From: a plasmid
Sequence record: NZ_CP097382.1
Direction: 5' to 3' (one strand)
DNA length: 64,000 bases
Shown here: positions 1-64,000 of the stretch, piece after piece
How positions within the stretch are numbered: position 1 is the stretch's first letter
Layout: each line of letters starts with the position of its first letter
Position numbers and translations under genes: made by a program
Notes under the pieces: model-generated
The model's database searches: none
Told to the model about the DNA's origin: nothing
The model's input: only the letters and a program-made list of their open reading frames with translations

Positions 1-147
1 GCCATCTTGTTTTTTTGTATTAAAATCAGCCAAGGTATCATAGTTAATCTCATTAGCTCCCAAGCGGATGTTACATGTTCCGTGGCTATCCGATGCGAAT
101 GCACTAAAAGATAGGAAAGTAAGTAGTCCTGCAATTAATTTTATCAT
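1..147 (-). CDS. Fimbrial subunit/adhesin, N-terminal part only (the gene runs off the window start)
   Basis: Reverse-complement of 1..147 reads MIKLIAGLLTFLSFSAFASDSHGTCNIRLGANEINYD..., a signal peptide plus pilin-like start lying directly downstream of the usher on the minus strand. Confidence 0.5.
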   Translation of the reverse strand, partial: MIKLIAGLLTFLSFSAFASDSHGTCNIRLGANEINYDTLADFNTKKQDG

Positions 148-148
148 T

Positions 149-2524
149 CTAAATCCTTTGGTCAGTCACAAAACAAATGGGATTTATTATTGTAAATAGC
201 TCAGTTTTTGAAATGCTAATATCTTCGCTAAGATCAATAGTACATTTTTTATTATCATCTATTTCAACAAAGTAATTAGTCGGTAGGGATAAATTATCAA
301 TAATAATTCGTCCAGCATTGTCAGTTATTGTCAGTAAATTACCCATTTTATCATATACTCTTAAATTTTTTGAGAGTTTTTTCCCATTAAAAGATGGGAT
401 CAAAATAGCGCGGTTAACTTTATTAACGTAGAAATTAACTAAGGGAACACTTCCACTGGCAGGTTGAAATTCTATGATCCCATAAGGCGCATTCATATTT
501 TTAGGTAATTTTTGATAGTCTATCTTGGCATAATTAGTTCTATAACTATCTATGCTAGGGATTACCGCGTAACCTTTACTATTCGTCATCACGGTTCCTG
601 ATGACGATTGTATTGGAATATTTTCCTGATTTTCCGTTTTTGCTATAGCAAACGTGTTCGATATTCGTTTTGATGAAAAAATGAGTTCATTGTCAAAATA
701 AACCATCCCGCCTGATAGTGCCCCATAGTAACTGTTGGTATTATTACCTTTACTAACATTGCCCGAAAGTAAAGTCACTGGGGTCGTATAATTAACATTT
801 AATGAGGCGCTTTGATTGCTAGGATAAGTATTTTTAATTGTACTAACAGAATAACTTAAGTAATCATTATTATGATTACTATATCTTGTTCCGTAACTTT
901 TATTATCGCCGTAATGATTCATCCAACTTGATACGTTTTGCCTATTTCCTAACGAAATATCTACATTCAAATAAATAGTATTATCATTTGTGTTGTTATA
1001 TAACCTTCGCTCATAGCCTAAATAAACGTTGTATTTATCTGAAAATAAATTATTCCAAGTTGCACTATAATAATTTATTGTTCTATCACCAATAGAACGG
1101 TTCCAATTTAACGAAAACGACCCTAGATTATTGACGTGTGAGTTTGCACCAATACCATATTGAGTTTCACTACTTTTTACATTATTTGAATAAATATTTG
1201 TATCATAATTATTTAATGTTTCATTAAAGTCTTTATATTCTTTGCTCCGATATAACGAATTCGCCACTAAATTAGCGTTAGCAGCGATAGGGTAATTATA
1301 GCTTAATGTATAATATTCACCATATTTTTTATCTCTATCTTTAGATATGTTAGTTGTTATCGTCGCTAAGGATAAATTCGGAAACGAATAAGTATTACTT
1401 AACCCTAGTCCTTGATAATCTTTTGATGCAAGTCCTCCGACAAAAATCAGCATATCAGGACGTAAATTAAATCCTTTGCTTATATTCATAACATAGGGTT
1501 TTTTATCTACATTATTTTGATTAACCTTACCAAAACCAAAATTTATATCTTTATTCATATTATTTGTGGCTAATATAAATGAGCTGACAGGGACAATAAA
1601 TGTATTTTTTTTATTACTTTGATTTATTACTGTTACAGATAAATCTAATCTATTATTTAATAGCGGTAGGTTTTCCAATGTATAAGGTCCTTCCGGTACC
1701 GTTGTTGTATATATTAAAATCCCCGCCTGCCTGACTTCAATAATAGAGCGTTCATATGCGATGCCACTGACAATTCCACCGTCTTGAGATGAGTTATCTA
1801 ATGCCAATTCAGGAGATAACTGAAAACCAATAACTTGCCCAGAGCTAAAAAATGAATTAGGTAAACTAATCTGACCTATCTGCAAGTTTTTTTTCAAGGA
1901 TTCTAGTGTTTTTTCTGCATATAAGGTTTGATGATCGAAACTTGTTTTACCATTAAAATGGGTATATGTTTGATCGCTTCGTACAATCCAATTATATATA
2001 TTGAACCCTACTGTGAAATTTGAATTCAAGAATGATTGAGAATGAAAATCACTTTTAGAAGAAAAATATTTTATATCATAATTGAGAACACCGGATTTTC
2101 CTGTATGGATCCAATTATCATTTTTTTTATTTCTTAACAGTGATGGTGATGCATATATATTGACCCGTAAATCACCCGGTATGAGTTCTATCTCTAAGTT
2201 ATTGTACTCTTTTATTGTTGGACACGTTGATTTACTTTTGGATAGAGCAATATCTGTAGTGTCAATAAACTGAGTATTAAGACAAAGCTCTCCTTTAACA
2301 TTAAATAAAAAAGAGCTTTGACCAATATAATTATCATTCAAGAAAACACTAACAATACTTTCACCTTGAGGAAAATGCGCCTTTTCACTGTACAACTTCG
2401 CAACATCAGTTGGTATACCTTTATGTTTTAGAACATCTTGATCGAAAATGACTTCTTCTGCGTATGAATAAGTCGCTAGAAATAGTAAAATTGTAACAAT
2501 TTTAAGCTTCTTTTTTCTAATCAT
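149..2524 (-). CDS. Fimbrial outer-membrane usher (PapC/FimD family)
   Basis: 791-aa ORF with a signal peptide and usher-like Asn/Tyr-rich beta-barrel sequence. It sits between the chaperone and a pilin gene and overlaps the chaperone gene by 8 bp. Confidence 0.88.
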   Translation of the reverse strand: MIRKKKLKIVTILLFLATYSYAEEVIFDQDVLKHKGIPTDVAKLYSEKAHFPQGESIVSVFLNDNYIGQSSFLFNVKGELCLNTQFIDTTDIALSKSKSTCPTIKEYNNLEIELIPGDLRVNIYASPSLLRNKKNDNWIHTGKSGVLNYDIKYFSSKSDFHSQSFLNSNFTVGFNIYNWIVRSDQTYTHFNGKTSFDHQTLYAEKTLESLKKNLQIGQISLPNSFFSSGQVIGFQLSPELALDNSSQDGGIVSGIAYERSIIEVRQAGILIYTTTVPEGPYTLENLPLLNNRLDLSVTVINQSNKKNTFIVPVSSFILATNNMNKDINFGFGKVNQNNVDKKPYVMNISKGFNLRPDMLIFVGGLASKDYQGLGLSNTYSFPNLSLATITTNISKDRDKKYGEYYTLSYNYPIAANANLVANSLYRSKEYKDFNETLNNYDTNIYSNNVKSSETQYGIGANSHVNNLGSFSLNWNRSIGDRTINYYSATWNNLFSDKYNVYLGYERRLYNNTNDNTIYLNVDISLGNRQNVSSWMNHYGDNKSYGTRYSNHNNDYLSYSVSTIKNTYPSNQSASLNVNYTTPVTLLSGNVSKGNNTNSYYGALSGGMVYFDNELIFSSKRISNTFAIAKTENQENIPIQSSSGTVMTNSKGYAVIPSIDSYRTNYAKIDYQKLPKNMNAPYGIIEFQPASGSVPLVNFYVNKVNRAILIPSFNGKKLSKNLRVYDKMGNLLTITDNAGRIIIDNLSLPTNYFVEIDDNKKCTIDLSEDISISKTELFTIINPICFVTDQRI

Positions 2525-3224
2525 TTTGCTGGTTATTTATCTTTATAGTGTATTTTTGAGTGGTTGAATATCCCCACTGAGTAAACGGTTGTATCGTGAC
2601 TTCATCGATTAGTGTGGGAAGGTGTTGAGTTGTCGTTAACTCTATAGATTGATTAGGCAAAATATAATTGGATGGCAAGATCCACTGAATATTTCCAGGC
2701 AAACTCACAACACTATTGCTTAACCTGACGATATAAGGACTAGGGTTGGTTGCGATTAATACGTTTTTTTCATACTTCCACTTTAACAACTCCCAAGGCG
2801 TATCATTTTCTGGTAGATTTTTAGGTTTTATAATAAGAGGAAGGTTTTGGCGAATAGTAAACTTAACCTGATCGGCATCGGGATTTGCTTGAGGTGGAAT
2901 CCCTTCAAAAATAACTCTCATCAATACTTCATGTTTTAACTCTGAATTACTAGTGAGCATAAAGCGGATTAATTGTTTAGCTTTAGGCTCAACCCGGATA
3001 AGTTGCGGGGTCGCAATAATTAGATCTTGATATTCAGGATCGACATTTACTAATTCTGTTGTTAATAGGACAGGATAGTTATCTGTATTAGTCACTACTA
3101 TCTCACCATCTTGACTTTTTTCATTAACAATAGCAACGGATGTTGCAGGCAGTATACCTGAAGCGAATGATAGAAGAGGGGTTAATAATGAGCCTATTAG
3201 TAATAAGTATGTTTTTATTTTCAT
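2517..3224 (-). CDS. Periplasmic fimbrial chaperone (PapD family)
   Basis: 235 aa with a signal peptide and chaperone-like motifs (…VVTNTDNYPVLLTTELVN…, …RVIFEGIPP…), positioned between the major subunit and the usher. Confidence 0.88.
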   Translation of the reverse strand: MKIKTYLLLIGSLLTPLLSFASGILPATSVAIVNEKSQDGEIVVTNTDNYPVLLTTELVNVDPEYQDLIIATPQLIRVEPKAKQLIRFMLTSNSELKHEVLMRVIFEGIPPQANPDADQVKFTIRQNLPLIIKPKNLPENDTPWELLKWKYEKNVLIATNPSPYIVRLSNSVVSLPGNIQWILPSNYILPNQSIELTTTQHLPTLIDEVTIQPFTQWGYSTTQKYTIKINNQQND

Positions 3225-3283
3225 TTTAGCGGTATCATTTAAATAAGGTAACTAAATTAATTTAACTTAGTTACCTCTAAAAT

Positions 3284-4063
3284 TTAGATATAATTTAATT
3301 CAATTGTTGATAAGCCATTGAGTAATACTGGTTTATTTTTACCAAACTCTGCAGCTTCTTGACTTACATACGCTTGAACTTGTAAAATTCCGTCATAAAT
3401 GCTGGCTTCAATAGGAGTTGTTTCATTTGCTTTTGCAAAAGACGTTTCTAAATCCATACTGTTTGAAAATAGGTTCCCACCTGAAAGCAACCACATATTG
3501 CTTATTGTATTATAATAAATATTCTGAACTTTATTGCCTGAAAGCGTGGTTAGCGTATTATTTTCGCCCAAGGAACTAATGTTCAAGCTATTAGCTTTGT
3601 AACGGACAATATATCCACCAATATTTATGCCTGTTGAGGTTTTACCTAATCCAGCCACGCCATTTGAAGCATTTCCTGCGCCAATTCCTAATAATTTAAT
3701 AGGAAGAGCTGCAAATCCTCGAGAATTTTCAGTTGAACCAGCAACGGTACCTAAACGTTTACTCACGGCTGATAATTTAACGGGTGCATTAGCTGAGCAG
3801 CGAATTGTAAAACTAGCTTCTTGTATTGGTAATGCAGCAAATTTCCCGCCAAAAGCGCCGTCTTCAAATGATAATGTGTCAGGATCGATTAGGCCATAAT
3901 CGATATTCCCACCACCCGCAATATCTAATTCACAAGCTGCGGGGTCAATTCGACCTGTTACGCTAATATCAATAGAGCCAACATTTATGGCTGAAGCTGT
4001 AAATGATAAAGCCATTGTAGAAGAAATAAGGAGCGGTAATAATTTTTTCATATTTGTGTCCAA
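3284..4063 (-). CDS. Fimbrial major subunit (pilin)
   Basis: 259 aa with a signal peptide, a Gly/Ala/Ser-rich pilin-like sequence and a C-terminal …LNGLSTIELNYI donor-strand-like end. It is the first gene of the minus-strand operon, preceded by an AT-rich promoter region (4064–4250). Confidence 0.75.
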   Translation of the reverse strand: MDTNMKKLLPLLISSTMALSFTASAINVGSIDISVTGRIDPAACELDIAGGGNIDYGLIDPDTLSFEDGAFGGKFAALPIQEASFTIRCSANAPVKLSAVSKRLGTVAGSTENSRGFAALPIKLLGIGAGNASNGVAGLGKTSTGINIGGYIVRYKANSLNISSLGENNTLTTLSGNKVQNIYYNTISNMWLLSGGNLFSNSMDLETSFAKANETTPIEASIYDGILQVQAYVSQEAAEFGKNKPVLLNGLSTIELNYI

Positions 4064-4254
4064 GGTAATTGATTTATACTTATTATAAGTGTATTTGCGG
4101 ATAAAATATAATTAAAAACCATTTGCACTTGTAAGTTAATGTTAATAAATTTATTATTCTATTAATTATAGAATAATATACTTCCTGTTTTTCGTAAAAT
4201 GTATGTTCTATAATTGTATATTCCTGAGAGCTACTTAGAAAACAGAAAATATCC

Positions 4255-4662
4255 GGTTATGTATTCAATCTGGTGTGGAATCTGTAATATACGGTAATTT
4301 ATGGTGAGTATTTATAACCTAGGTCTATGTAAGGTGCCCATTTTGTCAACGAACTCCTTCAGTGAAAAAATATGGTGTAGGGAGAACACGACATCAACGT
4401 TATTGCTGCTAAAATTGATGCTGAAGCTTCCAAGCGGATTATGAATATCGAACCGGCCAACTCCCGGTACTAAAGATAAAATTATTTATCTTACGAAGAA
4501 TAATGCCAGTATTTGTGATACTGATAGAGCCCTTCATATCAGCATCAATTTGCTTGTTCGTCTGTTAAAATACTCTTGCCGAGGCGGATAACATCTTTGC
4601 CGCTTGATAATTTGCACCTTCATAGAGCGTTTATTGAAGTGATCTCCATATTGAATGCATGA
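4255..4662 (+). mobile_element. IS1-family remnant, internally deleted (about 0.4 kb, MITE-like)
   Basis: Terminal sequences ATGTATTCAATC…/…ATTGAATGCATGACC match the ends of the fuller IS1-like copy at 20898–21678. The interior retains InsA-like fragments (…CPFCQRTPSVKKYGVGRTRHQRYCC…) and the insB region is missing. Confidence 0.55.
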
Positions 4663-4806
4663 CCTCATTTTGTTGCGTAGAACAATCACTGATGTTGTAT
4701 AGCTTAACGGTGTAGTAGACTGGCACCTTAGATCTCCAGATAGTTGGAGTCACTTAAATTAGTGATAATCTTAATACTAGTTTTTAGACTAGTTCTTGGA
4801 GATAAC

Positions 4807-5145
4807 ATGATCGATATATTAGGTCCTGAAGGCAGAAAACGACGTTCCCCACAAGAAAAAATCGCATTTTTCAGCAAAGCTTTGAGTCGGGTATGAGTGT
4901 TTCCATGGTTGCTCGCCAACATGGTGTTGCTGCAAGCCAGCTTTTCCTTTGGCGTAAGCAGTATCAAGAAGTAAGCCTGACTGAGGTGACACACAGTGAC
5001 CGCAGGTGAACAAGTTGTTTCTGCCTCTGAGCTAGCCTCCGCAATAAAGCAAATTAAAGAGCTACAGCGTTTACTCGGCCAAAAAACAATGGAAAATGAA
5101 CTTCTTAAAGAAGCTGTCGAGTATGACCGCAAAAAAAGCGGACTG
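4807..5145 (+). pseudogene. IS3-family transposase OrfA (IS2 InsC-like), frameshifted
   Basis: [26 protein letters not shown]… followed by …[18 protein letters not shown]… and …[40 protein letters not shown] in three different frames. Confidence 0.8.
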
Positions 5146-6046
5146 CGCTCGCGCCCTTATTACCCAAGGATGGAAAATAAGTTTAGTGAGCCGAACGCTA
5201 CGAGTGTCACGAGCGCAGTTATACGTTCTAGTAAAACGAAAAAGCGATTGTAAAGATGGACGAGGACGGTACCCTCAAGGTGATAATGATGCCCTTGCAC
5301 GTATACACAATGTGATTGATAAGCTGCCAACGTATGGCTATCGCCGTGTCTGGGCAATACTTCGTCGGCAATCTGAAAATGAAGGTATCGCGATTATAAA
5401 TGCCAAACGCGTTTACCGAATTATGAAGCAATCCGCATTATTATTGGAACGTAAACCTGAAATCCCAGTCTCAACGCGAGCTCATACAGGAAAAGTGTCG
5501 GTGAGTGAAAGCAACCAACGTTGGTGTTCAGATGGTTTTGAGTTCCGATGTGATAATGGCAGAGAAACTGCGCGTTACGTTCGCTTTAGACTGTTTTGAT
5601 CGCGAAGCCCTTCATTGGGCAGCCAGCACGGGAGGCTTCGACAGTGAAACCGTGCAAAATGACATGTTAGGTGCAGTGGAGCATCGTTTCGGTAACGGGT
5701 TGCCTTCAAAGTCAGTTGAGTGGTTGACAGACAATGGCTCAGCGTATCGAGCCCATGAAACAAGGTGGTTCGCTAAACAAGTTGGTTTATCCCCTCTAGA
5801 CATACGGCGGTGCGGAGTTCACAAAGTAATGGAATAGCAGAAAGCTTTGTAAAAATCATGAAGCGTGATTACATAAGCCTCATGTCAAAACCTAACGGAT
5901 TAACGGCAGTAAAGAATCTTGCGGCAGCCTTCGAGAATTATAATGAATCGCATCCTCACAGTGCACTGAGTTATCGTTCTCCGCGAGAATATCTGCGGTG
6001 TCGAATTCATAATGAAATAAGTGATATAAAGTGTCTGGAAATATAG
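5096..6046 (+). pseudogene. IS3-family transposase OrfB (IS2 InsD-like), fragmented
   Basis: Three consecutive frames carry …[16 protein letters not shown]…NAKRVYRIM…[11 protein letters not shown], then …[17 protein letters not shown]…[15 protein letters not shown], then …[18 protein letters not shown]…[17 protein letters not shown]-type catalytic region is split across the frames. Confidence 0.8.
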
Positions 6047-6854
6047 GGTCAAATACATGTAAATCCATGTCTACGCAAAAACTGAGTGATGATAGTGGGT
6101 ATAAAATGTTTACAATTGAACTCGTTTAGTGACATGAATTTATCCTAATGAGGCAATTAATAACCTTATCATTTAGGTAATTTTTGGCGATAAGCCCCAC
6201 AAATTACCTAAAGCTGGTTCGCGCATTGGGGGAACTTAAATACATTTTTTGCTTATCCTAATGATATCTGCAAAGCTATTTATAGAACTAATACTATTGA
6301 ATCGCTCAACAGAGTCATTCGTTATTTAATTGAAAAAAGTAAGGTATTCCTCAACGAGGATTTGTGCAGATAGTAATTTATTTAGAGATTGAATCGGTGT
6401 CTGAAAAATGGAGTATGTCAATACAAAACTGGAAATAGGCAATCAGTCGTTTTATTATAACGTTTGGTGACCGCCTAGACGGTCACCTTTAAATGAAAGA
6501 TAAATGCAAAGAATTATTTACAGGGCTGTGTTCAGCAATGAGCTCTCTATGCCCCATGTCAATGTTCATAACAAGAATCACCTGTAAATAATACATGAGA
6601 AACTTACACTAAATTATCTGCAGGTTCAACTTAAGCACAAATAACAGTAAATCAAAACATTCTTTAAACCAATCATGTAAAATAGTTATTATTGTTTTTA
6701 ATTAATCTACTTTAAACAATAAATAGAGTTATATTGAATTATTAATTCATCATTCATCTATTTGATTTAAATTATGATACATATCGTATAGCCATAATGA
6801 AAAATCAATTATATTTTGTAAATCACTCGTATTTTACACATAGGCATATCATGA

Positions 6855-7160
6855 CTATGATTTTTTTATTATCGATGAACTTACATGGTGACATAAATAT
6901 TCAAAAGGCAGTTCTTCCTTATCTATAACCAATAAATCAAACAGTGTAACACCTAAAATTTCACTGATTTCAAATAAAAAATCAACTGTAATTTTGTTGA
7001 CCCCTCGCTCATAACGAGACACTTGTTGTTGGCTAATGTTTAACATTCTCGCTAGTTTCTCACCTGTGATGCCTTTTTCCTTCCGAATACAATGTATTTT
7101 TTTTCCAATTAATATACTCACCGGATAGCCTTTATTCTTCATCATAATATTATATTTCAC
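6855..7160 (-). CDS. MrpJ-like HTH (XRE-type) regulator of the kind found with fimbrial operons
   Basis: 101 aa carrying …GEKLARMLNISQQQVSRYERGVNKITVDFLFEISEILGV…. It is a paralog of the ORFs at 20075 and 23349 and is the last gene of the truncated minus-strand operon. Confidence 0.8.
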   Translation of the reverse strand: MKYNIMMKNKGYPVSILIGKKIHCIRKEKGITGEKLARMLNISQQQVSRYERGVNKITVDFLFEISEILGVTLFDLLVIDKEELPFEYLCHHVSSSIIKKS

Positions 7161-7220
7161 TCTTTATTGGTGTGATAATACTTAAAAATAACACTACGAA
7201 TTGTTAATATTGAATAACAA

Positions 7221-8348
7221 TCATCTCAATACAATAGATAGCTCAGCACTTCCTTTAATTTTACCGGTGATATCCGTTCCTCGTGAATAGAGATTATATG
7301 TAATCGGATAGCTAAAATTCGTATTTGATTGGTTTGCATTAATATTGCCGATATTAATGAATTCTCGATTAAACGGAATATTTGTTGGCCTACCATCAAT
7401 ATCAATGGACATCGTGACATAAGCTCCCGCTTTATTTTCACTGTTGAGTAAATTGACTTCATATTCATTGCCGGAATAATAAAGGACGTTAATACCGGCA
7501 GATAATGATAAGGTTGCCGATATAGGCTCCGTTTTTTGTTGACAATTTACTAATAAGTTGCCACCTGATTTCGTCGCTAATAATTGACCTGCACTTGAAT
7601 TTGCGGGTTGTGGGCCAAAGTCAATCGACGTAGGAACCATCAATGTGCACCCCAAATCACTAACATCAACATTATAGCGCCCCGCTGGCATTACCACTCC
7701 TGTTGGGAAGGGACCTGGACTACGAGGATCTCGAAGCAATAGTTGCAAAGGATTTGGTAAATTTATCCAACCTGACCGTTGCTCGCCTGTCCCATATATT
7801 AAGACACGCCCTGTAGCACTGACATTATGATAGACTGAAAAACCATCTTTCCCATTATTCGGAGTAGATTGATTGGGAAGCCAGATACATCCATTCGGAT
7901 TTCCTAAGTGTTGGCTGGTTGTAGACCCATAGCCATTAAATATCGCGGTCACCGTATCTTGGAAGCTATTACCCCTTATATTCCAACTGCGATTATCCGT
8001 ATATATAACCTCAGGGACTAACATCAGTGTTTTTTGAGAATTGAGCGGTACCCCCATAACTCCATCAATTTCCATTAAATCTGACTCACCGAGTCTGCAA
8101 GCAGTATTACCTCCATAAAAAGTCAATTGTACGTAGGCACTAGGAAGAAAACTAACCTCATTAAGCGTATTTCCATAGAGTCTGACTGAAAATGATTCCC
8201 TCATCACTCCCACTAAGCCTCGGCCATTTTGCACTACAAAAGAATCATAACTGTATGCATAAGGCAAATAGCCCATTAAAATTAATCCAGCCCAGCATAT
8301 TTTGATATAGTGGTGAAAACAAAATATCAACTGCAATAGTAATTTCAT
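7221..8348 (-). CDS. Putative fimbrial tip adhesin/large pilin-like protein (MrpH-like position)
   Basis: 375 aa with a hydrophobic N-terminus, lying between the usher remnant and the mrpJ-like gene. Homology was not established and the call rests on operon position alone. Confidence 0.4.
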   Translation of the reverse strand: MKLLLQLIFCFHHYIKICWAGLILMGYLPYAYSYDSFVVQNGRGLVGVMRESFSVRLYGNTLNEVSFLPSAYVQLTFYGGNTACRLGESDLMEIDGVMGVPLNSQKTLMLVPEVIYTDNRSWNIRGNSFQDTVTAIFNGYGSTTSQHLGNPNGCIWLPNQSTPNNGKDGFSVYHNVSATGRVLIYGTGEQRSGWINLPNPLQLLLRDPRSPGPFPTGVVMPAGRYNVDVSDLGCTLMVPTSIDFGPQPANSSAGQLLATKSGGNLLVNCQQKTEPISATLSLSAGINVLYYSGNEYEVNLLNSENKAGAYVTMSIDIDGRPTNIPFNREFINIGNINANQSNTNFSYPITYNLYSRGTDITGKIKGSAELSIVLR

Positions 8349-8359
8349 GGAATAACACC

Positions 8360-9171
8360 TTAACGTAATGAATTGGAATAAGTGGAGCCAGGAATGCTCA
8401 ATTGACGGAGTGACGAATACGGGTTCTCTGCAGCTTCTGCCAAATTAAATTCAGCCCGACAACGCTGAACATCAGTATTTCCCCATTTTACATCAAGGTA
8501 CCCTATCTCAGATAGACCGGATAAGTACACCTGACCACCATCCCCAACAATACTGGTGTTTTGTTCAGCAGAGTCGTTGTCACTATGGACAACCACTGTC
8601 GCTCCCAACGGTATCATGGCCTCACATTTTTAATGTCATTAAGGCTTAATACCCATTTTTCGTTTGAAAATGGGCTTTCACAATTGCTCCTTTAGTGGGG
8701 TAAAGATTGATGGAAGTCTCTTCCGTTGTGATATTTTCAAGAAGCGTATTCACGTCTAAATTCACGGTATTCTTACTGTAATCAATCAAATAAGGCACCA
8801 CCGTATACCCACCAGAGTCAACCGTCGCTATTCCTCCGTTTAATGTGCTTCCTACAGTATCAGGTGCTTCAACTACTGCCATTGAGGTCCCCATAAAGCG
8901 GCTAAATGTCACCCCGTGGGCATGAGCAATGAGTCCCCCATTCGCGTTGAGGTTCAAAGATTGACTTTCACTACCATAACTGTAGCCGCCCCCCCAAATA
9001 CACATTGTCACCTTGATAACCCAGATTTAGCGTGCTGTTGTGGTGTTGAGCCTGATTATCCCCACTCGCCGTTAATTGGTAGGTCAAAGCATTATCAAGT
9101 AATCGCCCAGTAATCCCTAATTGCTGATCCGCGCGCCCTTGATTATCGTGACTAATTTTTATTACAAACAA
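8360..9171 (-). pseudogene. Fimbrial usher, C-terminal remnant (frameshifted and 5'-truncated)
   Basis: Three ORF fragments (8971–9171, 8646–9011, 8360–8617) read as usher C-terminal segments. The segment …GDGGQVYLSGLSEIGYLDVKWGNTDVQRCRAEF… parallels …DDGSTYLTGLNPNDKLQVRWDDKAQCEIT… of the intact usher at 25002. No upstream usher, chaperone or major-subunit sequence is present. Confidence 0.7.
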
Positions 9172-11212
9172 ATAGATATTATATTTAATATATAAAATGA
9201 AGATTGAAAGTTATTATTTTCATTCATCAATAAATAATTAATCAAAATAATAACCTCTAATTCCGATTGCATCAAAAAGATAAATATTATGGTGATAATA
9301 ATTAAGGATTTGATTTAAGTAAAACTGTTAGTTCTGATCGAGATAGCCTATTGTGATAGGTTATCTCGATCAATCATCAGTTAATGATCGTCGATATCTG
9401 AGCTTTAATGTTGTAAATCAATGTAAATTATGAAATAAATCAAATTCACCCATAAAATCAACTTCAATCATAACAGTACTTGTTATATATTATATAAACA
9501 TTAGATGCAACTCGTTTAAAACTATTGATTATTTAATTTTAATCTAAAAATAATTTCATTCATTACTAGATTAGTATATGTAAAATGTAAACATTCAGAA
9601 AACAAATGACGCAAAATATGAGTACATTCTAACTAAATATATTTGTAAGCGTCAAATATAATATGAATTCCAATCATTTTTCTCTTATCTAGTTACATTT
9701 AGATAATAATTAAAAATTTTTTTTAATAAACAAATAATTGCACATAAAAATCACTATCGGATAATTAAATTAAGATGGCGATTAAATCTAATAAGAAACA
9801 AATAATGATTAAATTAAAGATATAAAGTCCAGTTTTGGAAAAGAAATAAAAAATAGTTACATTTTGTTACTTTTTGTCTATTTTAACATATTAATCATAA
9901 ATTATTTATTGGCAATAATTACATCAGTATTGTTTAACTCTACCATGTACATTCAATAAAAAACCGGCTGAACGTATAAAGTTCACCAAATTAATTTAAG
10001 TGAAATTAATTGATTTAATTGATAATTAATTATTTTGAAGCTCATGAAAATCGAGTAATCAAACAACTGTTAAGTGATTGAGTTATAAATTCTGTATTCA
10101 TTTTAATATATTGCTAGCACACTAAGCACACTAATCAATAAGAAAAATTTATGTTTTTTTTCGTGCTTCTGTCTACTTAAGCACTGTTGATATGTCATCG
10201 ATTTGAATTAGGGTGGTATATCAATTAGTGATTAATCTATCTAAATAATTATCGCCCCCAAAATATACAAATCATTCAATAATGATAGTGACTAGTTCTG
10301 GTGTGGTAAATAGACAGGCATTGGTATAATGACATTATAAAATGATAACCAAGACCGCAATTGCATAATTTTACATTATCAGCGTAAATTTATTACCTCA
10401 TTACGAATGAATTACTTACATAAGTACGAAAAAGTTCGATAAGACGGGAATATTGAGAGGGCTTTTAAAGTAGTGTCCTACTACGGCAAACAACCCCAAC
10501 AAATTTTGTAAGAAGCCACTTTTATGCTCTCAAGTTGCCTAAAATACGACTGCTCGTTAATGTTCTAAAAAGCACTGAGCTTGGTATGAAAGTTGAATTG
10601 CTAGAGGATAAATAAAGGATACAGCCTAGATATTGACAGCAATTTTTTGCTTTTGTTACGTATGTTCTCATATCCGGACGCCTTAAAAGATTGTTCATTT
10701 AGTTAAATCTTAATTGGCTGTGGCTACCGTCCTATTTTAGTCAGAATAATCTATATGCCTAAATCGGCATACAATCGATTTTAAGCATCTTTTTTATATA
10801 TTCATCCAATCACATTGCATACCCTAATAAAGTCACTCTAAATCAATTCTGCACAGCCTATTTTTTGATCAATTCTTTTTTTTATCATTATTGCGCTTTA
10901 CCGTCATTCTCCGCAAATGAGGCATTTCGCTTATTTTCCCTTATTTAGTGTGATCGTGATGAAGATCTTCACTATATCTTGTTTATTTGAATGATTAATA
11001 TTATCCGTGTTATGTAACTTATTGCGGTTTAAGGGAAAAAACGCAATAATACCTAAATTCAGCAGAGGTAAAAATCGGCCCTAAAAGGTGAAAGGATCCG
11101 ATGGTCGTCATGCGCGAGTGCGCGATTTTTTGTTACCGCGTTATATTTAGTTTTAGTCAATGATAATATTTAAAAGTAATTATTAGTATGGTGATTATTA
11201 AGGTGATGTATT

Positions 11213-11938
11213 ATGTCTACTTTTTTTCCTGTCAATCCTGAAAGTGGTAAATCAATTTTACAGCGACAATCTCAAGCTCTCTTACAAAATGGTCATTTAG
11301 AGCGTGCACGACAATTACGAAATTTGGCGATAGCGGCTGAATTAGATTGCCCAAAATATTTACTGGCACCAGAAGTAAACCAGCTTTTGCAATTTATTCC
11401 CGATCTGCATCAGCGAACGCTGATTGATACGTTATGGAATACGGGAGCCCGTATTCATGAAGCGTTGGCATTAACCAAAGGGGATTTTTATCTCGATGAA
11501 GAAACCCCATTTGTGGTGTTGCGAACACTTAAGCAACGAGAAATACAGACAAAGTCGAAGGAAATTAGAGTCAAGGCGCGTCCTAAACGGATTGTTGCAC
11601 TCTTCGATCCCCAGTATGTGCAATTGATGAAAAGTTACTTTGCGACGATGCGGCTGAAGAATCAAAGCCAGATTTGGCCAATCCAAAGTGATAATACGGT
11701 TAGAAATTGGTTACGCTCTGCGGTTGAACAAGCAGAAGCGAATGGTGTTTCCTATGTTGTTAACCCGATCACCTGTAAAACCTTCCGACACAGCTTTGCG
11801 ATGCACCTTATTTTTAATGGGGTGCCCATGAAAGTGATCCAAGCGTATCTAGGACACAAAAAATCAAGTTCAACCGACGTTTATACAAAAATTTTTACGC
11901 TTGATGCCATGTTACATTTTGATATTTCATTTCGCTAA
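11213..11938 (+). CDS. Tyrosine site-specific recombinase (phage-integrase family; plasmid resolvase-like or fimbrial-switch-like)
   Basis: 241 aa with the C-terminal catalytic region …TFRHSFAMHLIFNGVPMKVIQAYLGHKKSSSTDVYTKIF (R…H…R…Y pattern) and the N-terminal …ARIHEALALTKGDF…. It is followed by parAB. Confidence 0.85.
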   Translation: MSTFFPVNPESGKSILQRQSQALLQNGHLERARQLRNLAIAAELDCPKYLLAPEVNQLLQFIPDLHQRTLIDTLWNTGARIHEALALTKGDFYLDEETPFVVLRTLKQREIQTKSKEIRVKARPKRIVALFDPQYVQLMKSYFATMRLKNQSQIWPIQSDNTVRNWLRSAVEQAEANGVSYVVNPITCKTFRHSFAMHLIFNGVPMKVIQAYLGHKKSSSTDVYTKIFTLDAMLHFDISFR

Positions 11939-12393
11939 TGGGATTAAGTGTTCCCATTACTCTACCTGAATTATATTTCTTCCCCCTATATTTATTGAAA
12001 AATAGCAGGAAATTTACAGATAAAAGCGTTAATTATTTTCGAAATTGAATAAATTGCAATTTTATTCGTCTTTTTCTATTTGATAATGATATTCATTAAT
12101 GCTGTTTTTAGTACAAGATGAGTAAAAATACTAATTAAGGATAGGGCTGTGTCATTAGTATATTTAATAAAATTTAATTCTCACACTTTTAATTTCATTT
12201 GGAATTTAGAATTTAAATTGGTGATTTCAGATTGAAATCTTATTTTTATTTTATTTAATATTCTTTAATATCATGGGTTTATGCTATTTTAAAGCTGTGG
12301 GGGAAAATAATTAGCAAAAGATTGTTTACAATACTAAGCTTATGTAGGATTATGCATCCTAATTAAGAATGCTGCATAAGGAGATAAACTGGT

Positions 12394-13611
12394 ATGGTTA
12401 GAGCAAATAATCAGTTCAACAAAATTGCGAGTCGCTCTGTCAGATTATTGCAATCGTTGACTGAACAAGTTCAATCTCAAAAAGAGGAACTGAATGAAAC
12501 CGCTTATTACCAAGTTTACTCTAAAGCAGCCGTCGCTAAATTGCCTAAGCTGACTCGCGCTAGCGTCGATTATGCTGTTAATGAAATGGAAAATGCGGGA
12601 TACGTATTTGAGAAAAGGCAAGCAGGAACTGCATTAAAGTACGCGATGACAATCCAAAATATTGTCGATATTTATCATCATCGTGGTGTCCCTAAGTACC
12701 GTGATCGTTACCCTGATGCATTCACTTTTTTTGTTGGAAATTTGAAAGGGGGGGTCTCAAAAACGGTCAGTACAGTATCGTTGGCTCATGCATTGCGTAC
12801 GCATCCTCATCTCATATTTGAAGATCTTAGGATTTTAGTAATAGATCTTGACCCTCAATCATCAGCTACTATGTTTTTAGATCATATGCAATCAATCGGC
12901 GTGGTTGATACTACTGCAGCTCAAGCTATGCTACAGAATGTGACTCGAGAAGAATTGCTAAATGAATTTGTTTTACCTTCAGTGATTCAAGGCGTTGATG
13001 TGATCCCCGCATCTATTGAAGATGCATTTATTGCCTCTCAATGGGAATTATTGTGTGCAGAGCATTTACCAGGTCATAATATCTATACTGTTCTGCGAGA
13101 GAATATTATCAATAAAGTTAAAAAAGATTATGATTTTATCTTTATTGATAGTGGGCCTCACCTTGATGCATTTTTATCAAATGCAATTGCTGCGGCAGAT
13201 ATTTTAATGACGCCAGTTCCGCCTGCTCAAGTGGATTTTCATTCAACACTAAAATATTTAACACGGCTACCAGAGTTAATTGAATTGATAGAATCTACGG
13301 GAGCTAATGTTAACTTGATCAGCAACATCGGTTTCATGTCTAAATTGGTGAATAAGACGGATCATAAACTGTGTCATAGTTTAGCTAAAGAAATTTTTGG
13401 GGGGGATATGCTCGATGTTGCTTTACCTCGACTTGATGGTTTTGAACGCTGTGGTGAGTCCTTTGATACCGTTATTTCTGCCAATCCTGCAACGTATATA
13501 GGAAGTTCAGAAGCGTTAAAGAGTGCAAAGATTGCAGCAGAAGATTTTTCTAAAGCTGTTTTTGACCGAGTAGAATTTCTACGTGTGGATAGAGGTTACT
13601 ATGCAAACTAA
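12394..13611 (+). CDS. parA: Partition ATPase ParA, type Ia (SopA-like, with N-terminal HTH extension)
   Basis: 405 aa with the deviant Walker A motif FFVGNLKGGVSKTVSTVSLA and Walker B …FIFIDSGPHL…. The roughly 110-aa N-terminal extension is typical of SopA/P1-ParA. Confidence 0.9.
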   Translation: MVRANNQFNKIASRSVRLLQSLTEQVQSQKEELNETAYYQVYSKAAVAKLPKLTRASVDYAVNEMENAGYVFEKRQAGTALKYAMTIQNIVDIYHHRGVPKYRDRYPDAFTFFVGNLKGGVSKTVSTVSLAHALRTHPHLIFEDLRILVIDLDPQSSATMFLDHMQSIGVVDTTAAQAMLQNVTREELLNEFVLPSVIQGVDVIPASIEDAFIASQWELLCAEHLPGHNIYTVLRENIINKVKKDYDFIFIDSGPHLDAFLSNAIAAADILMTPVPPAQVDFHSTLKYLTRLPELIELIESTGANVNLISNIGFMSKLVNKTDHKLCHSLAKEIFGGDMLDVALPRLDGFERCGESFDTVISANPATYIGSSEALKSAKIAAEDFSKAVFDRVEFLRVDRGYYAN

Positions 13612-14584
13612 AAGAAAAACTATCGGAAGAACGTTAAGTGCATCAACATTAACGCATTTAACAACAGACCAAAAACATTCACAACGCTTTGTACTTAAAT
13701 CAGGCAAGTCAGCCATTTTTTATTTGACGGATATTCCAGCTGATGAATTAGCGGATAAAACGTTTGTTCGATTTCAAATGAATGGGCGTGACCAAAATGC
13801 GTTAACGCCAGAGTCACTTGTTGATATTACGCGTACAATTCGTCTGCAACAATTTTTCCCCGCGATTGGGCATCGAATAGATGGAAAAATTGAAATTTTG
13901 GATGGTTCAAGACGAAGAGCTGCAGCATTGCTGTGTAATGTTGGACTTTCGGTCTTAGTTACTGATATTGAAATCAGCAGTGATGATGCAAGACAATTGG
14001 CGATAGATATACAAACGGCTAAAGAGCATAACTTAAGAGAGATTGGGTTACGTTTATTAGAATTACGAGAAAATGGTATGTCACAAAAAGAAATTGCTCT
14101 TTTTGAAAACATGTCTGCAGCAAAAGTGACTCGGGCGATTCAAGCTGCTTCAGTACCCGATGATATTATTGCACTATTCCCTGTTCAATCTGAACTCGCC
14201 TACGGCGACTACAAATTATTACTGACAATTGAGCAGCTTATAGAATCAAAAGAACTCGTAAAACGGGATATTATTGATGAAGTTAATGAGAAGATTGCGC
14301 GATTAATCGATAACAAGAAAATCGCGTCAGATGAACTAAAAAAAGTCATATTAACAACATTAAAAAATATTACAGAGCAACTTGTATCTAAGAGTAAAAA
14401 AAAGGAAACGACGGTAAAACCTCTTTGGGAATTTGAGGATAAGAATACCTATGCGAGGAAACGAGTAAAAGACCGCGGGTTCAGCTACGAATTTAATCGT
14501 ATTCCCAAACAGGTACAAGATGAATTAGACCAATCTATTCAATCTATTATTAATGCATATTATTCAACAATGAAGGCAATGTAA
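13601..14584 (+). CDS. parB: Partition protein ParB (SopB-like)
   Basis: It contains the ParB-box …KIEILDGSRRRAAALL… and overlaps the parA stop codon. The ORF table gives 13583, but the ATG at 13601 (MQTKRK…) is the more likely start. Confidence 0.8.
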   Translation: MQTKRKTIGRTLSASTLTHLTTDQKHSQRFVLKSGKSAIFYLTDIPADELADKTFVRFQMNGRDQNALTPESLVDITRTIRLQQFFPAIGHRIDGKIEILDGSRRRAAALLCNVGLSVLVTDIEISSDDARQLAIDIQTAKEHNLREIGLRLLELRENGMSQKEIALFENMSAAKVTRAIQAASVPDDIIALFPVQSELAYGDYKLLLTIEQLIESKELVKRDIIDEVNEKIARLIDNKKIASDELKKVILTTLKNITEQLVSKSKKKETTVKPLWEFEDKNTYARKRVKDRGFSYEFNRIPKQVQDELDQSIQSIINAYYSTMKAM

Positions 14585-14808
14585 GAAGATATGTAAAAAA
14601 GTGGAGTTGCCACGCTATAAGGTGGTTATTGGAGAGTTTTATCTCTAGAAAGTAAAACCCCCAAAATCTTCTCTATCTTGGCGGACTGAGGAAAGATTTT
14701 GAGGGCTCAACGTAATTCTGTCAGGAAAAGGTTAGCTTCCTGATAGGGAGTATAGAATTATGCAAAACAAAATTCAACTCCTTATGTGCTACATAAGCGC
14801 AAAAAAGG

Positions 14809-15744
14809 ATGGATAATATAAAAAGGACGGTGATGACCAGTTCTATTGGTAAAATTCATCGACATTTTGCGCCAAGATTTTTAGGTCAATTACCGAAATT
14901 GGTGCCTGTGCGCCGCTTTGCGGCGGCGTTAAAGCGTCACGATTGGAACCGAAACCCCCATATTTATCAACTGCGATACAGTCGAAAGCAACGGATATCC
15001 GTGCGTTCAGAGCGTCGCGAAACCTTTGATGCGTTAGCAATGGCCATGATTGCCTATGCGGATTACAACCCTGAAAGTGATGCGCTCTTTGAAGTGATGT
15101 GTTCAGTGGAAAAATTGGCGGAGCTGTGTGGTCAGTTGTACCGTTATGACAGTGGTCGTAAAAGTTATGACCCCATACTCCATGCTTTGCGCGATTGGGA
15201 ACAAGCTAACCTGATTATCATTGATCGCGATTTTGATATCGAGGCCAAACAATACAAAGCGATGCGGATTTGGATACGTCCGGAGTTTTTCCACGGTTTA
15301 GGTTTTTCCAAACTGGAACTGAGAGAGATTGTAAATCGTTTTAGCCGTTGGATGGAAAAACAAGGATTAAAGGAGAGCTATCAAAAGCGGTACGCAAAGC
15401 ATGTATTGCGCCTCGCGCGTGCCAATGTCGCCTCCCTCGATAACAAACACAAACTCCGCAACTTGCTCAATAAACTTAAAACGTTGGTGATTGGGGAAGA
15501 TGAAGCCCTGAAACAAGAGAAGAAACATTTAGCTAAAGCGCTGAAGGAAAAGAAAGCCTTAGCCCAAAGTACGCGTGCACCTGAAAGTCCAGAGCATGCC
15601 GCCTGGCGTCGATTTGAAGCCTGGAAGGTGACGCAGCCTATCGCGGCCGTCATGGCCTTTGAGCGAAAAATGAAAGCCCTGTATCCGAGTGTTCAAGGGC
15701 AGGCTATTTACCTGCATTATCTGGAACACTTGCCCGACTCCTAA
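14809..15744 (+). CDS. repA: Replication initiator, IncFII RepA-family-like
   Basis: 311 aa whose motif pattern recalls RepA1 of IncFII/F plasmids: …CSVEKLAELCGQ…, …YDPILHALRDWEQANLIIIDRDFD… and a basic C-terminus. The placement after parAB and before a GC-rich non-coding region fits a replication gene. Confidence 0.55.
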   Translation: MDNIKRTVMTSSIGKIHRHFAPRFLGQLPKLVPVRRFAAALKRHDWNRNPHIYQLRYSRKQRISVRSERRETFDALAMAMIAYADYNPESDALFEVMCSVEKLAELCGQLYRYDSGRKSYDPILHALRDWEQANLIIIDRDFDIEAKQYKAMRIWIRPEFFHGLGFSKLELREIVNRFSRWMEKQGLKESYQKRYAKHVLRLARANVASLDNKHKLRNLLNKLKTLVIGEDEALKQEKKHLAKALKEKKALAQSTRAPESPEHAAWRRFEAWKVTQPIAAVMAFERKMKALYPSVQGQAIYLHYLEHLPDS

Positions 15745-16449
15745 TTCACCCCCCTAAATTAACCGCCTTGACTGGCGGTGGTTTCGTTTGCCCTAAATCT
15801 GGATAGCCTGTTTTTTAAACAGAAAATTCGTTAATCCAATCGATTTCTTCATCTCGGCGATGACACCGCGACTATTTTCGTTGGATATTTATCCTATTAA
15901 CTTCGAATGGCTTTATTATCTGCAATTAACTTCGAATCCGTTTAAGGTTTTAAGGTTAAATTCGTTTTTAGATTCTGAACTAAACGTCCTTTCTAATAAA
16001 AGGAGTTGCGGCTCTGCTTTTTCAAGCCGCACACTCTAAAGAGATAAACCCAATAAAGCCTTCGCTCACAAGCCATAAATGGCTGTCGCTCAGAAAACGG
16101 TGTTAAGTCCCGTAACCACGCTTCCCTAAGCACGGCATCCTGCCGCGCTAAGTCGCAGATACACGCGGCGGCGAGGCGTTGCCTCTGACCGCGTCACTGC
16201 GCTTAACTAGGAAGCTTACCAACCATCATACCGGTGTCATGTTCATTAGGCTCAACCAGGGCGGGGGGAGGTTCTAGGACATTCAACACATCGTAACCGC
16301 TTCGCGGGTCTCGACGGCCCTAACCACTATTCGTTCTTTGTGACTATTTTTGCCGTCTACAGCCCTACGGGCGGGTGATTTCGGTGAAATTTCATGATAA
16401 TCTACGATTAATACATTGATGATAAACACGATTTTGGTGTGAGATTGGA
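15745..16449. other. ORF-free, GC-rich structured region between repA and finO (candidate origin or non-coding RNA)
   Basis: There is no ORF of 60 aa or more. Two copies of ATTAACTTCGAAT lie 29 bp apart (15897–15909 and 15926–15938), there is a DnaA-box-like TTATCCTAT, and 15990–16400 shows GC-rich stem-loop potential. Confidence 0.3.
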
Positions 16450-17013
16450 ATGGAACGCAAAACACTGACGTTAAAACGTCCGGCGATAAAAAAAGACTCG
16501 GAAAGTACTGAACCGGTTATTCAACGTCGCCGTAAACAGGTGGTGGTTAATACACAGCGTAAACCCCATAAACCCGCCAAAACAGCGCCAGCTCAACCTA
16601 CTAAAAAAGTAACCCCTGCGAAAAAACAGAAAGCGGTGGTCATCCCATTAGAAAAAAAAGTTATTCCGCCAACGCCACCCAAAAAACATCTCCCCTTAGA
16701 GGACGCTATCGCGAATATCTCTGAATATTGGCCACAACTCTTTCCCAATGGACAACTTCGACCGATGGCGGTAGGCACACGTGAAGCCTTATTGGCGGAT
16801 AAAAAGGTGCGTGAATTGCCGATTTCATACAAAAAATTGAAACGCAGTCTGGCCGCTATTAGCCACAGTGTGAAATATCGCACGACGATTATGCCTGGTG
16901 CGGTACGCTATGATAAAGACGGTCAGCCGAATGGGACTGTCACGGAATCGGATGTCGCCGATACGTTAAAACGCATACAAAGACTCGCTAAACAACAATC
17001 ACGACCCGCATGA
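16450..17013 (+). CDS. finO: FinO/ProQ-family RNA chaperone (fertility inhibition protein FinO-like)
   Basis: The Lys-rich N-terminus MERKTLTLKRP… and …YWPQLFPNGQLRPMAVGTREALLADKKVRELPISYKKLKRSLAAISHSVKYRTTIMPGAVRYDKDGQP… parallel F FinO (…[24 protein letters not shown]…SHKKLRRALKAIT…AGACRYD…). Confidence 0.85.
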   Translation: MERKTLTLKRPAIKKDSESTEPVIQRRRKQVVVNTQRKPHKPAKTAPAQPTKKVTPAKKQKAVVIPLEKKVIPPTPPKKHLPLEDAIANISEYWPQLFPNGQLRPMAVGTREALLADKKVRELPISYKKLKRSLAAISHSVKYRTTIMPGAVRYDKDGQPNGTVTESDVADTLKRIQRLAKQQSRPA

Positions 17014-17458
17014 CAAAAGTAATAAATCCCCCGATTTCTATCCCCATGTTATCAGCCCATTTCAGCAGGGTGTTGGCAGCACAGGCAAACAACTGATTGA
17101 GTAACGGCCAGTTGAGATTAAAGGCAGGCCAGAGTTTATCAGGCATGGTGAAGGTGATGTGCTGCCATTCGCAGTCGGGCAGAATGTGTTGTTGCTCAGC
17201 TATCCACTGTTCGGTGGCTTTCATACCACAGGCACTGCAGCCTTTGCTTTTGCAGCTCTGGCAGAAATATTTTGAGTGAGTACAGTCGGGAGAGGCGCAG
17301 CAATAACGTCGGATCCCCATGGCACTGGTGCCGCAGGCGAGCATGCGCTCAATGACCAGTTTAGTCCATTCGGGAACAGTAGAGCCGTGTTTGATGAGTA
17401 GCCGGTTCCAGCCGTCATCAATCTGAAAGAGAAGTTTTGCTGGTCGGGGAATATACAT
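16988..17458 (-). pseudogene. IS91-family transposase, N-terminal 156-aa fragment (a divergent variant of the full copies)
   Basis: MYIPRPAKLLFQIDDGWNRL…CTHSKYFCQSCKSKGCSACG…DCEWQHITFTMP… is about 75% identical to the N-terminus of the 399-aa transposase at 17697. Its upstream end …GCAGGCGGCTATTGTTC (17537–17541) abuts IS91 copy 1, and the fragment overlaps the finO 3' end. Confidence 0.8.
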
Positions 17459-17541
17459 ACAGCGGATTATAACGGGAGACAGTGACTGAGGACAGCCATT
17501 GACTTGCAGAGTCTTAGCTCCGCCGCAGGCGGCTATTGTTC

Positions 17542-18983
17542 ATGGTTAGGAAACTGGATGAACAATTTAACGAGTCTATAAGGGTATGTTTGGTAGCAGA
17601 GTCTGTTAAAAGGTCTCTATCGTATTTAAACTTAACCATGATAACGCGTAATTGCGCTATTTTTAGCCAAAAACGGGGGTTTTAGATACACTGATCCTAG
17701 GCGGCTGTTTGCAGCCATCGTTTTTTGGCCATTTTATCCCGCCTTTCTGACAGTAAAGTGAGTGCGTGTATGCCTTTTTCCGCACTCATAAACCGCAGTC
17801 GGTTTCCACATAAAATACATTGATACGGATCTGTGTTTAAAAAACCTTTGATAAGGGCCGCAAAGCCGGGTTTTTCAGGTACGTTCGGATGTATCATGTC
17901 CAATGCGTCATACACTTTAGATAATAAACGCCCACGCTTGCGATTGGCTAAAAAACCATAATAGCGGATCATCTTAAAATGCCGCGCGGGGATATGACTG
18001 ACATAACGTCGTATCATTTCTTCTTGGGACAAGGTCTGTCGTCGATATTGTTGGCTATGGTGATCATAATAATGATGGATGACTGTGCCACCGCTGTAGT
18101 GTTTCAACTGAGACGCCGAGATAGGCGGACGTTTTAGGTATCGGCCCAGATATTTCACATTATGCCAAGCGCCTCGGGTCTTTTTGGCAAAATGGAGTTT
18201 CCAATAACGTTGAAACTGTGCATTGAGGTAACGACACCAGGTTGGGTAATCGCGAATATGCCCGAAGCCAGGCAATTTATTCGGTTGTAACTGAGCATAA
18301 TTGTCTCGAAGGAGCCGAATAACGGCGCTGCGCCAGACTTTCTCGACGTCTTTCTTTTTGAAAAAAATGGGTTTCCAGGTGTCATATTTTGTGAGACCGC
18401 CTCGGGTCACCGACAAATGAATATGCGGATGTTGATTAAGTTGGCGACCATAAGTATGCAAGGCACAAAAAATACCAATTTCGAGGCCATGACGTCTGGC
18501 GTGTTTGAGCATAGCTCGCGTGGCACAGCGAAATAGTTGATTAAGTAAGGTCCAGTTGTTGTTAAAAAAAGACCAAAGCAGGTGGGGCATCGTGAGGGTG
18601 ATGTGTTGCCATTCGCAGTCTGGCAAAATATGGCGCTGCTGTGCGATCCATTGTTCGGTGCCCTTGAGGCCACAGGCACTGCAGGCTTTGGATTTACAGG
18701 TTTGACAAAAGAATCGCGAATGCGTGCATTCAGGAGAAGAGCAGCAATAGCGGCGAACACCCATCGCGCAGGTGCTACAAGCGAGCATCTTTTCAACACA
18801 GAGGAGTTGCCATTCATCGACAGGGTTGTTATCAATGAAGCGGTTCCATCCGTCATCGTATTGAAATAGCAGTTTAGCGGGTCTGGGAATATACATAGAG
18901 CAGAGTATAAAAGACGAGAAGGGAGTTGCCTAGAAATAGAGCGGCTCAGCCGCGATGCTCACGCCACAGGCGTGCTTATGTTC
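17542..18983 (-). mobile_element. IS91-family (HUH Y2, rolling-circle) insertion sequence, copy 1
   Basis: Identical by eye (not recomputed) to 41496–42939. A GTTC tetranucleotide immediately flanks the transposase-downstream end (17538–17541), and the element ends …GTGCTTATGTTC at 18983. Confidence 0.85.
17697..18896 (-). CDS. tnpA: IS91-family transposase
   Basis: 399 aa with an N-terminal zinc-binding cluster (CxxC…CxxC), the HUH motif …HPHIHLSV… and C-terminal tyrosines …RYYGFLAN…. Confidence 0.9.
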   Translation of the reverse strand: MYIPRPAKLLFQYDDGWNRFIDNNPVDEWQLLCVEKMLACSTCAMGVRRYCCSSPECTHSRFFCQTCKSKACSACGLKGTEQWIAQQRHILPDCEWQHITLTMPHLLWSFFNNNWTLLNQLFRCATRAMLKHARRHGLEIGIFCALHTYGRQLNQHPHIHLSVTRGGLTKYDTWKPIFFKKKDVEKVWRSAVIRLLRDNYAQLQPNKLPGFGHIRDYPTWCRYLNAQFQRYWKLHFAKKTRGAWHNVKYLGRYLKRPPISASQLKHYSGGTVIHHYYDHHSQQYRRQTLSQEEMIRRYVSHIPARHFKMIRYYGFLANRKRGRLLSKVYDALDMIHPNVPEKPGFAALIKGFLNTDPYQCILCGNRLRFMSAEKGIHALTLLSERRDKMAKKRWLQTAA

Positions 18984-19426
18984 TTTCCATACGTAAACAA
19001 TCGATGAATTATTTCCTGTCATGCCATACTTTTTACAATCAAAAGTTCCTGATGTTGCTGATTTCGCTGAGGCATTTGGGATATACACTGTAGTCATAAT
19101 AGAGCGCCTATCCTTGACAACATTTTCGATATAACGTCGAGCAGTAGATTCATTGTCTAATAAATTACTACAATCTATCTGATCTATAGTAAAATATCTC
19201 ACATATTCTCCATTGGAGTATAAAATGGAAATATAAACCGAATCTTTTCTATGGCACCCACCGCACTTATCTCCAGGCCAATCTCCTTTATAATAAAAAA
19301 ACGTTACTTGGATCCCCTACATATATAGCAGAACCACTCTTTCCATCCGAAGATAAATCAACATTAAAACCCGCAAAACAAATAGAAGTATAAAATCCCA
19401 ACACAGAAAAGATCAAAATTTTAATC
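18930..19426 (-). pseudogene. Small secreted Cys-containing protein interrupted by a frameshift at a T7 tract
   Basis: The minus strand from 19426 reads MIKILIFSVLGFYTSICFAGFNVDLSSDGKSGSAIYVGDPSNVF, then a (T)7 run (plus-strand A7 at about 19296–19302) shifts the frame into …YYKGDWPGDKCGGCHRKDSVYISILYSNGEYVRYFTIDQ…EPLYF (ORF 18930–19202). A run of 6 T would give one ORF of about 164 aa. Confidence 0.5.
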
Positions 19427-19477
19427 ATATATAAAAACCTCTAATAAATATTTTTTTTTCTGGCTATTAAGCATTAA

Positions 19478-19968
19478 TTATTCGTACGACAGCGTAAAGC
19501 CAGCTACGGAGCTAATTTCACCGGCAGTGATAGTTTTAATATCACCACCACTACCCATTAAATACGCCGAGAAACGCAGGGTATTATTACCATCCTGAAT
19601 ATTTTGGAATGGAGTTAGTGTAGCTAACGTAATTACATTCCCGCCACCATTTGTAATTTGCACGCCTACTCCGCGCCAGTACCAACAATACCTAATGTTT
19701 TATTTGAATTATCAAATGAAGCTGCTGCACCACTAAATGTTAATTGAACGCCTTTCTTTACGTCAGTTACATCACAATTTTCTAAAGAGATGTCAAAAGT
19801 ACGTGGAGTAGATTTACCACCATTAACTAAAGCCATATTTGATATTTGTCCAAGCTCAACAGTTTGATCAATTGAATTTGGTGCAATAGAACATGGTACA
19901 TCAATAATAGAGCCTTTAAAATTCACTTTTCCATGGCCCATATCTGCTGCAAAAATAGAGGTGCTCAT
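19478..19968 (-). pseudogene. mrpA-like major fimbrial subunit paralog, frameshifted
   Basis: Fragments 19666–19968 and 19478–19663 together are about 93% identical to the intact subunit at 23764–24294. The frame changes near …GIVGTGAE*/VGVQITNGGG. Confidence 0.75.
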
Positions 19969-20074
19969 AGCACTAGAAACTAGTGCTAATAAAAAGATTT
20001 ATTCATATATTCCTAGATTATTTACAAAATTTTCAAAAGTTTTTATTTTTGTGAAAATGTTTAAATTACGATGG

Positions 20075-20404
20075 TTAATAAAAGTAGGTAGTATCGGAAG
20101 ATGCAATTATTGCTTTCAATAATATTGGGTTATCAGAATTCCCACCCTCCATTTCAACTAAAATATATTTAATTATTTTTTCAAGTGGAACATTTAAAAT
20201 AATTGATAAATTAAATAACGTACTCAAAGAAATTTTATTAACTCCACGTTCATATCGAGACATCTGTTGTTGTGATATATTTAATTTTCTTGCCAGTTCA
20301 TCTCCTGTCATTCCACGTTCTCTTCTAATTCTCTTAATAATTTTTCCGCAATAAGTGGAAATTTCATTTTCGTGACTAATAATTATATTTTTTTTAATTT
20401 GCAT
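20075..20404 (-). CDS. MrpJ-like HTH regulator
   Basis: …GDELARKLNISQQQMSRYERGVNKISLSTLFNLSIILNV…. It lies immediately upstream, on the same strand, of the mrpA-like pseudogene. The ORF table starts at a TTG (20422), but the ATG at 20404 is the probable start. Confidence 0.75.
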   Translation of the reverse strand: MQIKKNIIISHENEISTYCGKIIKRIRRERGMTGDELARKLNISQQQMSRYERGVNKISLSTLFNLSIILNVPLEKIIKYILVEMEGGNSDNPILLKAIIASSDTTYFY

Positions 20405-20956
20405 GTTTATTATTACTTCCAAAAAAATAAAAATGATTACCTATTATTAATTGTCCATAAATGATTGGCTGTTTTTTTAATTAACACAATTATAAAAAGT
20501 AAATAATTAAAAGTAAAACTCCTTTAATTGAACCGTATATTAAGTATCAAATTGTTACAACTTTTACTAAATAGTGATAAGACTTTAAATATCAATGAAT
20601 TATAAAAAAACATCAGTTTAATTGTTTTTTATCCACTCGAAAATGGATAAAAAAAAATCAATATTTTAATCTAAAAATAAACTAAAAATAGATATTTAAA
20701 GTTGAAATTTACGAAAATTAATAATTTGACTTAAATATTTGCAAAAAAAACAAAAAAGAAACACAATACGCATTTACTGGGTTTTTTATTTAATGAAAAA
20801 AGCTTAATAAAATAATAATAATCATTGTTTTTCAAATAATTACCTTCAAACTCTATTGGCGCGTTAATGGTTGGGTAAATGGATGAATTGTTTAACGGGT
20901 CATGTATTCAATCCGGTGTGTATCCTGTAATATAGGTAATTTACCGGAAAATAGTC

Positions 20957-21223
20957 ATGACTAAAGTCGATGTAAGGTGCGCATTTTGTCTACAAACTTC
21001 CTCAGTGAAAAAACATGGATTAGGGAGTACTGGCAACCAACATTATCGTTGCCAAGACTGCAGCCGAAGCTTCCAACTCGATTATGAATATCGAGCCTGC
21101 CAACCCGGAACTCAAGATAAAATTATCGACCTAACGATGAATAATGCAGGTATTCGTGATACTGTCAGGGCTCTTCATATCAGCATTAATGCTGTTGTTC
21201 GTACTTTAAAAACTCTCGCCTAA
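20957..21223 (+). CDS. insA: IS1 InsA-like protein
   Basis: 88 aa whose zinc-finger N-terminus and HTH C-terminus resemble IS1 InsA. Confidence 0.8.
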   Translation: MTKVDVRCAFCLQTSSVKKHGLGSTGNQHYRCQDCSRSFQLDYEYRACQPGTQDKIIDLTMNNAGIRDTVRALHISINAVVRTLKTLA

Positions 21224-21279
21224 TCAGGTAACTTCTTTACCCCTTGATAATTTGCACATTGAACTCCTTTGCAAGGTTG

Positions 21280-21656
21280 ATGAATAGTAGTCTTTTGTCG
21301 CTAATAAGAGGCAACAACGCTGGCTCTTATATGCTTGGGAGCCCCGTCTAAAACGGATTATTGCTCATATATTTGGTCGTCGAAACAAGAGCCCCCTTCG
21401 TCAGTTACTGGCTTTACTATCGAGGTTTAATGTGGCTTTTTGGTGCGCGGATAAGTTCAGTGCTTATGAGATATTGTCCAAACAAAAATATGTGGTAAGT
21501 AAGTTTTATACACAACGAATAGAAAGAGAGAATTTGAACTTGAGAAACCGTTTAAAGCGACTTAACCGTAAGACTTTAGGTTACTCAAAGTCACCAGAAA
21601 TGCATGACAAAATCATCGGCACATTCATAGAGCGTGAATACTATCTATTATTATGA
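21280..21656 (+). pseudogene. insB: IS1 InsB-like region, frameshifted/fragmented
   Basis: InsB-like peptide segments lie in different frames and no continuous insB ORF exists. Confidence 0.55.
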
Positions 21657-21763
21657 TGATCTCTATATTGAATACACGCCCCCTTTTTCTGTACTCATAA
21701 ACCGCGGTCGGTTCCCATATATGTTAATGATGATAAACTTCATTTCTCAATAACACATTAATT

Positions 21764-22036
21764 TTATTTGGTTTTTAAAGACCAACAACTTCCACCATAC
21801 AATGTAGAGCCAACGATTTCTTCCCATATACCATGTTCGATGAGTAAGTGTTTAACCGATTGAAATTCGATAGCGCTTAAAACGCATTCCTCTTCTCCTT
21901 TTGGTGAGATCAGAAGATAACCTTCAGGTATGCGAACAGAGGATTGAAACACAGATTTCGTGGATAAACGATAAAATGTAGTGATTGTGTACGCTCGGCG
22001 TAATAGGATGAGCAGCTGTTCTGTTGATACCGCCAT
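21764..22036 (-). CDS. Hypothetical protein (about 90 aa)
   Basis: An ATG at 22036 is preceded by AGGAGGA. No recognisable domain was found and the longer ORF-table version (to 22114) probably over-extends. Confidence 0.35.
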   Translation of the reverse strand: MAVSTEQLLILLRRAYTITTFYRLSTKSVFQSSVRIPEGYLLISPKGEEECVLSAIEFQSVKHLLIEHGIWEEIVGSTLYGGSCWSLKTK

Positions 22037-22068
22037 ATATTTATCCTCCTTTATAAATAGAAAATAGG

Positions 22069-22317
22069 TTATTTTTTCTGATAACGCAGCTGAATTCGAC
22101 AGACTTGTGAACAACTATAGCCTGTGGCATCGGCGGTTTCACGAATACTCAGCTCTTTGTCTTTTCGGTAATAAATCACTTTCTCATGGCGCTCTTTATC
22201 TGCCTGCTTTCCTTTGTATTTACCTAAATTTTGGGCACGTTCGATACCTTGTTTTTGTCGTTCAAGGCGACTGATCCAATCTTTGTGTGACATGGCCGTC
22301 ATCAAATCAATCAACAT
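22069..22317 (-). pseudogene. Serine recombinase/resolvase, C-terminal fragment (5' part lost to insertion)
   Basis: …ISRLERQKQGIERAQNLGKYKGKQ…ELSIRETADATGYSCSQVCRI resembles the resolvase/invertase C-terminal linker plus HTH. The upstream portion is replaced by the IS6 remnant beginning at 22326. Confidence 0.5.
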
Positions 22318-22325
22318 GGTATTAA

Positions 22326-22794
22326 TGGGCTTGTTGCAAATAATAAATTAGCGTATTTTTTGCCCATGCCCCATGCCCCATGCCCCATGCCCCATGCCCC
22401 ATGCCCCATGCCCCATGCCCAATGGCATGTTTCACGCTAAAACCGTCTCCACATTGAATAAGCGATTCATAAAGGCAGAGCGCTCCCGTACACGAAACTC
22501 GGGTTCATCACGACGTAGCCATTCATCAAATTGACCCTTATTCAGTTTCCGCAAAGTTTCAATGCCTTGGATTGTTGCCCAGGCCCGCTTAGAGATTTTG
22601 AACCCCTCGTTCAGCCAGCATATCACTGACGTTGGCATAACTGAGTGGTGTTGAGCCATACTAACGTAAACACCAAAGGATAATCGTGGAGGCAAAATGT
22701 TTCCATTTGAACTCATTCGCTGACATGGCTTTTCCTAAAGAGAGCATCGACAGTATGAGTGTTTATCAATTAGGTAATTTTTGCAACAAGCCCC
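22326..22794 (-). mobile_element. IS6-family (IS26-like) internally deleted remnant, MITE-like, copy 1
   Basis: Terminal inverted repeats GGGGCTTGTTGCAAA… sit at both ends (IS26 IR-like GGCACTGTTGCAAA). The interior encodes the N- and C-terminal pieces of an IS6 transposase (…FKWKHFASTIILWCLR…, …KRAWATIQGIETLRKLNKGQFDEWL…) with the catalytic core deleted. It is about 95% identical to copy 2 apart from a heptamer repeat expansion. Confidence 0.7.
22362..22424. repeat. Heptanucleotide tandem repeat (CCCCATG)x9 with imperfect end units
   Basis: Direct reading gives gcccatg, then ccccatg seven times, then cccaatg. The IS6-remnant copy at 33154–33583 carries a single unit at the equivalent place. 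Confidence 0.9.
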
Positions 22795-22796
22795 CA

Positions 22797-22813
22797 GATT
22801 GAATACATGACCC
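22797..22813. mobile_element. Solo IS1-type terminal inverted repeat fragment
   Basis: GATTGAATACATGACCC matches the reverse-complement of the IS1-like left end GGGTCATGTATTCAATC and lies immediately next to the IS6 remnant terminus. Confidence 0.4.
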
Positions 22814-23348
22814 TTATTTTCAAACGCTAGGCGAGTTAATATATAAATCAATTTATTATAATATTTCATGGTGTTTTTATAAAATTAGCTTTTCATTATA
22901 AAAGCAGTCACAGTAAGGCCTAATAGGGTACTTGAGAACAAATAGGAGCATGGCCAAATAACCCAAAATAAGCGTATTTACTTGTTTTTATTTGTGCGTA
23001 TATTACAAAATAATACAAATTATAAATATGTGTTTATCCTAGATTAATGTTTTGTTTTTTAATTGTTTATGATTTATTATTCTGCGTTTGGCTTGTCAAT
23101 TTTTGACTAATTAAAATTTAAAAAAATTAACTAACCTAACTTACCTAATGATATGTAGGTAAAATTAAAGGGTATTAAAAATTGTAACATGAGAGTAATT
23201 AAGTAAAAGTTCGATAGGAGACGGTTTGATCTTTAAGTTTTACACCTTATAATTGTACCCGCTTGCTTAAACCCGTTATGAATTTTATATTTATTTAATT
23301 ACTAATTTTAAATTAGTAATTGTTTTCAATTACTGGAAAGATTACTAA

Positions 23349-23682
23349 TATGAAATTTGAAAAGAATAGCATTAATAGTCAGTGCGATAATCTATTTTCA
23401 ATTTACTGTGGAGCTGTTATTAAAAAGATCAGAAAAGAGTGTGGGATGACTGGCACTGAACTGGCAAGAAAATTAAATGTTTCACAGCAACAGATGTCTC
23501 GGTATGAACGAGGTATTAATAAGATTTCAATAGATATGTTATTTAATTTATCAATGGCATTGAATGTCCCATGTGAAAAAGTAATTAAAAATGCTTTACT
23601 TGAAATGGAAAAATCAAATTGTGATGACGAGTTAATATTGAAAAAATTATTAATAGCTTCTAATACCGTCCACTTTTATTAA
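23349..23682 (+). CDS. MrpJ-like HTH regulator located upstream of the major pilin gene
   Basis: …GTELARKLNVSQQQMSRYERGINKISIDMLFNLSMALNV…, about 60% identical to the ORF at 20075. The ORF table starts at a TTG (23320), but the ATG at 23349 is the likely start. A 23-bp perfect palindrome ATTACTAATTTTAAATTAGTAAT lies at 23298–23320. Confidence 0.75.
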
Positions 23683-23763
23683 TCATAGTTAAATAAATAT
23701 TTTTTAGTAATAGTAGTAATAGAAGTAAATCAAGTTGTTTGTTTATAAATCATTGAGGAATAT

Positions 23764-24294
23764 ATGAAGAAAATATTATTATTAGCACTAGTTTCTAGTG
23801 CTATGAGCACTTCTGTACTTGCTGCAGATATGGGCCATGGAAAAGTGAATTTTAAAGGCTCTATTATTGATGCACCATGTTCTATTTCACCAAATTCAAT
23901 TGATCAAACTGTTGAGCTTGGACAAATATCAAATATGGCTTTAGTTAATGGTGGTAAATCTACTCCACGTAATTTTGACATCTCTTTAGAAAATTGTGAT
24001 TTAACTGACGTAGAGAAAGGTGTTCAATTAACATTTAGTGGTGCAGCGGCTTCATTTGATAATTCAAACAAAACGTTAGGTATCGTTGGTACTGGTGCAG
24101 GAGCAGGCATACAAATTACAAATGGTGGCGGGAATGTAATTACGTTAGGTACACCAATACCATTCCAAAATATTCAAGATGGGAATAATACCCTGCGTTT
24201 CTCGGCGTATTTAATGGGTAATGGTGGTGATATTAAAACTATTACTGCCGGTGAATTTAGCTCCGTAGCTGACTTTACGCTGTCATACGAATAA
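23764..24294 (+). CDS. mrpA: Major fimbrial subunit, MrpA-like (MR/P-type)
   Basis: 176 aa with a signal peptide, …GSIIDAPCSISPN…NCD… and a C-terminal …FTLSYE. AGGAA lies 6 bp upstream of the ATG. I recognise an MrpA-like pattern but cannot verify it. Confidence 0.85.
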   Translation: MKKILLLALVSSAMSTSVLAADMGHGKVNFKGSIIDAPCSISPNSIDQTVELGQISNMALVNGGKSTPRNFDISLENCDLTDVEKGVQLTFSGAAASFDNSNKTLGIVGTGAGAGIQITNGGGNVITLGTPIPFQNIQDGNNTLRFSAYLMGNGGDIKTITAGEFSSVADFTLSYE

Positions 24295-24370
24295 TCAATA
24301 TTTAGTAGCTAGCAAAAAAGGATATTTTGCTGGCTTATTTCAAATGGAAGCCAGCGTAGGAGAGGAAGCA

Positions 24371-24907
24371 ATGAAATATTTAATGATCAGTAAACTGCTT
24401 TCGTTGAGTCTTAGTATGTATTCTCTCATAAATATTTCCCCTGCCAATGCGCTAGGTTTGGTAAAGATGAGTGGCAGTATCATTGAAACAGCCTGTGCTA
24501 TTGATGTTGGTAGCCGTGATCAAACTATTAATATGGGAAGCCTCTCTCTGAGTGATATCCGTCGAGATGGTCAAGGCCCAGTACATCCGTTTGTTATTAA
24601 GTTAGTTAATTGTGTTCTTGAACGTCAAAACCCGAATAAACCTAATTGGCAATACTTTCGAGTCACCTTTGATGGTGCACATCAACACGGATTATTTAGT
24701 GTGAATGGTCAAGCCAAAGGTGTTGGACTACAAATTCAACGTAATGATGGCAGAGAAATTATTGTTCCAGGACAAGCTCTATCTGCTCAAACTTTGACGC
24801 AAGGCTCCCGTGATTTAGCTTACGAATTAAGGTTGGTAGCTAATCATACTCCATTAGTATCAGGGCAGTACTACAGCCAATTAAGCTTTAAATTGGATTA
24901 TGAATAA
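24371..24907 (+). CDS. Fimbrial subunit, MrpB-like
   Basis: Pilin-like sequence ending …LSFKLDYE, with conserved Cys residues and the second operon position. Confidence 0.7.
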   Translation: MKYLMISKLLSLSLSMYSLINISPANALGLVKMSGSIIETACAIDVGSRDQTINMGSLSLSDIRRDGQGPVHPFVIKLVNCVLERQNPNKPNWQYFRVTFDGAHQHGLFSVNGQAKGVGLQIQRNDGREIIVPGQALSAQTLTQGSRDLAYELRLVANHTPLVSGQYYSQLSFKLDYE

Positions 24908-25001
24908 TTCAATTATTAATTTTATATGTCAAAACCAAGTATTGATTTTGAATAAAAAAGCTAAATGGTTTTATTAATAAAAAAGAAATAAGAAGGTCGA
25001 G

Positions 25002-27662
25002 ATGATGGCCCTAGGTTTTATTCATATGCCGTTGTTACGGGTAAGCCGTCCTCGGTTGATGGGACTACTTATTGCTTTATCCCTAAGTTGTAATAGCTAC
25101 GCTGAGCAGATTGAATTTAATACGGATATTTTAGATGTCAATGACCGCGCAAATATTAATTTAGCTCAGTTTTCACGTCCAGGCTTTTTAATGCCAGGAG
25201 AATATCGTTTTTCTATTTTTATAAATAAGCATCAACTACCTGAACAAACCGTATTTTATTATGTACCCGATGGTCAGCCAGATGAGAGCGTGGCCTGTTT
25301 AAGCCCTACATTAGTTGAGCAACTCGCGCTTAAACCTGATTTATTGCCAACCCTAAAATGGTGGCATGATGGGCAGTGTTTATCACTAGAAAGCTTACCG
25401 GGCACTGAAGTTAAAGGGGATTTAGCTGCTTCCGCTTTATATGTCAGTTTACCACAAGCATATTTGGAATATACAGCCGAAAACTGGGATCCACCTGCTC
25501 GTTGGGAAGATGGATTACCTGGCGCTCTTTTTGATTATAACCTCAATGCACAGGTTGGTCAGCAAACTCGAGGCGGACAACGAACAAATGTCAGTACCAG
25601 CGGTAATGGTGTTGCGGGTGTTAACTTAGGTGTATGGCGTATGCGTGCTGATTGGCAAATGCGTTTAGACAAACAGCAAGGACAAGATACTTCTAGTTCA
25701 TTAGATTGGACTCGATACTATGTCTATCGTGCAATTAAATCTCTCGGGGCAAAACTCACTTTAGGTGAAGATTATTTAGCCTCAGATATTTTTGACAGTT
25801 TTCGATTTACGGGACTCAGTCTGATCACCGACATCAATATGTTACCACCTAATTTACGGGGATATGCCCCCGAAATAACAGGTGTAGCTAAAAGTAATGC
25901 TACCGTTATTGTGAGTCAGCAAGGCCGTATTATTTATCAAACACAAGTTGCCGCTGGCCCTTTTCGTATTCAAGACTTAAATGATGCACTATCCGGTGAG
26001 ATTAATGTTGAAGTTAAAGAACAAGATGGCTCAATTCAAACGTTTACGGTGAATACAGCCAGTGTTCCTTATCTCACTCGCCCAGGCCAAGTACGTTATA
26101 AGCTTGCCGCTGGACGTCCAACTGATTGGCGCCACCATGTGAGCGGTGAAACGTTTGCCAGCAGCGAGTTTTCGTGGGGAGTAAATAACGGTTGGTCATT
26201 ATATGGTGGCGGCGTTGCAGCGGAGAATTACACTTCCGTTGCGGTTGGTATCGGTCGAGATCTGATGACGTTTGGCGCGCTGTCTTTTGATATCACCCAT
26301 GCGCGTTCACGGTTAAAAGGGTTAACTGAAGTCGGCGATAAAACGTATCACGGTAATTCATATCGTTTGAGCTATTCAAAACGATTTGATGCCTACAATA
26401 GCCAAGTGACATTTGCGGGATATCGTTTTGCTGAGCAAGGTTTTATGAGTATGTCTGAGTACTTAAATGCCCAGTCTACGGGTGTCCGCCAGTATAGCAG
26501 TAAGGAAATGTATACGGTTTCCTATAACCAACAATTTCCGGAGTTGGGGCTCAGTGCTTATATAAATTATTACCATCAAACCTACTGGGATCAGCCTGAT
26601 AATGACCGTTATAGTCTGTCTTTAGCACGTTATTTTGATATCGGGAAATGGAAAAATTTAAGTGTTAACTTGACGGCTTATCGAAATCGTTATCGGCAGA
26701 CTAATGATGATGGGGCCTACCTTTCCTTTTCATTGCCTTGGGGGGAGAGTGGCTCGCTTAGCATGAACAGCAGTTGGGATGAGAGTGATAATTCTCAACG
26801 AGTCAGTTATTACGATCGATTAGATGAACGTACTAATTACCAATTAAGTACCGGATGGTCTCGTTCTGGTGGGTTAGTGAGTGGTTATTACACACATCAA
26901 GCTGATTTGGCTCAAATCAATGCAAATGCCACTTATCAGCAAGATAGATATCGTTCTGCTGGCTTATCACTTCAAGGTGGTTTTACGGCGATTAAGCAAG
27001 GTGTGGTGATGCATCGTGGTAATCAGCTTGGGGGGACTCGAATTTTTGTTGATACGGATGGTGTTCCGAATATCCCATTACGAGGTTATGGCTCAACTAT
27101 TCGAACAAACTATTTTGGTCAGGCTGTATTAACAGATGTGAACAGTTATTACCGTAATCAGGTCAGTGTCGATTTAAATACATTACCTGAAGATGCTCAG
27201 GTATCACAATCGATTAAGCAAGGTACCTTAACAGAAGGTGCTATTGGTTACCGCCAGTTTGATGTTGTCGCTGGACACAGTGCAATGGCCTTATTGCGTT
27301 TATCTGATAATAGGTTCCCCCCATTTGGAGCACAAGTTTTCAATATAAAAGGCCAACAAGTGGGAATGGTGGGGGATGATGGGAGTACGTATTTAACGGG
27401 GCTCAACCCTAACGATAAATTACAAGTTCGTTGGGATGACAAAGCACAATGTGAAATCACCTTACCTAAAATATTACCGAAGAGCGACACGTTGTTAACG
27501 AATTGGTTATTACCGTGCGATGCGACTGGCATCTTACCCATAGAGCAGACACAGATAGTTGTTGAATCGAATACAGCCAGTTTACCGTCGCCTCATTCAT
27601 TAATTTCTGAGGCATCAGATAAACCGGGTTTGGCCAGCTCAGCGAGCTGGTTAAGAAAATAA
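25002..27662 (+). CDS. Fimbrial usher, MrpC-like
   Basis: 886 aa with a signal peptide and usher domains. The C-terminal …GDDGSTYLTGLNPNDKLQVRWDDKAQCEITLP… is present. Confidence 0.9.
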   Translation: MMALGFIHMPLLRVSRPRLMGLLIALSLSCNSYAEQIEFNTDILDVNDRANINLAQFSRPGFLMPGEYRFSIFINKHQLPEQTVFYYVPDGQPDESVACLSPTLVEQLALKPDLLPTLKWWHDGQCLSLESLPGTEVKGDLAASALYVSLPQAYLEYTAENWDPPARWEDGLPGALFDYNLNAQVGQQTRGGQRTNVSTSGNGVAGVNLGVWRMRADWQMRLDKQQGQDTSSSLDWTRYYVYRAIKSLGAKLTLGEDYLASDIFDSFRFTGLSLITDINMLPPNLRGYAPEITGVAKSNATVIVSQQGRIIYQTQVAAGPFRIQDLNDALSGEINVEVKEQDGSIQTFTVNTASVPYLTRPGQVRYKLAAGRPTDWRHHVSGETFASSEFSWGVNNGWSLYGGGVAAENYTSVAVGIGRDLMTFGALSFDITHARSRLKGLTEVGDKTYHGNSYRLSYSKRFDAYNSQVTFAGYRFAEQGFMSMSEYLNAQSTGVRQYSSKEMYTVSYNQQFPELGLSAYINYYHQTYWDQPDNDRYSLSLARYFDIGKWKNLSVNLTAYRNRYRQTNDDGAYLSFSLPWGESGSLSMNSSWDESDNSQRVSYYDRLDERTNYQLSTGWSRSGGLVSGYYTHQADLAQINANATYQQDRYRSAGLSLQGGFTAIKQGVVMHRGNQLGGTRIFVDTDGVPNIPLRGYGSTIRTNYFGQAVLTDVNSYYRNQVSVDLNTLPEDAQVSQSIKQGTLTEGAIGYRQFDVVAGHSAMALLRLSDNRFPPFGAQVFNIKGQQVGMVGDDGSTYLTGLNPNDKLQVRWDDKAQCEITLPKILPKSDTLLTNWLLPCDATGILPIEQTQIVVESNTASLPSPHSLISEASDKPGLASSASWLRK

Positions 27663-27714
27663 AAAATAACATGATTGAAGAAGGTTATCCCTCCTTCATA
27701 CTAAGGTAAAAAAT

Positions 27715-28491
27715 ATGTTACAGAGTAATAAAACCAATAAAAAAAATCATCATCTAATTGCCATTTTTTTGGTTGGAGCAGTGTTGATATCCGGGACACT
27801 GTCTTCCGCGCAAGCTGCAATCGCTTTAGATCGCACACGTGCAATTATGACGGGTGAAGATAAATCTATTAGCTTAAATATCAGTAATGAAAATAAACAA
27901 TTACCTTATTTAGCGCAAGGCTGGATTGAAAATGCCCAAGGTGAAAAAATCACGGAACCTTTTACAGTATTACCTCCCGTTCAGCGTGTTGAACCTGGTG
28001 CTAAAAGCCAAGTAAAAATTCAAGCACTACCGAGTGTTGCGTCACTGCCGCAAGACAGGGAATCCGTTTATTATTTCAATTTACGTGAAATCCCACCTAA
28101 AAGTGATAAACCGAACACACTTCAGCTGGCATTACAAACGCGAATTAAGTTGTTTTATCGCCCAAAGGCGATTATTCCAACTCGCCAACAAATGGAGAAT
28201 CCATGGCAAGAAAAAATCACCCTCATTCGTCAAGGTGACCAATACAGTGTGGAGAATCCAACGCCGTATTTTGTAACGCTTGTTGATGCTGCTTCAGTGA
28301 AAGATGGAAAAACAGTCGCGGGGTTTGAACCGTTGATGGTTGCACCTAAAAGCAGTTTGCTTATGGGGGGGAGTACTAAAGCCTTAGGAAGTAAGCCTGT
28401 ACTCACTTATATCAATGATTATGGTGGGCGACCAACGTTGATGTTTACTTGTCAAGATAATCGCTGTCATGTGGTATCAGATAAACAGTAG
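27715..28491 (+). CDS. Fimbrial periplasmic chaperone, MrpD-like
   Basis: 258 aa with a signal peptide and PapD-like motifs (…ISNENKQLPYLAQGWIEN…, …YYFNLREIPP…). Confidence 0.9.
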   Translation: MLQSNKTNKKNHHLIAIFLVGAVLISGTLSSAQAAIALDRTRAIMTGEDKSISLNISNENKQLPYLAQGWIENAQGEKITEPFTVLPPVQRVEPGAKSQVKIQALPSVASLPQDRESVYYFNLREIPPKSDKPNTLQLALQTRIKLFYRPKAIIPTRQQMENPWQEKITLIRQGDQYSVENPTPYFVTLVDAASVKDGKTVAGFEPLMVAPKSSLLMGGSTKALGSKPVLTYINDYGGRPTLMFTCQDNRCHVVSDKQ

Positions 28492-28502
28492 CTTAGAACA
28501 AG

Positions 28503-29147
28503 ATGACGTTAAAGCAGATTTCAACGCAGGAGAGCCTCATGAAAGAAGCAAATAAGATCCCTCATTGTATGATGGCGTGCGGTTTAGGATTGTCCTTACT
28601 CAGTAGCACAGCACTCAGTACTGAACTCGATAAAGTGGATAACTGGGATGTCGATGGTGCTAATGGCACATTATATGTACACGGAGCTTTAACGGAAAGT
28701 GCTTGTCGATTAGCGATGTCGTCAGCATATCAAACAGTTGAACTGGGGATATTAGGCACAGGGCAATTACAGAAAGTTGGTCAAACAGGTACCCCTATCG
28801 CGGTACAACTGCGTTTAGAAGATTGTTTAAGTGGTGAAAGTCGTAATCGTAATAAACTCGGAAACTTATTGTGGAGTCCTGATATGCCTGCAATGAAAAT
28901 TCGTTTTTTGGCAGAGGCGGACAATCAAAGCCCACAATTAGCTGCCGTTACGGGGGCGCAAGGAATCGCATTACAATTGAGTAATGCTTCTTATCATCCT
29001 ATTGCAATAGGGGAATACAGTACTCCTGAGCTAGTTTCTCCAGGGCAGAATCAATTGACCTATTATATTACCCCGATCCGTACTACAGCAGGATTAAGTT
29101 CGGGAGCTTATCAGGCAATTATTCGCTTTCAGGTCAGTTATGATTAG
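28503..29147 (+). CDS. Fimbrial minor subunit
   Basis: 214 aa with a signal peptide, a pilin Cys pair and a C-terminal …RFQVSYD. Confidence 0.7.
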   Translation: MTLKQISTQESLMKEANKIPHCMMACGLGLSLLSSTALSTELDKVDNWDVDGANGTLYVHGALTESACRLAMSSAYQTVELGILGTGQLQKVGQTGTPIAVQLRLEDCLSGESRNRNKLGNLLWSPDMPAMKIRFLAEADNQSPQLAAVTGAQGIALQLSNASYHPIAIGEYSTPELVSPGQNQLTYYITPIRTTAGLSSGAYQAIIRFQVSYD

Positions 29148-29156
29148 GAGTTAACG

Positions 29157-29693
29157 ATGTTATTGATACAGCATGCGACCATAGGGATTAAAGGCTTTAT
29201 TACGCTCAGCTTTCTTTTTTTTAGCTCGCTATTATTTGAAAGTCTATTTCATGTCGTACGTGCGGACACTGCAAATCTGAATTTAACGTTGACCATTACG
29301 ATGCCTCCACAGTGTACGTTTGGTGGTGGTAGTTCAATACAAATTGTACGTTTTGAAGAGGTACAACAAGGATTAATTGATGGAGTGAGTTATAAGCGAA
29401 CCCCTATTGATACCGGATTATCTTGCCGTGCATTAGAAAAAAATGCGTTGAATATGGCGTTGTCATGGGATCCGGTAACCTTTAATGGCGTTTCTGCTAT
29501 CAGTACAAGCCGAACAAATTTGGGTATTGCCATTTATCGGGATTCGACTCGCTTAAGTAACGGCGCATCAATTAACTTTACTTACGGTAATCCTCCGAAC
29601 TTGTACGCAGTACCGATAAAACCTAGCGGTATGATGCTTAGTGATGCGGGATCTTTTACTGGCACAATGACAGTGACGTTAAATTATCAATAA
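29157..29693 (+). CDS. Fimbrial minor subunit, tandem paralog 1 of 4
   Basis: …PPQCTFGGGSSIQIVRFEEVQQGLIDGVSYKRTPID…NLGIAIYRDSTRLSNGASINFTYGNPPNLYAVPIKPSG…TLNYQ. Confidence 0.75.
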   Translation: MLLIQHATIGIKGFITLSFLFFSSLLFESLFHVVRADTANLNLTLTITMPPQCTFGGGSSIQIVRFEEVQQGLIDGVSYKRTPIDTGLSCRALEKNALNMALSWDPVTFNGVSAISTSRTNLGIAIYRDSTRLSNGASINFTYGNPPNLYAVPIKPSGMMLSDAGSFTGTMTVTLNYQ

Positions 29694-30206
29694 ATGTGGG
29701 ACTATCTCATGAATAATACTCTCTTTGTTCGGTGTTTTATCGGCCTGCTTTGTTTATTAAGTCCGATATTATCACGAGCATTGGATGTCTATTTTACAGG
29801 AACATTGGTTGTCACGCCGCCAGAATGTACCGTGAATAGTGGTACTGTGGCAGATGTCAATTTTGGCGATATCCATGAAACACTGATTGACAATAGCAGT
29901 TATAAACGCACACGTATTGATTACACGTTAAATTGTACGAATGTCTATAGCAATGCATTAAAGATGACGGTCAGCTGGAACCCGATTACGCTCAATGGGC
30001 AAAATGTTATTCGTACTGGTCGGACGAATCTCGGGATAGCGGTTTATCAGAATTCGACTCGATTAAGTAATGGTGATGTTGTGAATTTCACTTATGGTAG
30101 CAATCAACCTGCACTTTATGCAGTACCAGTAAAACCCTCGGGAACGGTATTAACTGATGGCGGAAATTTTAATGGGACATTAACTTTTGTGGTGGATTAC
30201 CGTTAA
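29694..30206 (+). CDS. Fimbrial minor subunit, tandem paralog 2 of 4
   Basis: …PPECTVNSGTVADVNFGDIHETLIDNSSYKRTRID…NLGIAVYQNSTRLSNGDVVNFTYGS…LYAVPVKPSG…VVDYR, about 60% identical to paralog 1. Confidence 0.75.
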   Translation: MWDYLMNNTLFVRCFIGLLCLLSPILSRALDVYFTGTLVVTPPECTVNSGTVADVNFGDIHETLIDNSSYKRTRIDYTLNCTNVYSNALKMTVSWNPITLNGQNVIRTGRTNLGIAVYQNSTRLSNGDVVNFTYGSNQPALYAVPVKPSGTVLTDGGNFNGTLTFVVDYR

Positions 30207-30216
30207 GGAGAACAAG

Positions 30217-30714
30217 ATGAAATTTATTCACCGACAACAAGTAGCTCTCTGCTTTTTTTGTGTAATAAGCTCTCCATTTGCATTGGGGTTAGGGGCAAAT
30301 CTTTACGGTAATTTAATCGTGACGCCACCTGAATGTATTCTAAATAACAATAATCAAGCGGAGATTCATTTTGGTGATATTTTATTAACGCGCATTGACG
30401 GTAATAACTACTTACAAACATTGCCATTGAGTCTATCGTGTACAGGATTAGCAAAAAATAATCTGACATTGATCTTAGAAGGCGACCCTACATTGTTTAA
30501 TAGCAATGGCGCATTAAAAACAAGCAATGATAAATTAGGCGTTATTTTTTATGTTAACAATATCAGGCAAGCAATTAACCAGCCGGTGAATATTAATTAT
30601 ACTTCTTTGCCTTCTTTAAAAGCTGCGCCGATTAAAAATATGACTGCAAGCTTTAATGATACAGATGGTGGTAGTTTTACTGCATTGGCGACATTAAAGG
30701 TGGACTATCAATGA
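30217..30714 (+). CDS. Fimbrial minor subunit, tandem paralog 3 of 4
   Basis: …PPECILNNNNQAEIHFGDILLTRIDGNNY…KLGVIFYVNN…LKAAPIKN…LKVDYQ. It uses the ATG at 30217 and overlaps the previous gene end. Confidence 0.7.
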   Translation: MKFIHRQQVALCFFCVISSPFALGLGANLYGNLIVTPPECILNNNNQAEIHFGDILLTRIDGNNYLQTLPLSLSCTGLAKNNLTLILEGDPTLFNSNGALKTSNDKLGVIFYVNNIRQAINQPVNINYTSLPSLKAAPIKNMTASFNDTDGGSFTALATLKVDYQ

Positions 30715-31235
30715 AAAAGTCACTGATAAGCACAAGTCAACGTTATTGTTATTTATGCAGTTTAGGAGGGCTCTTCATGATGATGTCCTCTGCAGTGGAA
30801 GCCAATTGGTTTTTTGATGGTACGCTAATACTGCCCCCCGCCTGTGAATTAGGACAAAAAAATCCTATACGTGTTTCTTTTGGAAAGGTGGGGGTGCGTA
30901 AAGTGGATGGGAATTTATTTAAACAAGACATACCGTATCAATTGAATTGCCAAGGTGACTTAAAGCAACCGTGGAATGTGACATTGACGTTCAGTGGAAC
31001 ACTCGCGGGTACGGGATTTGATAATGCGACATTACAAACAAGCAGCCCTATGAATAACGGAAAATTAGGCATTCAAATTCAAAAGGACGGGATACCGTTA
31101 GAACTGAACAAGGCGTTTGCAATTAATAGTTCAAATCTACCAAAATTATCGGCGGTTCCGATTAAGCGTGCAGGATCGGAACTGGTTGGTGATAATTTTT
31201 CTGCGACAGGGACATTGACCATCGATTTTCAATGA
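30711..31235 (+). CDS. Fimbrial minor subunit, tandem paralog 4 of 4
   Basis: …PPACELGQKNPIRVSFGKVGVRKVDGNLF…KLGIQIQKDG…LSAVPIKRAG…LTIDFQ. It overlaps the previous stop (ATGA). Confidence 0.7.
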   Translation: MKKSLISTSQRYCYLCSLGGLFMMMSSAVEANWFFDGTLILPPACELGQKNPIRVSFGKVGVRKVDGNLFKQDIPYQLNCQGDLKQPWNVTLTFSGTLAGTGFDNATLQTSSPMNNGKLGIQIQKDGIPLELNKAFAINSSNLPKLSAVPIKRAGSELVGDNFSATGTLTIDFQ

Positions 31236-31258
31236 CACGATAAAAGGAAATGAGAAAA

Positions 31259-31801
31259 ATGCAAATACCATTACGTCAATTATGGCCTTTAGTCTTGTCA
31301 CTAAGTTTAGTTGGAGGCCCGCTTTGTGCGCGGTCGGAAACCGTACAATTTGATGGAACATTGGTTGAGGACGCCTGCGAAATATATCCTGGCGATGAAA
31401 ATATCGAATTGGATTTTGGCACTATTGTAGACAAATATTTGTATTTGAATACACGAACACACAGCCAGCTATTTACAATTAGGTTAATTAATTGTGATTT
31501 AGTGTTGGGTAAAGAAGTTCAAGTAACCTTTATGGGAACTGAAAGTGCAGCATTACCCGGATTATTAGCACTTAATGCAGGGAGCAAAGCAAATGGGATC
31601 GCTATTGGTTTTGAAACTCAAAGTGGTGAACCTATCTCGTTAAATAGATCAAAAGACTACACTCAACAGCTCCAAGCCAGTGGCACCAATAACATCAATT
31701 TGAAAGCTTATGTTCGAGGCGAACCTATCGCCCTTCGCGATAAATCAATTACACGCGGAACTTTCGAGGCTACTACCACTTTTATTCTTGAATATGAATA
31801 A
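31259..31801 (+). CDS. Fimbrial minor subunit (MrpG-like position)
   Basis: Signal peptide, …DACEIYPGDENIELDFG… and a C-terminal …FILEYE. Confidence 0.7.
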   Translation: MQIPLRQLWPLVLSLSLVGGPLCARSETVQFDGTLVEDACEIYPGDENIELDFGTIVDKYLYLNTRTHSQLFTIRLINCDLVLGKEVQVTFMGTESAALPGLLALNAGSKANGIAIGFETQSGEPISLNRSKDYTQQLQASGTNNINLKAYVRGEPIALRDKSITRGTFEATTTFILEYE

Positions 31802-32325
31802 CTCTAAAGAAATGACTAATTTTTGTTAATTATTCAAAATCACAATACCACATAAATATAACAGGAGTTATATATGTCAAAATATAGAATGAAGACAATC
31901 TTATATAGTATTTCCATTAATCATCAATTTTAATAATTCAGCTAATTCAACTGTAGGTTTTGGTCATAGGCCTTACATGAACGCAGCTGTCAGTAACTGT
32001 GGTATAGGACAGATGATAGGAATAGGATACAACGCACAGGGAAGTGGCGAAATTATATCAGAATTGGGTTGGGAGCATTTGAGGCGACGACAGCTTTTAT
32101 GTTGGAGTAAGAGTGATTGGGGTACCATTAGGAAAAATATATGAAATATTAGTATTGTGGTTAAAATAGATTTCATACAAAAATAGGTTGTGTATTTTTG
32201 TATGATTATTTTAATCATTTTTATATATAGTGAAGATAGTGATATGAAATAATGAAATTAACTCATCATCACCTATTATATATTATTTAAATAACCGGTC
32301 ATAATGATTTTAAAAAAGGACGTAG

Positions 32326-33153
32326 ATGAAAATTTATTCTGTATTATTAATTTTTATTTCTTTTTACTCTTCAGCTACACTCACTATAACAGCGGAGAGT
32401 AACACAATACCAATAAATTCCATATTGGCACAGGGGCCATTAGATAATACAAATGGTGCCCCTACATGGGCACCTTGTGCGAAAATCATTTGCGCCGATG
32501 ACATTATGAATGGCGATAATTTACTTACTATTCAAATGTCATCTGAGGGTAGAGAATTTACAATCTATAAAATCCCCATTAATTGTGATGGTGCTTTTAC
32601 AAATAGAGAAGCAGCTATGATTTTCTCCCGCGATATATTACTCGTACAAAAAAGACTATATTTTTATCGACAATCGGGTTTATGGGAACCGTGGGTTTCA
32701 GCCGCAGCTTCCGTAGAATGTTATGATAAACAAAATAAAAATTTTATTCTTTATAACTCACATCCGCCGAGCAATATAATTGGAGGTCCTGAGTCTTTAA
32801 GTGTTTGTAATTTAAATAGTCAAAACTTATTGCTTAATTTTTCATCAGAAAGCCTCATGGTTGCAGGTCTGAGTAAAAATACAAATTTAACTATTACCTG
32901 CACTGCAGGTAATGCTAGGGATTATAAATTAAGGTTAACGGGAACAAATGTCACAAATGGGAAATTGGATTTCAAAAATGGAGTTTATGCTCAAATATCA
33001 CTCGATGGTATACATATTAATGCTAATGGTGATGGAATTAATTTAAATGGATTAGTTAGTCGCGAAATTCAAGTAAAGGCAACATTATCGGGTTCAGCTT
33101 CTACTTCAGGCATAACAACGAGTAACGGAATTTTAATTCTTGAAGCGCTATAA
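32326..33153 (+). CDS. Fimbrial tip adhesin, MrpH-like (two-domain)
   Basis: 275 aa with a signal peptide and multiple Cys residues in the N-terminal half. It is the last gene of the operon and is preceded by an AT-rich spacer. Confidence 0.55.
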   Translation: MKIYSVLLIFISFYSSATLTITAESNTIPINSILAQGPLDNTNGAPTWAPCAKIICADDIMNGDNLLTIQMSSEGREFTIYKIPINCDGAFTNREAAMIFSRDILLVQKRLYFYRQSGLWEPWVSAAASVECYDKQNKNFILYNSHPPSNIIGGPESLSVCNLNSQNLLLNFSSESLMVAGLSKNTNLTITCTAGNARDYKLRLTGTNVTNGKLDFKNGVYAQISLDGIHINANGDGINLNGLVSREIQVKATLSGSASTSGITTSNGILILEAL

Positions 33154-33583
33154 AGGGGCTTGTTGCAAAAATTACCTAAATGAGAAACACTCACGATATT
33201 GATTATGTCTTATTAGGAATAGGCCATGCCATCGAATGAGTTTAAATGGAAACATTTTGCCCCCACGATTATCCTTTGGTGTTTACGTTGGTATGGCTCA
33301 ACACCATTCAGTTATGCCAACGTCAGTGATATGCTGGCTGAACGGGGGGGGAGGGCAAAGTCGCTAAGCGGGCCTGGGCGACAATCCAAGGCTTTGAAAC
33401 TTTGCGAAAACTGAATAAGGGTAAATTTGATGAATGGCTACGTCGTGATGAACTCGAGTTTCGTGTACGGGAGCGCTCCGCTTTATGAATCGCTTATTCA
33501 ATGTGGAGACGGTTTTAGCGTGAAAGATGCCATGGGGCAAAAAATACGCTAATTTATTATTTGCAACAAGCCCCAAAAAACAG
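33154..33583 (+). mobile_element. IS6-family (IS26-like) internally deleted remnant, MITE-like, copy 2
   Basis: It begins GGGGCTTGTTGCAAAAATTACCTAA directly after the mrpH-like stop codon and ends …TTTGCAACAAGCCCC. It encodes the transposase N-terminal 62 aa (MPSNEFKWKHFAPTIILWCLRWYG…AERG) and a C-terminal piece (…LNKGKFDEWLRRDELEFRVRERS…). It lies in inverted orientation relative to copy 1. Confidence 0.7.
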
Positions 33584-33656
33584 TTCAGCTTAAGTATGCC
33601 TATAAGCTATAATCCTAATTGACTCGATTTTATCAAATAGGCTAACTAAAATTACT

Positions 33657-33929
33657 GTGTTAATAATTAACACACAAGGTGATCCTATAGCTCGTACAAC
33701 AAGTGTAACTATCGGGGCTCAATTGGATGAGTTTGTAAATCAACTCATATCGTCTGGAAGATATGGTTCAACAAGTGAAGTTGTTCGCTCTGCTCTACGT
33801 CTACTTGAGGTTCAAGAAAAACAAACGGCAGCATTGAAAATTTTAATTGATGCAGGTGAACAAAGTGGTGAGTCGTCGTTAACACTACATGATATCGCTA
33901 AAAAAGTGAAGAATGCTCATAATGTATAA
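33657..33929 (+). CDS. parD: ParD-family antitoxin (RHH)
   Basis: …TSVTIGAQLDEFVNQLISSGRYGSTSEVVRSALRLLEVQEKQTAALKILIDAGEQSGES… is classic COG3609/ParD. Confidence 0.75.
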   Translation: MLIINTQGDPIARTTSVTIGAQLDEFVNQLISSGRYGSTSEVVRSALRLLEVQEKQTAALKILIDAGEQSGESSLTLHDIAKKVKNAHNV

Positions 33930-33981
33930 ACTTTCCAATCTAGTGGCTAAAGACTTTGATGGGATATTTGAGTATACCTAA
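33922..33981 (+). pseudogene. parE: parE toxin gene, truncated after 19 codons
   Basis: MYKLSNLVAKDFDGIFEYT* matches a ParE N-terminus (M.YKLS..A..DL..I..YT). It overlaps the parD stop (ATGTATAA). The rest of the gene is absent and an IS30-family element follows. Confidence 0.55.
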
Positions 33982-34019
33982 ATGACATGGGGGTTTGTAA
34001 TATAAAAATCGCGAATTCA

Positions 34020-35078
34020 GATAATAAGTGCAACGCTCGGTCATGTTAGATGGAAGGACGGTTAGCTACTGATAAGCTATCCTGCTCTTCCGACCAAAGA
34101 TGAGCGAGTAAGTATGAAGTATCAGCAACTAACCGAAGGACAACGATACCAGATATCGATACTGCGTGAGGATAATTTATCCTGCCATGAGATAGGTATC
34201 CGTATCGGTGTAAGCAAGTCCACGGTCTCCCGTGAACTGAGGCGTAACACTTCAGATACTGGTTATAACCCACAACAGGCACACCAGAAGTGCTGTGATA
34301 GGCGGCTGTCATCTGCCAAAAGGACAATTCCTCAGCAGACCATAGATTTCGTGATATTTGCTCTGGAGTGGAAGTGGAGTCCTGAGCAAATAAGTGCAAT
34401 TGGCAGCATTATTGGTCTTAGCGTCAGCCATGAATGGATTTACCAGTATATCTATGCGGATAAGCGTAGCGGTGGCGAGTTGTACAGGCATCTTAGGCAG
34501 GGCAAACGGCGATATCGTAAGGGCTACGGGCAGAAACGAGGGCGCATCCCTGATGCGGTATCCATTGAGCTACGGCCGTCAGTCGTCGATGACCGTAGCC
34601 GTCTGGGGGACTGGGAGGCCGATTTGGTGCAGGGTAAACAGGGCACTGGTGCTATCGTGACACTGGCAGAACGCAAAAGCCGTATTTACCTGACAAAAAA
34701 GGTGTTTTCAAAGGATGCGGTGGAAGTCAGTAAGGCCATTATCTCACTGCTGAGTGAGTATCAGGATGTATGTCACACAATAACGTTCGATAACGGTCTA
34801 GAGTTTAGTGAGCACAAGGCGATAGCAGAAGCACTGAACGCAGATACGTACTTTGCCCATCCGTATGCCTCGCATGAGCGTGGGCTGAACGAGAATACGA
34901 ATGGGTTGTTAAGACAGTTTATCCCGAAAGGAACAGACCTGCGGACAGTGACAGAAGAAGACTTACAACGCTATCAGGGAGCGTTGAACAGCAGGCCACG
35001 CAAGTGTCTGGGGTTCAGACAACCTTCGGTGGTGTTTGCGGAGCTAAGAAAGGCGGCTTAGCGTTGCACTTCGGACTT
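34020..35078 (+). mobile_element. IS30-family insertion sequence (about 1.06 kb, ISApl1-size class)
   Basis: Candidate terminal inverted repeats carry AGTGCAACGCT at 34027 and AGCGTTGCACT at 35060–35070, and a 315-aa transposase lies inside. The boundaries are approximate. Confidence 0.65.
34114..35061 (+). CDS. IS30-family transposase
   Basis: An N-terminal HTH (…GQRYQISILREDNLSCHEIGIRIGVSKSTVSRELRRN…) and a DDE region (…DWEADLV…TFDNGLEF…NENTNGLLRQFIPKG…) are present. Confidence 0.9.
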   Translation: MKYQQLTEGQRYQISILREDNLSCHEIGIRIGVSKSTVSRELRRNTSDTGYNPQQAHQKCCDRRLSSAKRTIPQQTIDFVIFALEWKWSPEQISAIGSIIGLSVSHEWIYQYIYADKRSGGELYRHLRQGKRRYRKGYGQKRGRIPDAVSIELRPSVVDDRSRLGDWEADLVQGKQGTGAIVTLAERKSRIYLTKKVFSKDAVEVSKAIISLLSEYQDVCHTITFDNGLEFSEHKAIAEALNADTYFAHPYASHERGLNENTNGLLRQFIPKGTDLRTVTEEDLQRYQGALNSRPRKCLGFRQPSVVFAELRKAA

Positions 35079-35195
35079 GAATCCGCCAATCGAAGAAATA
35101 ATAATAGAGTGACAAATTATCACTCTATTATTGGGGGTGATGCAAATAATGAATTAGTGTGTTTTTTGCTCGAGCATAATAATTGAAATATTTGG

Positions 35196-36173
35196 CTAAC
35201 TTCCTGTAAACCAAATAAAGCCTCCCATTGTTATTACAGACAAAATCGTACTCCAAAATAGGGTTGATGCCATTTCTTGTTCACCTGTTTTATATTCCAC
35301 CGCAAAAATAACAGCAATGGATGCTGTAGGAATAGCTAAGGTAACCGAAACTAAACCACGTTCAACATGAGGTATAGATAAGGCGATCATTATCACTAGA
35401 ATAATTAATGGCAATAAAATATTCTTGCTAAGTACGTTTATGATTACTGGAATAGAAAAACTGACTTTTTGTGCGTAAAGAACAGCTCCGACGGCAAATA
35501 ATGCAACCCCGCCTGTTGCTTGACCTAATAAAATAAATGAGCCTTTTAAGAACTTCGGCATATCTAAGCCAATTAATAACAAAATAAAAGCAAGGATTGG
35601 TGCCCATACAACAGGTTGTATAATTGCATTTTTTATACTGCTAGCAATAACTGAAAAAGCACCTTGCTTACTTGTTGAAGTATCATTGGTATCGGCCCCC
35701 ACTAAAAAGATTAAGGCTAATGGAACCTGAATTAAATTCATTAATAAGCTGCCAACGGCAATTGCAATGTCTGCATCAATAGGAAATAACACACCTAATA
35801 CGGGAGTTCCAACAAAAGGTACAGCGGGACCGGCAATGGCAATAGCGCGCAATGCAGCTAAACGCGCACTAGATTTGAAAATAAAACGGGAGATAAGAAA
35901 AACAGTAATAAATCCCACAACCATACCAACGAAGATCCACAAGAAAACATCAACATTACTGATTATTTCAGTGAGTGGAGTACTCAGAATTCCCGCAAAT
36001 AGTAATAGTGGTAATGCATATAACATCACCATTTTATTTAATACAGTAGCTTGATCTTTATTGAAATCATGCCTACACCCTGCAAAATATCCAAGTAAAA
36101 GCGTTACCACGATCGGTAATAATGCTGTAATAATTGTATCTAACATCAGATAGCCTCTTACTATTCGAAACAA
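35196..36173 (-). CDS. AEC-family (auxin-efflux-carrier / MleP-type) membrane transporter
   Basis: 325 aa with about 10 transmembrane segments and a start (…TIITALLPIVVTLLLGYFAG…) and overall pattern typical of malate/malonate permease-type AEC proteins. It is co-directional with the decarboxylase gene. Confidence 0.75.
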   Translation of the reverse strand: MFRIVRGYLMLDTIITALLPIVVTLLLGYFAGCRHDFNKDQATVLNKMVMLYALPLLLFAGILSTPLTEIISNVDVFLWIFVGMVVGFITVFLISRFIFKSSARLAALRAIAIAGPAVPFVGTPVLGVLFPIDADIAIAVGSLLMNLIQVPLALIFLVGADTNDTSTSKQGAFSVIASSIKNAIIQPVVWAPILAFILLLIGLDMPKFLKGSFILLGQATGGVALFAVGAVLYAQKVSFSIPVIINVLSKNILLPLIILVIMIALSIPHVERGLVSVTLAIPTASIAVIFAVEYKTGEQEMASTLFWSTILSVITMGGFIWFTGS

Positions 36174-36214
36174 TAGGGCGCAATAATATTTATTGCACCT
36201 TTTAGTTTATTTAA

Positions 36215-37840
36215 TTACAACAAAGGCGGGGTTGTTGGAATAATAGGAACTTCAATGACAGTAGGAACTGAACGAGAAAATGCTTCCTTACAGATTTGGT
36301 TGATTTCATCTAATGTTTCAGCTCGTACACCAACACAGCCGTAACCTTTTGCCAAAGAAACAATATCTAAATCAGGTAAATCTAGACCCGGAACGCCAGG
36401 TGAATTTTCTAATTTTGCAAAAGATTTCAAAATTGCATATTCACCATTACGTGGCACAACAAACAATATTGGTAATTTAAGCTGAGCAGCTGTCCATAAA
36501 CCTTGAATTGAATATTGCAAAGAACCATCACCAATAATGGCAAGAACCGGACGATTTTTACCGCTATCTCTTTCAGCTAATGCAATACCAATACTCGCGG
36601 GTAAATTCCAGCCAAGGCTTCCACTGGCAAAAGTATAAAAAGAATCGGGTTTATCAATTGACCATGCGGTATGTAACTCGCCAAGGTTAGAGGGTGATTC
36701 TTCAACTAATATTGTATTTTCAGGTGTAAACTCACGCAAACCTTTAAAGAGTTCTAATGCTGAAAGTTGTTCACCTTCTTGCTGTTCTGCCGCAGGGTGG
36801 GGAGACATTCTGTGTGATTGTTGTGGTATTTTAGGAGGTGTTGCTGTACGTTTTTGTACTCGGTTGAGTAATGCTTCTAGTGCTAATACTGGGCTAGATA
36901 ATAGGCTGTCACCAACAGGTGCTTTTCCTGATTCATTAGGATCATCTGTAATATGCAATAACTGCAATCCTTCTGGAATGTACTCACCCGCTACATAGGG
37001 ATAATAACGGAATATTGGTGCTCCAATGACAATAGCAACATCATAACCTGCTAATTGTTTTGATAATGGCTCAATAGCAAAAGGCAAGCCACCTGCATAC
37101 AGTGGATGAGTTTCAGGGAATGATGGCACTTCAGAAGCCGGTGCGCTGAATACATGGCAATTCAATTTCTCGGCTAATTGAATACCGATATCCCAACCTT
37201 GTCCACGAGCAATCCCAGCGCCATAAATAAGAGCCGGATTTTTAGCTGTTGAAAGAAGATCAGCAAATTGAGAAATGAGAATAGGATCTGGAGCATATCG
37301 TGATGCTACGCTCCGCACAACGGCATCTCCTAGCGCAGGTTTATCCCAATCATCTAATGGAATAGATAAAAAGACAGGACCAGCAGGTGGCTGTAATGCC
37401 ATCGCGTAAGCTCGCATAAATGCAGCAGGTACATCTTCAGCTCTGACTGGTTCATAGCTCCATTTTATCCAGGGTTTAGGCAATTCTGTAGGTGAAACGT
37501 TAGTTAACCATGGTTCCATAAGTAACATTTCTCGCGTTTGGTTTCCAGCGGTAATAATTAATGGTGTTTTATTTTGTGCCGCTGTCATGATGTTACTCAT
37601 TGAGTTACTTAAACCTGCAGAAGTATGGACGTTAACAATCGCGGGTTTACGAGTTGCTTGTGCATAGCCATCAGCAGCACCAACTGCGGATGATTCGTGT
37701 AATGTTTGCACGTAACGGAAATCTTCAGGAAAATCCTTTAAAAAAGTTTCCTCAGTTGAGCCTGGATTACCAAATAAAGTAGTTAATTCAAGTTTGCGTA
37801 GTAAATTAAAAGTGACATCACGAATAGTTTTTACCTTCAT
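36215..37840 (-). CDS. Thiamine-pyrophosphate-dependent decarboxylase, benzoylformate decarboxylase (MdlC)-like
   Basis: 541 aa that aligns along its length with benzoylformate decarboxylase: …LTTLFGNPGSTEETFLKDFPEDFRYVQTLHESSAVGAADGYAQATRKPA…, …WSYEP…, the TPP motif …IIGDGSLQYSIQGLWTAAQ… and …VPRNGEYAIL…. Confidence 0.8.
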   Translation of the reverse strand: MKVKTIRDVTFNLLRKLELTTLFGNPGSTEETFLKDFPEDFRYVQTLHESSAVGAADGYAQATRKPAIVNVHTSAGLSNSMSNIMTAAQNKTPLIITAGNQTREMLLMEPWLTNVSPTELPKPWIKWSYEPVRAEDVPAAFMRAYAMALQPPAGPVFLSIPLDDWDKPALGDAVVRSVASRYAPDPILISQFADLLSTAKNPALIYGAGIARGQGWDIGIQLAEKLNCHVFSAPASEVPSFPETHPLYAGGLPFAIEPLSKQLAGYDVAIVIGAPIFRYYPYVAGEYIPEGLQLLHITDDPNESGKAPVGDSLLSSPVLALEALLNRVQKRTATPPKIPQQSHRMSPHPAAEQQEGEQLSALELFKGLREFTPENTILVEESPSNLGELHTAWSIDKPDSFYTFASGSLGWNLPASIGIALAERDSGKNRPVLAIIGDGSLQYSIQGLWTAAQLKLPILFVVPRNGEYAILKSFAKLENSPGVPGLDLPDLDIVSLAKGYGCVGVRAETLDEINQICKEAFSRSVPTVIEVPIIPTTPPLL

Positions 37841-38183
37841 ACTGTACTTTCCTTAAATCAAAAAAGTTAATAGTGGTCATGCAGGTGTTATAATAATAAA
37901 AGATAAGGTGTATAGATTATTGTTAATTATTTAATTTAATTGAGGGTAAAGAGTTTGCATATTATAGCATTCAACATAGAAAAAATAATGAAATTATCCT
38001 GATTGAATATTGATATTAATAGTGTTTGTTAATATTTAATTATTCATTATTTGACTTAATTTAGTTCGAATTACTATTTACTACGGGCTTTTTGAAAAAA
38101 CTGCCTAAGCGAACTGATCCTACCCGCGTAATGTGGACACAGTCCATGGCTAGGAAGCTGGATAAATAGTTTAATGAACTTGT

Positions 38184-39220
38184 GTCACTCAGAACCTCGG
38201 CTGACGTTTGGTCTTAAAGACCAAGCTTATTTTTTAACACTTCATACGGTGTTTTACCAGCATGAGCTGAGTGGGGGCGATGACAATTATAAAATGCCTC
38301 CCATTCAGCTAATTTTTCATGTAAATCGACATCATCCTTATAATCGATTAATTGATAAAATTCCTGTTTATCTGTTAAATGAGAACGCTCTACTTTCCCA
38401 TTCAATCTGGGGGTAGCTGGCTTAATATAGACATGCTCCATCCCTAGATCATGAATATGCCAATTAAATTTAGACTGGAATTCGTGCCCATTATCCGTTC
38501 TAATCGTTTTGATTCTAAAGGGAAATTTATTTACAACATAATTAATAAAATCAATAGCATTAGCCTGATTGTGCCTTTCATAAATTTTAAGTGCTCTGAT
38601 CCGTGTCGCATCATCAATTGCTGTATATTGAAAACGTTTAATTCGTTGTCCATCAGGCGTATTAAAAAATAAAAACTTCACATCGACCTGAACATGGTGC
38701 CCTGGCACTTGTTTCTGATAACGTTTAAATAGTGGTTTAGAGCGACTTCGCTGATTTTGGGGAAGTTGGTTTAATTTGTTTCTGAGCAATACATAATAGC
38801 AGCCAGAGCGTGATATTTTGATGTTATGAAACCGTAGAAGATACCAAGCGATACGTTGGGGACCAAAATGGTAAGTCGTACGCAGATAAATAACCAGCTC
38901 TTCGATGTGTTTTGCAACTCTTCTGGTTGGATTTTCAGGGCAGGGTTTATTGTTGATTAATCCTTTCTCGCCATCTCGTTCATAAGCTCTTTTCCAAGTA
39001 TAAAAAGTTTCTCTACTGATCCCAAAATGACGACAAGTTTTAGCAATATTTTTGCTCTCACGGGCATGATTTAAGATTTTTGTTTTATGTGCAATATCTC
39101 GTTTAGCTTTAATGTTCATCATATCTGACCTCCGGCTACAATTAGAAAAAACTAATTGTCAACCGAAGTCCAGACTTTCATAGGCATCTGATATCGTACG
39201 ATGAGACGGTGACAGAGCCT
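38184..39220 (-). mobile_element. IS481-family insertion sequence
   Basis: A 302-aa DDE transposase sits between TGTCAC-type ends (38184 TGTCACTCAGAACC… and …CGGTGACA at 39220). The boundaries are approximate. Confidence 0.55.
38214..39122 (-). CDS. IS481-family transposase
   Basis: An N-terminal HTH (…CRHFGISRETFYTWKRAYERDGEKGL…) and a DDE core (…VQVDVKF…TDNGHEF…VERSH…). Confidence 0.85.
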   Translation of the reverse strand: MMNIKAKRDIAHKTKILNHARESKNIAKTCRHFGISRETFYTWKRAYERDGEKGLINNKPCPENPTRRVAKHIEELVIYLRTTYHFGPQRIAWYLLRFHNIKISRSGCYYVLLRNKLNQLPQNQRSRSKPLFKRYQKQVPGHHVQVDVKFLFFNTPDGQRIKRFQYTAIDDATRIRALKIYERHNQANAIDFINYVVNKFPFRIKTIRTDNGHEFQSKFNWHIHDLGMEHVYIKPATPRLNGKVERSHLTDKQEFYQLIDYKDDVDLHEKLAEWEAFYNCHRPHSAHAGKTPYEVLKNKLGL

Positions 39221-39379
39221 ACTTGTCGCTGTAGGGGCGGTATCAGGGGTTTGACGCTCAATGGAACGGTTTCATACGTTAAGGATTTTTTGTCTGATAA
39301 ATCATAACATATAAGACACTGCTTATATTGACAATATAACCTATAGGTTATATCATTCATTATAATTAGGAGGTTATAT

Positions 39380-39736
39380 TTGTTTATGTGGGAAATATTA
39401 ACGAGAGATCTCTTTGATTCTTGGTTTGAAGAACAAAACGAGGAAACTCAGATTGAAGTGTTGGCGGTGTTAATGATTTTGCGCGAGGATGGTCCAAACC
39501 TTGGCCGGCCCCAAGTCGATACACTGAAAGGCTCACAGTTTCCCAACATGAAGGAACTGCGAATCCAGGTTGGCGGTCATCCAATTAGAGCGTGTTTTGC
39601 ATTTGACCCTATACGCCGTGGTATTGTGTTATGCGCGGGTGATAAAAAAGGAAAAGACGAAACCCGTTTCTATAAGAAATTGATCAAGATGGCTGATGCT
39701 GAATATGCAGCGCATCTATTAGAGCAGGAGAAATAA
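39380..39736 (+). CDS. Type II toxin, RelE/ParE-superfamily HigB-like (Gp49/DUF891-like)
   Basis: A 118-aa toxin-first arrangement whose stop overlaps the start of an XRE-HTH gene (…AAHLLEQEK*/ATG). Its size and arrangement fit HigB-2-type toxins. Confidence 0.55.
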   Translation: MFMWEILTRDLFDSWFEEQNEETQIEVLAVLMILREDGPNLGRPQVDTLKGSQFPNMKELRIQVGGHPIRACFAFDPIRRGIVLCAGDKKGKDETRFYKKLIKMADAEYAAHLLEQEK

Positions 39737-39737
39737 C

Positions 39738-40037
39738 ATGTCCACTTTAGATAAACTACTTGCAAAACAATCCCCTGAAGCACGGGCACAAATCGAAGCA
39801 AGAGCTGAAGAAATTCGGCGTGAAATAACGCTGGCAAAAATTCGTGAGGAACTTAATCTTTCTCAAACGGAGCTGGCTCAATCACTGGGCGTTTCACAAC
39901 CTTCTATTGCTAAGCTTGAGAAGGTTGATAACGATCCTAAGCTTTCAACTCTAAAGCGCTATATTAAAGCTTTAGGTGGTGAACTTTCTATAGATGTCAC
40001 GCTACCTAATGGTAAGCGGATAGGATTGAGTTTATAA
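39738..40037 (+). CDS. HigA-like antitoxin (HTH_XRE)
   Basis: …LAKIREELNLSQTELAQSLGVSQPSIAKLEKVDNDPKLSTLKRYIKALGGEL…. Confidence 0.65.
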   Translation: MSTLDKLLAKQSPEARAQIEARAEEIRREITLAKIREELNLSQTELAQSLGVSQPSIAKLEKVDNDPKLSTLKRYIKALGGELSIDVTLPNGKRIGLSL

Positions 40038-40219
40038 AAACACCCTCCTAGGGGCAGTTTGGATATCGAAAATTATTGTACGGTAAGCCTGTTTTTTGAA
40101 CCGGCTTACCTATAGCAATCGGGTATACTCAAGGTGAACCGATTAATCATTGTGCTTTGATATCTATTATGAAAGAAGCAGATATTAAAGTTTCTTTAAA
40201 TGATTAGAATTTGACTATG

Positions 40220-41491
40220 TTAATTAAATCCATATTTTTCTCTTCGACGATTGAATGCGTCTTTACCGCCTTCGAGTATTTTTGCGGCTAATGACTGTAT
40301 TGATTTTTGATCTATCGAGCCTTGATTATTTTTTGGTAGTGCCGCGCTGTCTGCTGTTGCTTCAAGAACACCAATCCATTCAGCATCACCAAATACTGGA
40401 ATATTTGCATTATGTGTAGCGAAAATGAATTGTCGTGTTAATTTGGCACTTCTCACCTGAGACACTATTCTGTCGGCAATAAATGCGTTGTCTAGGTTAT
40501 CTTCGGGTTGGTCTAGTAACAGAGGATCTTTGTTATCTAGAAGCAACAAATGTAGTAAGGCTGTACATTGTTGACCCGTTGATAATGAGTTGAGAACTTT
40601 ATAAATAGGTGTAGGTGTCTCGCTGCTGGAAACATTGAGTTCAATACTTACTAAGTCTTCAACGATAAATTCTTCAATCTCCATGATTTGAGATTCTGAA
40701 ATTTTAGTTAGCTGCTCCGCAACAGATTCTGTACAGCCCCAATTTTGTGTGAGGATTGCGTCTTTACCTTCAATAATTTTTTCTGCTAATAGCATTGGAG
40801 AGAAATGCTCTGCGGTACTAATCCACTGAAGCTTTTTGTTAGCAACGTTTGGCATTCTGAAGGATACGAGTTTGTCAATTAAAGAATTGCGATTCCCCTC
40901 TGGAGTATAGTTTACTTTTATGTTGCCTTTCAGCTTTCGATTTAGTTTTTTCACACCTTGTTCAAATTGACTACTTCGCTGAGACATTTTGTTCGAGAGC
41001 GAAGACAGTAATATTTTCCTCATAGCTACCATTTGAGCGAGTTTAGTTTTTGACTCGATTAATTTTGTTTTGCTCGATTTCAACAGCGCAATGTCTTTCA
41101 CTAACTGGTTATATTCATCACCAATCTGAGAGCCTGTTTTTCCAGCTATAGGGCTAATCTTCTTAAACTCTTTTTCTATTGTAGCCTCATTGGCTTGAAT
41201 ACTTGTATCAAGGCGCTTTTCTAGTTCAACTATCGCGATATTGTCGCTAGCAAGTCTAGTCATTGCTTGCCCTAGCATAGTACCTAAATCTTTGTTCAAA
41301 TTTGTGATGATGTTTCTAAGTTCTCTAAAGATTAATATATCGGGAAAATCCTTGATATCTTCTTCCAAAATGTAGTCTGTTGAGGGAATACCTTCTACCA
41401 TCTCACCTAATGCGGTGGAAAAATCAAAAAGCATTTCACTTACGGTTCTAAATAGCGTTTTCTCTGATGCGAGCAACGGCAAAATTTTTAG
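40220..41491 (-). pseudogene. SMC/RecF-like ABC ATPase, C-terminal half (gene interrupted by IS91 copy 2)
   Basis: The coiled-coil region is followed by the ABC signature …LSTGQQCTALLHLLLL…, Walker B/D-loop …LLLDQPEDNLD… and H-loop …IFATHNANI…. The first 10 codons of the ORF-table version lie inside IS91 sequence, so the true fragment ends at the IS boundary. Confidence 0.7.
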
Positions 41492-41495
41492 TTGT

Positions 41496-42939
41496 TCATG
41501 GTTAGGAAACTGGATGAACAATTTAACGAGTCTATAAGGGTATGTTTGGTAGCAGAGTCTGTTAAAAGGTCTCTATCGTATTTAAACTTAACCATGATAA
41601 CGCGTAATTGCGCTATTTTTAGCCAAAAACGGGGGTTTTAGATACACTGATCCTAGGCGGCTGTTTGCAGCCATCGTTTTTTGGCCATTTTATCCCGCCT
41701 TTCTGACAGTAAAGTGAGTGCGTGTATGCCTTTTTCCGCACTCATAAACCGCAGTCGGTTTCCACATAAAATACATTGATACGGATCTGTGTTTAAAAAA
41801 CCTTTGATAAGGGCCGCAAAGCCGGGTTTTTCAGGTACGTTCGGATGTATCATGTCCAATGCGTCATACACTTTAGATAATAAACGCCCACGCTTGCGAT
41901 TGGCTAAAAAACCATAATAGCGGATCATCTTAAAATGCCGCGCGGGGATATGACTGACATAACGTCGTATCATTTCTTCTTGGGACAAGGTCTGTCGTCG
42001 ATATTGTTGGCTATGGTGATCATAATAATGATGGATGACTGTGCCACCGCTGTAGTGTTTCAACTGAGACGCCGAGATAGGCGGACGTTTTAGGTATCGG
42101 CCCAGATATTTCACATTATGCCAAGCGCCTCGGGTCTTTTTGGCAAAATGGAGTTTCCAATAACGTTGAAACTGTGCATTGAGGTAACGACACCAGGTTG
42201 GGTAATCGCGAATATGCCCGAAGCCAGGCAATTTATTCGGTTGTAACTGAGCATAATTGTCTCGAAGGAGCCGAATAACGGCGCTGCGCCAGACTTTCTC
42301 GACGTCTTTCTTTTTGAAAAAAATGGGTTTCCAGGTGTCATATTTTGTGAGACCGCCTCGGGTCACCGACAAATGAATATGCGGATGTTGATTAAGTTGG
42401 CGACCATAAGTATGCAAGGCACAAAAAATACCAATTTCGAGGCCATGACGTCTGGCGTGTTTGAGCATAGCTCGCGTGGCACAGCGAAATAGTTGATTAA
42501 GTAAGGTCCAGTTGTTGTTAAAAAAAGACCAAAGCAGGTGGGGCATCGTGAGGGTGATGTGTTGCCATTCGCAGTCTGGCAAAATATGGCGCTGCTGTGC
42601 GATCCATTGTTCGGTGCCCTTGAGGCCACAGGCACTGCAGGCTTTGGATTTACAGGTTTGACAAAAGAATCGCGAATGCGTGCATTCAGGAGAAGAGCAG
42701 CAATAGCGGCGAACACCCATCGCGCAGGTGCTACAAGCGAGCATCTTTTCAACACAGAGGAGTTGCCATTCATCGACAGGGTTGTTATCAATGAAGCGGT
42801 TCCATCCGTCATCGTATTGAAATAGCAGTTTAGCGGGTCTGGGAATATACATAGAGCAGAGTATAAAAGACGAGAAGGGAGTTGCCTAGAAATAGAGCGG
42901 CTCAGCCGCGATGCTCACGCCACAGGCGTGCTTATGTTC
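41496..42939 (-). mobile_element. IS91-family insertion sequence, copy 2 (identical to copy 1)
   Basis: Identical by eye (not recomputed) to 17542–18983, with a flanking GTTC at 41492–41495. Confidence 0.85.
41653..42852 (-). CDS. tnpA: IS91-family transposase
   Basis: 399 aa identical to the product of 17697–18896. Confidence 0.9.
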   Translation of the reverse strand: MYIPRPAKLLFQYDDGWNRFIDNNPVDEWQLLCVEKMLACSTCAMGVRRYCCSSPECTHSRFFCQTCKSKACSACGLKGTEQWIAQQRHILPDCEWQHITLTMPHLLWSFFNNNWTLLNQLFRCATRAMLKHARRHGLEIGIFCALHTYGRQLNQHPHIHLSVTRGGLTKYDTWKPIFFKKKDVEKVWRSAVIRLLRDNYAQLQPNKLPGFGHIRDYPTWCRYLNAQFQRYWKLHFAKKTRGAWHNVKYLGRYLKRPPISASQLKHYSGGTVIHHYYDHHSQQYRRQTLSQEEMIRRYVSHIPARHFKMIRYYGFLANRKRGRLLSKVYDALDMIHPNVPEKPGFAALIKGFLNTDPYQCILCGNRLRFMSAEKGIHALTLLSERRDKMAKKRWLQTAA

Positions 42940-42954
42940 ATCAATTCCCAATTC

Positions 42955-44303
42955 CTAAAAGCGTTTAGCATCCTCTTCCAGTTGTTCAAGCCGTTTAACA
43001 TCGGACTCAAGATCTGATGACTGGACTGTTAAATCTACTATTTTCTGCCTGACCTGAGCTAAATCGTCTACAATTTTGACAACGCCAAACTCTTGCTCAA
43101 TCTTGCCCCTGTTCAAGAATCTATCGACGACTTTTAACTGTTCACTAGAATCTTTATCAATTTCATGAATTTCATTCTGTCCAAATATTTCGATTTCTGG
43201 CAATAAATCACTAGGTACGAAGCTTGATATTTGCCCTGACATTTCTGTAATAATAGGAGATTGTCCATACCTCCTTGTAATCTGATAGTTATTACCATGC
43301 TTAGTTGTCGACTTTATCGAAAGTTTGATTTGTCCAGTGCTTAAGTTCGATTTGACTATTTTCTCGTGTTGTTCACTGGCTTGCTTGCCGATTGGAGTAA
43401 TATCGAGCGCGTAACGAATACATTCAAACCCGTACCTCTACCTCCAATAACGGTATTTAGGTGTTCGGAAAAGTCTATTTCGACGCCGCCTAAGTACCCG
43501 CCAATAAAAACAACAGACTCCAACCTAGAGTAATACTGTTCGCTGATGTCTGAGTTTAATCTGACCCTTGATTCTGGATCATTAAATGCTTGCTTAAATG
43601 CTGAAAAACTGGGTATTGTCATTTTGATTAAACACGACGCGTTGTCTTTCCTTAAAGTTTCAGGCTCTTCAATATCCTTTGCGTTAATTAACGCCATAGG
43701 AACATTTCGATGATACGCCATGTCTTTGTTTGTCAGAATTTGAAAGTTTGCTTGGTCACCTTGTTCTTTTATTGCTTGAAGTGTTGTCGGGATTTGAGCT
43801 GCAACTAATAACTCATTTTTCCAAATATTGTTCAGTTTTTGTTTGAGTACCCCATTGTCGTCTGTGCAATGGGCTGCATATATGAATCCTCCTTTATCAC
43901 GCACTTTATTTAAAATATAGTCTGCACTATGTGGTGAAGGCAATGTGCCTTGGTTAGGATCAATATTTAGTTCGTAAAGATAGTGCTCAAGATTTTTAAC
44001 TGTTTCGTCTTCATGAAAAAGACAAACTAAATGCACCTTTTCACTCGACGCAATTTCAAACCCTGGAAAAACAACAATGCCATGCTTGGACATTAAGGCT
44101 CGAATTTTGTTTACTTAGCCAACATTTCCGTGGTCTGCAAGGCCAACAACTTTGATGTTTTCTTCAAGGCAAACTTCTAGAAGTTTTTGGTTGTATTCAT
44201 CCCCAGTCAACCCTTGTTGTTTCCCTCTATAACTAATGTAGTTCGAGGGATTAACTTGAAGTGCACATTTCCAAAATTTTGCTTTAGTGAACGTTGGAAT
44301 CAT
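42955..44303 (-). pseudogene. N-terminal part of the interrupted ATPase gene, with a PHP-like phosphoesterase domain followed by the ATPase head; carries an in-frame stop and a frameshift
   Basis: Fragment 44115–44303 ends in the PHP-like motif …VVGLADHGNVG (compare AITDHGN of PHP domains) and an in-frame TAA sits at about 44113. Fragment 43356–44093 continues to …NTVIGGRGTG… (Walker-A-like, then out of frame). Fragment 42955–43242 is coiled-coil sequence running into the IS91 insertion. Confidence 0.55.
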
Positions 44304-44679
44304 AAATATCCCTTTGCATTTTTGACTAAATTAAGCTTAAGTTTTCATCAATGTTAATTCATTTTAAGGTTTAAACTGTATCTTTTTCAGAATATTGCTG
44401 ATCATTATTGTGCGATCTATGCTTTGCTTCATCTTTTTGCTCAAAGCTGACTATCAGTGTTGATTATAATCTACGAGATAAATATTTAATCGCGCCAAAC
44501 TCCATTCGCCACTCCATTCAAGAACCTTCCATTGTGATTTAAATGACAGTGTATCGTTTAAATCAAAAATATAACTCCAATGATATGAAAATTGATAACT
44601 AAAATATACTTATTATATAGTTATACTTAAATGGTATGTTGAAGGTTCTTAATGTAAGAATAAGATAATCTTTTAGAAA

Positions 44680-44695
44680 ATTTCGCATGCGAAAT
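44680..44695. promoter_or_regulatory. 16-bp perfect palindrome ATTTCGCATGCGAAAT, copy 1 (candidate ParB-binding parS/operator site)
   Basis: Exact palindrome that recurs at 44884, 46576 and 47564. Confidence 0.5.
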
Positions 44696-44696
44696 T

Positions 44697-44739
44697 CATT
44701 GCATATCAATATTGATATGCAATGAATTTATGATATAAT
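44697..44739 (+). promoter_or_regulatory. 28-bp perfect palindrome CATTGCATATCAATATTGATATGCAATG followed by TGATATAAT (-10-like); candidate operator/promoter of parAB-2
   Basis: Palindrome at 44697–44724 and TATAAT at 44734–44739, about 175 bp upstream of the parA start. Confidence 0.45.
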
Positions 44740-44883
44740 CCCCTCAAGATATGAATTTAGATTCATAGCTTTCAAAGATACATGAAGTTGTGTCTTTTTA
44801 GGCGAAACGCCTGACTCATAGGAGTGGATATGAAAATTGATATTAATATAAGTATATTCTTGTCACACCACACCTTTCTCAAC

Positions 44884-44899
44884 ATTTCGCATGCGAAAT
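44884..44899. promoter_or_regulatory. ATTTCGCATGCGAAAT palindrome, copy 2
   Basis: It lies 16 bp upstream of the parA ATG at 44915. Confidence 0.5.
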
Positions 44900-44914
44900 A
44901 CTAAGGATTCTAAT

Positions 44915-45778
44915 ATGGAACTCAAAACAGGAAAAAAACTTGGCAAGCTAATAGTAGTGTGCAGCCAGAAAGGTGGTGTAGTTAAGTCTCAATCTACTAA
45001 TGAAATATCTTTCAACTTGCAAAAAATGGGGTATTCAGTTCTAGAAATTGATGCGGATTGGACTACAGGGTTAACAGAACGCACCTTTCCGAATGAACTT
45101 CCATTGGAAATTGAAAAAGAACCATTAAAGCATGAGTTCACCCCTGGTGAGGCTAATACCTATCAATTGTTTTTTTCTAATACTGACATTAAACCGATAA
45201 CTCTAGATGATGGACGTGACTTCATAGGCACAACGAGTGAACTTAATGAGGTTAACTATAGACACTCTGATTGTATGTTTGATTTCCGAGATCGTATATT
45301 AGAATTGAAGGAAAAATATGATTTTATTTTTATAGACTCAGCCCCTTCATATTCTAATGTAATGGTAGCAAGTCATATGGCTGCTGATTATTTATTAATT
45401 CCAACCTTACTAGAAAAACAATCAAGGAATGCTGTAGCTAAACAATTAACTTACATGCAAAAAATAAAGAAAAACTATAATCCATCGTTACAATTTTTGG
45501 GAACCTATGTGACTCAAGCTACAGTTGCGAACTATTCAAAACCACTTTTTGATGGTTATTTGGGGGCTGTGGATACTCATAACCTTAATATGCTAGTCGA
45601 AATACTTGAAGATAAAGGTTATACCCAAGATTATATCTTAGCTTATATTTCGTTTGCTCAAGCAACAGCAAAAGAAGCTATAGAATTAGGTATGACATTT
45701 AAAGAATATGAGCCTAAATCTAAACCAGCAATTCAATATGAAGAATTAGCAAAACGAATTGTGAAACAGGTAGGATAA
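44915..45778 (+). CDS. parA: Partition ATPase ParA (second partition system)
   Basis: Walker A …IVVCSQKGGVVKSQST… and …FIFIDSAPS…. AAGGA lies 8 bp upstream. The ORF-table start at 44891 lies inside the palindrome and probably over-extends. Confidence 0.85.
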   Translation: MELKTGKKLGKLIVVCSQKGGVVKSQSTNEISFNLQKMGYSVLEIDADWTTGLTERTFPNELPLEIEKEPLKHEFTPGEANTYQLFFSNTDIKPITLDDGRDFIGTTSELNEVNYRHSDCMFDFRDRILELKEKYDFIFIDSAPSYSNVMVASHMAADYLLIPTLLEKQSRNAVAKQLTYMQKIKKNYNPSLQFLGTYVTQATVANYSKPLFDGYLGAVDTHNLNMLVEILEDKGYTQDYILAYISFAQATAKEAIELGMTFKEYEPKSKPAIQYEELAKRIVKQVG

Positions 45779-45783
45779 ATTAA

Positions 45784-46794
45784 ATGGCTAAAAAACAATT
45801 TTTGAGTCGACTACGTGATCAAAATCGTAAATCGGCAACCGAAGCAATTAACAAAGTTATTGAAACTAAGTCACCTAATGAGGAAATCAGAGATATTGCT
45901 GCTCACCAAATTATGACTGATATTGCCCGCCCTGAATTAGAAACGGAAGGGCAAATAATTAGAGTTTCAATAGATGAAGTTTATGCAGAGAGTCAAGTTC
46001 GTCCAGAGGAAGATTTTGATGACTCCATAATAGAGGGAATGGCTGATACGTTTAACACTGTAGGGATATTAACACCACCGCGTTGTTATCCAAAAGATAG
46101 GACTGGTTATAGAATTTGGATGGGTGAAACTCGTTGGCGAACAGCAAAAAAAAGAGGAGATACCTTTATTGATATTTATGTCGGTTCTCCACCCAAAAAC
46201 GATAAATTTCGAATTATTGGTCAGTTGATAGAAAACCTACAACAATCCGGCCTTAAACCTTTAGCAACAGCAATAGCATTTAATGAGCTTAAAACAGTTC
46301 ATGGAATGACTGGAGAAGAAATAGCAAAAACTGTAGGTAAACCTACATCATTTGTGAGTAAACATTTAAAATTAATAAGTGCTCCTGAAAGTGTTACCAC
46401 ATTACTAAAAGATAAAGTAACTTTAGATGTAGACTTAGCATATACACTTACTCAGATAAATGAAATTAACCCCAAAATTGCTGAAAAACTTGTTGAAAAA
46501 GCAAGAAAAAATGGTGTTTCTCGTAATGAAGCAAAAGATGAATTAAGTAAAATAAAAAATAGAGATAAAGAAAAAATTTCGCATGCGAAATCAAAACAAG
46601 TTTCTCATTCAAAATCTCAAGTTAATACAAATGATGTGTGGCATGTTCAGGTGGAGTTTGATAACAAGATAGGTATTATTCTCACGGATAAAAAGCCTGA
46701 AAGTGACGGGGTTGTATGGGTAAAGCTTGAAAATAGCATCAACTCTGTCAATGTTGATAAATTAATAGTAAAAGGGTTAGTACAGATCAAATGA
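45784..46794 (+). CDS. parB: ParB-family partition protein (KorB/ParB-like)
   Basis: 336 aa with …RIWMGETRWRTAKKRGDTFIDIYV… and an HTH …TGEEIAKTVGKPTSFVSKHLKLI…. It lies directly downstream of parA. Confidence 0.7.
   Translation: MAKKQFLSRLRDQNRKSATEAINKVIETKSPNEEIRDIAAHQIMTDIARPELETEGQIIRVSIDEVYAESQVRPEEDFDDSIIEGMADTFNTVGILTPPRCYPKDRTGYRIWMGETRWRTAKKRGDTFIDIYVGSPPKNDKFRIIGQLIENLQQSGLKPLATAIAFNELKTVHGMTGEEIAKTVGKPTSFVSKHLKLISAPESVTTLLKDKVTLDVDLAYTLTQINEINPKIAEKLVEKARKNGVSRNEAKDELSKIKNRDKEKISHAKSKQVSHSKSQVNTNDVWHVQVEFDNKIGIILTDKKPESDGVVWVKLENSINSVNVDKLIVKGLVQIK
46576..46591. promoter_or_regulatory. ATTTCGCATGCGAAAT palindrome, copy 3 (inside the parB 3' coding region)
   Basis: Exact match to the other three copies. 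Confidence 0.5.
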
Positions 46795-47231
46795 TAGGTA
46801 CGCCATTTTCAACTATGGCCACAGAGTTTCGTGGCCAGATTATTAAAACATGGTTATTGCAAATATCTGGTACAGCAACAGAAAAATCAAAAATATTATG
46901 TCAAACAGCAATTGAGCTCGGTCTTACTGAAAGGTCTAAATCAATTCCAGGTTCTGCATTAATCCAATGGACAAAAACAACACCGACAAACACGCCACTT
47001 TGGGCTGCACAAAGCGCTCTTCTATTATTATTTGCTAATGAATGGAAACCAAGCACACATGTAGAATGGTGCGGAATGGCATCGCTATTGCAACGGTTAT
47101 ATAAGAAAAATAGTATAGCTGAGATGTTAAGTTATCTACCTAAACATATAAATAAAGATATTGCAGCAGGCTGGGTTACTGCAGCCATAGAGGAAGATGC
47201 AAATTTTAGAAGGCATAAAAAAAGAAAATGA
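46791..47231 (+). CDS. Hypothetical protein (146 aa) in the parAB-2 operon
   Basis: The start overlaps the parB stop (ATGA). No recognisable domain was found. Confidence 0.45.
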   Translation: MIGTPFSTMATEFRGQIIKTWLLQISGTATEKSKILCQTAIELGLTERSKSIPGSALIQWTKTTPTNTPLWAAQSALLLLFANEWKPSTHVEWCGMASLLQRLYKKNSIAEMLSYLPKHINKDIAAGWVTAAIEEDANFRRHKKRK

Positions 47232-47557
47232 CTTTTTCGGGACTAGAAAAAATAATTACATCTTCAGGACGTCGTTCAATATCATCATCCTTGCTAGCAT
47301 ATTTACTTGATGCTTTTGATAACGGATTCGATGGTATTGATCTGGATTTGTTCCAATCAAATACTGGTTATGTAAGGACAAATATAACTCAAGTTGCAAA
47401 CTATCTAAAAGATAAAGGAATCATTTTAATATACTACTATAGAGATCAAGGTGACAAAAATAATCGAAATTATATTGAGGAGAACATTTTTGGACGGTGG
47501 GGTAAGCAACATTATAAATTAACATCTGATGTATTACGTTTGTATAGAAGGAATTAG
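47228..47557 (+). CDS. Hypothetical protein (109 aa)
   Basis: It overlaps the previous stop and is followed by palindrome copy 4. Confidence 0.45.
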   Translation: MTFSGLEKIITSSGRRSISSSLLAYLLDAFDNGFDGIDLDLFQSNTGYVRTNITQVANYLKDKGIILIYYYRDQGDKNNRNYIEENIFGRWGKQHYKLTSDVLRLYRRN

Positions 47558-47563
47558 AAAACC

Positions 47564-47579
47564 ATTTCGCATGCGAAAT
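47564..47579. promoter_or_regulatory. ATTTCGCATGCGAAAT palindrome, copy 4
   Basis: It lies immediately after the stop of the 109-aa ORF. Confidence 0.5.
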
Positions 47580-47668
47580 AGTAGATGTGAGTTATAAATT
47601 CACATGTTTGTTTTTTAAAATGGAGTAAAGTATACTTATACTGTGTATTTATACAGTGTTGGTGTGCT

Positions 47669-48052
47669 ATGCAAATTCCCATTTTCGAAAGTCTAATTGC
47701 CTGTGGTTTTCCCAGTCCAGCTCAAGACCACGTTGAGCGTCGTTTATCGCTTGATGCCGAACTTATTCGTTATCCTGAAAGTACCTATTTTCTTCGCGCC
47801 TCTGGCGATTCTATGAAGGATGCGGGGATTTTTGACGGTGACTTATTAGTCGTTGAAAGTCACCTGACTGCCCGTCATGGGGAAATAGTGGTTGCTGAAT
47901 ACGATGGCGAATTCACCTGCAAGTACCTGCAAATCACACCGACTAAAGCGCTTATTCCTGCTAACAGTCAATTTCCCGCTATCCCCATCAATGACGATAC
48001 GGACGTGAAAATTTTCGGCGTTGTTCGTTATGCCGTGCATACCTGTCGGTAA
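47669..48052 (+). CDS. umuD: UmuD/MucA/RumA-like SOS mutagenesis protein (LexA-type self-cleaving peptidase fold)
   Basis: …[19 protein letters not shown]…[22 protein letters not shown]… carries the Ser-Lys dyad region (GDSM…K). Confidence 0.85.
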
Positions 48053-48057
48053 ATAAC

Positions 48058-49326
48058 ATGTTTGCGCTCATCGATGTCAATTCTATGTATACCTCCTGTG
48101 AATCCGTTTTCCGCCCCGATTTAAAAGGAAAGCCGATTATTTGCCTTTCGAATAATGATGGCTGTGTGATTGCGCGTTCGGCGGAGGCGAAGCCCTATAT
48201 CCGTATGGGAGCCCCTTATTTTGAAATTAAGCAGATAATCAAACAAAGGCAAGTGGCTGTATTTTCTTCAAATTATCCATTGTATGCCGATTTCAGTAAT
48301 CGATTTATGGCGGTGGTTGCTCAAATCGTGCCTCAAATTGAGGTTTACAGTATTGACGAGAGCTTTTGTAACCTGACGGGCATGAATACATTGTATTCAT
48401 GGCATGAACTTGGCCATAAATTAAAAGAGGATGTATTCCGGTGTGCACATTTGCCTGTCGGCGTGGGAATTTCCAGTACCAAAACGTTAGCTAAGCTAGC
48501 GAACCACGCCGCCAAAACGTGGAAGAATACAGGTGGTGTCGTCGATTTAAGTTCACCCAATCGTCAGAAAAAACTCATGGCACTCGTCCCGGTTGGGGAC
48601 GTTTGGGGAATAGGGCGTAAACTGGCAAAACGCCTGAATCAAAGCGGAATTGAAACTGCCTTGGATTTAAGTCGGTTGTCAACGACCCAGGCACGCCAAA
48701 TGTACTCAGTGGTATTAGAGCGAACCGTGCGCGAACTGAACGGTGAATCGTGTCTTCAGCTGGAAGAAATTGCGCCCGCTAAGCAGCAAATTATTTGCTC
48801 CCGTTCATTCGGCCATAAAGTGATGGATTATGAGTTAGTTCGCCAATCGGTGTGTGCCTTTGCTGAACGTGCAGCAGAAAAATTGAGTGAAGAAAAACAG
48901 TATTGTCGATTAGTCACATTGTGGGTGCAGAGTAGCCATTTTTCTCATCATGAGCCGCACTATTATCGACAAGAAACCCAAGCGCTCATTTATCCGACCC
49001 AAGATACACGCGAGATTATTCAGGCAGCCGTGGGGTTATTTGACAGACTTTGGCTTCCGAATGTGAAATACAGCAAAAGTGGCATATTACTCAGTGAATT
49101 TTCCCCTTCAGGGCAAGTGCAGCTGAATTTGTTTGAAAGTGGCCATGCTTTTCGCAAAAGTGGTGAACTGATGCAGACGATTGACCAGATTAATCGCGGA
49201 AAAGGGGCTATCTGGTTTGCAGGTCAGGGTGTTCAATCGCAATCGGCTTTATGGAAAATGAAGCAGCAATTTCTCTCGCCTCGCTGGACAACGCAATTCT
49301 CGGATATTCCTATCGTAAAATGCTAA
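48058..49326 (+). CDS. umuC: UmuC/MucB/RumB-like Y-family DNA polymerase (Pol V catalytic subunit)
   Basis: [18 protein letters not shown]…YSIDESF…[21 protein letters not shown]…, 422 aa, 5 bp after umuD. Confidence 0.9.
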
Positions 49327-49439
49327 TCATTGGGCGGTGATTTTTTGAGCAGAGTTGGTGTTCATTCATTAATCAGGCTATTAACCTTTTTATTAACAGG
49401 GCTATTTCAAGTTATCCACTGATTTTGTGGATACGCTTT

Positions 49440-50045
49440 TTTTGCGTTTCGGGGCAACGGCTTCATGCTGGCATTGAGCCAGGCTTAAGCCGAATGCCGG
49501 ATTGACCCCATTTACACACAGTTGGCGCAGGTTCCCCGTACACTTCCGTTCACGCGCCTGTTTGGGGCGCGTTCACTGGCTCGCCAAATGTGGAAAATGG
49601 GGACAACCGGCTTGAAAGGTCAACCGCTGCGCCTTTTTCCGTTTTCAACGTGGCGCAAAGGGCAGGGGTGCAGCTCCCTGCGGGACCGCCCCTGGTTCAC
49701 CGCTTAGCTACGCTAAGCGTTAATGGCGACTTGCCGTTCGCTTCTCTCGCTGCAAGTCGGGTGCTGTCATTTTCATCACCTGTGTGATTAATCTTTCATC
49801 GAGCACCTCCGCTTGGCCTAAAACATAGCCTCATCTCGTCATACAGCAAGCGTAAAGTGCACTCCACCAAAATTCTTGTCGCTGCGCTTTCCAACAATTT
49901 TGTCTCCGCCCTTGCTTCCTTCCTCGTCTCGGCTATGTACGGCCTTTGCAGCGGAGGAACTCAACGAAAGAAATCATTAACACGGTGGAGGATTCAAAAA
50001 TGTCATCACATCAAAACCTTGCAGCTCCAGAATCTAACGAAAGAA
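49440..50045 (+). repeat. Leading-region structured repeat, copy A (ssi/Frpo-like single-strand promoter candidate), extending into the first about 16 codons of the downstream ORF
   Basis: About 75–85% identical to 56385–56835 over roughly 450 bp. It contains nested inverted repeats (CAGGGG…TCCC-NNN-GGGA…CCCCTG and GCTTAGC-tac-GCTAAGC) and the block …AAACATAGCCTCA.CTCGTCAT.CAGCAAGCGTAAAGTGCACTCCA.CAAAATTCTTGTCGCTGCGCTTTCCAACAATTTTG.CTCCGCCCTTGCTTCCTTCCTC…. Confidence 0.7.
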
Positions 50046-50290
50046 GGGTTAAAAACCCACTGACGGATAGTCAGAAAGCCGATTTATTGCATTACATTGC
50101 GCCATTAACACGGTTATTGGATTTATTCGAGGGGGATATCTCACCTGAGTTGTACGACGAAGAAATCACGCTGCACAGTGATGCATACGATTCCAACAGT
50201 ATTTTTATGAAAGACGGTTATCCGATTGGCTTTAGTGACAATTTAAACAACATGTTCTATCTGCGTCCTGAACTGATTCAGGCATCTTAG
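50000..50290 (+). CDS. Small hypothetical protein (96 aa) whose start is supplied by repeat copy A
   Basis: MSSHQNLAAPESNERR…, whose N-terminus matches that of KlcA (MTQQQSLAAQESNER…) only because both lie inside the repeat. The remainder is unrelated. AGGATTCAAAAATG provides an RBS. Confidence 0.4.
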   Translation: MSSHQNLAAPESNERRVKNPLTDSQKADLLHYIAPLTRLLDLFEGDISPELYDEEITLHSDAYDSNSIFMKDGYPIGFSDNLNNMFYLRPELIQAS

Positions 50291-50353
50291 GTGCTAAGAG
50301 AGCCTTGTCACTCTCTTAGCAAAGACACATTAAAAACAATAGAGGTATCAATT

Positions 50354-52357
50354 ATGTCTACATTAGAAACTATCATTAACCCAAAACAACGTAAAGCAAA
50401 AAAAGGCACAAAATCCGCACAAACCGACGCGATTTATCAGGCATTGGACAGTATGGAAGCGCATGTATTGCCGTTATCGGCATTGGTACAGAGTGAACTC
50501 AATGTCCGTAAACGTCCAATCGACGAAAAAGCCTTGTCCGAACTGGCAGACAGTATTCAAGCGGTCGGGGTATTACAAAACTTGGTGGTTTACCCGATGG
50601 ACAATGACGTCTACGGGGTTGCTGCGGGTCAACGTCGTTTACTGGCGTTACAACAATTGGTGACAAAAGGGCATTTAGCGTCGAGTTTCCCTGTGCCTGT
50701 CAAAGTGGTTTCAGAGTCCGATGCGCTGATTGTTTCCCTGACGGAAAATAGCCAACGTGAAGCTATGCACCCAGCCGACCAACTTCATGCTTTTATCGAG
50801 CTACAAAAAACAGGCAAAAATGCGGCTGAAATCGGTGACTTATTAGGGGTCAGCACTCATCACGTTAAAAAATGTCTGCGTTTAGCAAACATGGCGCCTG
50901 AGCTGTTAGCCGAATTGGATGCGGATAATATTACCCTAGACCAACTGCAAGCGTTAGCCGGAACCCCTGACCATGACCGTCAAGTGATGGTGTGGAACAA
51001 TGCAATGGGTTGGAAAAAAGAGCCACCTTACTTACGTGAAGCGATTGAAGAAACCAAAACCCCCGTCGAAAATAATCGACTGGTGAAGTTTGTGGGGTTG
51101 GATGCCTACGAGCAAGCAGGGGGAACCCTTGAAATTGACCTATTTACCGAAGCAGGATTTATTGAAAACGCCCCGCTATTAGAAAAAATGGCACTAGATA
51201 AACTCAGTGCGTGTGCGGAACTGTTAGCGGATATTGAGGGTTGGCAGTTCGGTACTGCCCGTTTAGAGCGTCCGAGCTTTTACGGTAATGGTGGGGAAAC
51301 CTTGTCTCTCAGTCATGCGCCCGAGGCGGTCATTCCCCCTGAATTTGCGGATTTACTGGCTGAATTGCGTGCTCGTGAAGCGGATTTACGGGAACAAGCA
51401 TTAAATGCAGAGGAATATCATGAACAAATCGACCTTTGGCAAGCCGTGAATGATTGCGAAAATCAAATCGAGGGCATTGAAAGTCGGACTAAAAATCAAG
51501 CGTGGACAGCCGATGGAAAAGCCACAAAAGGCGTTGTTGTCTACCTTGACCGTGATGGAGAACCGTGTGTCATCCGTGGCGTCATTGACTTAGCACAGCA
51601 AGAGTCACCGTGCAGTGAAGCGGAAAGCGAAACGGAAAGTAGTGAAAGTGAGCAATCAACGACTCAAGTTGAGACGGTTTCTACCTACAGCGCAGCCTTG
51701 TGCAAAAGTCTTTCTTCGGAGCGCACATTAGCGGTTCAAGCGGCATTAACACAACATCCAAACGTGGCACTGGCGATTTTGGTTCATGATGCATGCATTC
51801 AAGTGTTTGGTTCACCGTATGCCAAAACTGCATTTAACATTAAGTTTTCGCTTTCTCAGGAAGAGTTACTCAAAAATGCCCCGACCGCCCAAGACAGTGA
51901 AGCATTGCAATTACTCAATACGCAATTTGAGTCGTGGTCAGCGCGTCTCCCTGACGCATGGCAAGCCGATTTTTCTTGGTTGTTGTCATGGGAGCAAGCG
52001 GATTTAGTCGCGTTACTGGCGTTTTGCTCTGCGCAAACGTTGAGTGAAGTCAATCATTATGCTCCGCACGATAACACGTTAGCCGAAGCCCTGCGCCCAA
52101 TTGAACAGGCAATTGCCTTTGATTTTCGTCAGTGGTGGCAGCCAACAAAAGCCAATTTCTTTGGGCGTATCAGTAAAGACCAAATCAGCGATTGTTTAGT
52201 GGATGCAGAGGCAGCAGATAAAGCCCTTGAAGCTGTCAAAATGAAGAAAGGGGATGCTGCGGAGTTGGCTGAAAATACCCTCAAAGATACCCATTGGTTG
52301 CCGAGCTGTTTTCTGAATGTAAACGCTGACACTCACCACACCGATAACGCGCAATAA
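50354..52357 (+). CDS. ParB-like nuclease-domain protein (large, about 668 aa; leading-region ParB homolog)
   Basis: An N-terminal ParB/Srx domain (…LSALVQSELNVRKRPIDEKALSELADSIQAVGVLQNLVVYP…GQRRLLALQQL…) plus an HTH (…GKNAAEIGDLLGVSTHHVKKCLRLA…) and a long acidic C-terminal region. The ATG at 50354 is preceded by AGAGGT. Confidence 0.75.
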   Translation: MSTLETIINPKQRKAKKGTKSAQTDAIYQALDSMEAHVLPLSALVQSELNVRKRPIDEKALSELADSIQAVGVLQNLVVYPMDNDVYGVAAGQRRLLALQQLVTKGHLASSFPVPVKVVSESDALIVSLTENSQREAMHPADQLHAFIELQKTGKNAAEIGDLLGVSTHHVKKCLRLANMAPELLAELDADNITLDQLQALAGTPDHDRQVMVWNNAMGWKKEPPYLREAIEETKTPVENNRLVKFVGLDAYEQAGGTLEIDLFTEAGFIENAPLLEKMALDKLSACAELLADIEGWQFGTARLERPSFYGNGGETLSLSHAPEAVIPPEFADLLAELRAREADLREQALNAEEYHEQIDLWQAVNDCENQIEGIESRTKNQAWTADGKATKGVVVYLDRDGEPCVIRGVIDLAQQESPCSEAESETESSESEQSTTQVETVSTYSAALCKSLSSERTLAVQAALTQHPNVALAILVHDACIQVFGSPYAKTAFNIKFSLSQEELLKNAPTAQDSEALQLLNTQFESWSARLPDAWQADFSWLLSWEQADLVALLAFCSAQTLSEVNHYAPHDNTLAEALRPIEQAIAFDFRQWWQPTKANFFGRISKDQISDCLVDAEAADKALEAVKMKKGDAAELAENTLKDTHWLPSCFLNVNADTHHTDNAQ

Positions 52358-52398
52358 TCAGACTGGAGACACTGCCCGAAAGGGCAGTGTGAATAATC

Positions 52399-52998
52399 AT
52401 GACAACGATTCCAAACCATTTAGCCCTTGTGCCGTTTAATGACCGTCAATATGCCGCAGCAAAAGCCATCCTTTTTGTCGAAGATAAAATGCAAAAAGGG
52501 CAATACCAAAAAAGCTATCCCTATGCGAGTGCGTTAATTCGATTTTTTACAGGGAATAAAGGGGCAATAACCGCAAAAGATTTGCACTCTACGTTGGTGT
52601 TATCTTTTGATGATAAACGTGAAATGCCGTCAAAAAATCGCTATCTTTCGGCTCTAGATACGTTTATTCAGTCCCGTGGTTATATTTGTCCATTGCCGTT
52701 ATGCGATCATCATGTGCGTGATTTTTTTCCTGAGCTGGATTACCGCGACCGTGAACGGCAGGGGCGAAAAATTCATTCTCAAGTACAGGTAGTGAGCCGT
52801 GCCCGACAAAAAGCCCAAATTAAAGCGCAGCAACAGTATCAAAATCGATTAGCCCAAGCCGAAATTGAGTTAGCCTTTATTACCCCCAGTGAGTTTAAAT
52901 CGTGGTACAACCGGTTTAATCATGATGGGATTGAAGAGTATGATTTGATTGAATTGCTTGTAAACTGGACGACGCGATTTAACAATTTAAACTTGTGA
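52399..52998 (+). CDS. Hypothetical protein (199 aa)
   Basis: Intact ORF co-directional with its neighbours. No recognised domain. Confidence 0.45.
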   Translation: MTTIPNHLALVPFNDRQYAAAKAILFVEDKMQKGQYQKSYPYASALIRFFTGNKGAITAKDLHSTLVLSFDDKREMPSKNRYLSALDTFIQSRGYICPLPLCDHHVRDFFPELDYRDRERQGRKIHSQVQVVSRARQKAQIKAQQQYQNRLAQAEIELAFITPSEFKSWYNRFNHDGIEEYDLIELLVNWTTRFNNLNL

Positions 52999-53128
52999 AA
53001 ATACCTTGATTTTGCCCCGTTGTGGTCGGCTCTCTTGGATTTCAATGAGGATATCGATACCCGATCATACGGTGAGCAATTACTGGATAATTATACCATT
53101 CCTAATAAATTAATCGGTAAAAAGGGCG

Positions 53129-53401
53129 TTGACCATGAATGAATGGAATGTGGTTTTACTCGAAACTGAAGACAGTTTGGTGCTAATGATGCGCGGTGAG
53201 CACACAAAAGAAACGGTCATTAACTCAGCAATTGCCGCGAATGAAATTTCACAGAGTGATCGAGAAACGTGGTTAGCCTGTGAAGATATCAATGTGGGTT
53301 ATTACAAGGCAGTGCCTAGAGAAGGGCATGTGACCTATTATTACCCCTCGAGTCAGGACGTTAAAGGCGCATTTTTGGCAACCAGTCTTGTGCTATTTTA
53401 A
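53129..53401 (+). CDS. Hypothetical small acidic protein (90 aa)
   Basis: Intact ORF. No recognised domain. Confidence 0.4.
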   Translation: MTMNEWNVVLLETEDSLVLMMRGEHTKETVINSAIAANEISQSDRETWLACEDINVGYYKAVPREGHVTYYYPSSQDVKGAFLATSLVLF

Positions 53402-53412
53402 GGATGAGATAA

Positions 53413-53799
53413 GTGAAAAATATCGAAAATGATGTTACTGAAATCACCGAACAGCAGCGGTTTGAGTTTGCCTATCAGGATTTATGCAAAATAAAACACG
53501 GCGTAAGAACACGCTATTTCGCTGAAAAAATGGGACTTTTCGTTTGGTTTTTGACGTTAACTGTCGGGTCTGTATGGCTGATCTTGGCGAATTTACCGAT
53601 TGTGGGCTTAGTTGTTCCCGTAGTACTGGTCTATTGGTGCTTGAGTATCACTCTTTTCATTAAATTAAAGTTATTTCTCATTTTAAATAGTGAATGGAAA
53701 CTTAATGCATTTATTACATCAATATACCCCAATGAATGTCGAATTATACCGCGCATTGCAAGAAAATGTTCGGTATACACCCGAACATTTTCTTGTTGA
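53413..53799 (+). CDS. Hypothetical membrane protein (128 aa, 2 predicted TM helices)
   Basis: Hydrophobic stretches …FVWFLTLTVGSVWLILANLPIVGLVVPVVLVYWCLSITLFI…. A second ORF (53690–53899) overlaps the 3' end in another frame. Confidence 0.35.
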   Translation: MKNIENDVTEITEQQRFEFAYQDLCKIKHGVRTRYFAEKMGLFVWFLTLTVGSVWLILANLPIVGLVVPVVLVYWCLSITLFIKLKLFLILNSEWKLNAFITSIYPNECRIIPRIARKCSVYTRTFSC

Positions 53800-54194
53800 G
53801 CTTAAGATCTGGTTAGCAAAAGAAAGTCAGTATTTCGGTGTAAAACCAGTCTATACGGTTAAAAAGAGATTGAGTTTTACTGAGCGAGTGATTAAGTAAG
53901 TTACAGCTTTAATTTTAATAACAATGAGTTAAGAAATTTTTATCATAAACATAAAATAACCCCTTATGGGTTCCTACGGCAGCTCGACGTTATCGAGCTG
54001 TCGCCTACACTCCAACTCCATTCGTTTTAGGAATGGGTTTCCGCAGAGCCGCAAGCGTCTCTGTCCTTCGGATAGCAAGCGAAACCTAACTGCACGGCAT
54101 TTCGTGCTTCGCACGGCCGTTAAAGACGCCACGCGTTGCGTGTCGGCCGATTGCCTCCTCACCCGACGGTTATTTTCTTACTATCAGCCCATTC

Positions 54195-54340
54195 GCTAGG
54201 GCTTAAACATAGCCTCAACTCGTCATCCAGCAAGCGTAAAGTGCACTCCAGCAAAATTCTTGTCGCTGCGCTTTCCAACAATTTTGCTTCCGCCCTTGCT
54301 TCCTTCCTCGTCTCAGCTATGCACGCCCTTGCCGCGACTG
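54195..54340 (+). repeat. Leading-region structured repeat, partial copy B
   Basis: It shares the conserved core …GGGCTTAAACATAGCCTCAACTCGTCATCCAGCAAGCGTAAAGTGCACTCCAGCAAAATTCTTGTCGCTGCGCTTTCCAACAATTTTGCTTCCGCCCTTGCTTCCTTCCTCGTCTCAGCTATG… with copies A and C and diverges on both sides. Confidence 0.7.
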
Positions 54341-54462
54341 AACTGACAGTAAGATGAATTAACACTTTCAAAGAGAACTACGAGGCCATCGGTGAACGTC
54401 AACACCGCCACGCCAAAACCTCCAGAAAGATGAGTTAAAAGCCAAAAACAAGGAGTATCAAC

Positions 54463-54714
54463 ATGAATTATCAAATTTTTATTGCGGAAACCCATAAGAA
54501 AAATGTGACAGGGCAAACGGATGACGTTTATCACTTCAATTCCATTGCGGAATTCTTCACTTTTCTGAAAAAAACGAAATTCGCGGAAAAAATGAACATG
54601 AATTACCAATATGCCTTAACCGATGGAACAAAAAACACCGATTTAACTTACTGCGAAATTGAAAACGCCAACCACCTTAAACCGTTTAAAAAACAGGTTC
54701 GCCAATACCGTTAA
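54463..54714 (+). CDS. Hypothetical protein (83 aa)
   Basis: It is preceded by GGAG. No recognised domain. Confidence 0.4.
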   Translation: MNYQIFIAETHKKNVTGQTDDVYHFNSIAEFFTFLKKTKFAEKMNMNYQYALTDGTKNTDLTYCEIENANHLKPFKKQVRQYR

Positions 54715-54809
54715 AGCGACCTATTGAATAGCGCGAAATCGTAACGCGCTATTCAATATCGAGCCAGTTCGATATTGACCCACCACTAAATCATAAAAGG
54801 AGAAAGAGT

Positions 54810-55148
54810 ATGTATCACGCATTAGAGCAGTACGAAACAGACAGTTACTCAGAAACCCAAAGCGCGGAATTGATGTATTGGATAGGACGTGAACAAGCGG
54901 CTAAAACTGCCCCGACAGAGATTACCTTAATGCAATTTATGGATGCGTTATCCGTTATGCCCCCGCTGGATTGGCAAGGCAATAACAATACGGAGTCCTT
55001 TAAATTGCAAGAGATGGTTTTAGGGAACGTGACTGACATTTTTGTCAAAGAGGACGAACGTTATTTTACGTTTCGGGATGTATTAACGTTATCCCATGCG
55101 CAAATTATTTCGCGTGTGCGTTGTGCTGGATTGCTGGCACAACAATGA
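54810..55148 (+). CDS. Hypothetical acidic protein (112 aa)
   Basis: It is preceded by AAAGGAG. No recognised domain. Confidence 0.45.
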   Translation: MYHALEQYETDSYSETQSAELMYWIGREQAAKTAPTEITLMQFMDALSVMPPLDWQGNNNTESFKLQEMVLGNVTDIFVKEDERYFTFRDVLTLSHAQIISRVRCAGLLAQQ

Positions 55149-55237
55149 AAAAAGCAGGCTTGCGCCTGCTTAATCCGTGCCTTGAATGACTTTAGCGAGG
55201 AACTCAAGGCATCAACTCACTCAAAGGAGTAGCTCCT

Positions 55238-55480
55238 ATGAACTCAACAATCATGGCATACGCTGCCAACCCTGTAAAGCCCCAAATGCCCGCCCTGTCA
55301 AAACGTCGGGTCGTGCGTCACGATATGACAATAAGTGAAATTGAGCCGTGTTATCGGTCAATGGCGCGGCATATCGACAAACAACTTAAACGAAAACAGC
55401 CCGTTCGCATCCCTGCAATGAATAACCAGTGTTTGGGGCAACTTTTGCGTTGTTTAGAACTGCGTAAATCGTGGATTTAA
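55238..55480 (+). CDS. Hypothetical protein (80 aa)
   Basis: It is preceded by AAAGGAG and is basic. Confidence 0.35.
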   Translation: MNSTIMAYAANPVKPQMPALSKRRVVRHDMTISEIEPCYRSMARHIDKQLKRKQPVRIPAMNNQCLGQLLRCLELRKSWI

Positions 55481-55531
55481 GTTAAATCACTGCCCCTGTT
55501 TTTGTTTCAGGGGCAGTTCTGGAGCGTCGAT

Positions 55532-56341
55532 ATGTCACAATTGAGTTTTTTTGATGTGGATTTAAGCCAACCCGCGAAAGGAGCCAGCCCTATTATCTCA
55601 GGTTTGCCCAGTAAGATAGACACAAAGACAGACAAAATAGTCGAGAAAGCAAACCTAACCACGGTTAACGCCAAATCAAAGCGCGATTTTCACAAGGAAT
55701 TTATTCAATTATTTAATCAAACGGCACGTTATCACAGTCGCTTAGACGTATTTCGAGATTTTATTCATGTTGCCGCGATTTCATTAGAAAACAGCGTAAA
55801 ACAGTGTCCTGAGTTGGAACAAACTTACTTTAACGTGATTGCGCGTTATGAAAGAGCCGATTTAGATGTATTCGCCAAATTAATGGCAATTTGTGTTAAT
55901 GCCTTAGACAGTCAAGCGACTGATTTTTTAGGGGAACTCTTTATGTCATTAGAACTTGGCGAAGGGGCATGGGGGCAGTTTTTCACCCCATTTCATATCA
56001 GCCAGCTAATGGCAAATTTTATCATTGGTGATTGCAGCAAGATAATTGAAAAAAATGGCTATATCAGTGTGTGCGAGCCTACGTGCGGGGCGGGCGGAAT
56101 GGTGATTGCCTGTGCAAATTCTGTTTTACAACAAGGCTATAACTCACAAACGCAAATGATTGCGGTGTGTACGGATATTGATGAAGTTGCCGCCCGAATG
56201 TGTTACGTCCAACTGGCATTATTGGGGATACCTGCGATTGTGAATATCGGCAACAGCTTGACCTTGGAAGTTCGCCAAACACTGTATACCCCGATGTTAA
56301 TGTTAAACTCATTCCGCTTTAAATCCTTTCTTACAGCCTAA
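55532..56341 (+). CDS. Orphan N6-adenine DNA methyltransferase-like protein (N6_Mtase fold, possibly truncated/atypical)
   Basis: …WGQFFTPFHISQLMANFII… (the FxTP target-recognition lead-in of HsdM/gamma-class MTases) and motif I …VCEPTCGAGGMVIAC…. No NPPF/Y motif IV is visible before the ORF ends, where repeat copy C begins. There is no adjacent restriction or specificity gene. Confidence 0.55.
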   Translation: MSQLSFFDVDLSQPAKGASPIISGLPSKIDTKTDKIVEKANLTTVNAKSKRDFHKEFIQLFNQTARYHSRLDVFRDFIHVAAISLENSVKQCPELEQTYFNVIARYERADLDVFAKLMAICVNALDSQATDFLGELFMSLELGEGAWGQFFTPFHISQLMANFIIGDCSKIIEKNGYISVCEPTCGAGGMVIACANSVLQQGYNSQTQMIAVCTDIDEVAARMCYVQLALLGIPAIVNIGNSLTLEVRQTLYTPMLMLNSFRFKSFLTA

Positions 56342-56384
56342 TTCACGTTATTTTCAAGGGGATTTATTCCCCTATTTGCGCATC

Positions 56385-56835
56385 GGCTTAATCCTGGCAT
56401 CGAGCCAGGCTCAATCCGACAAAGACAACCCCTGCGCCTTTTAACGCTGACGCGTGGCGCAAAGGACAGGGGTGCAAGCTCCCTAAGGGAGCCGCCCCTG
56501 ATAAACCGCTTAACGTTGTTAAGCTCAAAGGACGCCTTGCGGTTCGATTCTCTCGCCGCAAGTCGGGTTGCGTCATTTTCAGCCACTGTGTTGTTAATCT
56601 TTCGCCAAGCCCCTCCGCTCGGGCTTAAACATAGACTCAATTCGTCATCCAGCAAGCGTAAAGTGCACTCCAGCAAAATTCTTGTCGCTGCGCTTTCCAA
56701 CAATTTTGCCTCCGCCCTTGCTTCCTTCCTCATTTCGTCTATGTACGCCCTTTGCAGCGAAGGAACTCAACGAAAGAAATCATTAACCCAAAGGAGACAC
56801 TAAAATGACTCAACAACAAAGCCTTGCAGCTCAAG
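56385..56835 (+). repeat. Leading-region structured repeat, copy C (ssi/Frpo-like), extending into the klcA start
   Basis: It is homologous to copy A and includes compensatory stem changes (GCTTAAC-gttg-GTTAAGC versus GCTTAGC-tac-GCTAAGC in copy A). It ends in …AAGGAGACACTAAAATGACTCAACAACAAAGCCTTGCAGCTCAAGAATCTAACGAAAGAA. Confidence 0.7.
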
Positions 56836-57284
56836 AATCTAACGAAAGAAATGGAAAAGACGAAACTGTAATCACTGCTATTGAGGTGAAGAACGAGCGA
56901 GCCCGTTTAAAATTTTTACCTTCAAAATTAGGGCGGTATTGCATTGCATTTGAAAATGCAATCTATAACTGGATGACTCGGAATGCTGTAGCCTATAACG
57001 GCGGGTATTGGGATTTTTATACGTTGTCGAATAACGGTTTTTATTTGCAACCGACAAAAGGCTATATGCTCACCTCACCAAACGGCTTTATGGACGATGT
57101 TAGCGCCCAAGAAGCGGGGATCATTGTGACCTTAATGATGTTAAGTCATTTCTCATTCGTCACTGATGAAAAAGGGCACACAGAAGAATGTGAGCGTATT
57201 TCTGCTTATTTTCATCAACTACGGGATTTTATTTTCACATTACCCCCTGAATCACAAACAAAGATATTGAATGCCATTGATTAA
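56805..57284 (+). CDS. klcA: ArdB/KlcA-family anti-restriction protein
   Basis: …RLKFLPSKLGRYCIAFENAIYNWMTRNAVAYNGGYWDFYTLSNNGFYLQP…QEAGIIVTLMMLSHF…YFHQLRDFIFTLPPESQTKILNAID aligns with RK2 KlcA (…RLDFLPTYFG…YNGAYWHYYALSDGGFYMAP…AAGIVATLFALGQL…YHFLRGFAAGHPEAAAIYRAID). Confidence 0.85.
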   Translation: MTQQQSLAAQESNERNGKDETVITAIEVKNERARLKFLPSKLGRYCIAFENAIYNWMTRNAVAYNGGYWDFYTLSNNGFYLQPTKGYMLTSPNGFMDDVSAQEAGIIVTLMMLSHFSFVTDEKGHTEECERISAYFHQLRDFIFTLPPESQTKILNAID

Positions 57285-57350
57285 TTAAATCCTGCGCAAG
57301 TCTCGGGCTTGCGATTAATCAAACTTCATTAATTAAAGAGAGAAAAAATT

Positions 57351-58220
57351 ATGGAACAGCAAACATTATTATCGGTTGGTCAGGTTGTTTATACAAATTT
57401 ATATAATCATGGCTTGGGAGTGATCACTCAAATCCATGGAGAACAAAAACCAGATACAGTGACGAATCTATGTAATGTCATTGTAAGTGGAGGCAACGCA
57501 GAATTTGATATTGTATTTTACAATGGTGATAAATCAAATCGCTTACCAGAATCTGTTTTAAGAGGGGGGATTCAGTGGGAAGTTAAAAATGAAATTGTTG
57601 ATAATGAAACAATTGAATCATTAATTAAACAATCAGAAGAATTCGAACAAACGGAAAAATCTGAGGAAGAAAAAAAACAAATCGAATTTAATCAAGGTGT
57701 CGAATTTCAAAAAAATAATAATCAATATTCACACTTAACCCAGATAACCGCTAATTCAGACAATAAAGTAAAAATAGTGGGTAAAAATATTCGTGCAGAG
57801 TTAAAAAAACATTTTCCAAAAACTAAATTTTCAGTTCGTAAACAATATTACAGTTCTTATTATGTATCATGGACAGATGGCCCGACAGTGGATGAAGTCG
57901 ACTCGATTGTCAAAAAATATAAAACGTCACGCTTCGATTGCTATACTGATTACTCTTACAATGAAAGCTCACCATTTAATATGGTTTATGGTGGTGCTGA
58001 TTATGTTTTTACAAATCGTCATTACAGTGATGAAATAATCGCGTTGGCAATCAAATCACTTATTGATAAATATGGCGAGTCTTATGAGTTTGATACGACG
58101 TTAATGACCGTTGAAAATTATCATCAAGGTAAGTTATACAAAATTGGACGAGAACAAATTATTGGAAATGATGGGATAGGTGGGGAAATTGGTCGAGAAT
58201 TAAGAAAAACCAGTTATTAA
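57351..58220 (+). CDS. Hypothetical protein (289 aa)
   Basis: It is the last leading-region ORF before the oriT-proximal genes. It contains …YYVSWTDGPTVDEVDSIVKKYKTSRFDCYTDYSYNESSPFNMVYGGADYVFTNRHYSDEII…. No confident family assignment. Confidence 0.45.
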   Translation: MEQQTLLSVGQVVYTNLYNHGLGVITQIHGEQKPDTVTNLCNVIVSGGNAEFDIVFYNGDKSNRLPESVLRGGIQWEVKNEIVDNETIESLIKQSEEFEQTEKSEEEKKQIEFNQGVEFQKNNNQYSHLTQITANSDNKVKIVGKNIRAELKKHFPKTKFSVRKQYYSSYYVSWTDGPTVDEVDSIVKKYKTSRFDCYTDYSYNESSPFNMVYGGADYVFTNRHYSDEIIALAIKSLIDKYGESYEFDTTLMTVENYHQGKLYKIGREQIIGNDGIGGEIGRELRKTSY

Positions 58221-58328
58221 AGAAAACGCGCCATAAAGGCGCGTTTCTCGTTTTAATACTAAGCCACATGCATTACTTAATATTAAACGTGATTATAGCG
58301 TTAAAAATAGAAAGTAAAAGGAGTAAGT

Positions 58329-58787
58329 TTAGTTATTTTTTTTAATGTTAAGATAAATGTGATAGACCTCAAGCGCATATTGATTTCTTTTTTGTTCTTG
58401 AGCCTCGGATTTTTTCAACCCTGCATTATAAGCCCCTACGCCTTTCCAGATATCCCCTTGTATACGAATAAATTTAGCGAGATAAAACGCGCCCGTATAA
58501 ATATTCATACACGGATCTAACCTTAATTGATTTTCGGTAATGCCATGCTGTGCTAATTCGTTAAAGTTTTGCGAATGAATTTGCATTAAGCCAATAGCGT
58601 ATCGCGTCGGTGAAGCTTGGTTAATCGCATTTGGTTGGAATGAGCTTTCACGAAAGGCAACTGCGCGTAATAAATCAGGGTCAATTTGATAATCATTTCC
58701 TGCTTTATCATAGCAATCAAACGAAAATGAAAAAGGCGAAAAAAATAACGCAATGAGAATACAGATCATTCGCATATAAAACCCCAT
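58329..58787 (-). CDS. Lytic transglycosylase (SLT domain), conjugation-associated (F orf169/geneX, P19-like)
   Basis: 152 aa with a signal peptide and the SLT catalytic region …AVAFRESSFQPNAINQASPTRYAIGLMQIHSQN…YNAG…. It lies adjacent to the oriT-like region, as in F-like plasmids. Confidence 0.8.
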   Translation of the reverse strand: MGFYMRMICILIALFFSPFSFSFDCYDKAGNDYQIDPDLLRAVAFRESSFQPNAINQASPTRYAIGLMQIHSQNFNELAQHGITENQLRLDPCMNIYTGAFYLAKFIRIQGDIWKGVGAYNAGLKKSEAQEQKRNQYALEVYHIYLNIKKNN

Positions 58788-59249
58788 TTAATAATAAGTT
58801 CTCTTAGCTCAGAATCGCCCATTTTAATAAAAAAATAAAGCACTATTTAAATGCAAGCCAAAAGAAAGGAGGAGCAATAAATATGCTCCTCTGAAAGAAA
58901 GAACTCACACACTACGCAAAATTTCATTTCGCAAGAATTTATCATAAAATCAGTGTGTTAATTAAAAATAAATGGGTGAAAAATTTATAATTTGTAGTGC
59001 TAAGCCCATTGCTAGCCCAATGATAGCGTCTATGTGTGGGCTAAATAGATGCACTTTGTGTGTATTGTGAATAATATCAAATAAATAAAATTTCTTACTA
59101 AATTTAGTGGTCTAATGGTGGTCTATTGTAATATACTGTTTATATGTTATTTATTTTTTATGATTGTATTTGATGGGCTAGTTGTGGGCTGTATGAGATT
59201 GCATCACAGCCCACAACTAGCGGCTAGTGAAAACAAAGGAAATAAAAGA
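58788..59249. other. Candidate oriT / traM promoter region
   Basis: An AT-rich, ORF-free interval between the lytic transglycosylase gene and traM. It carries direct repeats TGCTAAGCCCA/TGCTAGCCCA (about 59010–59035) and an inverted repeat at 59177–59221. Confidence 0.5.
59177..59221. promoter_or_regulatory. Perfect 16-bp inverted repeat GCTAGTTGTGGGCTGT-N13-ACAGCCCACAACTAGC upstream of traM
   Basis: Read directly from the sequence. It ends 28 bp before the traM ATG, and TraM-type proteins autoregulate through inverted-repeat sites in this position. Confidence 0.5.
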
Positions 59250-59624
59250 ATGCCTCGTCAACATATATATATGAAGCAAAAAACATTAGATGGTATCCGT
59301 AATTTAGTGGATAAACGGAAAGCCGATGGCGCAGACGCAAACATTTCAAGTGTTGGGTCTGAGTTATTGGATATAGGATTGCGTGTTATTGAGAATTTAG
59401 AAAAAGAAAAAGAAGGGGATGATGGGTTATCTTTAGAGGAGCGTTATAAAAAACAATTATTGGAAGAAGTGACTAAATCACGTCAATGTATTCAAATTTT
59501 ATTCAAAATGATGTTTGATTTAACAGAAATCAAAGAAGACAATCGGTATAATTATCGAGAGTACGTTGAGGATTTTAAAAACAGAACTCAATCTATACTA
59601 GATGAATTTTTTCCAGAAAGCTAG
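59250..59624 (+). CDS. traM: TraM relaxosome accessory protein
   Basis: MPRQHIYMKQKTLDGIRNLVDKRKADGADANISSVGSELLDIGLRVIENLEKEKEG…EFFPES parallels F TraM (…VNLYISNDAYEKINAIIEKRRQEGAREKDVSFSATASMLLELGLRVHEAQ…ERFFPKNDDE). AAGGA lies upstream. The ORF-table version (59115) over-extends. Confidence 0.8.
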   Translation: MPRQHIYMKQKTLDGIRNLVDKRKADGADANISSVGSELLDIGLRVIENLEKEKEGDDGLSLEERYKKQLLEEVTKSRQCIQILFKMMFDLTEIKEDNRYNYREYVEDFKNRTQSILDEFFPES

Positions 59625-59632
59625 GAGTACAT

Positions 59633-59950
59633 ATGGGATTATTTGATTCAAAATTAAAATTAAGTTGTAATTTTGATAATAGAGTATTTACAACGTCTAA
59701 TATAAGTAATGCTAAATCAATAAAAAATTTAGGGCTTGTGAAGGTCTCCATGACTATTGATGCAGGGAAATACTCACATGAAGATGAGCAACTTAAAGAT
59801 AAGTTAATGAGTATATCAGTAGAAAATGGAGGGAATGCTATAATTAATTTTAGGTTGGAAACAGGAACCATGCAAACAATAGGGAGTCGTTGGATTACTA
59901 GTTATATTATTGCATATGGAGATGCTGTTTTTATTGAATATAACGATTGA
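59633..59950 (+). CDS. Small YbjQ/DUF74-like protein inserted between traM and traJ
   Basis: 105 aa whose …VKVSMTIDAG…GGNAIINFRLETG…SYIIAYGDAVFIE pattern resembles the YbjQ-family (DUF74) fold. This is an unusual position within a tra regulatory region. Confidence 0.4.
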   Translation: MGLFDSKLKLSCNFDNRVFTTSNISNAKSIKNLGLVKVSMTIDAGKYSHEDEQLKDKLMSISVENGGNAIINFRLETGTMQTIGSRWITSYIIAYGDAVFIEYND

Positions 59951-60088
59951 TTTAATCTGTAAATATAGGTATATTTATCTTAAGTAATTAATATTACTTA
60001 AGTCAATAAATTTAAGAATCGCCCAATAAAGGAGTCCTACCTCCCTTATTGAGCTAAACACATAACCGAAGCCTGAGAGGATGGTTAC

Positions 60089-60760
60089 ATGTCTATTCAT
60101 GATCCTATTGATCTCGATGCGATAAAACAAGCTGTTTTTCGCAAAAACCTGCCTGATTTTTTAAAACATGCTTATTTTTGGATGATAACTGACCTAAATA
60201 ACCATGTTTTATCCTGTAGCTCACCTGAAAATGTTAACTCAATTTTAAACTCCCAAAAAATTCAGCAAGCCAATAATGGTTTTACTCTTTCATCCATTGA
60301 ATTAGTTATCCCTACACATGGGCATATTGCAATAGCATTAGAGGTCATTTCTTATCAAATGTTCATAAATAACCAATTAGTCATCTTGAAAATATACAAT
60401 ATGCTGAAAAATACGAATGTCAAATTTAGAATATTTCATGCTGATTTTTTTATAAGAAATGATCGATTTGATAATAAATTAGACTTTATTAATTCGATTA
60501 ATCGATTGAAATATAAAAAACCATGGGAAAGTCTAACCGATCACGAATGGGCTGTTGCATGGTTAGTTATTCATCGTTTAACAAACCCTGAGATATCTAA
60601 TGTTATGGATAAAAGTATTAATACTATTAAATCTACAGTTAGTCGTATTTTAGGTATTTACAAACTAGAACTTTATGATCGAAATTTATTATCTGATGTT
60701 GGATTATATTTAAATTGGGATTGTTATGTTCCATTATCTCTTATAAAAAATACTGTATAA
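60089..60760 (+). CDS. traJ: TraJ-like transfer activator (LuxR/GerE-type C-terminal HTH)
   Basis: 223 aa located between traM and traY. The C-terminal …LTDHEWAVAWLVIHRLTNPEISNVMDKSINTIKSTVSRILGIYKL… is a LuxR-type HTH. F-family TraJ proteins are very divergent, so the call rests on position and size. Confidence 0.55.
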   Translation: MSIHDPIDLDAIKQAVFRKNLPDFLKHAYFWMITDLNNHVLSCSSPENVNSILNSQKIQQANNGFTLSSIELVIPTHGHIAIALEVISYQMFINNQLVILKIYNMLKNTNVKFRIFHADFFIRNDRFDNKLDFINSINRLKYKKPWESLTDHEWAVAWLVIHRLTNPEISNVMDKSINTIKSTVSRILGIYKLELYDRNLLSDVGLYLNWDCYVPLSLIKNTV

Positions 60761-60843
60761 ATTTACACGCCCAGCTCGGGTGTTTACAGGGGTATTTTTT
60801 TTTATATATGATAATTTCATGGTTAATGAATATGAGATTTCCA

Positions 60844-61034
60844 TGAAAGAAAAAGAATATAAGTCGGTCACAATAAGTGTACCGATTAGTGCTGAAACAA
60901 ATCGTTTATTAACAGAATCCGCCAAACGAGCACGACGCTCTAAAAAAGTCGAAGCCGTTTTACGATTATCTGATCATCTACGACTTGTTGATCATATTGA
61001 AGGGAATTACCAAGAGTTGTTAATTAAATATTAA
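60844..61034 (+). CDS. traY: TraY relaxosome accessory protein (ribbon-helix-helix)
   Basis: …KSVTISVPISAETNRLLTESAKRARRSKKVEAVLRLSDHL… resembles F TraY …LKLPVDVESLLIEASNRSGRSRSFEAVIRLKDHL…. It lies immediately upstream of traA. An alternative upstream start is at 60780. Confidence 0.7.
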
Positions 61035-61307
61035 TTTACGCTATTACTGGGTTTATTCCATTTTGGTTTTTATTTTTGTTGATTACACACAGCAACAGGA
61101 TCGCTTTACCTAAAAAAAGGTAATGCACACCTGGGGCGGTAGCTTTACCCAGAGCCAGGGAAAATTATCGCGTTTTATTTCTTTATTGGGTTAAGTGTTA
61201 TTTATTTTAAGACTTTTCTGGATAAGGGAATAAAGCGAGCTAATTAGCTCAGTCGTTTAGGTTCTTATTTATTTTACTTCATAGGGCATTTAATAAGAGA
61301 ATATATT

Positions 61308-61676
61308 ATGAGTCAAATTGCTATTAATTCACCAGTAACAAAAAGAAAAGGGTTATTTGCACGTGCTTGGAATTCACTGAATTCTAAAGTGGCTAAATCG
61401 CTGTATAAAAATGTCGCAACACCATTACTCTTATGGATGGCGGCACGTGGTTTTGCGCAAGCGGCAGACTTAGCGGCGGCGGGAGCGGAAGATGCAGGCG
61501 ATACCTTCGGTGAAGGGTCATCCGTGATGTATTACATCATGCTAGGTGAAGCTGTACTTGTTTTATTAGCTTTTATGCGAGCACAAAACCCCGCGTTACT
61601 CCTGCTCATTCCTGTCTTTATTGTGGGAACCAAAATCGTCTTTGGTTTAATTGAAGCACCATCCACAGGCGGTTAA
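61308..61676 (+). CDS. traA: F-type propilin TraA
   Basis: 122 aa with a long leader peptide followed by …AQAADLAAAGAEDAGDTFGEGSSVMYYIMLGEAVLVLLAFMRAQN…IVFGLI…, the hydrophobic-pilin layout of F TraA. Confidence 0.8.
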   Translation: MSQIAINSPVTKRKGLFARAWNSLNSKVAKSLYKNVATPLLLWMAARGFAQAADLAAAGAEDAGDTFGEGSSVMYYIMLGEAVLVLLAFMRAQNPALLLLIPVFIVGTKIVFGLIEAPSTGG

Positions 61677-61691
61677 TGGATAAGGAGTTGG

Positions 61692-62000
61692 ATGATGGAA
61701 AACGAACGTGCCCAGCGTTTCATTTTCCCTCAGACATTAACCGAGCAAGGCGGTATTCTTCCATTACCCAATGATGAAACCGCCGTTCTACTAGGCCCCA
61801 TGACATGGGGCTTTTATGACGGACATTACATGACTGGCCTTGTGGTTGGTACGTTGCTCTGGTATGCACTGAGGTACTTCAAAAAAGGGCGGGGAAGTCA
61901 GTGGTTACTCAATGCCTGTTATTGGTACTTACCCGCCTACTGCTTCAAAAGTATTTATAAAACTCTCCCTGACTCTGCGTTCAGACTTTATTTAAAATAG
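61692..62000 (+). CDS. traL: TraL (F-type T4SS pilus assembly)
   Basis: …RFIFPQTLTEQ…YALRYFKKGRGSQWLLNACYWYLP…LPDSAFRLYLK parallels F TraL …YRFPKTLNEQ…[20 protein letters not shown]…VPDSCFRQWIK. Confidence 0.85.
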   Translation: MMENERAQRFIFPQTLTEQGGILPLPNDETAVLLGPMTWGFYDGHYMTGLVVGTLLWYALRYFKKGRGSQWLLNACYWYLPAYCFKSIYKTLPDSAFRLYLK

Positions 62001-62013
62001 GAAGGAGGCTGCC

Positions 62014-62583
62014 ATGAAACTGAGCGCAGCTAAATCCGCCACGAAATACACCTCGTTACTGTTTATTACACTGACCTTTATGTTAGGCCTCAGTTTGACA
62101 GGTAATATTTTCGCGTGGCTGAGATTAGATGATTTACTCAATAGCCGACAAGAAACGTATATCCCGATGTTTTTTGATACCCCATTTACCTTAACGCGCT
62201 CCCATGCGGATGCGAACTATCTTGAGTCCGTCGCGCAGTCGTTACTTTTTCTACGCTATAACATCAGTCCCGAATCGGTCAAAGCAAACCATCAATCCTT
62301 ATTACGGTATGTGGCCAAAGAGGCGCGTCCAGAAATGCAAGATGTGTTGGCGGTCGAAGCGAAAGAAATCATCAATAACAACGTCACCTCGGCATTTTAT
62401 ATGACCAAAATGGAAGTCTATCCCGCTGATGGCATTATTGATATTCAAGGTGATCTGAAAACGTGGATAGGTAAGCGTGAATCGTTACCTGAACATAAAA
62501 AATTGCGGCTGCATATGAAGTATGCCAATGGAATTAGTGAAGTGATCAGCTTTGAGGACATTATTGATGAAGAAAAAAAGTAA
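62014..62583 (+). CDS. traE: TraE (F-type T4SS)
   Basis: An N-terminal TM helix with …PMFFDTPFTLTRSHADANYLESVAQSLLFLRYNISPESVKANHQSLLRYV…LKTWIG…EEKK, resembling F TraE …PMAFNAPFAVSQNSADASYLQQMALSFIALRLNVSSETVDASHQALLQYI…LKTWIG…DDEKK. Confidence 0.85.
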   Translation: MKLSAAKSATKYTSLLFITLTFMLGLSLTGNIFAWLRLDDLLNSRQETYIPMFFDTPFTLTRSHADANYLESVAQSLLFLRYNISPESVKANHQSLLRYVAKEARPEMQDVLAVEAKEIINNNVTSAFYMTKMEVYPADGIIDIQGDLKTWIGKRESLPEHKKLRLHMKYANGISEVISFEDIIDEEKK

Positions 62584-63340
62584 TCCGATAAAGCTTCTCT
62601 GTTTAGCGCTCGCATTTTGTGGTTTTGTCTCGACAGTACGTGCTGAGCCAATGGCACAGTTGCCAACCCAAATACCGGTATCTCCGGACTCACAAGTGAA
62701 AGTGGAGCTGAGTAACAGTGAACCGAATATGTTGGTTGTGCCAGGTGACAGAATTGTGGCCATCGACAGTGCTCAAGGCATGTTTATCAATGGCAATCAA
62801 AAAGGGGCAACAGGTGTTGCGAATGGGGGCGTGGTATTGATGACCGCACAAACCAAACCCTTTACCTTTTACGTCAGAACAGCAGGGGGCTTAACGGTAT
62901 CCGTTGTAGCAGTTCCGCAAAAGCGTGATGGTCGCGTGTTGCAGTTCATTTCCAATCAACCAGCACAAAGTGCTGTCGCTAAACGTTGGGAGCGCGCTTT
63001 ACCGTATCCACGTGTCTTAGTTGAAATTCACAAAGCGTTACTGAATCAACAAACACCAAATGGGTTTATTACCGCACCCGTGACGGCTTTACCGTCATTC
63101 ACATTACCGTCAGCCTATCGTGTGACGGCAAACAAAATGTGGAATGGCGGTGAGTTGCGAGTCTACCAACTGGATGTGATGAACACCAGTGCCGTCTCAC
63201 AGCCCCTAAGTGAGCGATTGTTCAATCAACACGCGGTGCGCTCTGTCGTTATCTATCCGTATAGCGATACCGTGTTGGCAGGCGCCACGGCAACGGTCTG
63301 GTTAACCGTCAGTAATGAGGTTGAAAATGGCAAATATTAA
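62567..63340 (+). CDS. traK: TraK (F-type T4SS secretin-like component)
   Basis: It carries a signal peptide and follows traE (overlapping its end) in the conserved traA-L-E-K-B order. Confidence 0.75.
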   Translation: MKKKSNPIKLLCLALAFCGFVSTVRAEPMAQLPTQIPVSPDSQVKVELSNSEPNMLVVPGDRIVAIDSAQGMFINGNQKGATGVANGGVVLMTAQTKPFTFYVRTAGGLTVSVVAVPQKRDGRVLQFISNQPAQSAVAKRWERALPYPRVLVEIHKALLNQQTPNGFITAPVTALPSFTLPSAYRVTANKMWNGGELRVYQLDVMNTSAVSQPLSERLFNQHAVRSVVIYPYSDTVLAGATATVWLTVSNEVENGKY

Positions 63341-64000
63341 TGTTCGCGCAAAGCGAAAACAAACGGCGTTGTTTGTGTTATTGGTCTTGGGATTTACAGG
63401 GATCGGTACAGCGGCTTGGTACATGAGTTTACCCGCGAAGCCAAAAGCGGCCACAAAGCAATCACGACCCGCTCCCAACATGACAGGCGTAGTGACATCC
63501 TCATTTGATAAGAATGTGGGAAAATCAGCGATGGCAGATTTGCAATCCACGGCGTCTCAAATGGATAAGCAAATGAAGCAAGTGAACGCGCGTATTGCGA
63601 AACTGGAACAAGAGAACCGCGCGTATCGCGATAAAATTGCTGAGCAGGATAAAGAATTAACTGCCTTAGGTGAAGAACTCACGAAAATGGGAAATAATTT
63701 CATACACGGTGATAGCAATAACGGTTTGCCTCAACCACAGCAACTGCCCGTAGGAACACTACCCACACCAAATGCACAAGCTAGTCAGCCAATCATTCCG
63801 CCGCCAACGGCATTTTATCAAGGGGGGCAATATCCTGTCGGGCAGCCGCAAATCAATGTGAATCCCGTATTAAAGCAAGGCTTGTCCTCGATGACGATTG
63901 AGTATGAGGATGAGCAGGAAAATACCGATTTACCGGATTTACCCTACATCCCATCAGGCAGTTTTGCCAAAGCGATGGTGATTGAAGGGGCTGATGCCAA
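63327..64000 (+). CDS. traB: TraB (VirB10-like), N-terminal part only (runs off the window end)
   Basis: It starts MANINVRAKRKQTALFVLLVLGF… (TM anchor), followed by a coiled-coil and a Pro/Gln-rich linker, as in TraB/VirB10. It overlaps the traK end. No stop codon is reached before 64000. Confidence 0.75.
   Translation, partial: MANINVRAKRKQTALFVLLVLGFTGIGTAAWYMSLPAKPKAATKQSRPAPNMTGVVTSSFDKNVGKSAMADLQSTASQMDKQMKQVNARIAKLEQENRAYRDKIAEQDKELTALGEELTKMGNNFIHGDSNNGLPQPQQLPVGTLPTPNAQASQPIIPPPTAFYQGGQYPVGQPQINVNPVLKQGLSSMTIEYEDEQENTDLPDLPYIPSGSFAKAMVIEGADA

Follow-up and report, generated by a model that had tools for sequence, protein, structure and literature searches.

The window analysed is a 64,000-nt stretch of plasmid NZ_CP097382.1. 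Downstream of repA and of a proQ/finO-family gene it carries a truncated IS91-family relative, directly followed by the first of two IS91-family elements; a 22.5-kb segment separates this copy from the second one, which splits an ATPase gene (Table 1). An exact direct repeat of 1,448 bp (17536-18983 and 41492-42939) was found, with 0 mismatches and with both copies on the minus strand. Six of these bases (TTGTTC) belong to the flank and the element proper measures 1,442 bp, its ends being set by the point where homology stops across six independent insertions. The identity and direct orientation of the copies, as claimed in the original prediction, were confirmed, whereas the start of copy 2 had been placed at 41496, two positions off.

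Table 1. Features of the locus (window positions).
Feature	Position	Strand	Remarks
repA	14809-15744		upstream of the proQ/finO-family gene
proQ/finO-family gene	16450-17013	+	plasmid backbone, downstream of repA; from annotated relatives and Pfam ProQ
DUF2913 gene, first 30 nt	17010-17039	+	fused to truncated relative; identical to start of intact 618-nt DUF2913 gene of p12105-NDM (L074)
Truncated IS91-family relative	17024-17541	-	terIS end and transposase residues 1-143; lower boundary within 17024-17040
GTTC adjoining copy 1 oriIS	17538-17541	+	doubles as last tetranucleotide of the truncated relative's terIS end
IS91-family element, copy 1	17542-18983	-	1,442 bp; 100% identical to copy 2; oriIS end 17542, terIS end 18983
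oriIS end, copy 1	17542-17640		ATGGTTAGGAAA..., imperfect palindromes; defined by comparison, not fold
tnpA, copy 1	17697-18896	-	399 aa; PF14319 (2.7e-15), PF04986 (2.1e-44)
terIS end, copy 1	18941-18983		two subterminal hairpins (18941-18953, 5 bp; 18960-18974, 6 bp), then CTTATGTTC; DNA fold
Segment between copies	18984-41497		22.5 kb; mosaic rather than a unit
Fimbrial-operon remnant	18984-20422
IS1 remnant	20957-21656
IS91-family scrap, 40 nt	21682-21721
Resolvase fragment			in the segment, listed between IS91-family scrap and IS6-family fragments
IS6-family fragments	22416-22794; 33155-33539
Chaperone-usher operon	23320-31801		intact
parD	33657-33929		ParD-like antitoxin ORF
IS30-family element	about 34034-35087
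AEC transporter	35196-36173
Benzoylformate-decarboxylase-like TPP enzyme	36215-37840
IS481-family transposase	38214-39122
Gp49/HigB-like toxin and HTH antitoxin	39380-40037		complete pair
Plasmid backbone	40175-41497
AAA_21/Ppl-like ATPase ORF	40220-42951	-	429 aa; split by copy 2 after codon 4 (codons 1-4 at 42940-42951, rest 41497-40220)
GTTC target, copy 2	41494-41497	+	abuts copy 2
IS91-family element, copy 2	41498-42939	-	1,442 bp; tnpA 41653-42852, 399 aa; 100% identical to copy 1

In the 399-aa transposase encoded by each copy, the Pfam domains Zn_Tnp_IS91 (PF14319, 56.6 bits) and Y2_Tnp (PF04986, 152 bits) both scored above the curated cut-offs, in agreement with the predicted family. 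An HUH motif (H158-I-H160) and a tyrosine pair (Y249-LGR-Y253, that is Y249-x3-Y253) were located, and the protein combines the N-terminal zinc-binding domain and the Y2 HUH catalytic domain of the IS91 family. Every allele compared has the ends GAACATAAGCACGCC... and ...TTTCCTAACCAT, neither being an inverted copy of the other; as is usual in this family, the element has two distinct ends, oriIS and terIS, and no terminal inverted repeats. Read in transposase orientation, all six insertions start with GAAC(A/G)TAAGCACGCC, and ...TTTCCTAACCAT is followed by GAAC in five and by CAAG in one. In the DNA fold, the terIS hairpins (6-bp and 5-bp) sit 9 nt from the terminal ...GTTC, with stems that are constant and loops that vary among the alleles compared; a subterminal palindrome adjoining the cleavage tetranucleotide, another mark of the family, is thus present at terIS. 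No significant structure emerged when the oriIS end was folded (z = -1.5 and +0.5).

Both copies are preceded by GTTC, as it had been predicted. This is not due to chance, since GTTC or CTTG precedes only 374 of the 64,000 window positions (0.6%). Four more independent insertions, of relatives about 89% identical, are flanked by GAAC or CAAG in transposase orientation, which upholds the targeting. The IS91-type target was found 5' of oriIS in all six independent insertions (GTTC in five, CTTG in one). Comparison of the filled and empty sites of copy 2 showed that no bases were duplicated, as expected for the family.

The element lacks orf121 and is predicted to be live. By analogy with characterised members, its HUH/two-tyrosine transposase would nick beside a 5'-GTTC (or CTTG) target, and rolling-circle copying would proceed from oriIS, downstream of tnpA, to terIS with its two hairpins and GTTC, leaving no target duplication. 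The same IS, with 1 mismatch, was found in the unrelated plasmid context of contig L006, and the element is therefore mobile. Assembly look-ups placed the window allele in only three other assemblies, and no plasmid carrying it at >=95% identity was found in PLSDB. The 1,442-bp element is not a named IS; its ends, target rule and recent activity are now defined.

The truncated relative shares 68% amino acid identity with the element over residues 1-143 (about 71% at the nucleotide level). It ends in ...GGCGGCTATTGTTC at 17541, exactly where copy 1 begins, and this GTTC end stands as originally described, while the lower boundary, given as 16988, had to be moved (Table 1). Its hairpin, CCGCC-GCA-GGCGG before CTATTGTTC in the DNA fold, differs in sequence from that of the element and lies at the same distance from the end. 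The 156-aa remnant ORF extends into the proQ 3' end and the first 30 nt of the DUF2913 gene. About ten other contigs (L009-L018, L044-L049) have the relative but lack copy 1, in line with the greater age proposed for it. There it is followed by the 3' part of DUF2913 (ATGATTTTGAATGG...), and it arose by canonical insertion behind the GTTC at nt 199-202 of that gene. In relatives the remnant is followed by this 3' part, a 188-aa gene and Gabija-like genes, none of which the window contains; here they would have shown where a read-through insertion ended. A search of GTDB representative genomes with the terIS end of the truncated relative (CCGCCGCAGGCGGCTATTGTTC) gave 0 matches, that is, no full-length copy or further junctions. 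Exact-protein look-ups with the transposase, ProQ and the 156-aa remnant ORF found its junction with the IS in no other plasmid.

Insertion of copy 1 at the terminal GTTC of this relative, as originally proposed, agrees with the junction but is not the whole story. Copy 1 is not a plain insertion, because beyond its other end lies the fimbrial remnant and not the 3' part of DUF2913. The junction between terIS and the fimbrial remnant is common to seven relatives (L029-L035), in which the right flank always joins an IS91-family end. The window and its relatives show three IS alleles and three left (oriIS) junctions at this site: GTTC in the window, GTAC (window 16508) in the sister plasmid L032, and GTCC (proQ codon about 37) in the L029 type. 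L032 has a 1-kb deletion and a hybrid IS, of which about 1,200 nt from the terIS end match the window allele and the last ~250 nt the Klebsiella pK1HV allele, which bears out the earlier suggestion that direct IS91-family copies can recombine. The constant right flank with varied alleles and junctions points to repeated IS91-type remodelling at the copy 1 site. A constant terIS flank with varying oriIS junctions may also be read as an indirect trace of rolling-circle or one-ended transposition. The IS of the L029 type was considered as a further crossover hybrid and rejected, as its differences from the window allele begin at the first hairpin loop and continue beyond it.

We infer the order of events at copy 1, which sits at an old IS91-family site beside the fimbrial-operon remnant; its oriIS junction with the truncated relative would have been made by a second IS91-type event. 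No plasmid with the state preceding this junction was found in the collections searched, and two accounts fit the data. In one, which has slightly less than an even chance of being right, the IS inserted after the terminal GTTC of the truncated relative, and homologous recombination with an IS91-family copy present beforehand at the fimbrial remnant then joined the flanks. The junction is exactly GTTC/oriIS, and positions 15600-17541 are 100% identical to L010-type plasmids while 9045-16508 are 99.97% identical to L032, a recombinant-like pattern. Crossover between IS copies does occur at this site, as the L032 hybrid shows, and it is also known between copies of IS801 (PMC6354349). However, two steps are required, and the intermediate, a terIS end joined to ATGATTTTGAATGG, was not found in the collections searched. 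Copy 1 moreover carries no hybrid scar, being equal to copy 2 throughout and one base away from L006; the recombining partners therefore had to be of the same allele. The insertion step could have taken place in an L010-like plasmid or elsewhere in the same plasmid.

The other account, a serious possibility that nonetheless falls somewhat short of probable, is a one-ended rolling-circle event from the resident IS. Copying would have started at the oriIS of this IS, skipped its own terIS and run around the plasmid via repA and proQ, stopping at the terIS of the truncated relative, whose hairpin and GTTC are met in the correct orientation. The circle would then close terIS-to-oriIS and survive as a plasmid without the DNA between, including the DUF2913 3' part and the Gabija-like genes, which the window indeed lacks. 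A single step would cover both flanks: the terIS side would keep the ancestral state seen in L029-L035, and the change would be limited to the oriIS junction. The two remodelled junctions of the relatives use GTCC and GTAC instead of GTTC, which are minor IS91 targets (~5% and ~1%, respectively; PMC13181058). The three junctions cluster just downstream of repA, as expected if survivors must keep the replicon; IS801 deletion derivatives all retained repJ, and one-ended IS801 transposition gives plasmid deletions with a constant ori801 border and GAAC or CAAG at the new one (PMC6354349). Against this stands the fact that no plasmid of the collections searched is the ancestor needed, with the truncated relative, the IS/fimbrial-remnant junction and the DNA between. 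Insertion and recombination also explain the L032 hybrid better, and the transposase would have to recognise the terIS of a relative only ~70% identical over the shared part.

It is conceivable, though unlikely, that a terIS from any member of the IS91 family, including one left on a dead fragment, may through its terminal GTTC and hairpin dock or terminate other family members, so that a once occupied site is re-used repeatedly. If true, the outer flank would not change, whereas the IS allele residing there and the DNA on the oriIS side would be exchanged or lost. A natural series of such events would then be seen in the window and its relatives, where three alleles and three oriIS junctions, all just downstream of repA, share a single unchanging terIS flank; this would also be the first sign of IS801-style one-ended plasmid trimming in Morganellaceae plasmids.

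At the position of copy 2, a precise empty site (...TAGTTGTTC/ATCAATTCCC...) was found in plasmid CP194437.1 (L039), assembly GCA_049886655.1 (L040) and an SRA contig (L024), with 100% identity in the flanks and an uninterrupted ATPase ORF. The same three hold 18984-41497 whole, collinear and 99.8-100% identical, all without copy 2. Copy 2 is therefore a recent simple insertion. The ATPase ORF gave a partial Ppl match in PADLOC (6e-22), and P. stuartii CP099528.1 has an intact homologous gene of 882 aa; the window gene was already fragmented and decayed before copy 2 landed. In CP099528.1, 40175-41497 is contiguous with 42935/42940 onward, and this right end of the supposed cargo is plasmid backbone. 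Copy 2 is a very recent transposition to a GTTC four codons into a decayed backbone gene. Its donor was presumably copy 1; this direction, as opposed to both copies coming from a third one outside the window, is suggested by the copy 1 site, which is shared with relatives. Taken together, it is very probable that this is a Providencia-type IncFII-like plasmid with a 1,442-bp IS801/IS1294-like IS, in which copy 2 is a recent insertion and the segment was already resident.

The original prediction had taken the two copies as the limits of a cargo unit. The comparison of related plasmids over 18984-41495, which it had itself named as a check, went essentially against it, as the segment is present without copy 2. 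Transposition of the IS pair with the 22.5 kb, as a composite transposon or a one-ended read-through product, is accordingly very improbable. Such a unit would be in keeping with two perfectly identical copies in direct orientation, each with GTTC at its oriIS end, and one-ended transposition is known in the family (PMC13181058), but in relatives the 22.5 kb occupies this very location and the site of copy 2 is precisely empty, and the final 1.3 kb of the cargo belongs to the same backbone gene as the DNA on the far side of copy 2. The segment is, furthermore, a patchwork of other IS remnants. PLSDB megablast with the 22.5 kb gave piecemeal matches only (<=38% coverage), the informative relatives being found by assembly look-ups. 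No resistance genes were detected in the bracketed segment, and of the two toxin-antitoxin loci predicted there one is a complete pair, the other, as identified, a ParD-like antitoxin ORF only. The 40-nt IS91-like scrap was considered as a surrogate read-through end and rejected, being too short and having no support in relatives. Least probable of all is an assembly artefact, a collapsed repeat placed twice: perfect identity also fits a misplaced consensus, and the IS forms its own repeat-length contig in two short-read assemblies (1,448 bp in L007, 1,442 bp in L008), but the canonical junctions of copy 2, with GTTC target and no duplication, are not expected from a mis-join, and the gene that it precisely interrupts is unbroken in three other assemblies whose flanks are 100% identical.

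Recent insertion of copy 2 beside a resident segment is ordinary IS activity and not the delivery of a new cargo unit. The IS pair is an accidental composite. Recombination between the copies could now delete the segment, and read-through could move it; nothing shows that either has taken place. With two identical copies in direct repeat, such loss or mobilisation becomes a risk for the fimbrial operon, the decarboxylase/transporter pair and one toxin-antitoxin pair. The outcome is mostly bookkeeping: an unnamed IS91-family element of Providencia, Proteus, Klebsiella and Arsenophonus replicons is characterised and the tempting reading of an IS-bracketed cargo is corrected. Current understanding of the IS91 family is not challenged. 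The related plasmids provide a small natural record of how this family reshapes DNA beside a plasmid replicon, including a hybrid IS, nested GTTC/GTAC/GTCC junctions and an old terIS re-used.

Among known systems, IS801 of Pseudomonas syringae plasmids is similar in length (~1.5 kb), in its single tnpA without orf121 and in the GAAC/CAAG target abutting the ori end. Its ter end, like that of IS1294, consists of a subterminal palindrome and GTTC (PMC13181058). It causes plasmid deletions by one-ended transposition and by recombination between IS copies, which toxin-antitoxin loci limit (PMC13181058, PMC6354349). The P. syringae plasmid transposases, presumably those of IS801, were the closest among named groups, yet at only ~45% amino acid identity. 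The element differs also in its hosts (Morganellaceae/Enterobacterales) and in the two predicted hairpins of its terIS. IS1294 and IS1294b share the GTTC at terIS and use a GTTC (IS1294) or GTCC (IS1294b) target; IS1294 is longer, about 1.7 kb. The common IS91-family transposases of E. coli and Klebsiella plasmids, probably IS1294, are ~41-42% identical to that of the element. A single oriIS palindrome has been described for IS1294, and one-ended transposition amounts to 1-14% in IS1294/IS1294b (PMC13181058).

IS91 of E. coli alpha-haemolysin plasmids resembles the element in its HUH-Y2 transposase with a zinc domain at the N-terminus, in having ori and ter ends that differ, in its CTTG/GTTC targets and in leaving the target unduplicated. 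In IS91, orf121 overlaps tnpA and CTCG is the tetranucleotide at terIS (PMC13181058). An isoform of IS91 sensu stricto was rejected, as an annotated IS91 transposase is only ~35% identical, the terminal tetranucleotide of the element is GTTC, and just 87 nt separate its terIS end from tnpA. ISCR elements follow the same superfamily logic: their oriIS lies downstream of the transposase gene, and DNA upstream is mobilised when transposition reads through a terIS that is weak or absent. They are typically found without recognisable terIS and beside resistance genes, whereas here both ends are intact and the bracketed segment is free of such genes. A further related element, of 1,442-1,443 bp, is found on plasmids of Providencia, Proteus, Klebsiella and Citrobacter (e.g. 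pK1HV, NC_020087.1; pPROV013-PER, NZ_OK500122.1). It is 89-89.5% identical at the nucleotide level from end to end and shares the ends and the target rule; it diverges by ~10% from the window allele. It has been labelled only "IS91 family IS" in a Providencia plasmid paper (PMC12184191). Its pK1HV allele is the source of the oriIS-proximal 250 nt in the hybrid IS of L032.

The two IS91-family elements were compared base by base at an offset of 23,956, and positions 17536-18983 and 41492-42939 proved identical over 1,448 bp with 0 mismatches. The first six bases of this run, TTGTTC, are flanking DNA common to both sites by chance. The predicted pair of identical direct copies was thus confirmed at 100% over the 1,442 bp of the element proper, with copy 2 starting at 41498 and not, two positions off, at 41496. 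Each copy carries on the minus strand a 399-aa ORF in which Pfam recognises Zn_Tnp_IS91 and Y2_Tnp; the HUH motif is H158-I-H160 and the tyrosine pair Y249-LGR-Y253.

The ends were set by comparing the two copies with four independent insertions of approximately 89%-identical relatives in Providencia and Klebsiella plasmids. In transposase orientation, all six start with GAAC(A/G)TAAGCACGCC-loop-GGCGTG...GCGGC-loop-GCCGC and finish with ...TTTCCTAACCAT. The four bases just outside the element were GAAC in five cases and CAAG in one. On the other strand, 5'-GTTC or 5'-CTTG directly precedes the oriIS end (downstream of tnpA), as is the case for only 0.6% of window positions. DNA folding revealed 6-bp and 5-bp hairpins at the terIS end (upstream of tnpA), 9 nt from the terminal GTTC; their stems are constant among the alleles compared and their loops differ. 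Domains, ends and flanking tetranucleotides therefore bear out both the assignment to the IS91 family and its target rule. The terIS of IS801/IS1294-type elements is described as a subterminal palindrome plus 5'-GTTC, and the ends and targets found here agree with the published description (PMC13181058). The element has no space for orf121, with only 87 nt upstream of tnpA, and its transposase shares approximately 35% amino acid identity with an annotated IS91 transposase, 42% with the type common on E. coli/Klebsiella plasmids and 45% with Pseudomonas syringae plasmid copies. It is therefore a member of the family but an isoform of no characterised element, and adds a new, unnamed element to a well-known kind.

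The exact transposase was found in three other assemblies, one of them with an unrelated plasmid context and one nucleotide different, and relatives of the element occur throughout the Morganellaceae. In Arsenophonus nasoniae DSM 15247 (L055-L073), the N-terminal 24-82 residues of a transposase 85-94% identical to this one are encoded at 18 or more contig ends; the IS is massively expanded in this insect symbiont. Another 34 Arsenophonus plasmid records also matched.

Features of the two elements and of the bracketed segment (18984-41497)
Feature	Position	Strand	Basis
IS91-family element, copy 1 (1,442 bp)	17542-18983	minus	exact-run comparison
IS91-family element, copy 2 (1,442 bp)	41498-42939	minus	exact-run comparison
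Second fimbrial operon, remnant	in bracketed segment
IS1, resolvase and IS6-family fragments	in bracketed segment
Chaperone-usher operon, intact	in bracketed segment
Lone parD	in bracketed segment
IS30-family element	~34034-35087
AEC transporter and benzoylformate-decarboxylase-like enzyme	in bracketed segment
IS481-family transposase	in bracketed segment
Gp49/HigB-like toxin and HTH antitoxin, one complete pair	in bracketed segment

In the P. stuartii plasmid CP099528.1, window positions 40175-41499 and 42935-44700 are adjacent within one 882-aa "DNA repair protein" gene. A Logan contig (L024) is 100% identical to the window over 40072-41499 and 99.9% identical over 42935-49626. At the copy-2 site it has ...TTTTTAGTTGTTC|ATCAATTCCC..., a precise empty site with nothing duplicated. 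Copy 2 is also precisely absent from the complete plasmid CP194437.1 (51.4 kb) and from two contigs of GCA_049886655.1, which align with the window in the same order at 99.6-100% identity and jointly cover it from 49282 down through the bracketed segment to ~9045. Judged by these sites, copy 2 arrived recently, by simple insertion. It interrupts, after codon 4, a 429-aa AAA_21 ORF that PADLOC matches in part to Ppl. The target gene (40220-44093) consists of 62-, 245-, 95- and 429-aa ORFs in the window's lineage and was broken before the IS arrived. Its intact 882-aa homologue in CP099528.1 is of the SMC/AAA type (PADLOC Ppl match, 2.7e-39), and the interrupted gene is probably a decayed defence gene.

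The original prediction had taken the bracketed segment for a cargo unit. Since collinear relatives carry it without copy 2, and a backbone gene is split, the last 1.3 kb of this "cargo" are plasmid backbone, the segment did not come with the IS pair, and the cargo unit is unsupported. This is essentially the kind of result that the original prediction had itself named as counting against it. The segment is a patchwork of the parts tabulated above. The IS30-family element is missing from the otherwise identical CP194437.1 and is therefore another recent insertion; its sequence recurs at 100% identity in a plasmid from Proteus mirabilis and in an mcr-3.1 plasmid from E. coli, and it lies directly downstream of a ParD-like antitoxin ORF with no toxin partner listed. 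Inverted repeats of ~380 nt (22416-22794 and 33155-33539; 82-97% complementary across four arm pairs) enclose the intact fimbrial operon together with a gene of 275 aa, and show 87-94% identity to an IS6-family (DDE_Tnp_IS240) transposase gene in a related locus (L019). The operon may once have been within an IS6/IS26-type composite structure. The operon start (23385-24319) has been partially duplicated, in inverted orientation and with divergence (77-95%), at 19453-20372, where an HTH regulator and a frameshifted major-subunit gene are found. This fimbrial remnant, also found in seven related loci, is terminated at 18984 by the terIS of copy 1. A 40-nt scrap just downstream of the IS1 remnant (20957-21656), at 21682-21721, is 88% identical to the 3' part of the IS91-family tnpA, and L009-type relatives hold a different 104-nt scrap of the same family; both look like traces of still older copies.

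On the left of copy 1, a truncated relative matched transposase residues 1-143 at 68% amino acid identity. It ends with ...GGCGGCTATTGTTC at 17541, and a hairpin of other sequence lies at an equal distance from its own GTTC. The third, truncated copy that had been proposed is thus real and ends where copy 1 starts, its lower boundary being at 17024-17040 and not at 16988, as the ORF behind the latter value also takes in the end of proQ (16450-17013) and the opening 30 nt of a DUF2913 gene (17010-17039). The DUF2913 gene is intact in p12105-NDM and reads ...GTCGTTC|ATGATTTTGAATGG... at the point where the terIS of the remnant now abuts, which indicates that the relative began as a canonical insertion in this gene. 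A later deletion took its oriIS two-thirds and DUF2913 nt 31-202.

The stretch 15600-17541 is 100% identical in about ten other contigs, where the GTTC of the remnant leads into the DUF2913 3' part and, after it, a 188-aa gene and a Gabija-like pair (OLD-family ATPase and UvrD helicase). The window contains none of them. That copy 1 simply inserted at the shared GTTC is therefore unsupported: ATGATTTTGAATGG would be expected beyond its terIS, where the fimbrial remnant is found from 18984.

The junction between terIS and fimbrial remnant is common to seven other loci (L029-L035), with other IS alleles and left junctions. The L029-type IS is ~84-88% identical, has an internal deletion of ~110 nt, and its oriIS adjoins GTCC at about codon 37 of proQ. 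Outside the IS, L032 (GCA_049886655.1) is 99.6-99.97% identical to the window; it lacks 16509-17541, and its oriIS adjoins GTAC at window position 16508, inside proQ. GTCC (~5%) and GTAC (~1%) are minor, genuine targets of IS91 insertions (PMC13181058). These junctions are interpreted as those of an old IS91-family site beside the fimbrial remnant, with an oriIS side that events typical of the family have remodelled again and again. The element of L032 (11422-12868) is a hybrid: counted from the terIS end, it agrees without a difference with the window allele for ~1,200 nt, and its oriIS-proximal ~250 nt are those of the Klebsiella pK1HV allele. As best read, a pK1HV-type copy would have inserted into GTAC in proQ and then recombined with the resident copy, deleting the intervening DNA. 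So read, the hybrid is the outcome predicted for deletion by recombination between direct copies.

For the copy-1 junction, two explanations are about equally probable. Copy 1 could have inserted canonically at the GTTC of the remnant and then recombined with a resident copy. The intermediate, ...GGCGTGCTTATGTTC|ATGATTTTGAATGG..., joining the IS terIS to the DUF2913 3' part, was not found by transposase, ProQ and remnant-ORF protein look-ups or among GTDB representative genomes. Alternatively, a one-ended rolling-circle event could have proceeded round the plasmid and ended at the terIS of the remnant, which would have been met in the correct orientation, with the DNA from there to the starting oriIS lost. 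Such a process was demonstrated experimentally for IS801 in P. syringae plasmids, whose deletion derivatives retain ori801 and the adjacent replicon with new ends at GAAC/CAAG (PMC6354349), and it would account for the clustering of all three junctions just downstream of repA. The same look-ups did not find its expected ancestor, in which DUF2913 3'/Gabija-type DNA separates the truncated relative from the IS/fimbrial-remnant junction.

Judging by the family, a crossover between the two copies, which are identical and in direct orientation, would remove 18984-41497 together with one of them. Failure of the copy 1 terIS could let replication reach that of copy 2, moving IS, segment and IS as a unit. 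With IS91 and IS1294, termination fails in 1-14% of events, and more often when Orf121 of IS91 is absent (PMC13181058); unlike IS91, the present element lacks orf121. On IS801 plasmids, toxin-antitoxin loci were shown to counter-select deletions (PMC6354349), and the complete pair inside the segment can be expected to act likewise. The arrangement is one of ordinary plasmid IS dynamics, mildly unusual only for the natural series in which an IS91-family terIS site is re-used, with allele replacement and nested junctions.

In L009-L014 and L044, plasmids that have the proQ/truncated-IS stretch in common with the window, the Gabija-like pair (576-aa OLD/AAA ATPase and 471-aa UvrD helicase) lies ~2-5.5 kb downstream of proQ, a place taken in the window by copy 1 with the adjoining fimbrial remnant. 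The place, beside the replicon, is a variable defence/adhesin slot. Among rep_cluster_1220 Providencia plasmids, IS91-family elements have entered the DUF2913 gene just downstream of proQ in independent events, at GTTC sites separated by 14 nt (pYZLc5-3_30k, L004; p12105-NDM, L074; window 17010-17541). One more copy is found in p12105-NDM ~0.95 kb downstream of that gene, and the DUF2913 region is a local hotspot of the family. Outside the IS-bracketed region, a second chaperone-usher cluster was located on the minus strand at 149-4063, comprising a 791-aa usher, a PapD-like chaperone and a DUF1120 protein.

Follow-up and report, generated by a model that had tools for sequence, protein, structure and literature searches.

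An intact 13-gene chaperone-usher fimbrial operon in the window (the whole 64,000-nucleotide stretch of Providencia plasmid DNA analysed, sequence record NZ_CP097382.1) lies between two short, internally deleted IS6-family elements, which are probably junction scars left by IS-mediated recombination and deletion and not the arms of a working transposon. The bracketing of the operon is the usual kind of scar that IS-driven mosaicism leaves in plasmids, and movement of the block as a transposon has no support. A preliminary description had proposed a composite-transposon-like architecture, naming the lack of target-site duplications and of matching empty sites, together with different flanking histories of the two copies, as grounds for refutation; by these criteria of its own the transposon hypothesis largely fails.

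Structure of the two mini elements

The upstream element (22327–22793, minus strand, 467 bp, left end at 22793 and right end at 22327) and the downstream element (33156–33573, plus strand, 418 bp) are inverted relative to each other, as first described, and carry the same internal deletion. Their limits were set by the 14-bp end of the family, with GG at positions 1–2 and G at position 7 (PMC6807381), and all four ends have these bases. The sequence GGGCTTGTTGCAAA is present as a perfect 14-bp end at 22327, 22793 (minus strand), 33156 and 33573 (minus strand), giving four perfect copies where chance would yield 0.78 per window even with two mismatches allowed; the pattern is far above chance and the elements are confirmed as real. 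Two IS6-family remnants with intact IS26-like ends thus exist as reported, within narrower limits than the 22326–22794 and 33154–33583 originally given, the last position lying about 10 bp too far out, while base 22326 (T) is part of the neighbouring resolvase gene and outside the upstream element.

The two copies are 93.4% identical (383 matches, 27 mismatches and 7 gap runs) and have in common an internal deletion of ~444 bp ending in a G-run (GAACGGGGG / GGCGGTTTC), a site that looks like a hotspot at which DNA breaks or recombines. Codons ~42–187 of the 245-aa transposase are missing from both, and with them the whole DDE triad (D79, D139 and E174), which bears out the earlier view that the remnants are non-autonomous; what is left amounts to ~41–42 N-terminal and ~57–59 C-terminal codons, and not to the first about 60 and last about 40 residues. 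The retained codons 1–42 of the upstream copy also contain a stop codon (TGG>TAG), the downstream copy has a 1-bp deletion close to the 3' end, and a Pfam search of the remnant ORFs gave no match. In the upstream copy, the stretch from the transposase stop codon to the right end contains a microsatellite of 8.9 copies of the heptamer CCCATGC (22363–22424), which is hypervariable between near-identical plasmids.

Being short, with perfect ends and with their transposase coding capacity destroyed, these elements resemble the ISfinder IS6-family MITEs MITEBth2 and MITEHarch3 (227 and 336 bp), which likewise combine small size and family-type ends with the lack of a functional transposase (PMC7986276, PMC6807381). 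They differ from these in showing no signs of past transposition as minis, neither duplications nor dispersed copies. Since recognisable ends of the transposase gene are kept, they are better termed internal-deletion derivatives than MITEs.

Family assignment and possible helper transposases

A full-length relative of 865 bp encodes a 245-aa transposase with a score of 239 bits against the NCBIfam model NF033587 ("IS6 family transposase") and a Pfam PF13610 match covering residues 74–213; of this single DDE transposase with its N-terminal H-HTH, the window copies keep only codons 1–42 and ~187–245. The two copies probably represent decayed, non-autonomous versions of an IS6/IS26-family element of the IS1635/ISVsa4-like kind, which occurs commonly on Providencia plasmids. 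The IS1635/ISVsa4/ISPpr9 group belongs to clade I of this family (858–861 bp, 245–246-aa transposase), and the full-length Providencia relatives are similar to it in length (862–867 bp), in their 245-aa transposase and in their 14-bp ends with GG and G7 (PMC6807381). DNA matches at 73–78% identity were found in remnants on Yersinia virulence plasmids and in an element annotated as "ISVsa4 family". The window copies differ from the group in being only 418 and 467 bp long, with the whole DDE core gone. We infer the group assignment from length, host range and annotation.

No intact IS6-family transposase is encoded anywhere in the 64-kb window. Other Providencia plasmids (pR33-1 and pVCSW10.1) carry intact 245-aa transposases together with 14-bp ends identical to those of the two minis, making a cognate helper conceivable, and both minis, judged by these perfect and shared ends, are potentially still substrates. 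IS26 itself, put forward earlier as the source of transposase in trans, is unlikely to serve: it would be a poor helper because 3 of the 14 end bases are different in IS26 and because the 245-aa transposase is ~51% identical to a sequence that we take to be Tnp26. Targeted reactions of the IS26 family require identical transposases and identical end sequences (PMC7885326).

The fimbrial operon

At the 5' end of the operon lies an HTH_3 regulator gene (23350–23682, plus strand), which we take to be of the MrpJ type from its SQQQMSRYERG motif. It is followed on the same strand by the chaperone-usher core (23764–31801; Pfam), which shares ~90% identity with operons found elsewhere among Providencia plasmids and comprises the major subunit (23764–24294), whose closest solved structure is PapA (E 5e-24), a second subunit, the usher (25002–27662; Usher/PapC_N/PapC_C), the chaperone (27715–28491; PapD_N/PapD_C) and seven further Fimbrial-domain subunits. 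The last gene (32326–33153, plus strand) encodes a putative two-domain tip adhesin of 275 aa with a variable N-terminal domain and a conserved C-terminal pilin domain. It is intact, ending in GILILEAL where homologues have GILILDAL, and the downstream mini starts 2 nt past its natural stop codon, not on the very next base as had been stated.

The operon was initially called MR/P-like, which suits its gene order: the Pfam succession Fimbrial, Usher/PapC_N/PapC_C and PapD_N/PapD_C fits a chaperone-usher operon, and the order of major subunit, second subunit, usher, chaperone, minor subunits and tip adhesin, the PapA-like major subunit and the association with MrpJ-type HTH regulators are shared with the MR/P and Pap systems. 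The 275-aa protein was described before as mrpH-like, for which its sequence gives no support: it has no Pfam match and no match to any PDB chain at E<=1, a collection in which the solved MrpH structure is presumably included. The interval 22794–23350 contains no recombinase ORF, and neither an mrpI-type recombinase nor a convincing invertible element was found upstream of the operon, where the inverted repeats are AT-rich and imperfect. Further differences from MR/P and Pap are the seven subunit genes past the chaperone and the position of the regulator at the 5' end.

MrpJ-type HTH regulators go with MR/P fimbrial operons (PMC3521468). The downstream mini had been said to occupy the place where such a gene normally ends the operon; a second gene of this presumed type, found downstream of the adhesin in relatives, is missing from the window, and the one that is present lies at the 5' end.

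Junctions with the plasmid backbone

The upstream mini truncates a serine recombinase (resolvase) gene, as already noted in the preliminary description: the 3' fragment (22072–22326, minus strand) keeps residues 126–210 of 210 and has lost the catalytic N-terminal domain. A backbone gene for a "cytoplasmic protein" (21764–22036, minus strand) adjoins it, and backbone homology on this side covers 21725–22326, ending exactly at 22326. To the right of the block formed by the minis and the operon, backbone homology starts again at ~33593–33606, and the fragment there (33593–33993, plus strand) holds the 3' part of the res–parD intergenic region, parD (33657/33687–33929) and the first 24 codons of parE. 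Because parD adjoins the resolvase gene in related plasmids (pVCSW10.2, pRB151-NDM and about 10 more), the fimbrial block must have been spliced in at the resolvase/parD site. It measures 11.2 kb and stands in place of the 456–488 bp that related plasmids have between the two breakpoints (resolvase codons 1–125 and part of the intergenic region), which puts the minis exactly on both novel junctions. Comparison with related plasmids thus yields an "empty" site in which resolvase and parD are joined, although not a clean one, as this backbone DNA has been lost from the window version.

The IS1 end seen earlier beside the upstream mini is indeed there, as a 20-bp IS1-family left-end fragment (GGGTCATGTATTCAATCTGG, 22794–22813, minus strand) that abuts the mini, which cuts the IS1-family end 20 bp from its tip. 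A decayed IS1-family copy (~20897–21683, plus strand, with insA at 20957–21223 and an insB fragment at 21432–21656) marks the left edge of the backbone fragment. Fimbrial homology with other Providencia plasmids is confined to 23001–31801.

The backbone pieces on either side of the block are collinear with each other and correctly oriented. A composite transposon bounded by the two minis, inserted as a unit via its outer ends and mobilisable by a cognate transposase, would account for this and for the mini ends lying on both novel junctions; its four 14-bp ends are perfect and the same as in elements that still encode an intact transposase, and helper elements are present in the genus. Collinear flanks would also be left by a single en-bloc insertion and one adjacent deletion after it, which gives transposition as a unit some probability. 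We nevertheless consider it unlikely, given the missing target duplication, the backbone DNA absent at the site and the window's lack of a helper transposase, together with the orientation, divergence and distribution of the copies. Functional compound transposons of the IS6 family "always" have their flanking copies as direct repeats (PMC7986276), whereas those of the window are inverted, and neither copy retains the active transposase expected of at least one flanking IS. Of the composite architecture claimed initially, the precise placement of the minis on the junctions is supported; duplications, a clean empty site and direct orientation are not.

The likeness to the IS26 pseudo-compound transposons Tn4352 and Tn2680 comprises 11 of 14 end positions, an N-terminal H-HTH remnant and cargo held between two IS copies, as well as absent target duplications and adjacent deletions, which are hallmarks of IS26-type histories (PMC7986276, PMC8722046). 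The window arrangement differs from them in that its copies are inverted, both non-autonomous and 6.6% diverged, and in that the cargo is a 10-kb fimbrial operon as opposed to a resistance gene.

Target duplications and divergence of the copies

A search for 8-bp target duplications, the check proposed at the outset, found none round the upstream mini, the downstream mini or the pair, nor in the inverted arrangement that an intramolecular event should give; the closest matches between flanks have 2–4 mismatches in 8 and fall inside the null distribution. The same IS is present in about 10 full-length copies on pR33-1, pVCSW10.1 and pVCSW10.2, none of them with such a duplication, and as no copy was found that could serve as a positive control by having one of 8 bp, the missing duplication is weak evidence when taken alone. 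Absent duplications are typical of IS26-type cointegration and deletion histories (PMC7986276).

The 5' untranslated part of the upstream copy matches a metagenomic IS (L054), and that of the downstream copy the pR33-1/pVCSW10.1 type. A second plasmid lineage, 98.4–98.9% identical to the window, has an orthologous mini pair with the same differences between the two copies. The 6.6% divergence, the different 5' subtypes and their retention in the second lineage imply that the two copies are not sisters from one replicative event, which counts against the composite transposon. The deletion shared by copies so diverged could point to a propagating non-autonomous (MITE) lineage rather than to passive scars.

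Different sequence histories would also result if a pre-existing mobile MITE had inserted twice, independently, into a plasmid with the operon already at this position, so that the minis did not import it, and both the shared internal deletion and the occurrence of another mini of this family on pVCSW10.1 fit such a course. Simple insertion would, however, leave the same locus on either side and an 8-bp duplication, whereas each mini here parts unrelated DNA (backbone from IS1 fragment and fimbrial cluster) without one, and no dispersed copies of the mini occur in any collection searched, which makes this course highly improbable.

Distribution and constancy of context

The block occurs in more than 20 contigs, which belong to Providencia stuartii, P. 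rettgeri and unclassified Providencia and represent two plasmid lineages, with identical flanks in all of them; mini copies of these types number two only, in a single context throughout the contigs examined, and the unit was not found in a second one. The deletion-junction pattern has no match in 185,579 species-representative genomes or in JGI metagenomes, and the left-end 24-mer of the mini none in viral contigs or JGI metagenomes. Of the PLSDB matches, the seven places where at least 80% of the downstream mini is covered and the other long ones consist of two pieces and have full-length IS size; the matches listed include none that is contiguous and as short as a mini, and neither window junction was found on any PLSDB plasmid. 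All of this argues against the composite transposon.

Origin of the arrangement

According to the junction-scar explanation, which we prefer, a fimbrial cluster of the kind typical for large Providencia plasmids, with an upstream IS1-family copy, would have been joined to the resolvase–parDE backbone module through reactions for which this IS family is known: first copy-in, or cointegration of replicons from IS to IS, and then deletions next to an IS, inversions, or homologous recombination of one IS copy with another. These events may have removed ~0.47 kb of backbone (resolvase codons 1–125 together with the promoter region of that gene), the greater part of the IS1 copy, and the DNA past the adhesin, including the second MrpJ-type regulator gene of relatives. 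A single IS copy would have been left at each new junction without target duplications, both copies presumably losing their catalytic core by the ~444-bp deletion ending in the G-run, and the block would at present be passed on vertically with the plasmid. The mini on pVCSW10.1 is structurally different (437 bp), with its left arm broken at the same G-run and without a duplication. Decay of the minis is ongoing, with a 136-bp deletion removing the outer end of the downstream copy in L009 and L048 and a 118-bp deletion adjoining the upstream copy in the second lineage. The data show directly the anatomy, the place of the junctions in comparison with related plasmids, the missing target duplications, the divergence of the copies and the unchanging context; we infer the order and type of the recombination events.

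A special case of the same explanation is a double homologous exchange, in which an inverted IS pair in the resolvase gene and the intergenic region recombined, by one crossover per IS copy, with a fimbrial segment enclosed in the same way on another plasmid of Providencia, swapping 0.47 kb for the operon. Many IS copies (at least 8 full-length ones in pVCSW10.1) and many fimbrial operons are found on Providencia plasmids, an IS copy lies ~1.3–2.3 kb downstream of the homologous adhesin gene in pVCSW10.1 and pR33-1, and recombination inside IS copies is in keeping with the mosaic likeness of the two minis to different IS subtypes. As two pre-existing matching IS pairs are needed, and a PLSDB plasmid with the IS at either backbone breakpoint was not found, we regard this special case as distinctly improbable.

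It is very doubtful that the minis represent an undescribed Providencia IS6/IS26 mini lineage whose inverted pair moves the 10-kb adhesin operon with the help of a cognate IS1635-like transposase. Were this true, the lineage would be marked by the G-run hotspot deletion and by the hypervariable microsatellite beside the right end, and the minis and operon would constitute a MITE-bounded "adhesion transposon" moving between plasmids. The mini on pVCSW10.1 is structurally different (437 bp), with its left arm broken at the same G-run and without a duplication. Decay of the minis is ongoing, with a 136-bp deletion removing the outer end of the downstream copy in L009 and L048 and a 118-bp deletion adjoining the upstream copy in the second lineage.

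IS6-family minis at the borders of the fimbrial operon

The fimbrial operon is bracketed by two internally deleted copies (minis) of an IS6/IS26-family element, referred to here as UP and DOWN. Sequence reading combined with an end-motif search revealed four perfect copies of GGGCTTGTTGCAAA in the window, at 22327(+), 22793(-), 33156(+) and 33573(-), the chance expectation for this motif in the window being 0.78 matches with two mismatches allowed. Since Harmer and Hall define the ends of this family as 14 bp long, GG being the first two bases and G the seventh (PMC6807381), the limits are set at 22327-22793 for UP and 33156-33573 for DOWN. Base 22326 is part of the resolvase gene and lies outside UP, and the right limit of DOWN in the preliminary description (33583) falls ~10 bp beyond the 14-bp end at 33573. 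With these small corrections, the pair of IS6-family remnants reported there was confirmed, and alignment bears out their mutual inversion, with an identity of 93.4% (383 matches, 27 mismatches and 7 gap runs). Inside UP there is also an array of 8.9 copies of the heptamer CCCATGC (GGGCATG on the other strand; window 22363-22424), a hypervariable microsatellite which follows the transposase stop codon and precedes the right end, with 5-8 copies in plasmids at least 99.5% identical to the window, two in a lineage that is 98.4-98.9% identical and one in DOWN.

Full-length relatives of UP and DOWN are carried by Providencia plasmids. The copy in pR33-1 (17169-18030 of that sequence) is 862 bp long and encodes a 245-aa protein. 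The NCBIfam model 'IS6 family transposase' recognises this protein with 239 bits, above the cut-off of 125, and its residues 74-213 match Pfam DDE_Tnp_IS240. The length of ~862 bp, the 245-aa product, matches to remnants on Yersinia virulence plasmids and an annotation as 'ISVsa4 family' together point to the IS1635/ISVsa4/ISPpr9 group as the probable parent. Both minis lack the same ~444 bp, corresponding to transposase codons ~42-187, and D79, D139 and E174 are all lost through this deletion; in addition, UP has a TAG stop within the N-terminal transposase remnant and DOWN a 1-bp deletion near the 3' end of the remnant. No intact IS6-family transposase is encoded in the 64-kb window.

The deletion junction reads GCTGAACGRGGG...CAAARTCKCTAAGCGGGCC, with breakpoints within G-rich microhomology (GAACGGGGGATTTC ... 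GGCGGTTTCAAA). This shared junction may stem from a common ancestor that already had the deletion, or from gene conversion between the minis. Their 5' untranslated parts have different affinities, that of UP matching a metagenomic IS (L054; 95% over the left arm) and that of DOWN matching the pR33-1/pVCSW10.1 type; the two are not sister copies. A further mini, in pVCSW10.1 (NZ_CP082352.1, 173864-174300), is 437 bp long with perfect ends and a structure unlike UP and DOWN: its left arm is broken at most ~3 nt from their G-run breakpoint, and its right arm is unrelated and bears a (AATTTTGG)n array. Because this mini breaks near the same G-run and the metagenomic IS has an internal deletion different from that of UP and DOWN, the comparison favours a recombination-prone site and recurrent decay. 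The pVCSW10.1 mini adjoins a Tn3-type resolvase gene and begins 22 bp past the final gene of a fimbrial operon distinct from the one in the window; a target duplication was not found for it.

Junctions with the plasmid backbone

The window belongs to a Providencia plasmid, protein names giving P. stuartii, P. rettgeri and unclassified Providencia, and its backbone resembles pRB151-NDM and others typed as rep_cluster_1220 by PLSDB. In pVCSW10.2, pRB151-NDM and ~10 others, a cytoplasmic-protein gene, a 633-bp resolvase gene, a 195-bp intergenic region, parD and parE are contiguous in this order. Backbone homology in the window covers 21725-22326 and is found again from ~33593-33606, and of the resolvase only residues 126-210 are present; its missing 5' part, which would be a sign of inversion or translocation, is absent from the rest of the window. 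From these homology breaks and the resolvase truncation it follows that an 11.2-kb block, made up of UP, the operon and DOWN, stands in place of ~456-488 bp of backbone, with a mini end at each novel junction. This placement of the ends is the strongest point for IS-mediated acquisition. Base composition showed no contrast between the block and its flanks.

Both backbone fragments are short, the left one being bounded by a decayed IS1-family copy and the right one ending 24 codons into parE; the region as a whole is an IS-bounded mosaic. An IS1-bounded composite (a full IS1 and a 20-bp end fragment) was considered as the true mobile unit and rejected, its flanks having neither a 9-bp duplication nor clear homology. 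At 33657-33993, parD has ATA where the parD of backbone relatives starts with ATG, and parE beyond its first 24 codons is replaced by a membrane-transport and TPP-enzyme module; this leaves parD as an orphan antitoxin gene, which may be non-functional.

The fimbrial cargo

In the 10.4 kb between the minis, a 20-bp IS1-family end fragment (22794-22813) and ~0.5 kb of AT-rich DNA precede an HTH_3 regulator gene (23350-23682), followed by genes for the major subunit (closest to PapA), a second subunit, usher and chaperone, then by seven more Fimbrial-domain genes and, last before DOWN, by the gene for a 275-aa protein without a Pfam domain. As the N-terminal half of this protein is variable, its C-terminal half conserved and pilin-like, and its C-terminus (GILILEAL) close to that of homologues (GILILDAL), it is an intact protein, a putative two-domain tip adhesin; DOWN begins 2 nt past its natural stop codon. 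The adhesin has no detectable similarity to any solved structure, and the earlier label 'mrpH-like' is unsupported by its sequence. Scans for an outward promoter or terminator supplied by the minis gave results at or below chance.

The HTH_3 regulator carries SQQQMSRYERG, which we take to be the MrpJ-family motif. It had been suggested that DOWN displaced the mrpJ-type regulator usual at the 3' end of such operons; this is plausible, since in relatives the adhesin gene is followed, 0.8-3 kb further downstream, by a second gene of this kind, but an MrpJ-type gene remains at the 5' end. Outside the block, the major subunit gene has a second copy in inverted orientation, fimA' (19453-20000), which is disrupted into split ORFs and is 91-95% identical to the intact gene (23771-24319); next to it is a regulator copy (20075-20422) that shares only 77% of DNA and 60% of protein positions with the one at 23350-23682. 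Together, fimA and fimA' make up an inverted repeat of 550 bp whose arms are 3.8 kb apart, with IS1, the resolvase fragment and UP between them; gene conversion or inversion could act on this repeat and so alter the pilin gene.

Composite transposon or junction scars

The preliminary description proposed a composite-transposon-like architecture that could be mobilised in trans, to be checked by searching for 8-bp target-site duplications outside the remnants and for empty sites in related genomes. All six pairings of the four ends were compared, direct and reverse-complement, with 0-2 nt of boundary slack, and no duplication was found at UP or DOWN singly, around the two together, or in the reverse-complement arrangement that an intramolecular inversion would leave; the best flank matches had 2-4 mismatches in 8, inside the null distribution. 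In pR33-1, pVCSW10.1 and pVCSW10.2, ~10 full-length copies of this IS likewise have no 8-bp duplication and hence provide no positive control; the absence at the minis is therefore weakly informative, being typical of the family's plasmid history and not decisive alone. The corresponding site in relatives is not that of a clean insertion, ~456-488 bp of backbone having been lost. En-bloc transposition followed by an adjacent deletion would accommodate this loss, but we consider it unlikely: exact look-ups that took as queries the mini-encoded ORFs along with the adhesin, ParD and the cytoplasmic protein retrieved more than 20 contigs, all with the same flanks, and the last three queries gave the same architecture only, with no same-lineage plasmid lacking the block or having a full-length IS at the junctions.

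The deletion junction had no matches in 185,579 species-representative genomes or in JGI metagenomes, and the left-end 24-mer none in JGI metagenomes or viral contigs; the right-end 26-mer was found in the species-representative genomes only as two solo ends, in Cedecea and Morganella. Among 5.8 billion proteins, the mini-encoded 94-aa ORF matched only orthologous copies and fragments of full-length elements. No PLSDB plasmid has either window junction and, among the matches listed, the seven places where at least 80% of DOWN is covered, as well as other long ones, are in two pieces and of full-length IS size.

Orthologous UP and DOWN with the same mutual differences are present in the second plasmid lineage, whose identity to the window is 98.4-98.9%; the structure is older than the split of the two lineages, and the copies had already diverged at that time. 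Decay of the minis continues: a 136-bp deletion in two relatives (L009 and L048; equivalent to window 33498-33633) has removed the outer end of DOWN and ~60 bp of flank, and a 118-bp deletion next to UP in the second lineage (L035; equivalent to 22811-22928) clips the IS1 end fragment.

Movement of IS6-family elements proceeds through cointegrates, and in functional compound elements of the family the flanking copies are direct repeats (PMC7986276; PMC8722046); targeted reactions of the IS26 family require identical transposases and identical end sequences (PMC7885326). Three of the 14 end positions in IS26 differ from those of UP and DOWN, and the IS26 transposase is ~51% identical to that of their IS, an approximate figure. 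Support for the original interpretation is only partial. The minis mark IS-mediated capture of the fimbrial operon into a resolvase-parDE backbone module; the composite-transposon hallmarks (target duplication, clean empty site, second context, direct orientation and helper) are absent or contrary. The most likely account, which we hold to be moderately probable, is that the minis are junction scars: the operon would have been joined to the backbone via cointegration and deletion, or via IS-IS recombination, after which the minis would have decayed internally and the block been inherited vertically.

Read in this way, the locus records the capture of a complete adhesin operon by a small plasmid from Providencia with a backbone of the pRB151-NDM type, a plasmid family in which NDM-1 is also carried; the capture was the work of IS6-family elements, whose better-known role is in building resistance regions. 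For the IS6 family, ISfinder has just two MITEs on record (PMC7986276, PMC6807381), and a Providencia example is now added to its internally deleted elements. Were the pair shown to move, gene capture of the IS26 type would extend to operons for virulence and colonisation, as well as to ends that are inverted and non-autonomous. As the evidence stands, the pair is a static scar, of use mainly as a lineage marker and for annotation.

Other insertion sequences in the window

At about 6060-6197 on the minus strand lies a third left end of the IS family of UP and DOWN; it is heavily decayed, with a degenerate end (GGGGCTTATCGCCAAAAATTACCTAAATGA) followed by ~28 recognisable codons. At about 34034-35087 there is an IS30-family element, which is a recent insertion given its absence from most near-identical relatives (L009-L012) and its 99.6-100% identity to copies on Proteus, Moellerella, Providencia stuartii and E. 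coli (mcr-3) plasmids. Just past it, a 26-nt stretch at 35126-35151 (TATTATTGGGGGTGATGCAAATAATG) is 81% similar to the UP end and flank; it may be an IS6-type end in an advanced state of decay, or the similarity may be due to chance. A segment of ~1.4 kb at 41500-42934 is missing from two near-identical relatives (L009 and L010) and was probably also inserted recently.

Follow-up and report, generated by a model that had tools for sequence, protein, structure and literature searches.

The leading region of an F-like conjugative plasmid of Providencia contains three long hairpin-forming repeats (copies A, B, and C), which are very probably divergent Frpo/ssi (class 1) single-stranded-DNA promoters. 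Frpo/ssi promoters turn on anti-defence and establishment genes during plasmid entry into a new cell. An element of this kind is expected in a leading region; its sequence family is not yet described and is invisible to BLAST. The repeats combine a constant position and orientation with a conserved, strand-biased structure, asymmetrically conserved promoter-like boxes, and homology to known Frpo elements.

Genes in the window (the whole 64-kb stretch of DNA analysed) follow the F-like order umuDC, cassettes, SLT, nic, and traM/J/A, and the window stops short of traI (Table 1). The sequence TTTTGCGTAGTGTGTG is identical over 16 nt to the IncFII (R100-type) oriT of an E. coli plasmid. Because nic lies on the minus strand, this strand is the transferred one and the template for all cassette genes, and the leading region comprises everything below about 58906. 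The sequence-only reading that preceded this analysis had proposed the same gene orientation and oriT position, and both were confirmed: the cassette genes are all on the plus strand. Counting against the promoter interpretation, 55 of 58 related plasmids are typed as non-mobilizable by PLSDB.

Table 1. Repeats, cassettes, and oriT-flanking features of the leading region.
Feature	Position	Strand	Remarks
Repeat copy A, full modular unit	49437–49999	-	Small hairpins, 121-nt module, and long hairpin
Copy A distal hairpin, CGGCTT..GCCAGG..AAGCCG	49458–49493	-	Counterpart in C at 56383–56418
121-nt module	49494–49614	-	In A, not in C; reappears in repeat copies of related Providencia plasmids
Copy A, three small conserved hairpins	49663–49759	-	49663–49694, 49701–49719, 49727–49759
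Copy A long imperfect hairpin (Frpo-like core)	49790–49985	-	Covariance model 234 bits, E 6e-58
Copy A -10-like hexamer, TATGTT	49822–49827	-	3' arm, 16 nt past -35
Copy A -35-like hexamer, TTGCTG	49844–49849	-	3' arm of transferred strand, read from sequence
Cassette after A	50000–53799	+	Includes small ORFs
96-aa ORF	50000–50290	+	Cassette A
ParB-N/HTH protein, 688 aa	50291–52357	+	Cassette A
PsiA-like protein	52399–52998	+	Cassette A
Repeat copy B, long hairpin	54174–54368	-	Covariance model 207 bits and folds
Copy B boxes	54206–54211, 54228–54233	-	-10 TATGTT, -35 TTGCTG
Cassette after B	54463–56341	+	
Small ORFs	54463–54714, 54810–55148, 55238–55480	+	Cassette B
N6-methyltransferase-domain protein	55502–56341	+	Cassette B
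Repeat copy C, full unit	56363–56804	-	
Copy C small hairpins	56383–56418, 56467–56500, 56508–56524	-	
Copy C long hairpin	56596–56791	-	Covariance model 233 bits
Copy C boxes	56628–56633, 56650–56655	-	-10 TATGTT, -35 TTGCTG
Cassette after C	56805–58220	+	
KlcA/ArdB-type antirestriction protein	56805–57284	+	Cassette C
LPD29/LPD30 protein	57351–58220	+	Cassette C
SLT	58329–58787	-	One flank of nic region
oriT nic region, TTTGCGTAGTGTGT/GAG	58904–58920	-	R100-type nic sequence
traM	59115–59624	+	Other flank of nic region

The three copies lie where the sequence-only reading had placed them, all in the same orientation and each just upstream of a plus-strand cassette, and a covariance model finds exactly these three in the 64-kb window. 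They have in common a 145-nt core with 90–92% identity (49802–49946 in A, 54186–54330 in B, and 56608–56752 in C). Copies A (49686–49985) and C (56492–56791) share in addition a gapless block of 300 nt (85% identity) and further similar blocks upstream of it. The alignment of about 450 bp claimed for this pair stood over about 440 nt, but split by the 121-nt module that has no counterpart in C. The repeat overlaps the first codons of the ORFs following A and C by about 60 nt (about 20 codons). The repeats had been called GC-rich, which holds in direction (G+C of 0.49–0.56 vs 0.41–0.48 in adjoining sequence), although the difference is modest. The nested inverted repeats CAGGGG..TCCC-N3-GGGA..CCCCTG and the 7-bp stems that had been singled out are present; in copy A, the hairpin at 49663–49694 is CAGGGG..CCCCTG and that at 49701–49719 is CGCTTAGC-TAC-GCTAAGCG. 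The emphasis on these small upstream hairpins was nevertheless misplaced, as the functional heart would be the hairpin of about 190 nt that holds the shared core. Degenerate and truncated copies of the repeat also exist; the degenerate ones, on related plasmids, count against the promoter interpretation.

On the transferred strand, each copy forms this imperfect hairpin of about 190 nt; that of copy A has an A/T-rich apical stem (49868–49878 paired with 49892–49902) and a loop at 49879–49891. Copy B had been described as partial, which is correct for its sequence, since its flanks differ and its lower stem is unrelated to those of A and C; however, pairing is kept, and the covariance model covers the same full-length hairpin from end to end. 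DNA folding of the minus strand gave z-scores of -5.3 (A), -3.9 (B), and -3.2 (C) against dinucleotide shuffles, none of which folded as well as the repeat (0/100). In all intact copies, folding favoured the minus strand over the plus strand by 6–14 kcal/mol (-37.8 vs -30.0 kcal/mol in A, -36.2 vs -24.7 in B, and -35.5 vs -24.7 in C). Copies in the window contain 5–7 G-T pairs and no A-C pairs on the minus strand; these counts rest on a structure derived from that strand, and the independent energies of the two strands agree with them. Within Providencia, 12 of 53 pairs show compensatory changes, a number reached by none of 500 shuffles (4.3 ± 1.5 pairs) and compared with 0–6 pairs in slid controls. 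Across families, compensatory pairs rise to 41 of 53 and 93% of cells are paired (79% when shuffled, 41–51% when slid), counts that are inflated because this alignment was fitted to the structure of the model. The compensatory difference noted earlier between the stems GCTTAGC/GCTAAGC (A) and GCTTAAC/GTTAAGC (C) is real, the pair being A-T in 7 of 10 copies and G-C in the other 3. The structure is conserved from copy to copy.

The 3' arm of the hairpin carries -35-like and -10-like hexamers and would be the non-template strand. On this arm, 13 of 14 copies have TATGTT, whereas its 5'-arm partner varies (ACATAG, GCATAG, TCATAG, ACAGAG, or ACAGAA), and TTGCTG is found in 12 of 14 at a constant spacing of 16 nt from the -10. 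The plus-strand duplex equivalent of the -10 of copy A is TATGTA (49934–49939). A scan of the duplex for σ70-like sites returned none in the repeats. The hexamers themselves are weak (3/6 matches for the -35 and 4/6 for the -10), which counts against a promoter, and the hairpin form would therefore fail the same consensus scan.

Homology searches connect the repeats with Frpo elements. With nhmmer, Frpo* 5, a member of the Frpo* 5–7 group of candidate single-strand promoters that Samuel et al. 2024 themselves rated as of low certainty (PMC11541004), matched copies A (E 8.6e-13), C (1.7e-11), and B (4.4e-10), and F ssiD matched B (4.5e-6) and C (5.4e-6); the Frpo queries had no significant matches in the window beyond A, B, and C. 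A covariance model built solely from Providencia copies found elements in four further plasmid groups, each matched over its whole length and invariably on the transferred strand. These included Frpo*-type elements of Citrobacter, Leclercia, and Serratia (E 1e-15 to 2e-4), the full set of 3 canonical Frpo copies from an IncF plasmid of E. coli (3e-5 to 1e-4), and ColIb-P9 ssi1–3 (3e-5 to 0.013). All 29 model matches above noise lie on the transferred strand, in one orientation to oriT and directly upstream of genes; in F-like plasmids of Citrobacter and Leclercia, the related elements precede the same ParB/psi and small-ORF/N6-methyltransferase cassettes. A point against the promoter interpretation is that similarity to canonical Frpo is marginal (E 1e-6 to 1e-2) and partly reached via the bridging, low-certainty Frpo* family. 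Blastn between the repeat and Frpo* 5–7 detected nothing in either direction, and this divergence explains why the family was not recognised in the sequence-only reading, whose Frpo/ssi interpretation held in all its testable parts (context, strand-biased hairpin, covariation, boxes, and homology).

From these features we infer promoter activity, with a start site, duplex shut-off, and priming, that would operate as follows. During conjugation, the minus strand would be nicked at about 58906 and enter the recipient 5' first, so that the stretch between 58.9 and 47 kb would come in early and single-stranded. Each repeat would snap back into its hairpin, the 3' arm offering a non-template strand with an A/T-rich tract at the apex, TTGCTG, a purine-rich spacer of 16 unpaired nt, and TATGTT, and host σ70 RNA polymerase would bind this pseudo-duplex. 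Transcription is predicted to start near plus coordinates 49945 (A), 54325 (B), and 56751 (C), and the polymerase would proceed along the 5' arm and enter the neighbouring cassette (ORF96/ParB-like/PsiA, the small ORFs and methyltransferase, and KlcA with LPD29/30, respectively), so that establishment and anti-restriction proteins could be made before the complementary strand exists. Synthesis of that strand would abolish the hairpin and leave a poorer duplex promoter (TTGCTT-16-TATGTA or TATGCA, without the T at -7), making expression transient. These transcripts may in addition serve as primers for the complementary strand, a role shown for F Frpo.

Some of these observations would also fit ordinary double-stranded modules, that is, an upstream-operon terminator, a conventional promoter, and a 5' UTR duplicated with the cassettes by recombination, the hairpin being incidental or an RNA element. 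The repeat does hold the ribosome-binding region and the start of two downstream ORFs, its small hairpins stand directly after upstream genes (one in C, 56557–56572, is weakly terminator-like), and the plus strand has TTGCTT-16-TATGTA. We consider this unlikely because all plus-strand promoter-like sites in the repeats fall below the scan threshold, the -10 is conserved on the minus-strand 3' arm and not on the plus-strand arm read in the duplex, and homologues of the repeat have been shown to act as single-stranded promoters; selection on the pairing of about 190 nt, the compensatory changes, and the minus-strand G-T bias would also be left unexplained. Quite unlikely, too, is that the repeats are priming sites only, recruiting RNA polymerase, primase, or PriA for complementary-strand start with no role in downstream expression. 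F Frpo was first isolated as ssiD, whose RNA primes DNA synthesis (Masai and Arai 1997, cited through PMC9849209 and PMC12672017), every copy comes with several further small hairpins, and multiple priming sites would be useful on a long incoming strand. However, every copy lies immediately 5' of a cassette in sense orientation, 55–140 nt from a Shine-Dalgarno sequence and ATG, a placement kept across genera that priming alone does not require, and the homologous elements of F and pESBL drive early expression in vivo (PMC9849209, PMC12672017). Single-strand promoter activity and priming do not conflict; priming would add to the former rather than replace it.

That the structure acts in RNA (as a long 5' UTR, insulator, or processing hairpin in plus-strand read-through, or as a minus-strand antisense RNA gene) seems very unlikely. 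A transcript spanning both arms would form any DNA hairpin too, read-through is plausible as leading genes stand in long co-directional arrays, and covariation tests do not tell DNA from RNA; but the plus strand, which is the mRNA sense, is the less stable one because the G-T pairs of the minus strand become A-C mismatches in it. Moreover, no minus-strand terminator-like sites overlap the three hairpins, no Rfam family matches at them, and nothing at the RNA level obviously accounts for the conserved unpaired spacer and the -35/-10 geometry. Least likely, with a probability close to negligible, is that selfish or neutral palindromes of the REP/ERIC/MITE kind landed here by chance. The unit is indeed an imperfect palindrome of 150–200 nt with several copies per replicon, and the degenerate and truncated copies would suit such an origin. 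Against it, a strict pattern of the element had 0 matches in 185,579 species-representative genomes (one genome per species), and a looser one had 7 in unrelated phyla, at about chance level. The core is thus not a REP/ERIC-type chromosomal repeat; in the plasmid collection it is confined to 58 plasmids of Providencia, with about 2 sites per record. The uniform strand, orientation, and upstream placement of the 29 matches also speak against chance insertion, and terminal repeats or target duplications are not evident in the sequence of the copies.

As single-strand promoters, the repeats can be compared with several known systems. Their closest sequence relatives are Frpo* 5–7 (nhmmer E 1e-12 to 1e-10; covariance model 45–69 bits), taken from Salmonella enterica AAEPNF010000010.1 (supplementary file 4 of PMC11541004), whose family occurs in at least 1,320 plasmids of Klebsiella, Enterobacter, Citrobacter, and Serratia. 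Hairpin length and layout are alike, with common blocks on one arm (GTTAAT..GAGTTCC..GCAAAGGGC..GGAAGGAA..GGGCGGAGACAAAA) and on the other (TTTTGG.GGAGT.CA.TT.AC..CTTG..GATGACGA), and both precede small-ORF/N6-methyltransferase and ParB/psi cassettes on F-like plasmids. In contrast to Frpo* 5–7, the Providencia repeat is restricted to Providencia, has a lower G+C (0.48 vs 0.56–0.61) and two extra bases in the -35 region, and carries a near-consensus -10 (TATGTT, compared with TACGAC in Frpo* 5).

The class 1 elements F Frpo (ssiD) and ColIb-P9 ssi1–3 reportedly go back to Masai and Arai 1997 and Bates et al. 1999. F Frpo1/Frpo2 (ssiD) and ssi1–3 are assigned to class 1 of single-stranded-DNA promoters (PMC9849209; PMC12672017), and Frpo-type function is experimentally established in F and IncI1 (PMC9849209, PMC11541004, PMC12672017). 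Like the Providencia repeats, they occupy the transferred strand of the leading region, where several copies each precede a cassette, and form a long, imperfect hairpin whose stability is greater on that strand (known Frpo elements were folded too), with an apical AAAA/TTTT stem, -35/-10 boxes on the 3' arm, and additional small hairpins at the 3' end. The homology is weak but significant, sequence similarity being marginal. Canonical elements are GC-richer, fold more stably, and precede ssb/psiB and ygeA/B, whereas the Providencia copies precede ParB-like/PsiA, methyltransferase, and KlcA cassettes, and ssb and psiB are absent from the leading region of the Providencia plasmid. Activity has been demonstrated for the F and IncI1 elements, while the Providencia repeat is known from sequence alone. 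In pESBL/IncI1, single-strand promoters of class 2 (before ardA and klcA) and class 3 (before M.EcoGIX) are reported to have no sequence homology to class 1 (PMC12672017). Like copies B and C, which are putative promoters, they are transferred-strand hairpins that precede antirestriction and methyltransferase operons. In ColIb-P9, the Providencia model matches only the three class 1 sites and nothing in the ardA, klcA, and methylase upstream regions, which suggests that Providencia uses an element of class 1 type for its klcA and methyltransferase cassettes.

Single-strand promoters determine which plasmid genes are expressed during a plasmid's first minutes in a new cell, ahead of host defences, and repeated Frpo-like elements that punctuate anti-defence cassettes are already established. 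In the Providencia window, each of the repeat copies A, B, and C stands at the head of its own cassette in the leading region, with genes for establishment or anti-restriction (see table), and from their anatomy and homology we infer that these repeats are putative divergent class-1 (Frpo/ssi-type) single-stranded-DNA promoters. The window was similar only to Providencia plasmids (58 records, 88–92% identity over a 7.9-kb block). Between the SLT transglycosylase gene and traM, the minus strand reads AATTTTGCGTAGTGTGTGAGTTC, and the 16-mer TTTTGCGTAGTGTGTG recurs unchanged in the oriT of an E. coli IncFIA/FII plasmid, where it likewise lies between traM and SLT. In F and R100, the relaxase cuts after GTGT and the nic-bearing strand goes over 5′ to 3′ with the side away from traM first. 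Applied to the minus-strand nic sequence, this rule makes the minus strand the transferred one; the leading region therefore comprises the coordinates below ~58906, and the incoming strand templates every + strand gene in it. The sequence-only reading had argued from gene orientation for expression from the incoming single strand, and it was correct: nic is on the minus strand and the cassette genes are on the + strand. Copies A, B, and C, themselves on the minus strand, each immediately precede a cassette of + strand genes, which is the placement of class 1 elements.

Coordinates of the repeats, hairpins, genes, and related elements (in the window unless a plasmid is named)
Feature	Coordinates	Strand	Remark
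Repeat copy A	49437-49999	-	
Repeat copy B	54174-54368	-	
Repeat copy C	56363-56804	-	
Long hairpin A	49790-49985	-	
Long hairpin B	54174-54368	-	
Long hairpin C	56596-56791	-	
300-nt direct repeat (A, C)	49686-49985; 56492-56791		85% identity
145-nt three-copy repeat (A, B, C)	49802-49946; 54186-54330; 56608-56752		90–92% identity
Segment missing in C	49494-49614		121 nt
Repeat entering coding sequence (after A, after C)	49997-50056; 56802-56861		
UmuD and UmuC	47669-49326		Pfam
96-aa ORF		+	cassette after A
ParB-N/HTH protein	50291-52357	+	cassette after A; Pfam
PsiA-like protein	52399-52998	+	cassette after A; Pfam
Small ORFs		+	cassette after B
AS-pc01 match	55149-55243	-	Rfam
Terminator-like hairpin	55152-55171	-	8 pairs (5 G-C)
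N6_Mtase-domain protein	55502-56341	+	cassette after B; Pfam
Antirestrict (KlcA/ArdB) protein	56805-57284	+	cassette after C; Pfam
LPD29/LPD30 protein	57351-58220	+	cassette after C; Pfam
SLT transglycosylase	58329-58787	-	Pfam
nic sequence	58904-58920	-	16 nt identical to IncFII oriT
TraM	59115		Pfam
traJ 5′ UTR and FinP matches	59982-60095	+ and -	Rfam, sub-threshold
LuxR-type TraJ-like protein	60089		Pfam
TraA	61308		Pfam
ColIb-P9 ssi1-3	20029-20227; 22925-23122; 29954-30152		covariance model matches
Element before KlcA-type gene, Citrobacter plasmid NZ_CP029732.1 (L007)	7481-7639		159 nt
Extra copy, Providencia plasmid L004	8477-8671		degenerate or internally deleted
Extra copies, Providencia plasmid L001	5246-5437; 12864-13059		degenerate or internally deleted
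Extra copy, Providencia plasmid L005	7708-7868		degenerate or internally deleted
Extra copy, Providencia plasmid L006	14286-14446		degenerate or internally deleted

Other features of the leading and transfer regions were also recorded. [quoted passage not shown] The PsiA-like ORF encodes 199 aa, against 240–247 aa for psiA in two related Providencia plasmids (L004 and L006), and judging from this length it may be truncated. Inside cassette B, a weak Rfam match (34.9 bits against a gathering score of 79, E 0.007) to AS-pc01, the antisense RNA of the IncFII plasmid pHK01, coincides with a well-formed terminator-like hairpin on the minus strand and may be an antisense RNA; a hok/sok-type module made up of this match and the adjacent 50-aa ORF was rejected because the ORF is not Hok-like. 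Sub-threshold Rfam matches to the traJ 5′ UTR (36 bits) and FinP (32 bits) directly upstream of the TraJ-like gene suggest F-type FinOP antisense control in this plasmid. By PLSDB/MOB-suite typing, 55 of 58 related plasmids from Providencia count as non-mobilizable, and in these related plasmids traM, traJ, traY, traA, traL, traE, traK, traB, traV, and traC adjoin an F-type oriT. The explanation is either a relaxase that the typing scheme overlooks or a transfer defect in many of the plasmids.

A repeat search of the 48–60 kb interval returned a 300-nt pair of direct repeats in A and C and a 145-nt repeat present in all three copies. The A/C similarity continues upstream in smaller co-linear blocks to 49437 and 56363, respectively, and downstream for ~60 nt into the ORFs that follow. 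MAFFT alignment showed that A and C are co-linear apart from a 121-nt segment missing in C, which is a recurring module in the copies on related plasmids. The small inverted repeats listed in the sequence-only reading were found in A and C, and its compensatory pair in the 7-bp stem (G-C to A-T) is real, with A-T in 7 and G-C in 3 of ten copies. Its description of the repeats as GC-rich needs tempering, since their G+C is raised only modestly (0.49–0.56 vs 0.41–0.48 nearby). Where the repeat enters coding sequence, the ~20 N-terminal residues are common to the ORF of 96 aa that follows A and the KlcA-like protein that follows C (MSSHQNLAAPESNERRVKN and MTQQQSLAAQESNERNGKD), and similar ORF starts occur downstream of copies on related plasmids. 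This stretch could be a leader or translation-initiation module, or merely the edge of the duplication. Related Providencia plasmids also carry extra copies, one of them upstream of a relBE toxin-antitoxin pair, with hairpins that fold poorly (−15 to −18 kcal/mol); the repeat family is therefore turning over.

Folding of the minus strand as DNA produced one long imperfect hairpin of ~190 nt per copy, with several small hairpins on its 3′ side. The fold z-scores were −5.3, −3.9, and −3.2 for A, B, and C, and no shuffled sequence folded as well. The minus strand was more stable than the plus strand in A (−37.8 vs −30.0 kcal/mol), B (−36.2 vs −24.7 kcal/mol), and C (−35.5 vs −24.7 kcal/mol), and likewise in all intact copies on six related plasmids. 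This advantage of 6–14 kcal/mol is due to G-T pairs on the minus strand, 5–7 in each of A, B, and C, with no A-C pairs. The sequence that B has in common with A and C is limited to the 145-nt core, and its lower stem, of unrelated sequence, still pairs. In an alignment of 14 Providencia sequences, 12 of the 53 pairs showed compensatory changes, compared with 4.3 ± 1.5 in shuffled alignments (0 of 500 reached 12) and 0–6 with slid partners. This covariation rules out that the structures are not conserved between copies, an outcome that the sequence-only reading had named as fatal to its proposal. In a cross-family alignment, 41/53 pairs were compensatory and 93% of cells could pair (79% when shuffled, 41–51% when slid), although this alignment was fitted to a covariance model, which tilts the figures toward the structure. 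Thus, z-scores, strand bias, and covariation agree on the long imperfect stem-loop in the single transferred strand that characterizes class 1. The small hairpins upstream of it are conserved, with a few compensatory changes; they might belong to the promoter, terminate or insulate the cassette before them, or serve as primosome sites. PriA-type primosome assembly sites (n′-pas or phiX-type ssi) are short hairpins at which PriA-dependent priming occurs on single strands coated with SSB.

Relatives of the repeats were sought with a 351-nt core by blastn (word size 11) against 72,556 plasmids, which returned matches in Providencia plasmids only (58 records, 120 places). The reverse search used Frpo* 5, one of the new candidates that Samuel et al. 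2024 (PMC11541004) tabulate in a supplement alongside the reference Frpo/ssi sequences; it hit at least 1,320 plasmids of Klebsiella, Enterobacter, Citrobacter, and Serratia and no Providencia plasmid. BLAST-level homology to known Frpo was thus rejected, blastn being blind in both directions, and profile methods were therefore needed. With nhmmer, Frpo* 5 matched the minus strand of A, C, and B (E 8.6e-13, 1.7e-11, and 4.4e-10), Frpo* 7 produced matches at E ~1e-6, and F ssiD (Frpo) matched B and C (E 4.5e-6 and 5.4e-6); no other place in the window scored. An HMM made from four canonical Frpo sequences gave only marginal matches (E 0.002–0.11), and was less informative than the single F ssiD query and the covariance model. 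This model, which was built from Providencia copies only, placed just three copies in the window, each of them on the minus strand; its matches elsewhere covered the full length and lay without exception on the transferred strand. For F (AP001918), R64 (AP005147), and ColIb-P9 (AB021078), BLAST-derived loci of an IncF plasmid (L015) and of NC_002122 (L018) were used as stand-ins. The model recovered elements of the Frpo* type in F-type plasmids of Citrobacter, Leclercia, and Serratia (E 1e-15 to 2e-4), each of the three canonical Frpo copies in the E. coli IncF plasmid (E 3e-5 to 1e-4), and ColIb-P9 ssi1-3 (E 3e-5 to 0.013), so that homology to F Frpo and the ColIb-P9 elements is present at a weak level of similarity. 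In the Citrobacter and Leclercia plasmids the related elements precede small-ORF/N6-methyltransferase and ParB/psiB/psiA cassettes, and this synteny supports the homology. No Rfam family matched the repeats at the E-value or gathering threshold.

Single-strand promoters of classes 2 and 3 have been described in pESBL and IncI1 plasmids upstream of ardA and klcA (class 2) and M.EcoGIX (class 3) (PMC12672017). In the ColIb-P9 leading region, the model matched ssi1-3 only, with no match upstream of ardA, klcA, or the M.EcoGIX-type methylase operon, which places the repeats outside class 2/3 as judged from these upstream regions. In a Citrobacter plasmid, a 159-nt element matched by the Providencia model (E ~6e-5 to 2e-4) lies just upstream of a KlcA-type antirestriction gene, so that among enterobacterial F-like plasmids, too, some may have hairpins resembling class 1 in front of klcA.

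If the transferred strand is to template the downstream genes, the template has to be the 5′ arm of each hairpin, and the non-template strand its 3′ arm, read from loop to base. In A, B, and C, this reading gives an A/T-rich apical stem (CAAAATTG..loop..AAGAATTTTG) followed by TTGCTG, a 16-nt spacer, and TATGTT; the two hexamers correspond to a −35 and a −10, spaced as in a promoter and carried by the non-template arm, as in class 1. Both hexamers lie within short duplex segments (GCAAG/CTTGC and CATAGCC/GGCTATG), and the spacer is unpaired because it is purine-rich on both arms. The match to the consensus is only 7/12 (−35 3/6, −10 4/6), and the predicted starts would be at ~49945, ~54325, and ~56751. 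An alternative −35, TTTACG, was rejected because 23 nt would separate it from the −10. Thirteen of the 14 copies have TATGTT, opposite a variable partner arm (ACATAG, GCATAG, TCATAG, ACAGAG, ACAGAA), so that the + strand duplex −10 reads TATGTA, TATGCA, TATGAC, or TCTGTG, without T at −7. Conservation of one arm is what base-specific sigma-70 recognition of a non-template −10 would predict, and the T-less duplex −10 would offer a simple reason for a weaker duplex form.

Experimental work on plasmids of the F and IncI1 groups (PMC9849209, PMC11541004, PMC12672017, and Masai and Arai 1997, cited therein) provides the mechanism that, on the grounds of anatomy and homology, may also apply to the Providencia repeats: the hairpin would extrude on strand entry, sigma-70 transcription would proceed from it toward oriT, and conversion to duplex would silence it, with a possible role in priming. 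Four other explanations each account for a subset of the observations, and each conflicts with the strand bias, the conservation of one arm, the orientation, or the distribution of the repeats. A duplicated duplex promoter module is one; a consensus scan called no duplex promoter in the repeats. A priming-only site and an RNA element are two others. The fourth is a REP/ERIC/MITE-type repeat, of the kind scattered in many copies over chromosomes, in either orientation and without relation to transfer functions; the sequence-only reading had said that a known REP/ERIC-type chromosomal repeat would defeat its proposal. A strict 41-nt pattern that matches all 14 Providencia copies had 0 matches in one genome each of 185,579 species, and a looser pattern had seven in the same species-representative genomes, in unrelated phyla and at about chance level; together with a core confined to Providencia plasmids and the single orientation relative to oriT of all model matches above noise, these scans argue against such a repeat. 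The Frpo/ssi-type promoter interpretation, which the sequence-only reading had reached by resemblance to Frpo/ssi elements, agrees with position, structure, promoter boxes, and homology alike.

We also consider it possible, and on balance doubtful, that the Providencia repeats form a distinct sub-class of single-strand promoter with a sequence-readable on/off switch and a portable expression module. In such a switch, the non-template arm may keep a near-consensus TATGTT with the template arm free to drift, so that the duplex form reads TATGTA, TATGCA, or TCTGTG and is missing the critical T at −7, and the conserved, purine-rich spacer between −35 and −10 may be a permanently unpaired bubble. 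The module may consist of the upstream hairpins, as an insulator or as primosome sites, together with the single-strand promoter, a 5′ UTR, and an N-terminal leader of ~20 common codons (M-x-x-x-Q-x-LAA-x-ESNER); if so, it could be placed before any cassette.

Catalogues of single-strand promoters have been compiled mainly with BLAST, starting from five reference sequences of E. coli and Shigella, an approach to which the Providencia branch is invisible, and the literature searched contained no mention of Frpo together with Providencia. The Frpo family thus reaches, undetected by BLAST, the F-like plasmids of Morganellaceae, many of them from clinical Providencia isolates. That a structure-aware model from one diverged branch recovers the canonical elements, bridging Frpo sub-families, offers a practical route to wider annotation, and the Providencia repeats lend weight to the Frpo* candidates that Samuel et al. 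rated "low-certainty". The conserved −10 of the 3′ arm, set against its drifting partner, is a natural experiment on which hairpin arm the polymerase reads. Known Frpo/ssi elements display the same strand asymmetry in fold stability, and the canonical 330-nt Frpo/ssi units contain counterparts of the small Providencia hairpins. The current picture of leading-region biology is unchanged by these repeats.
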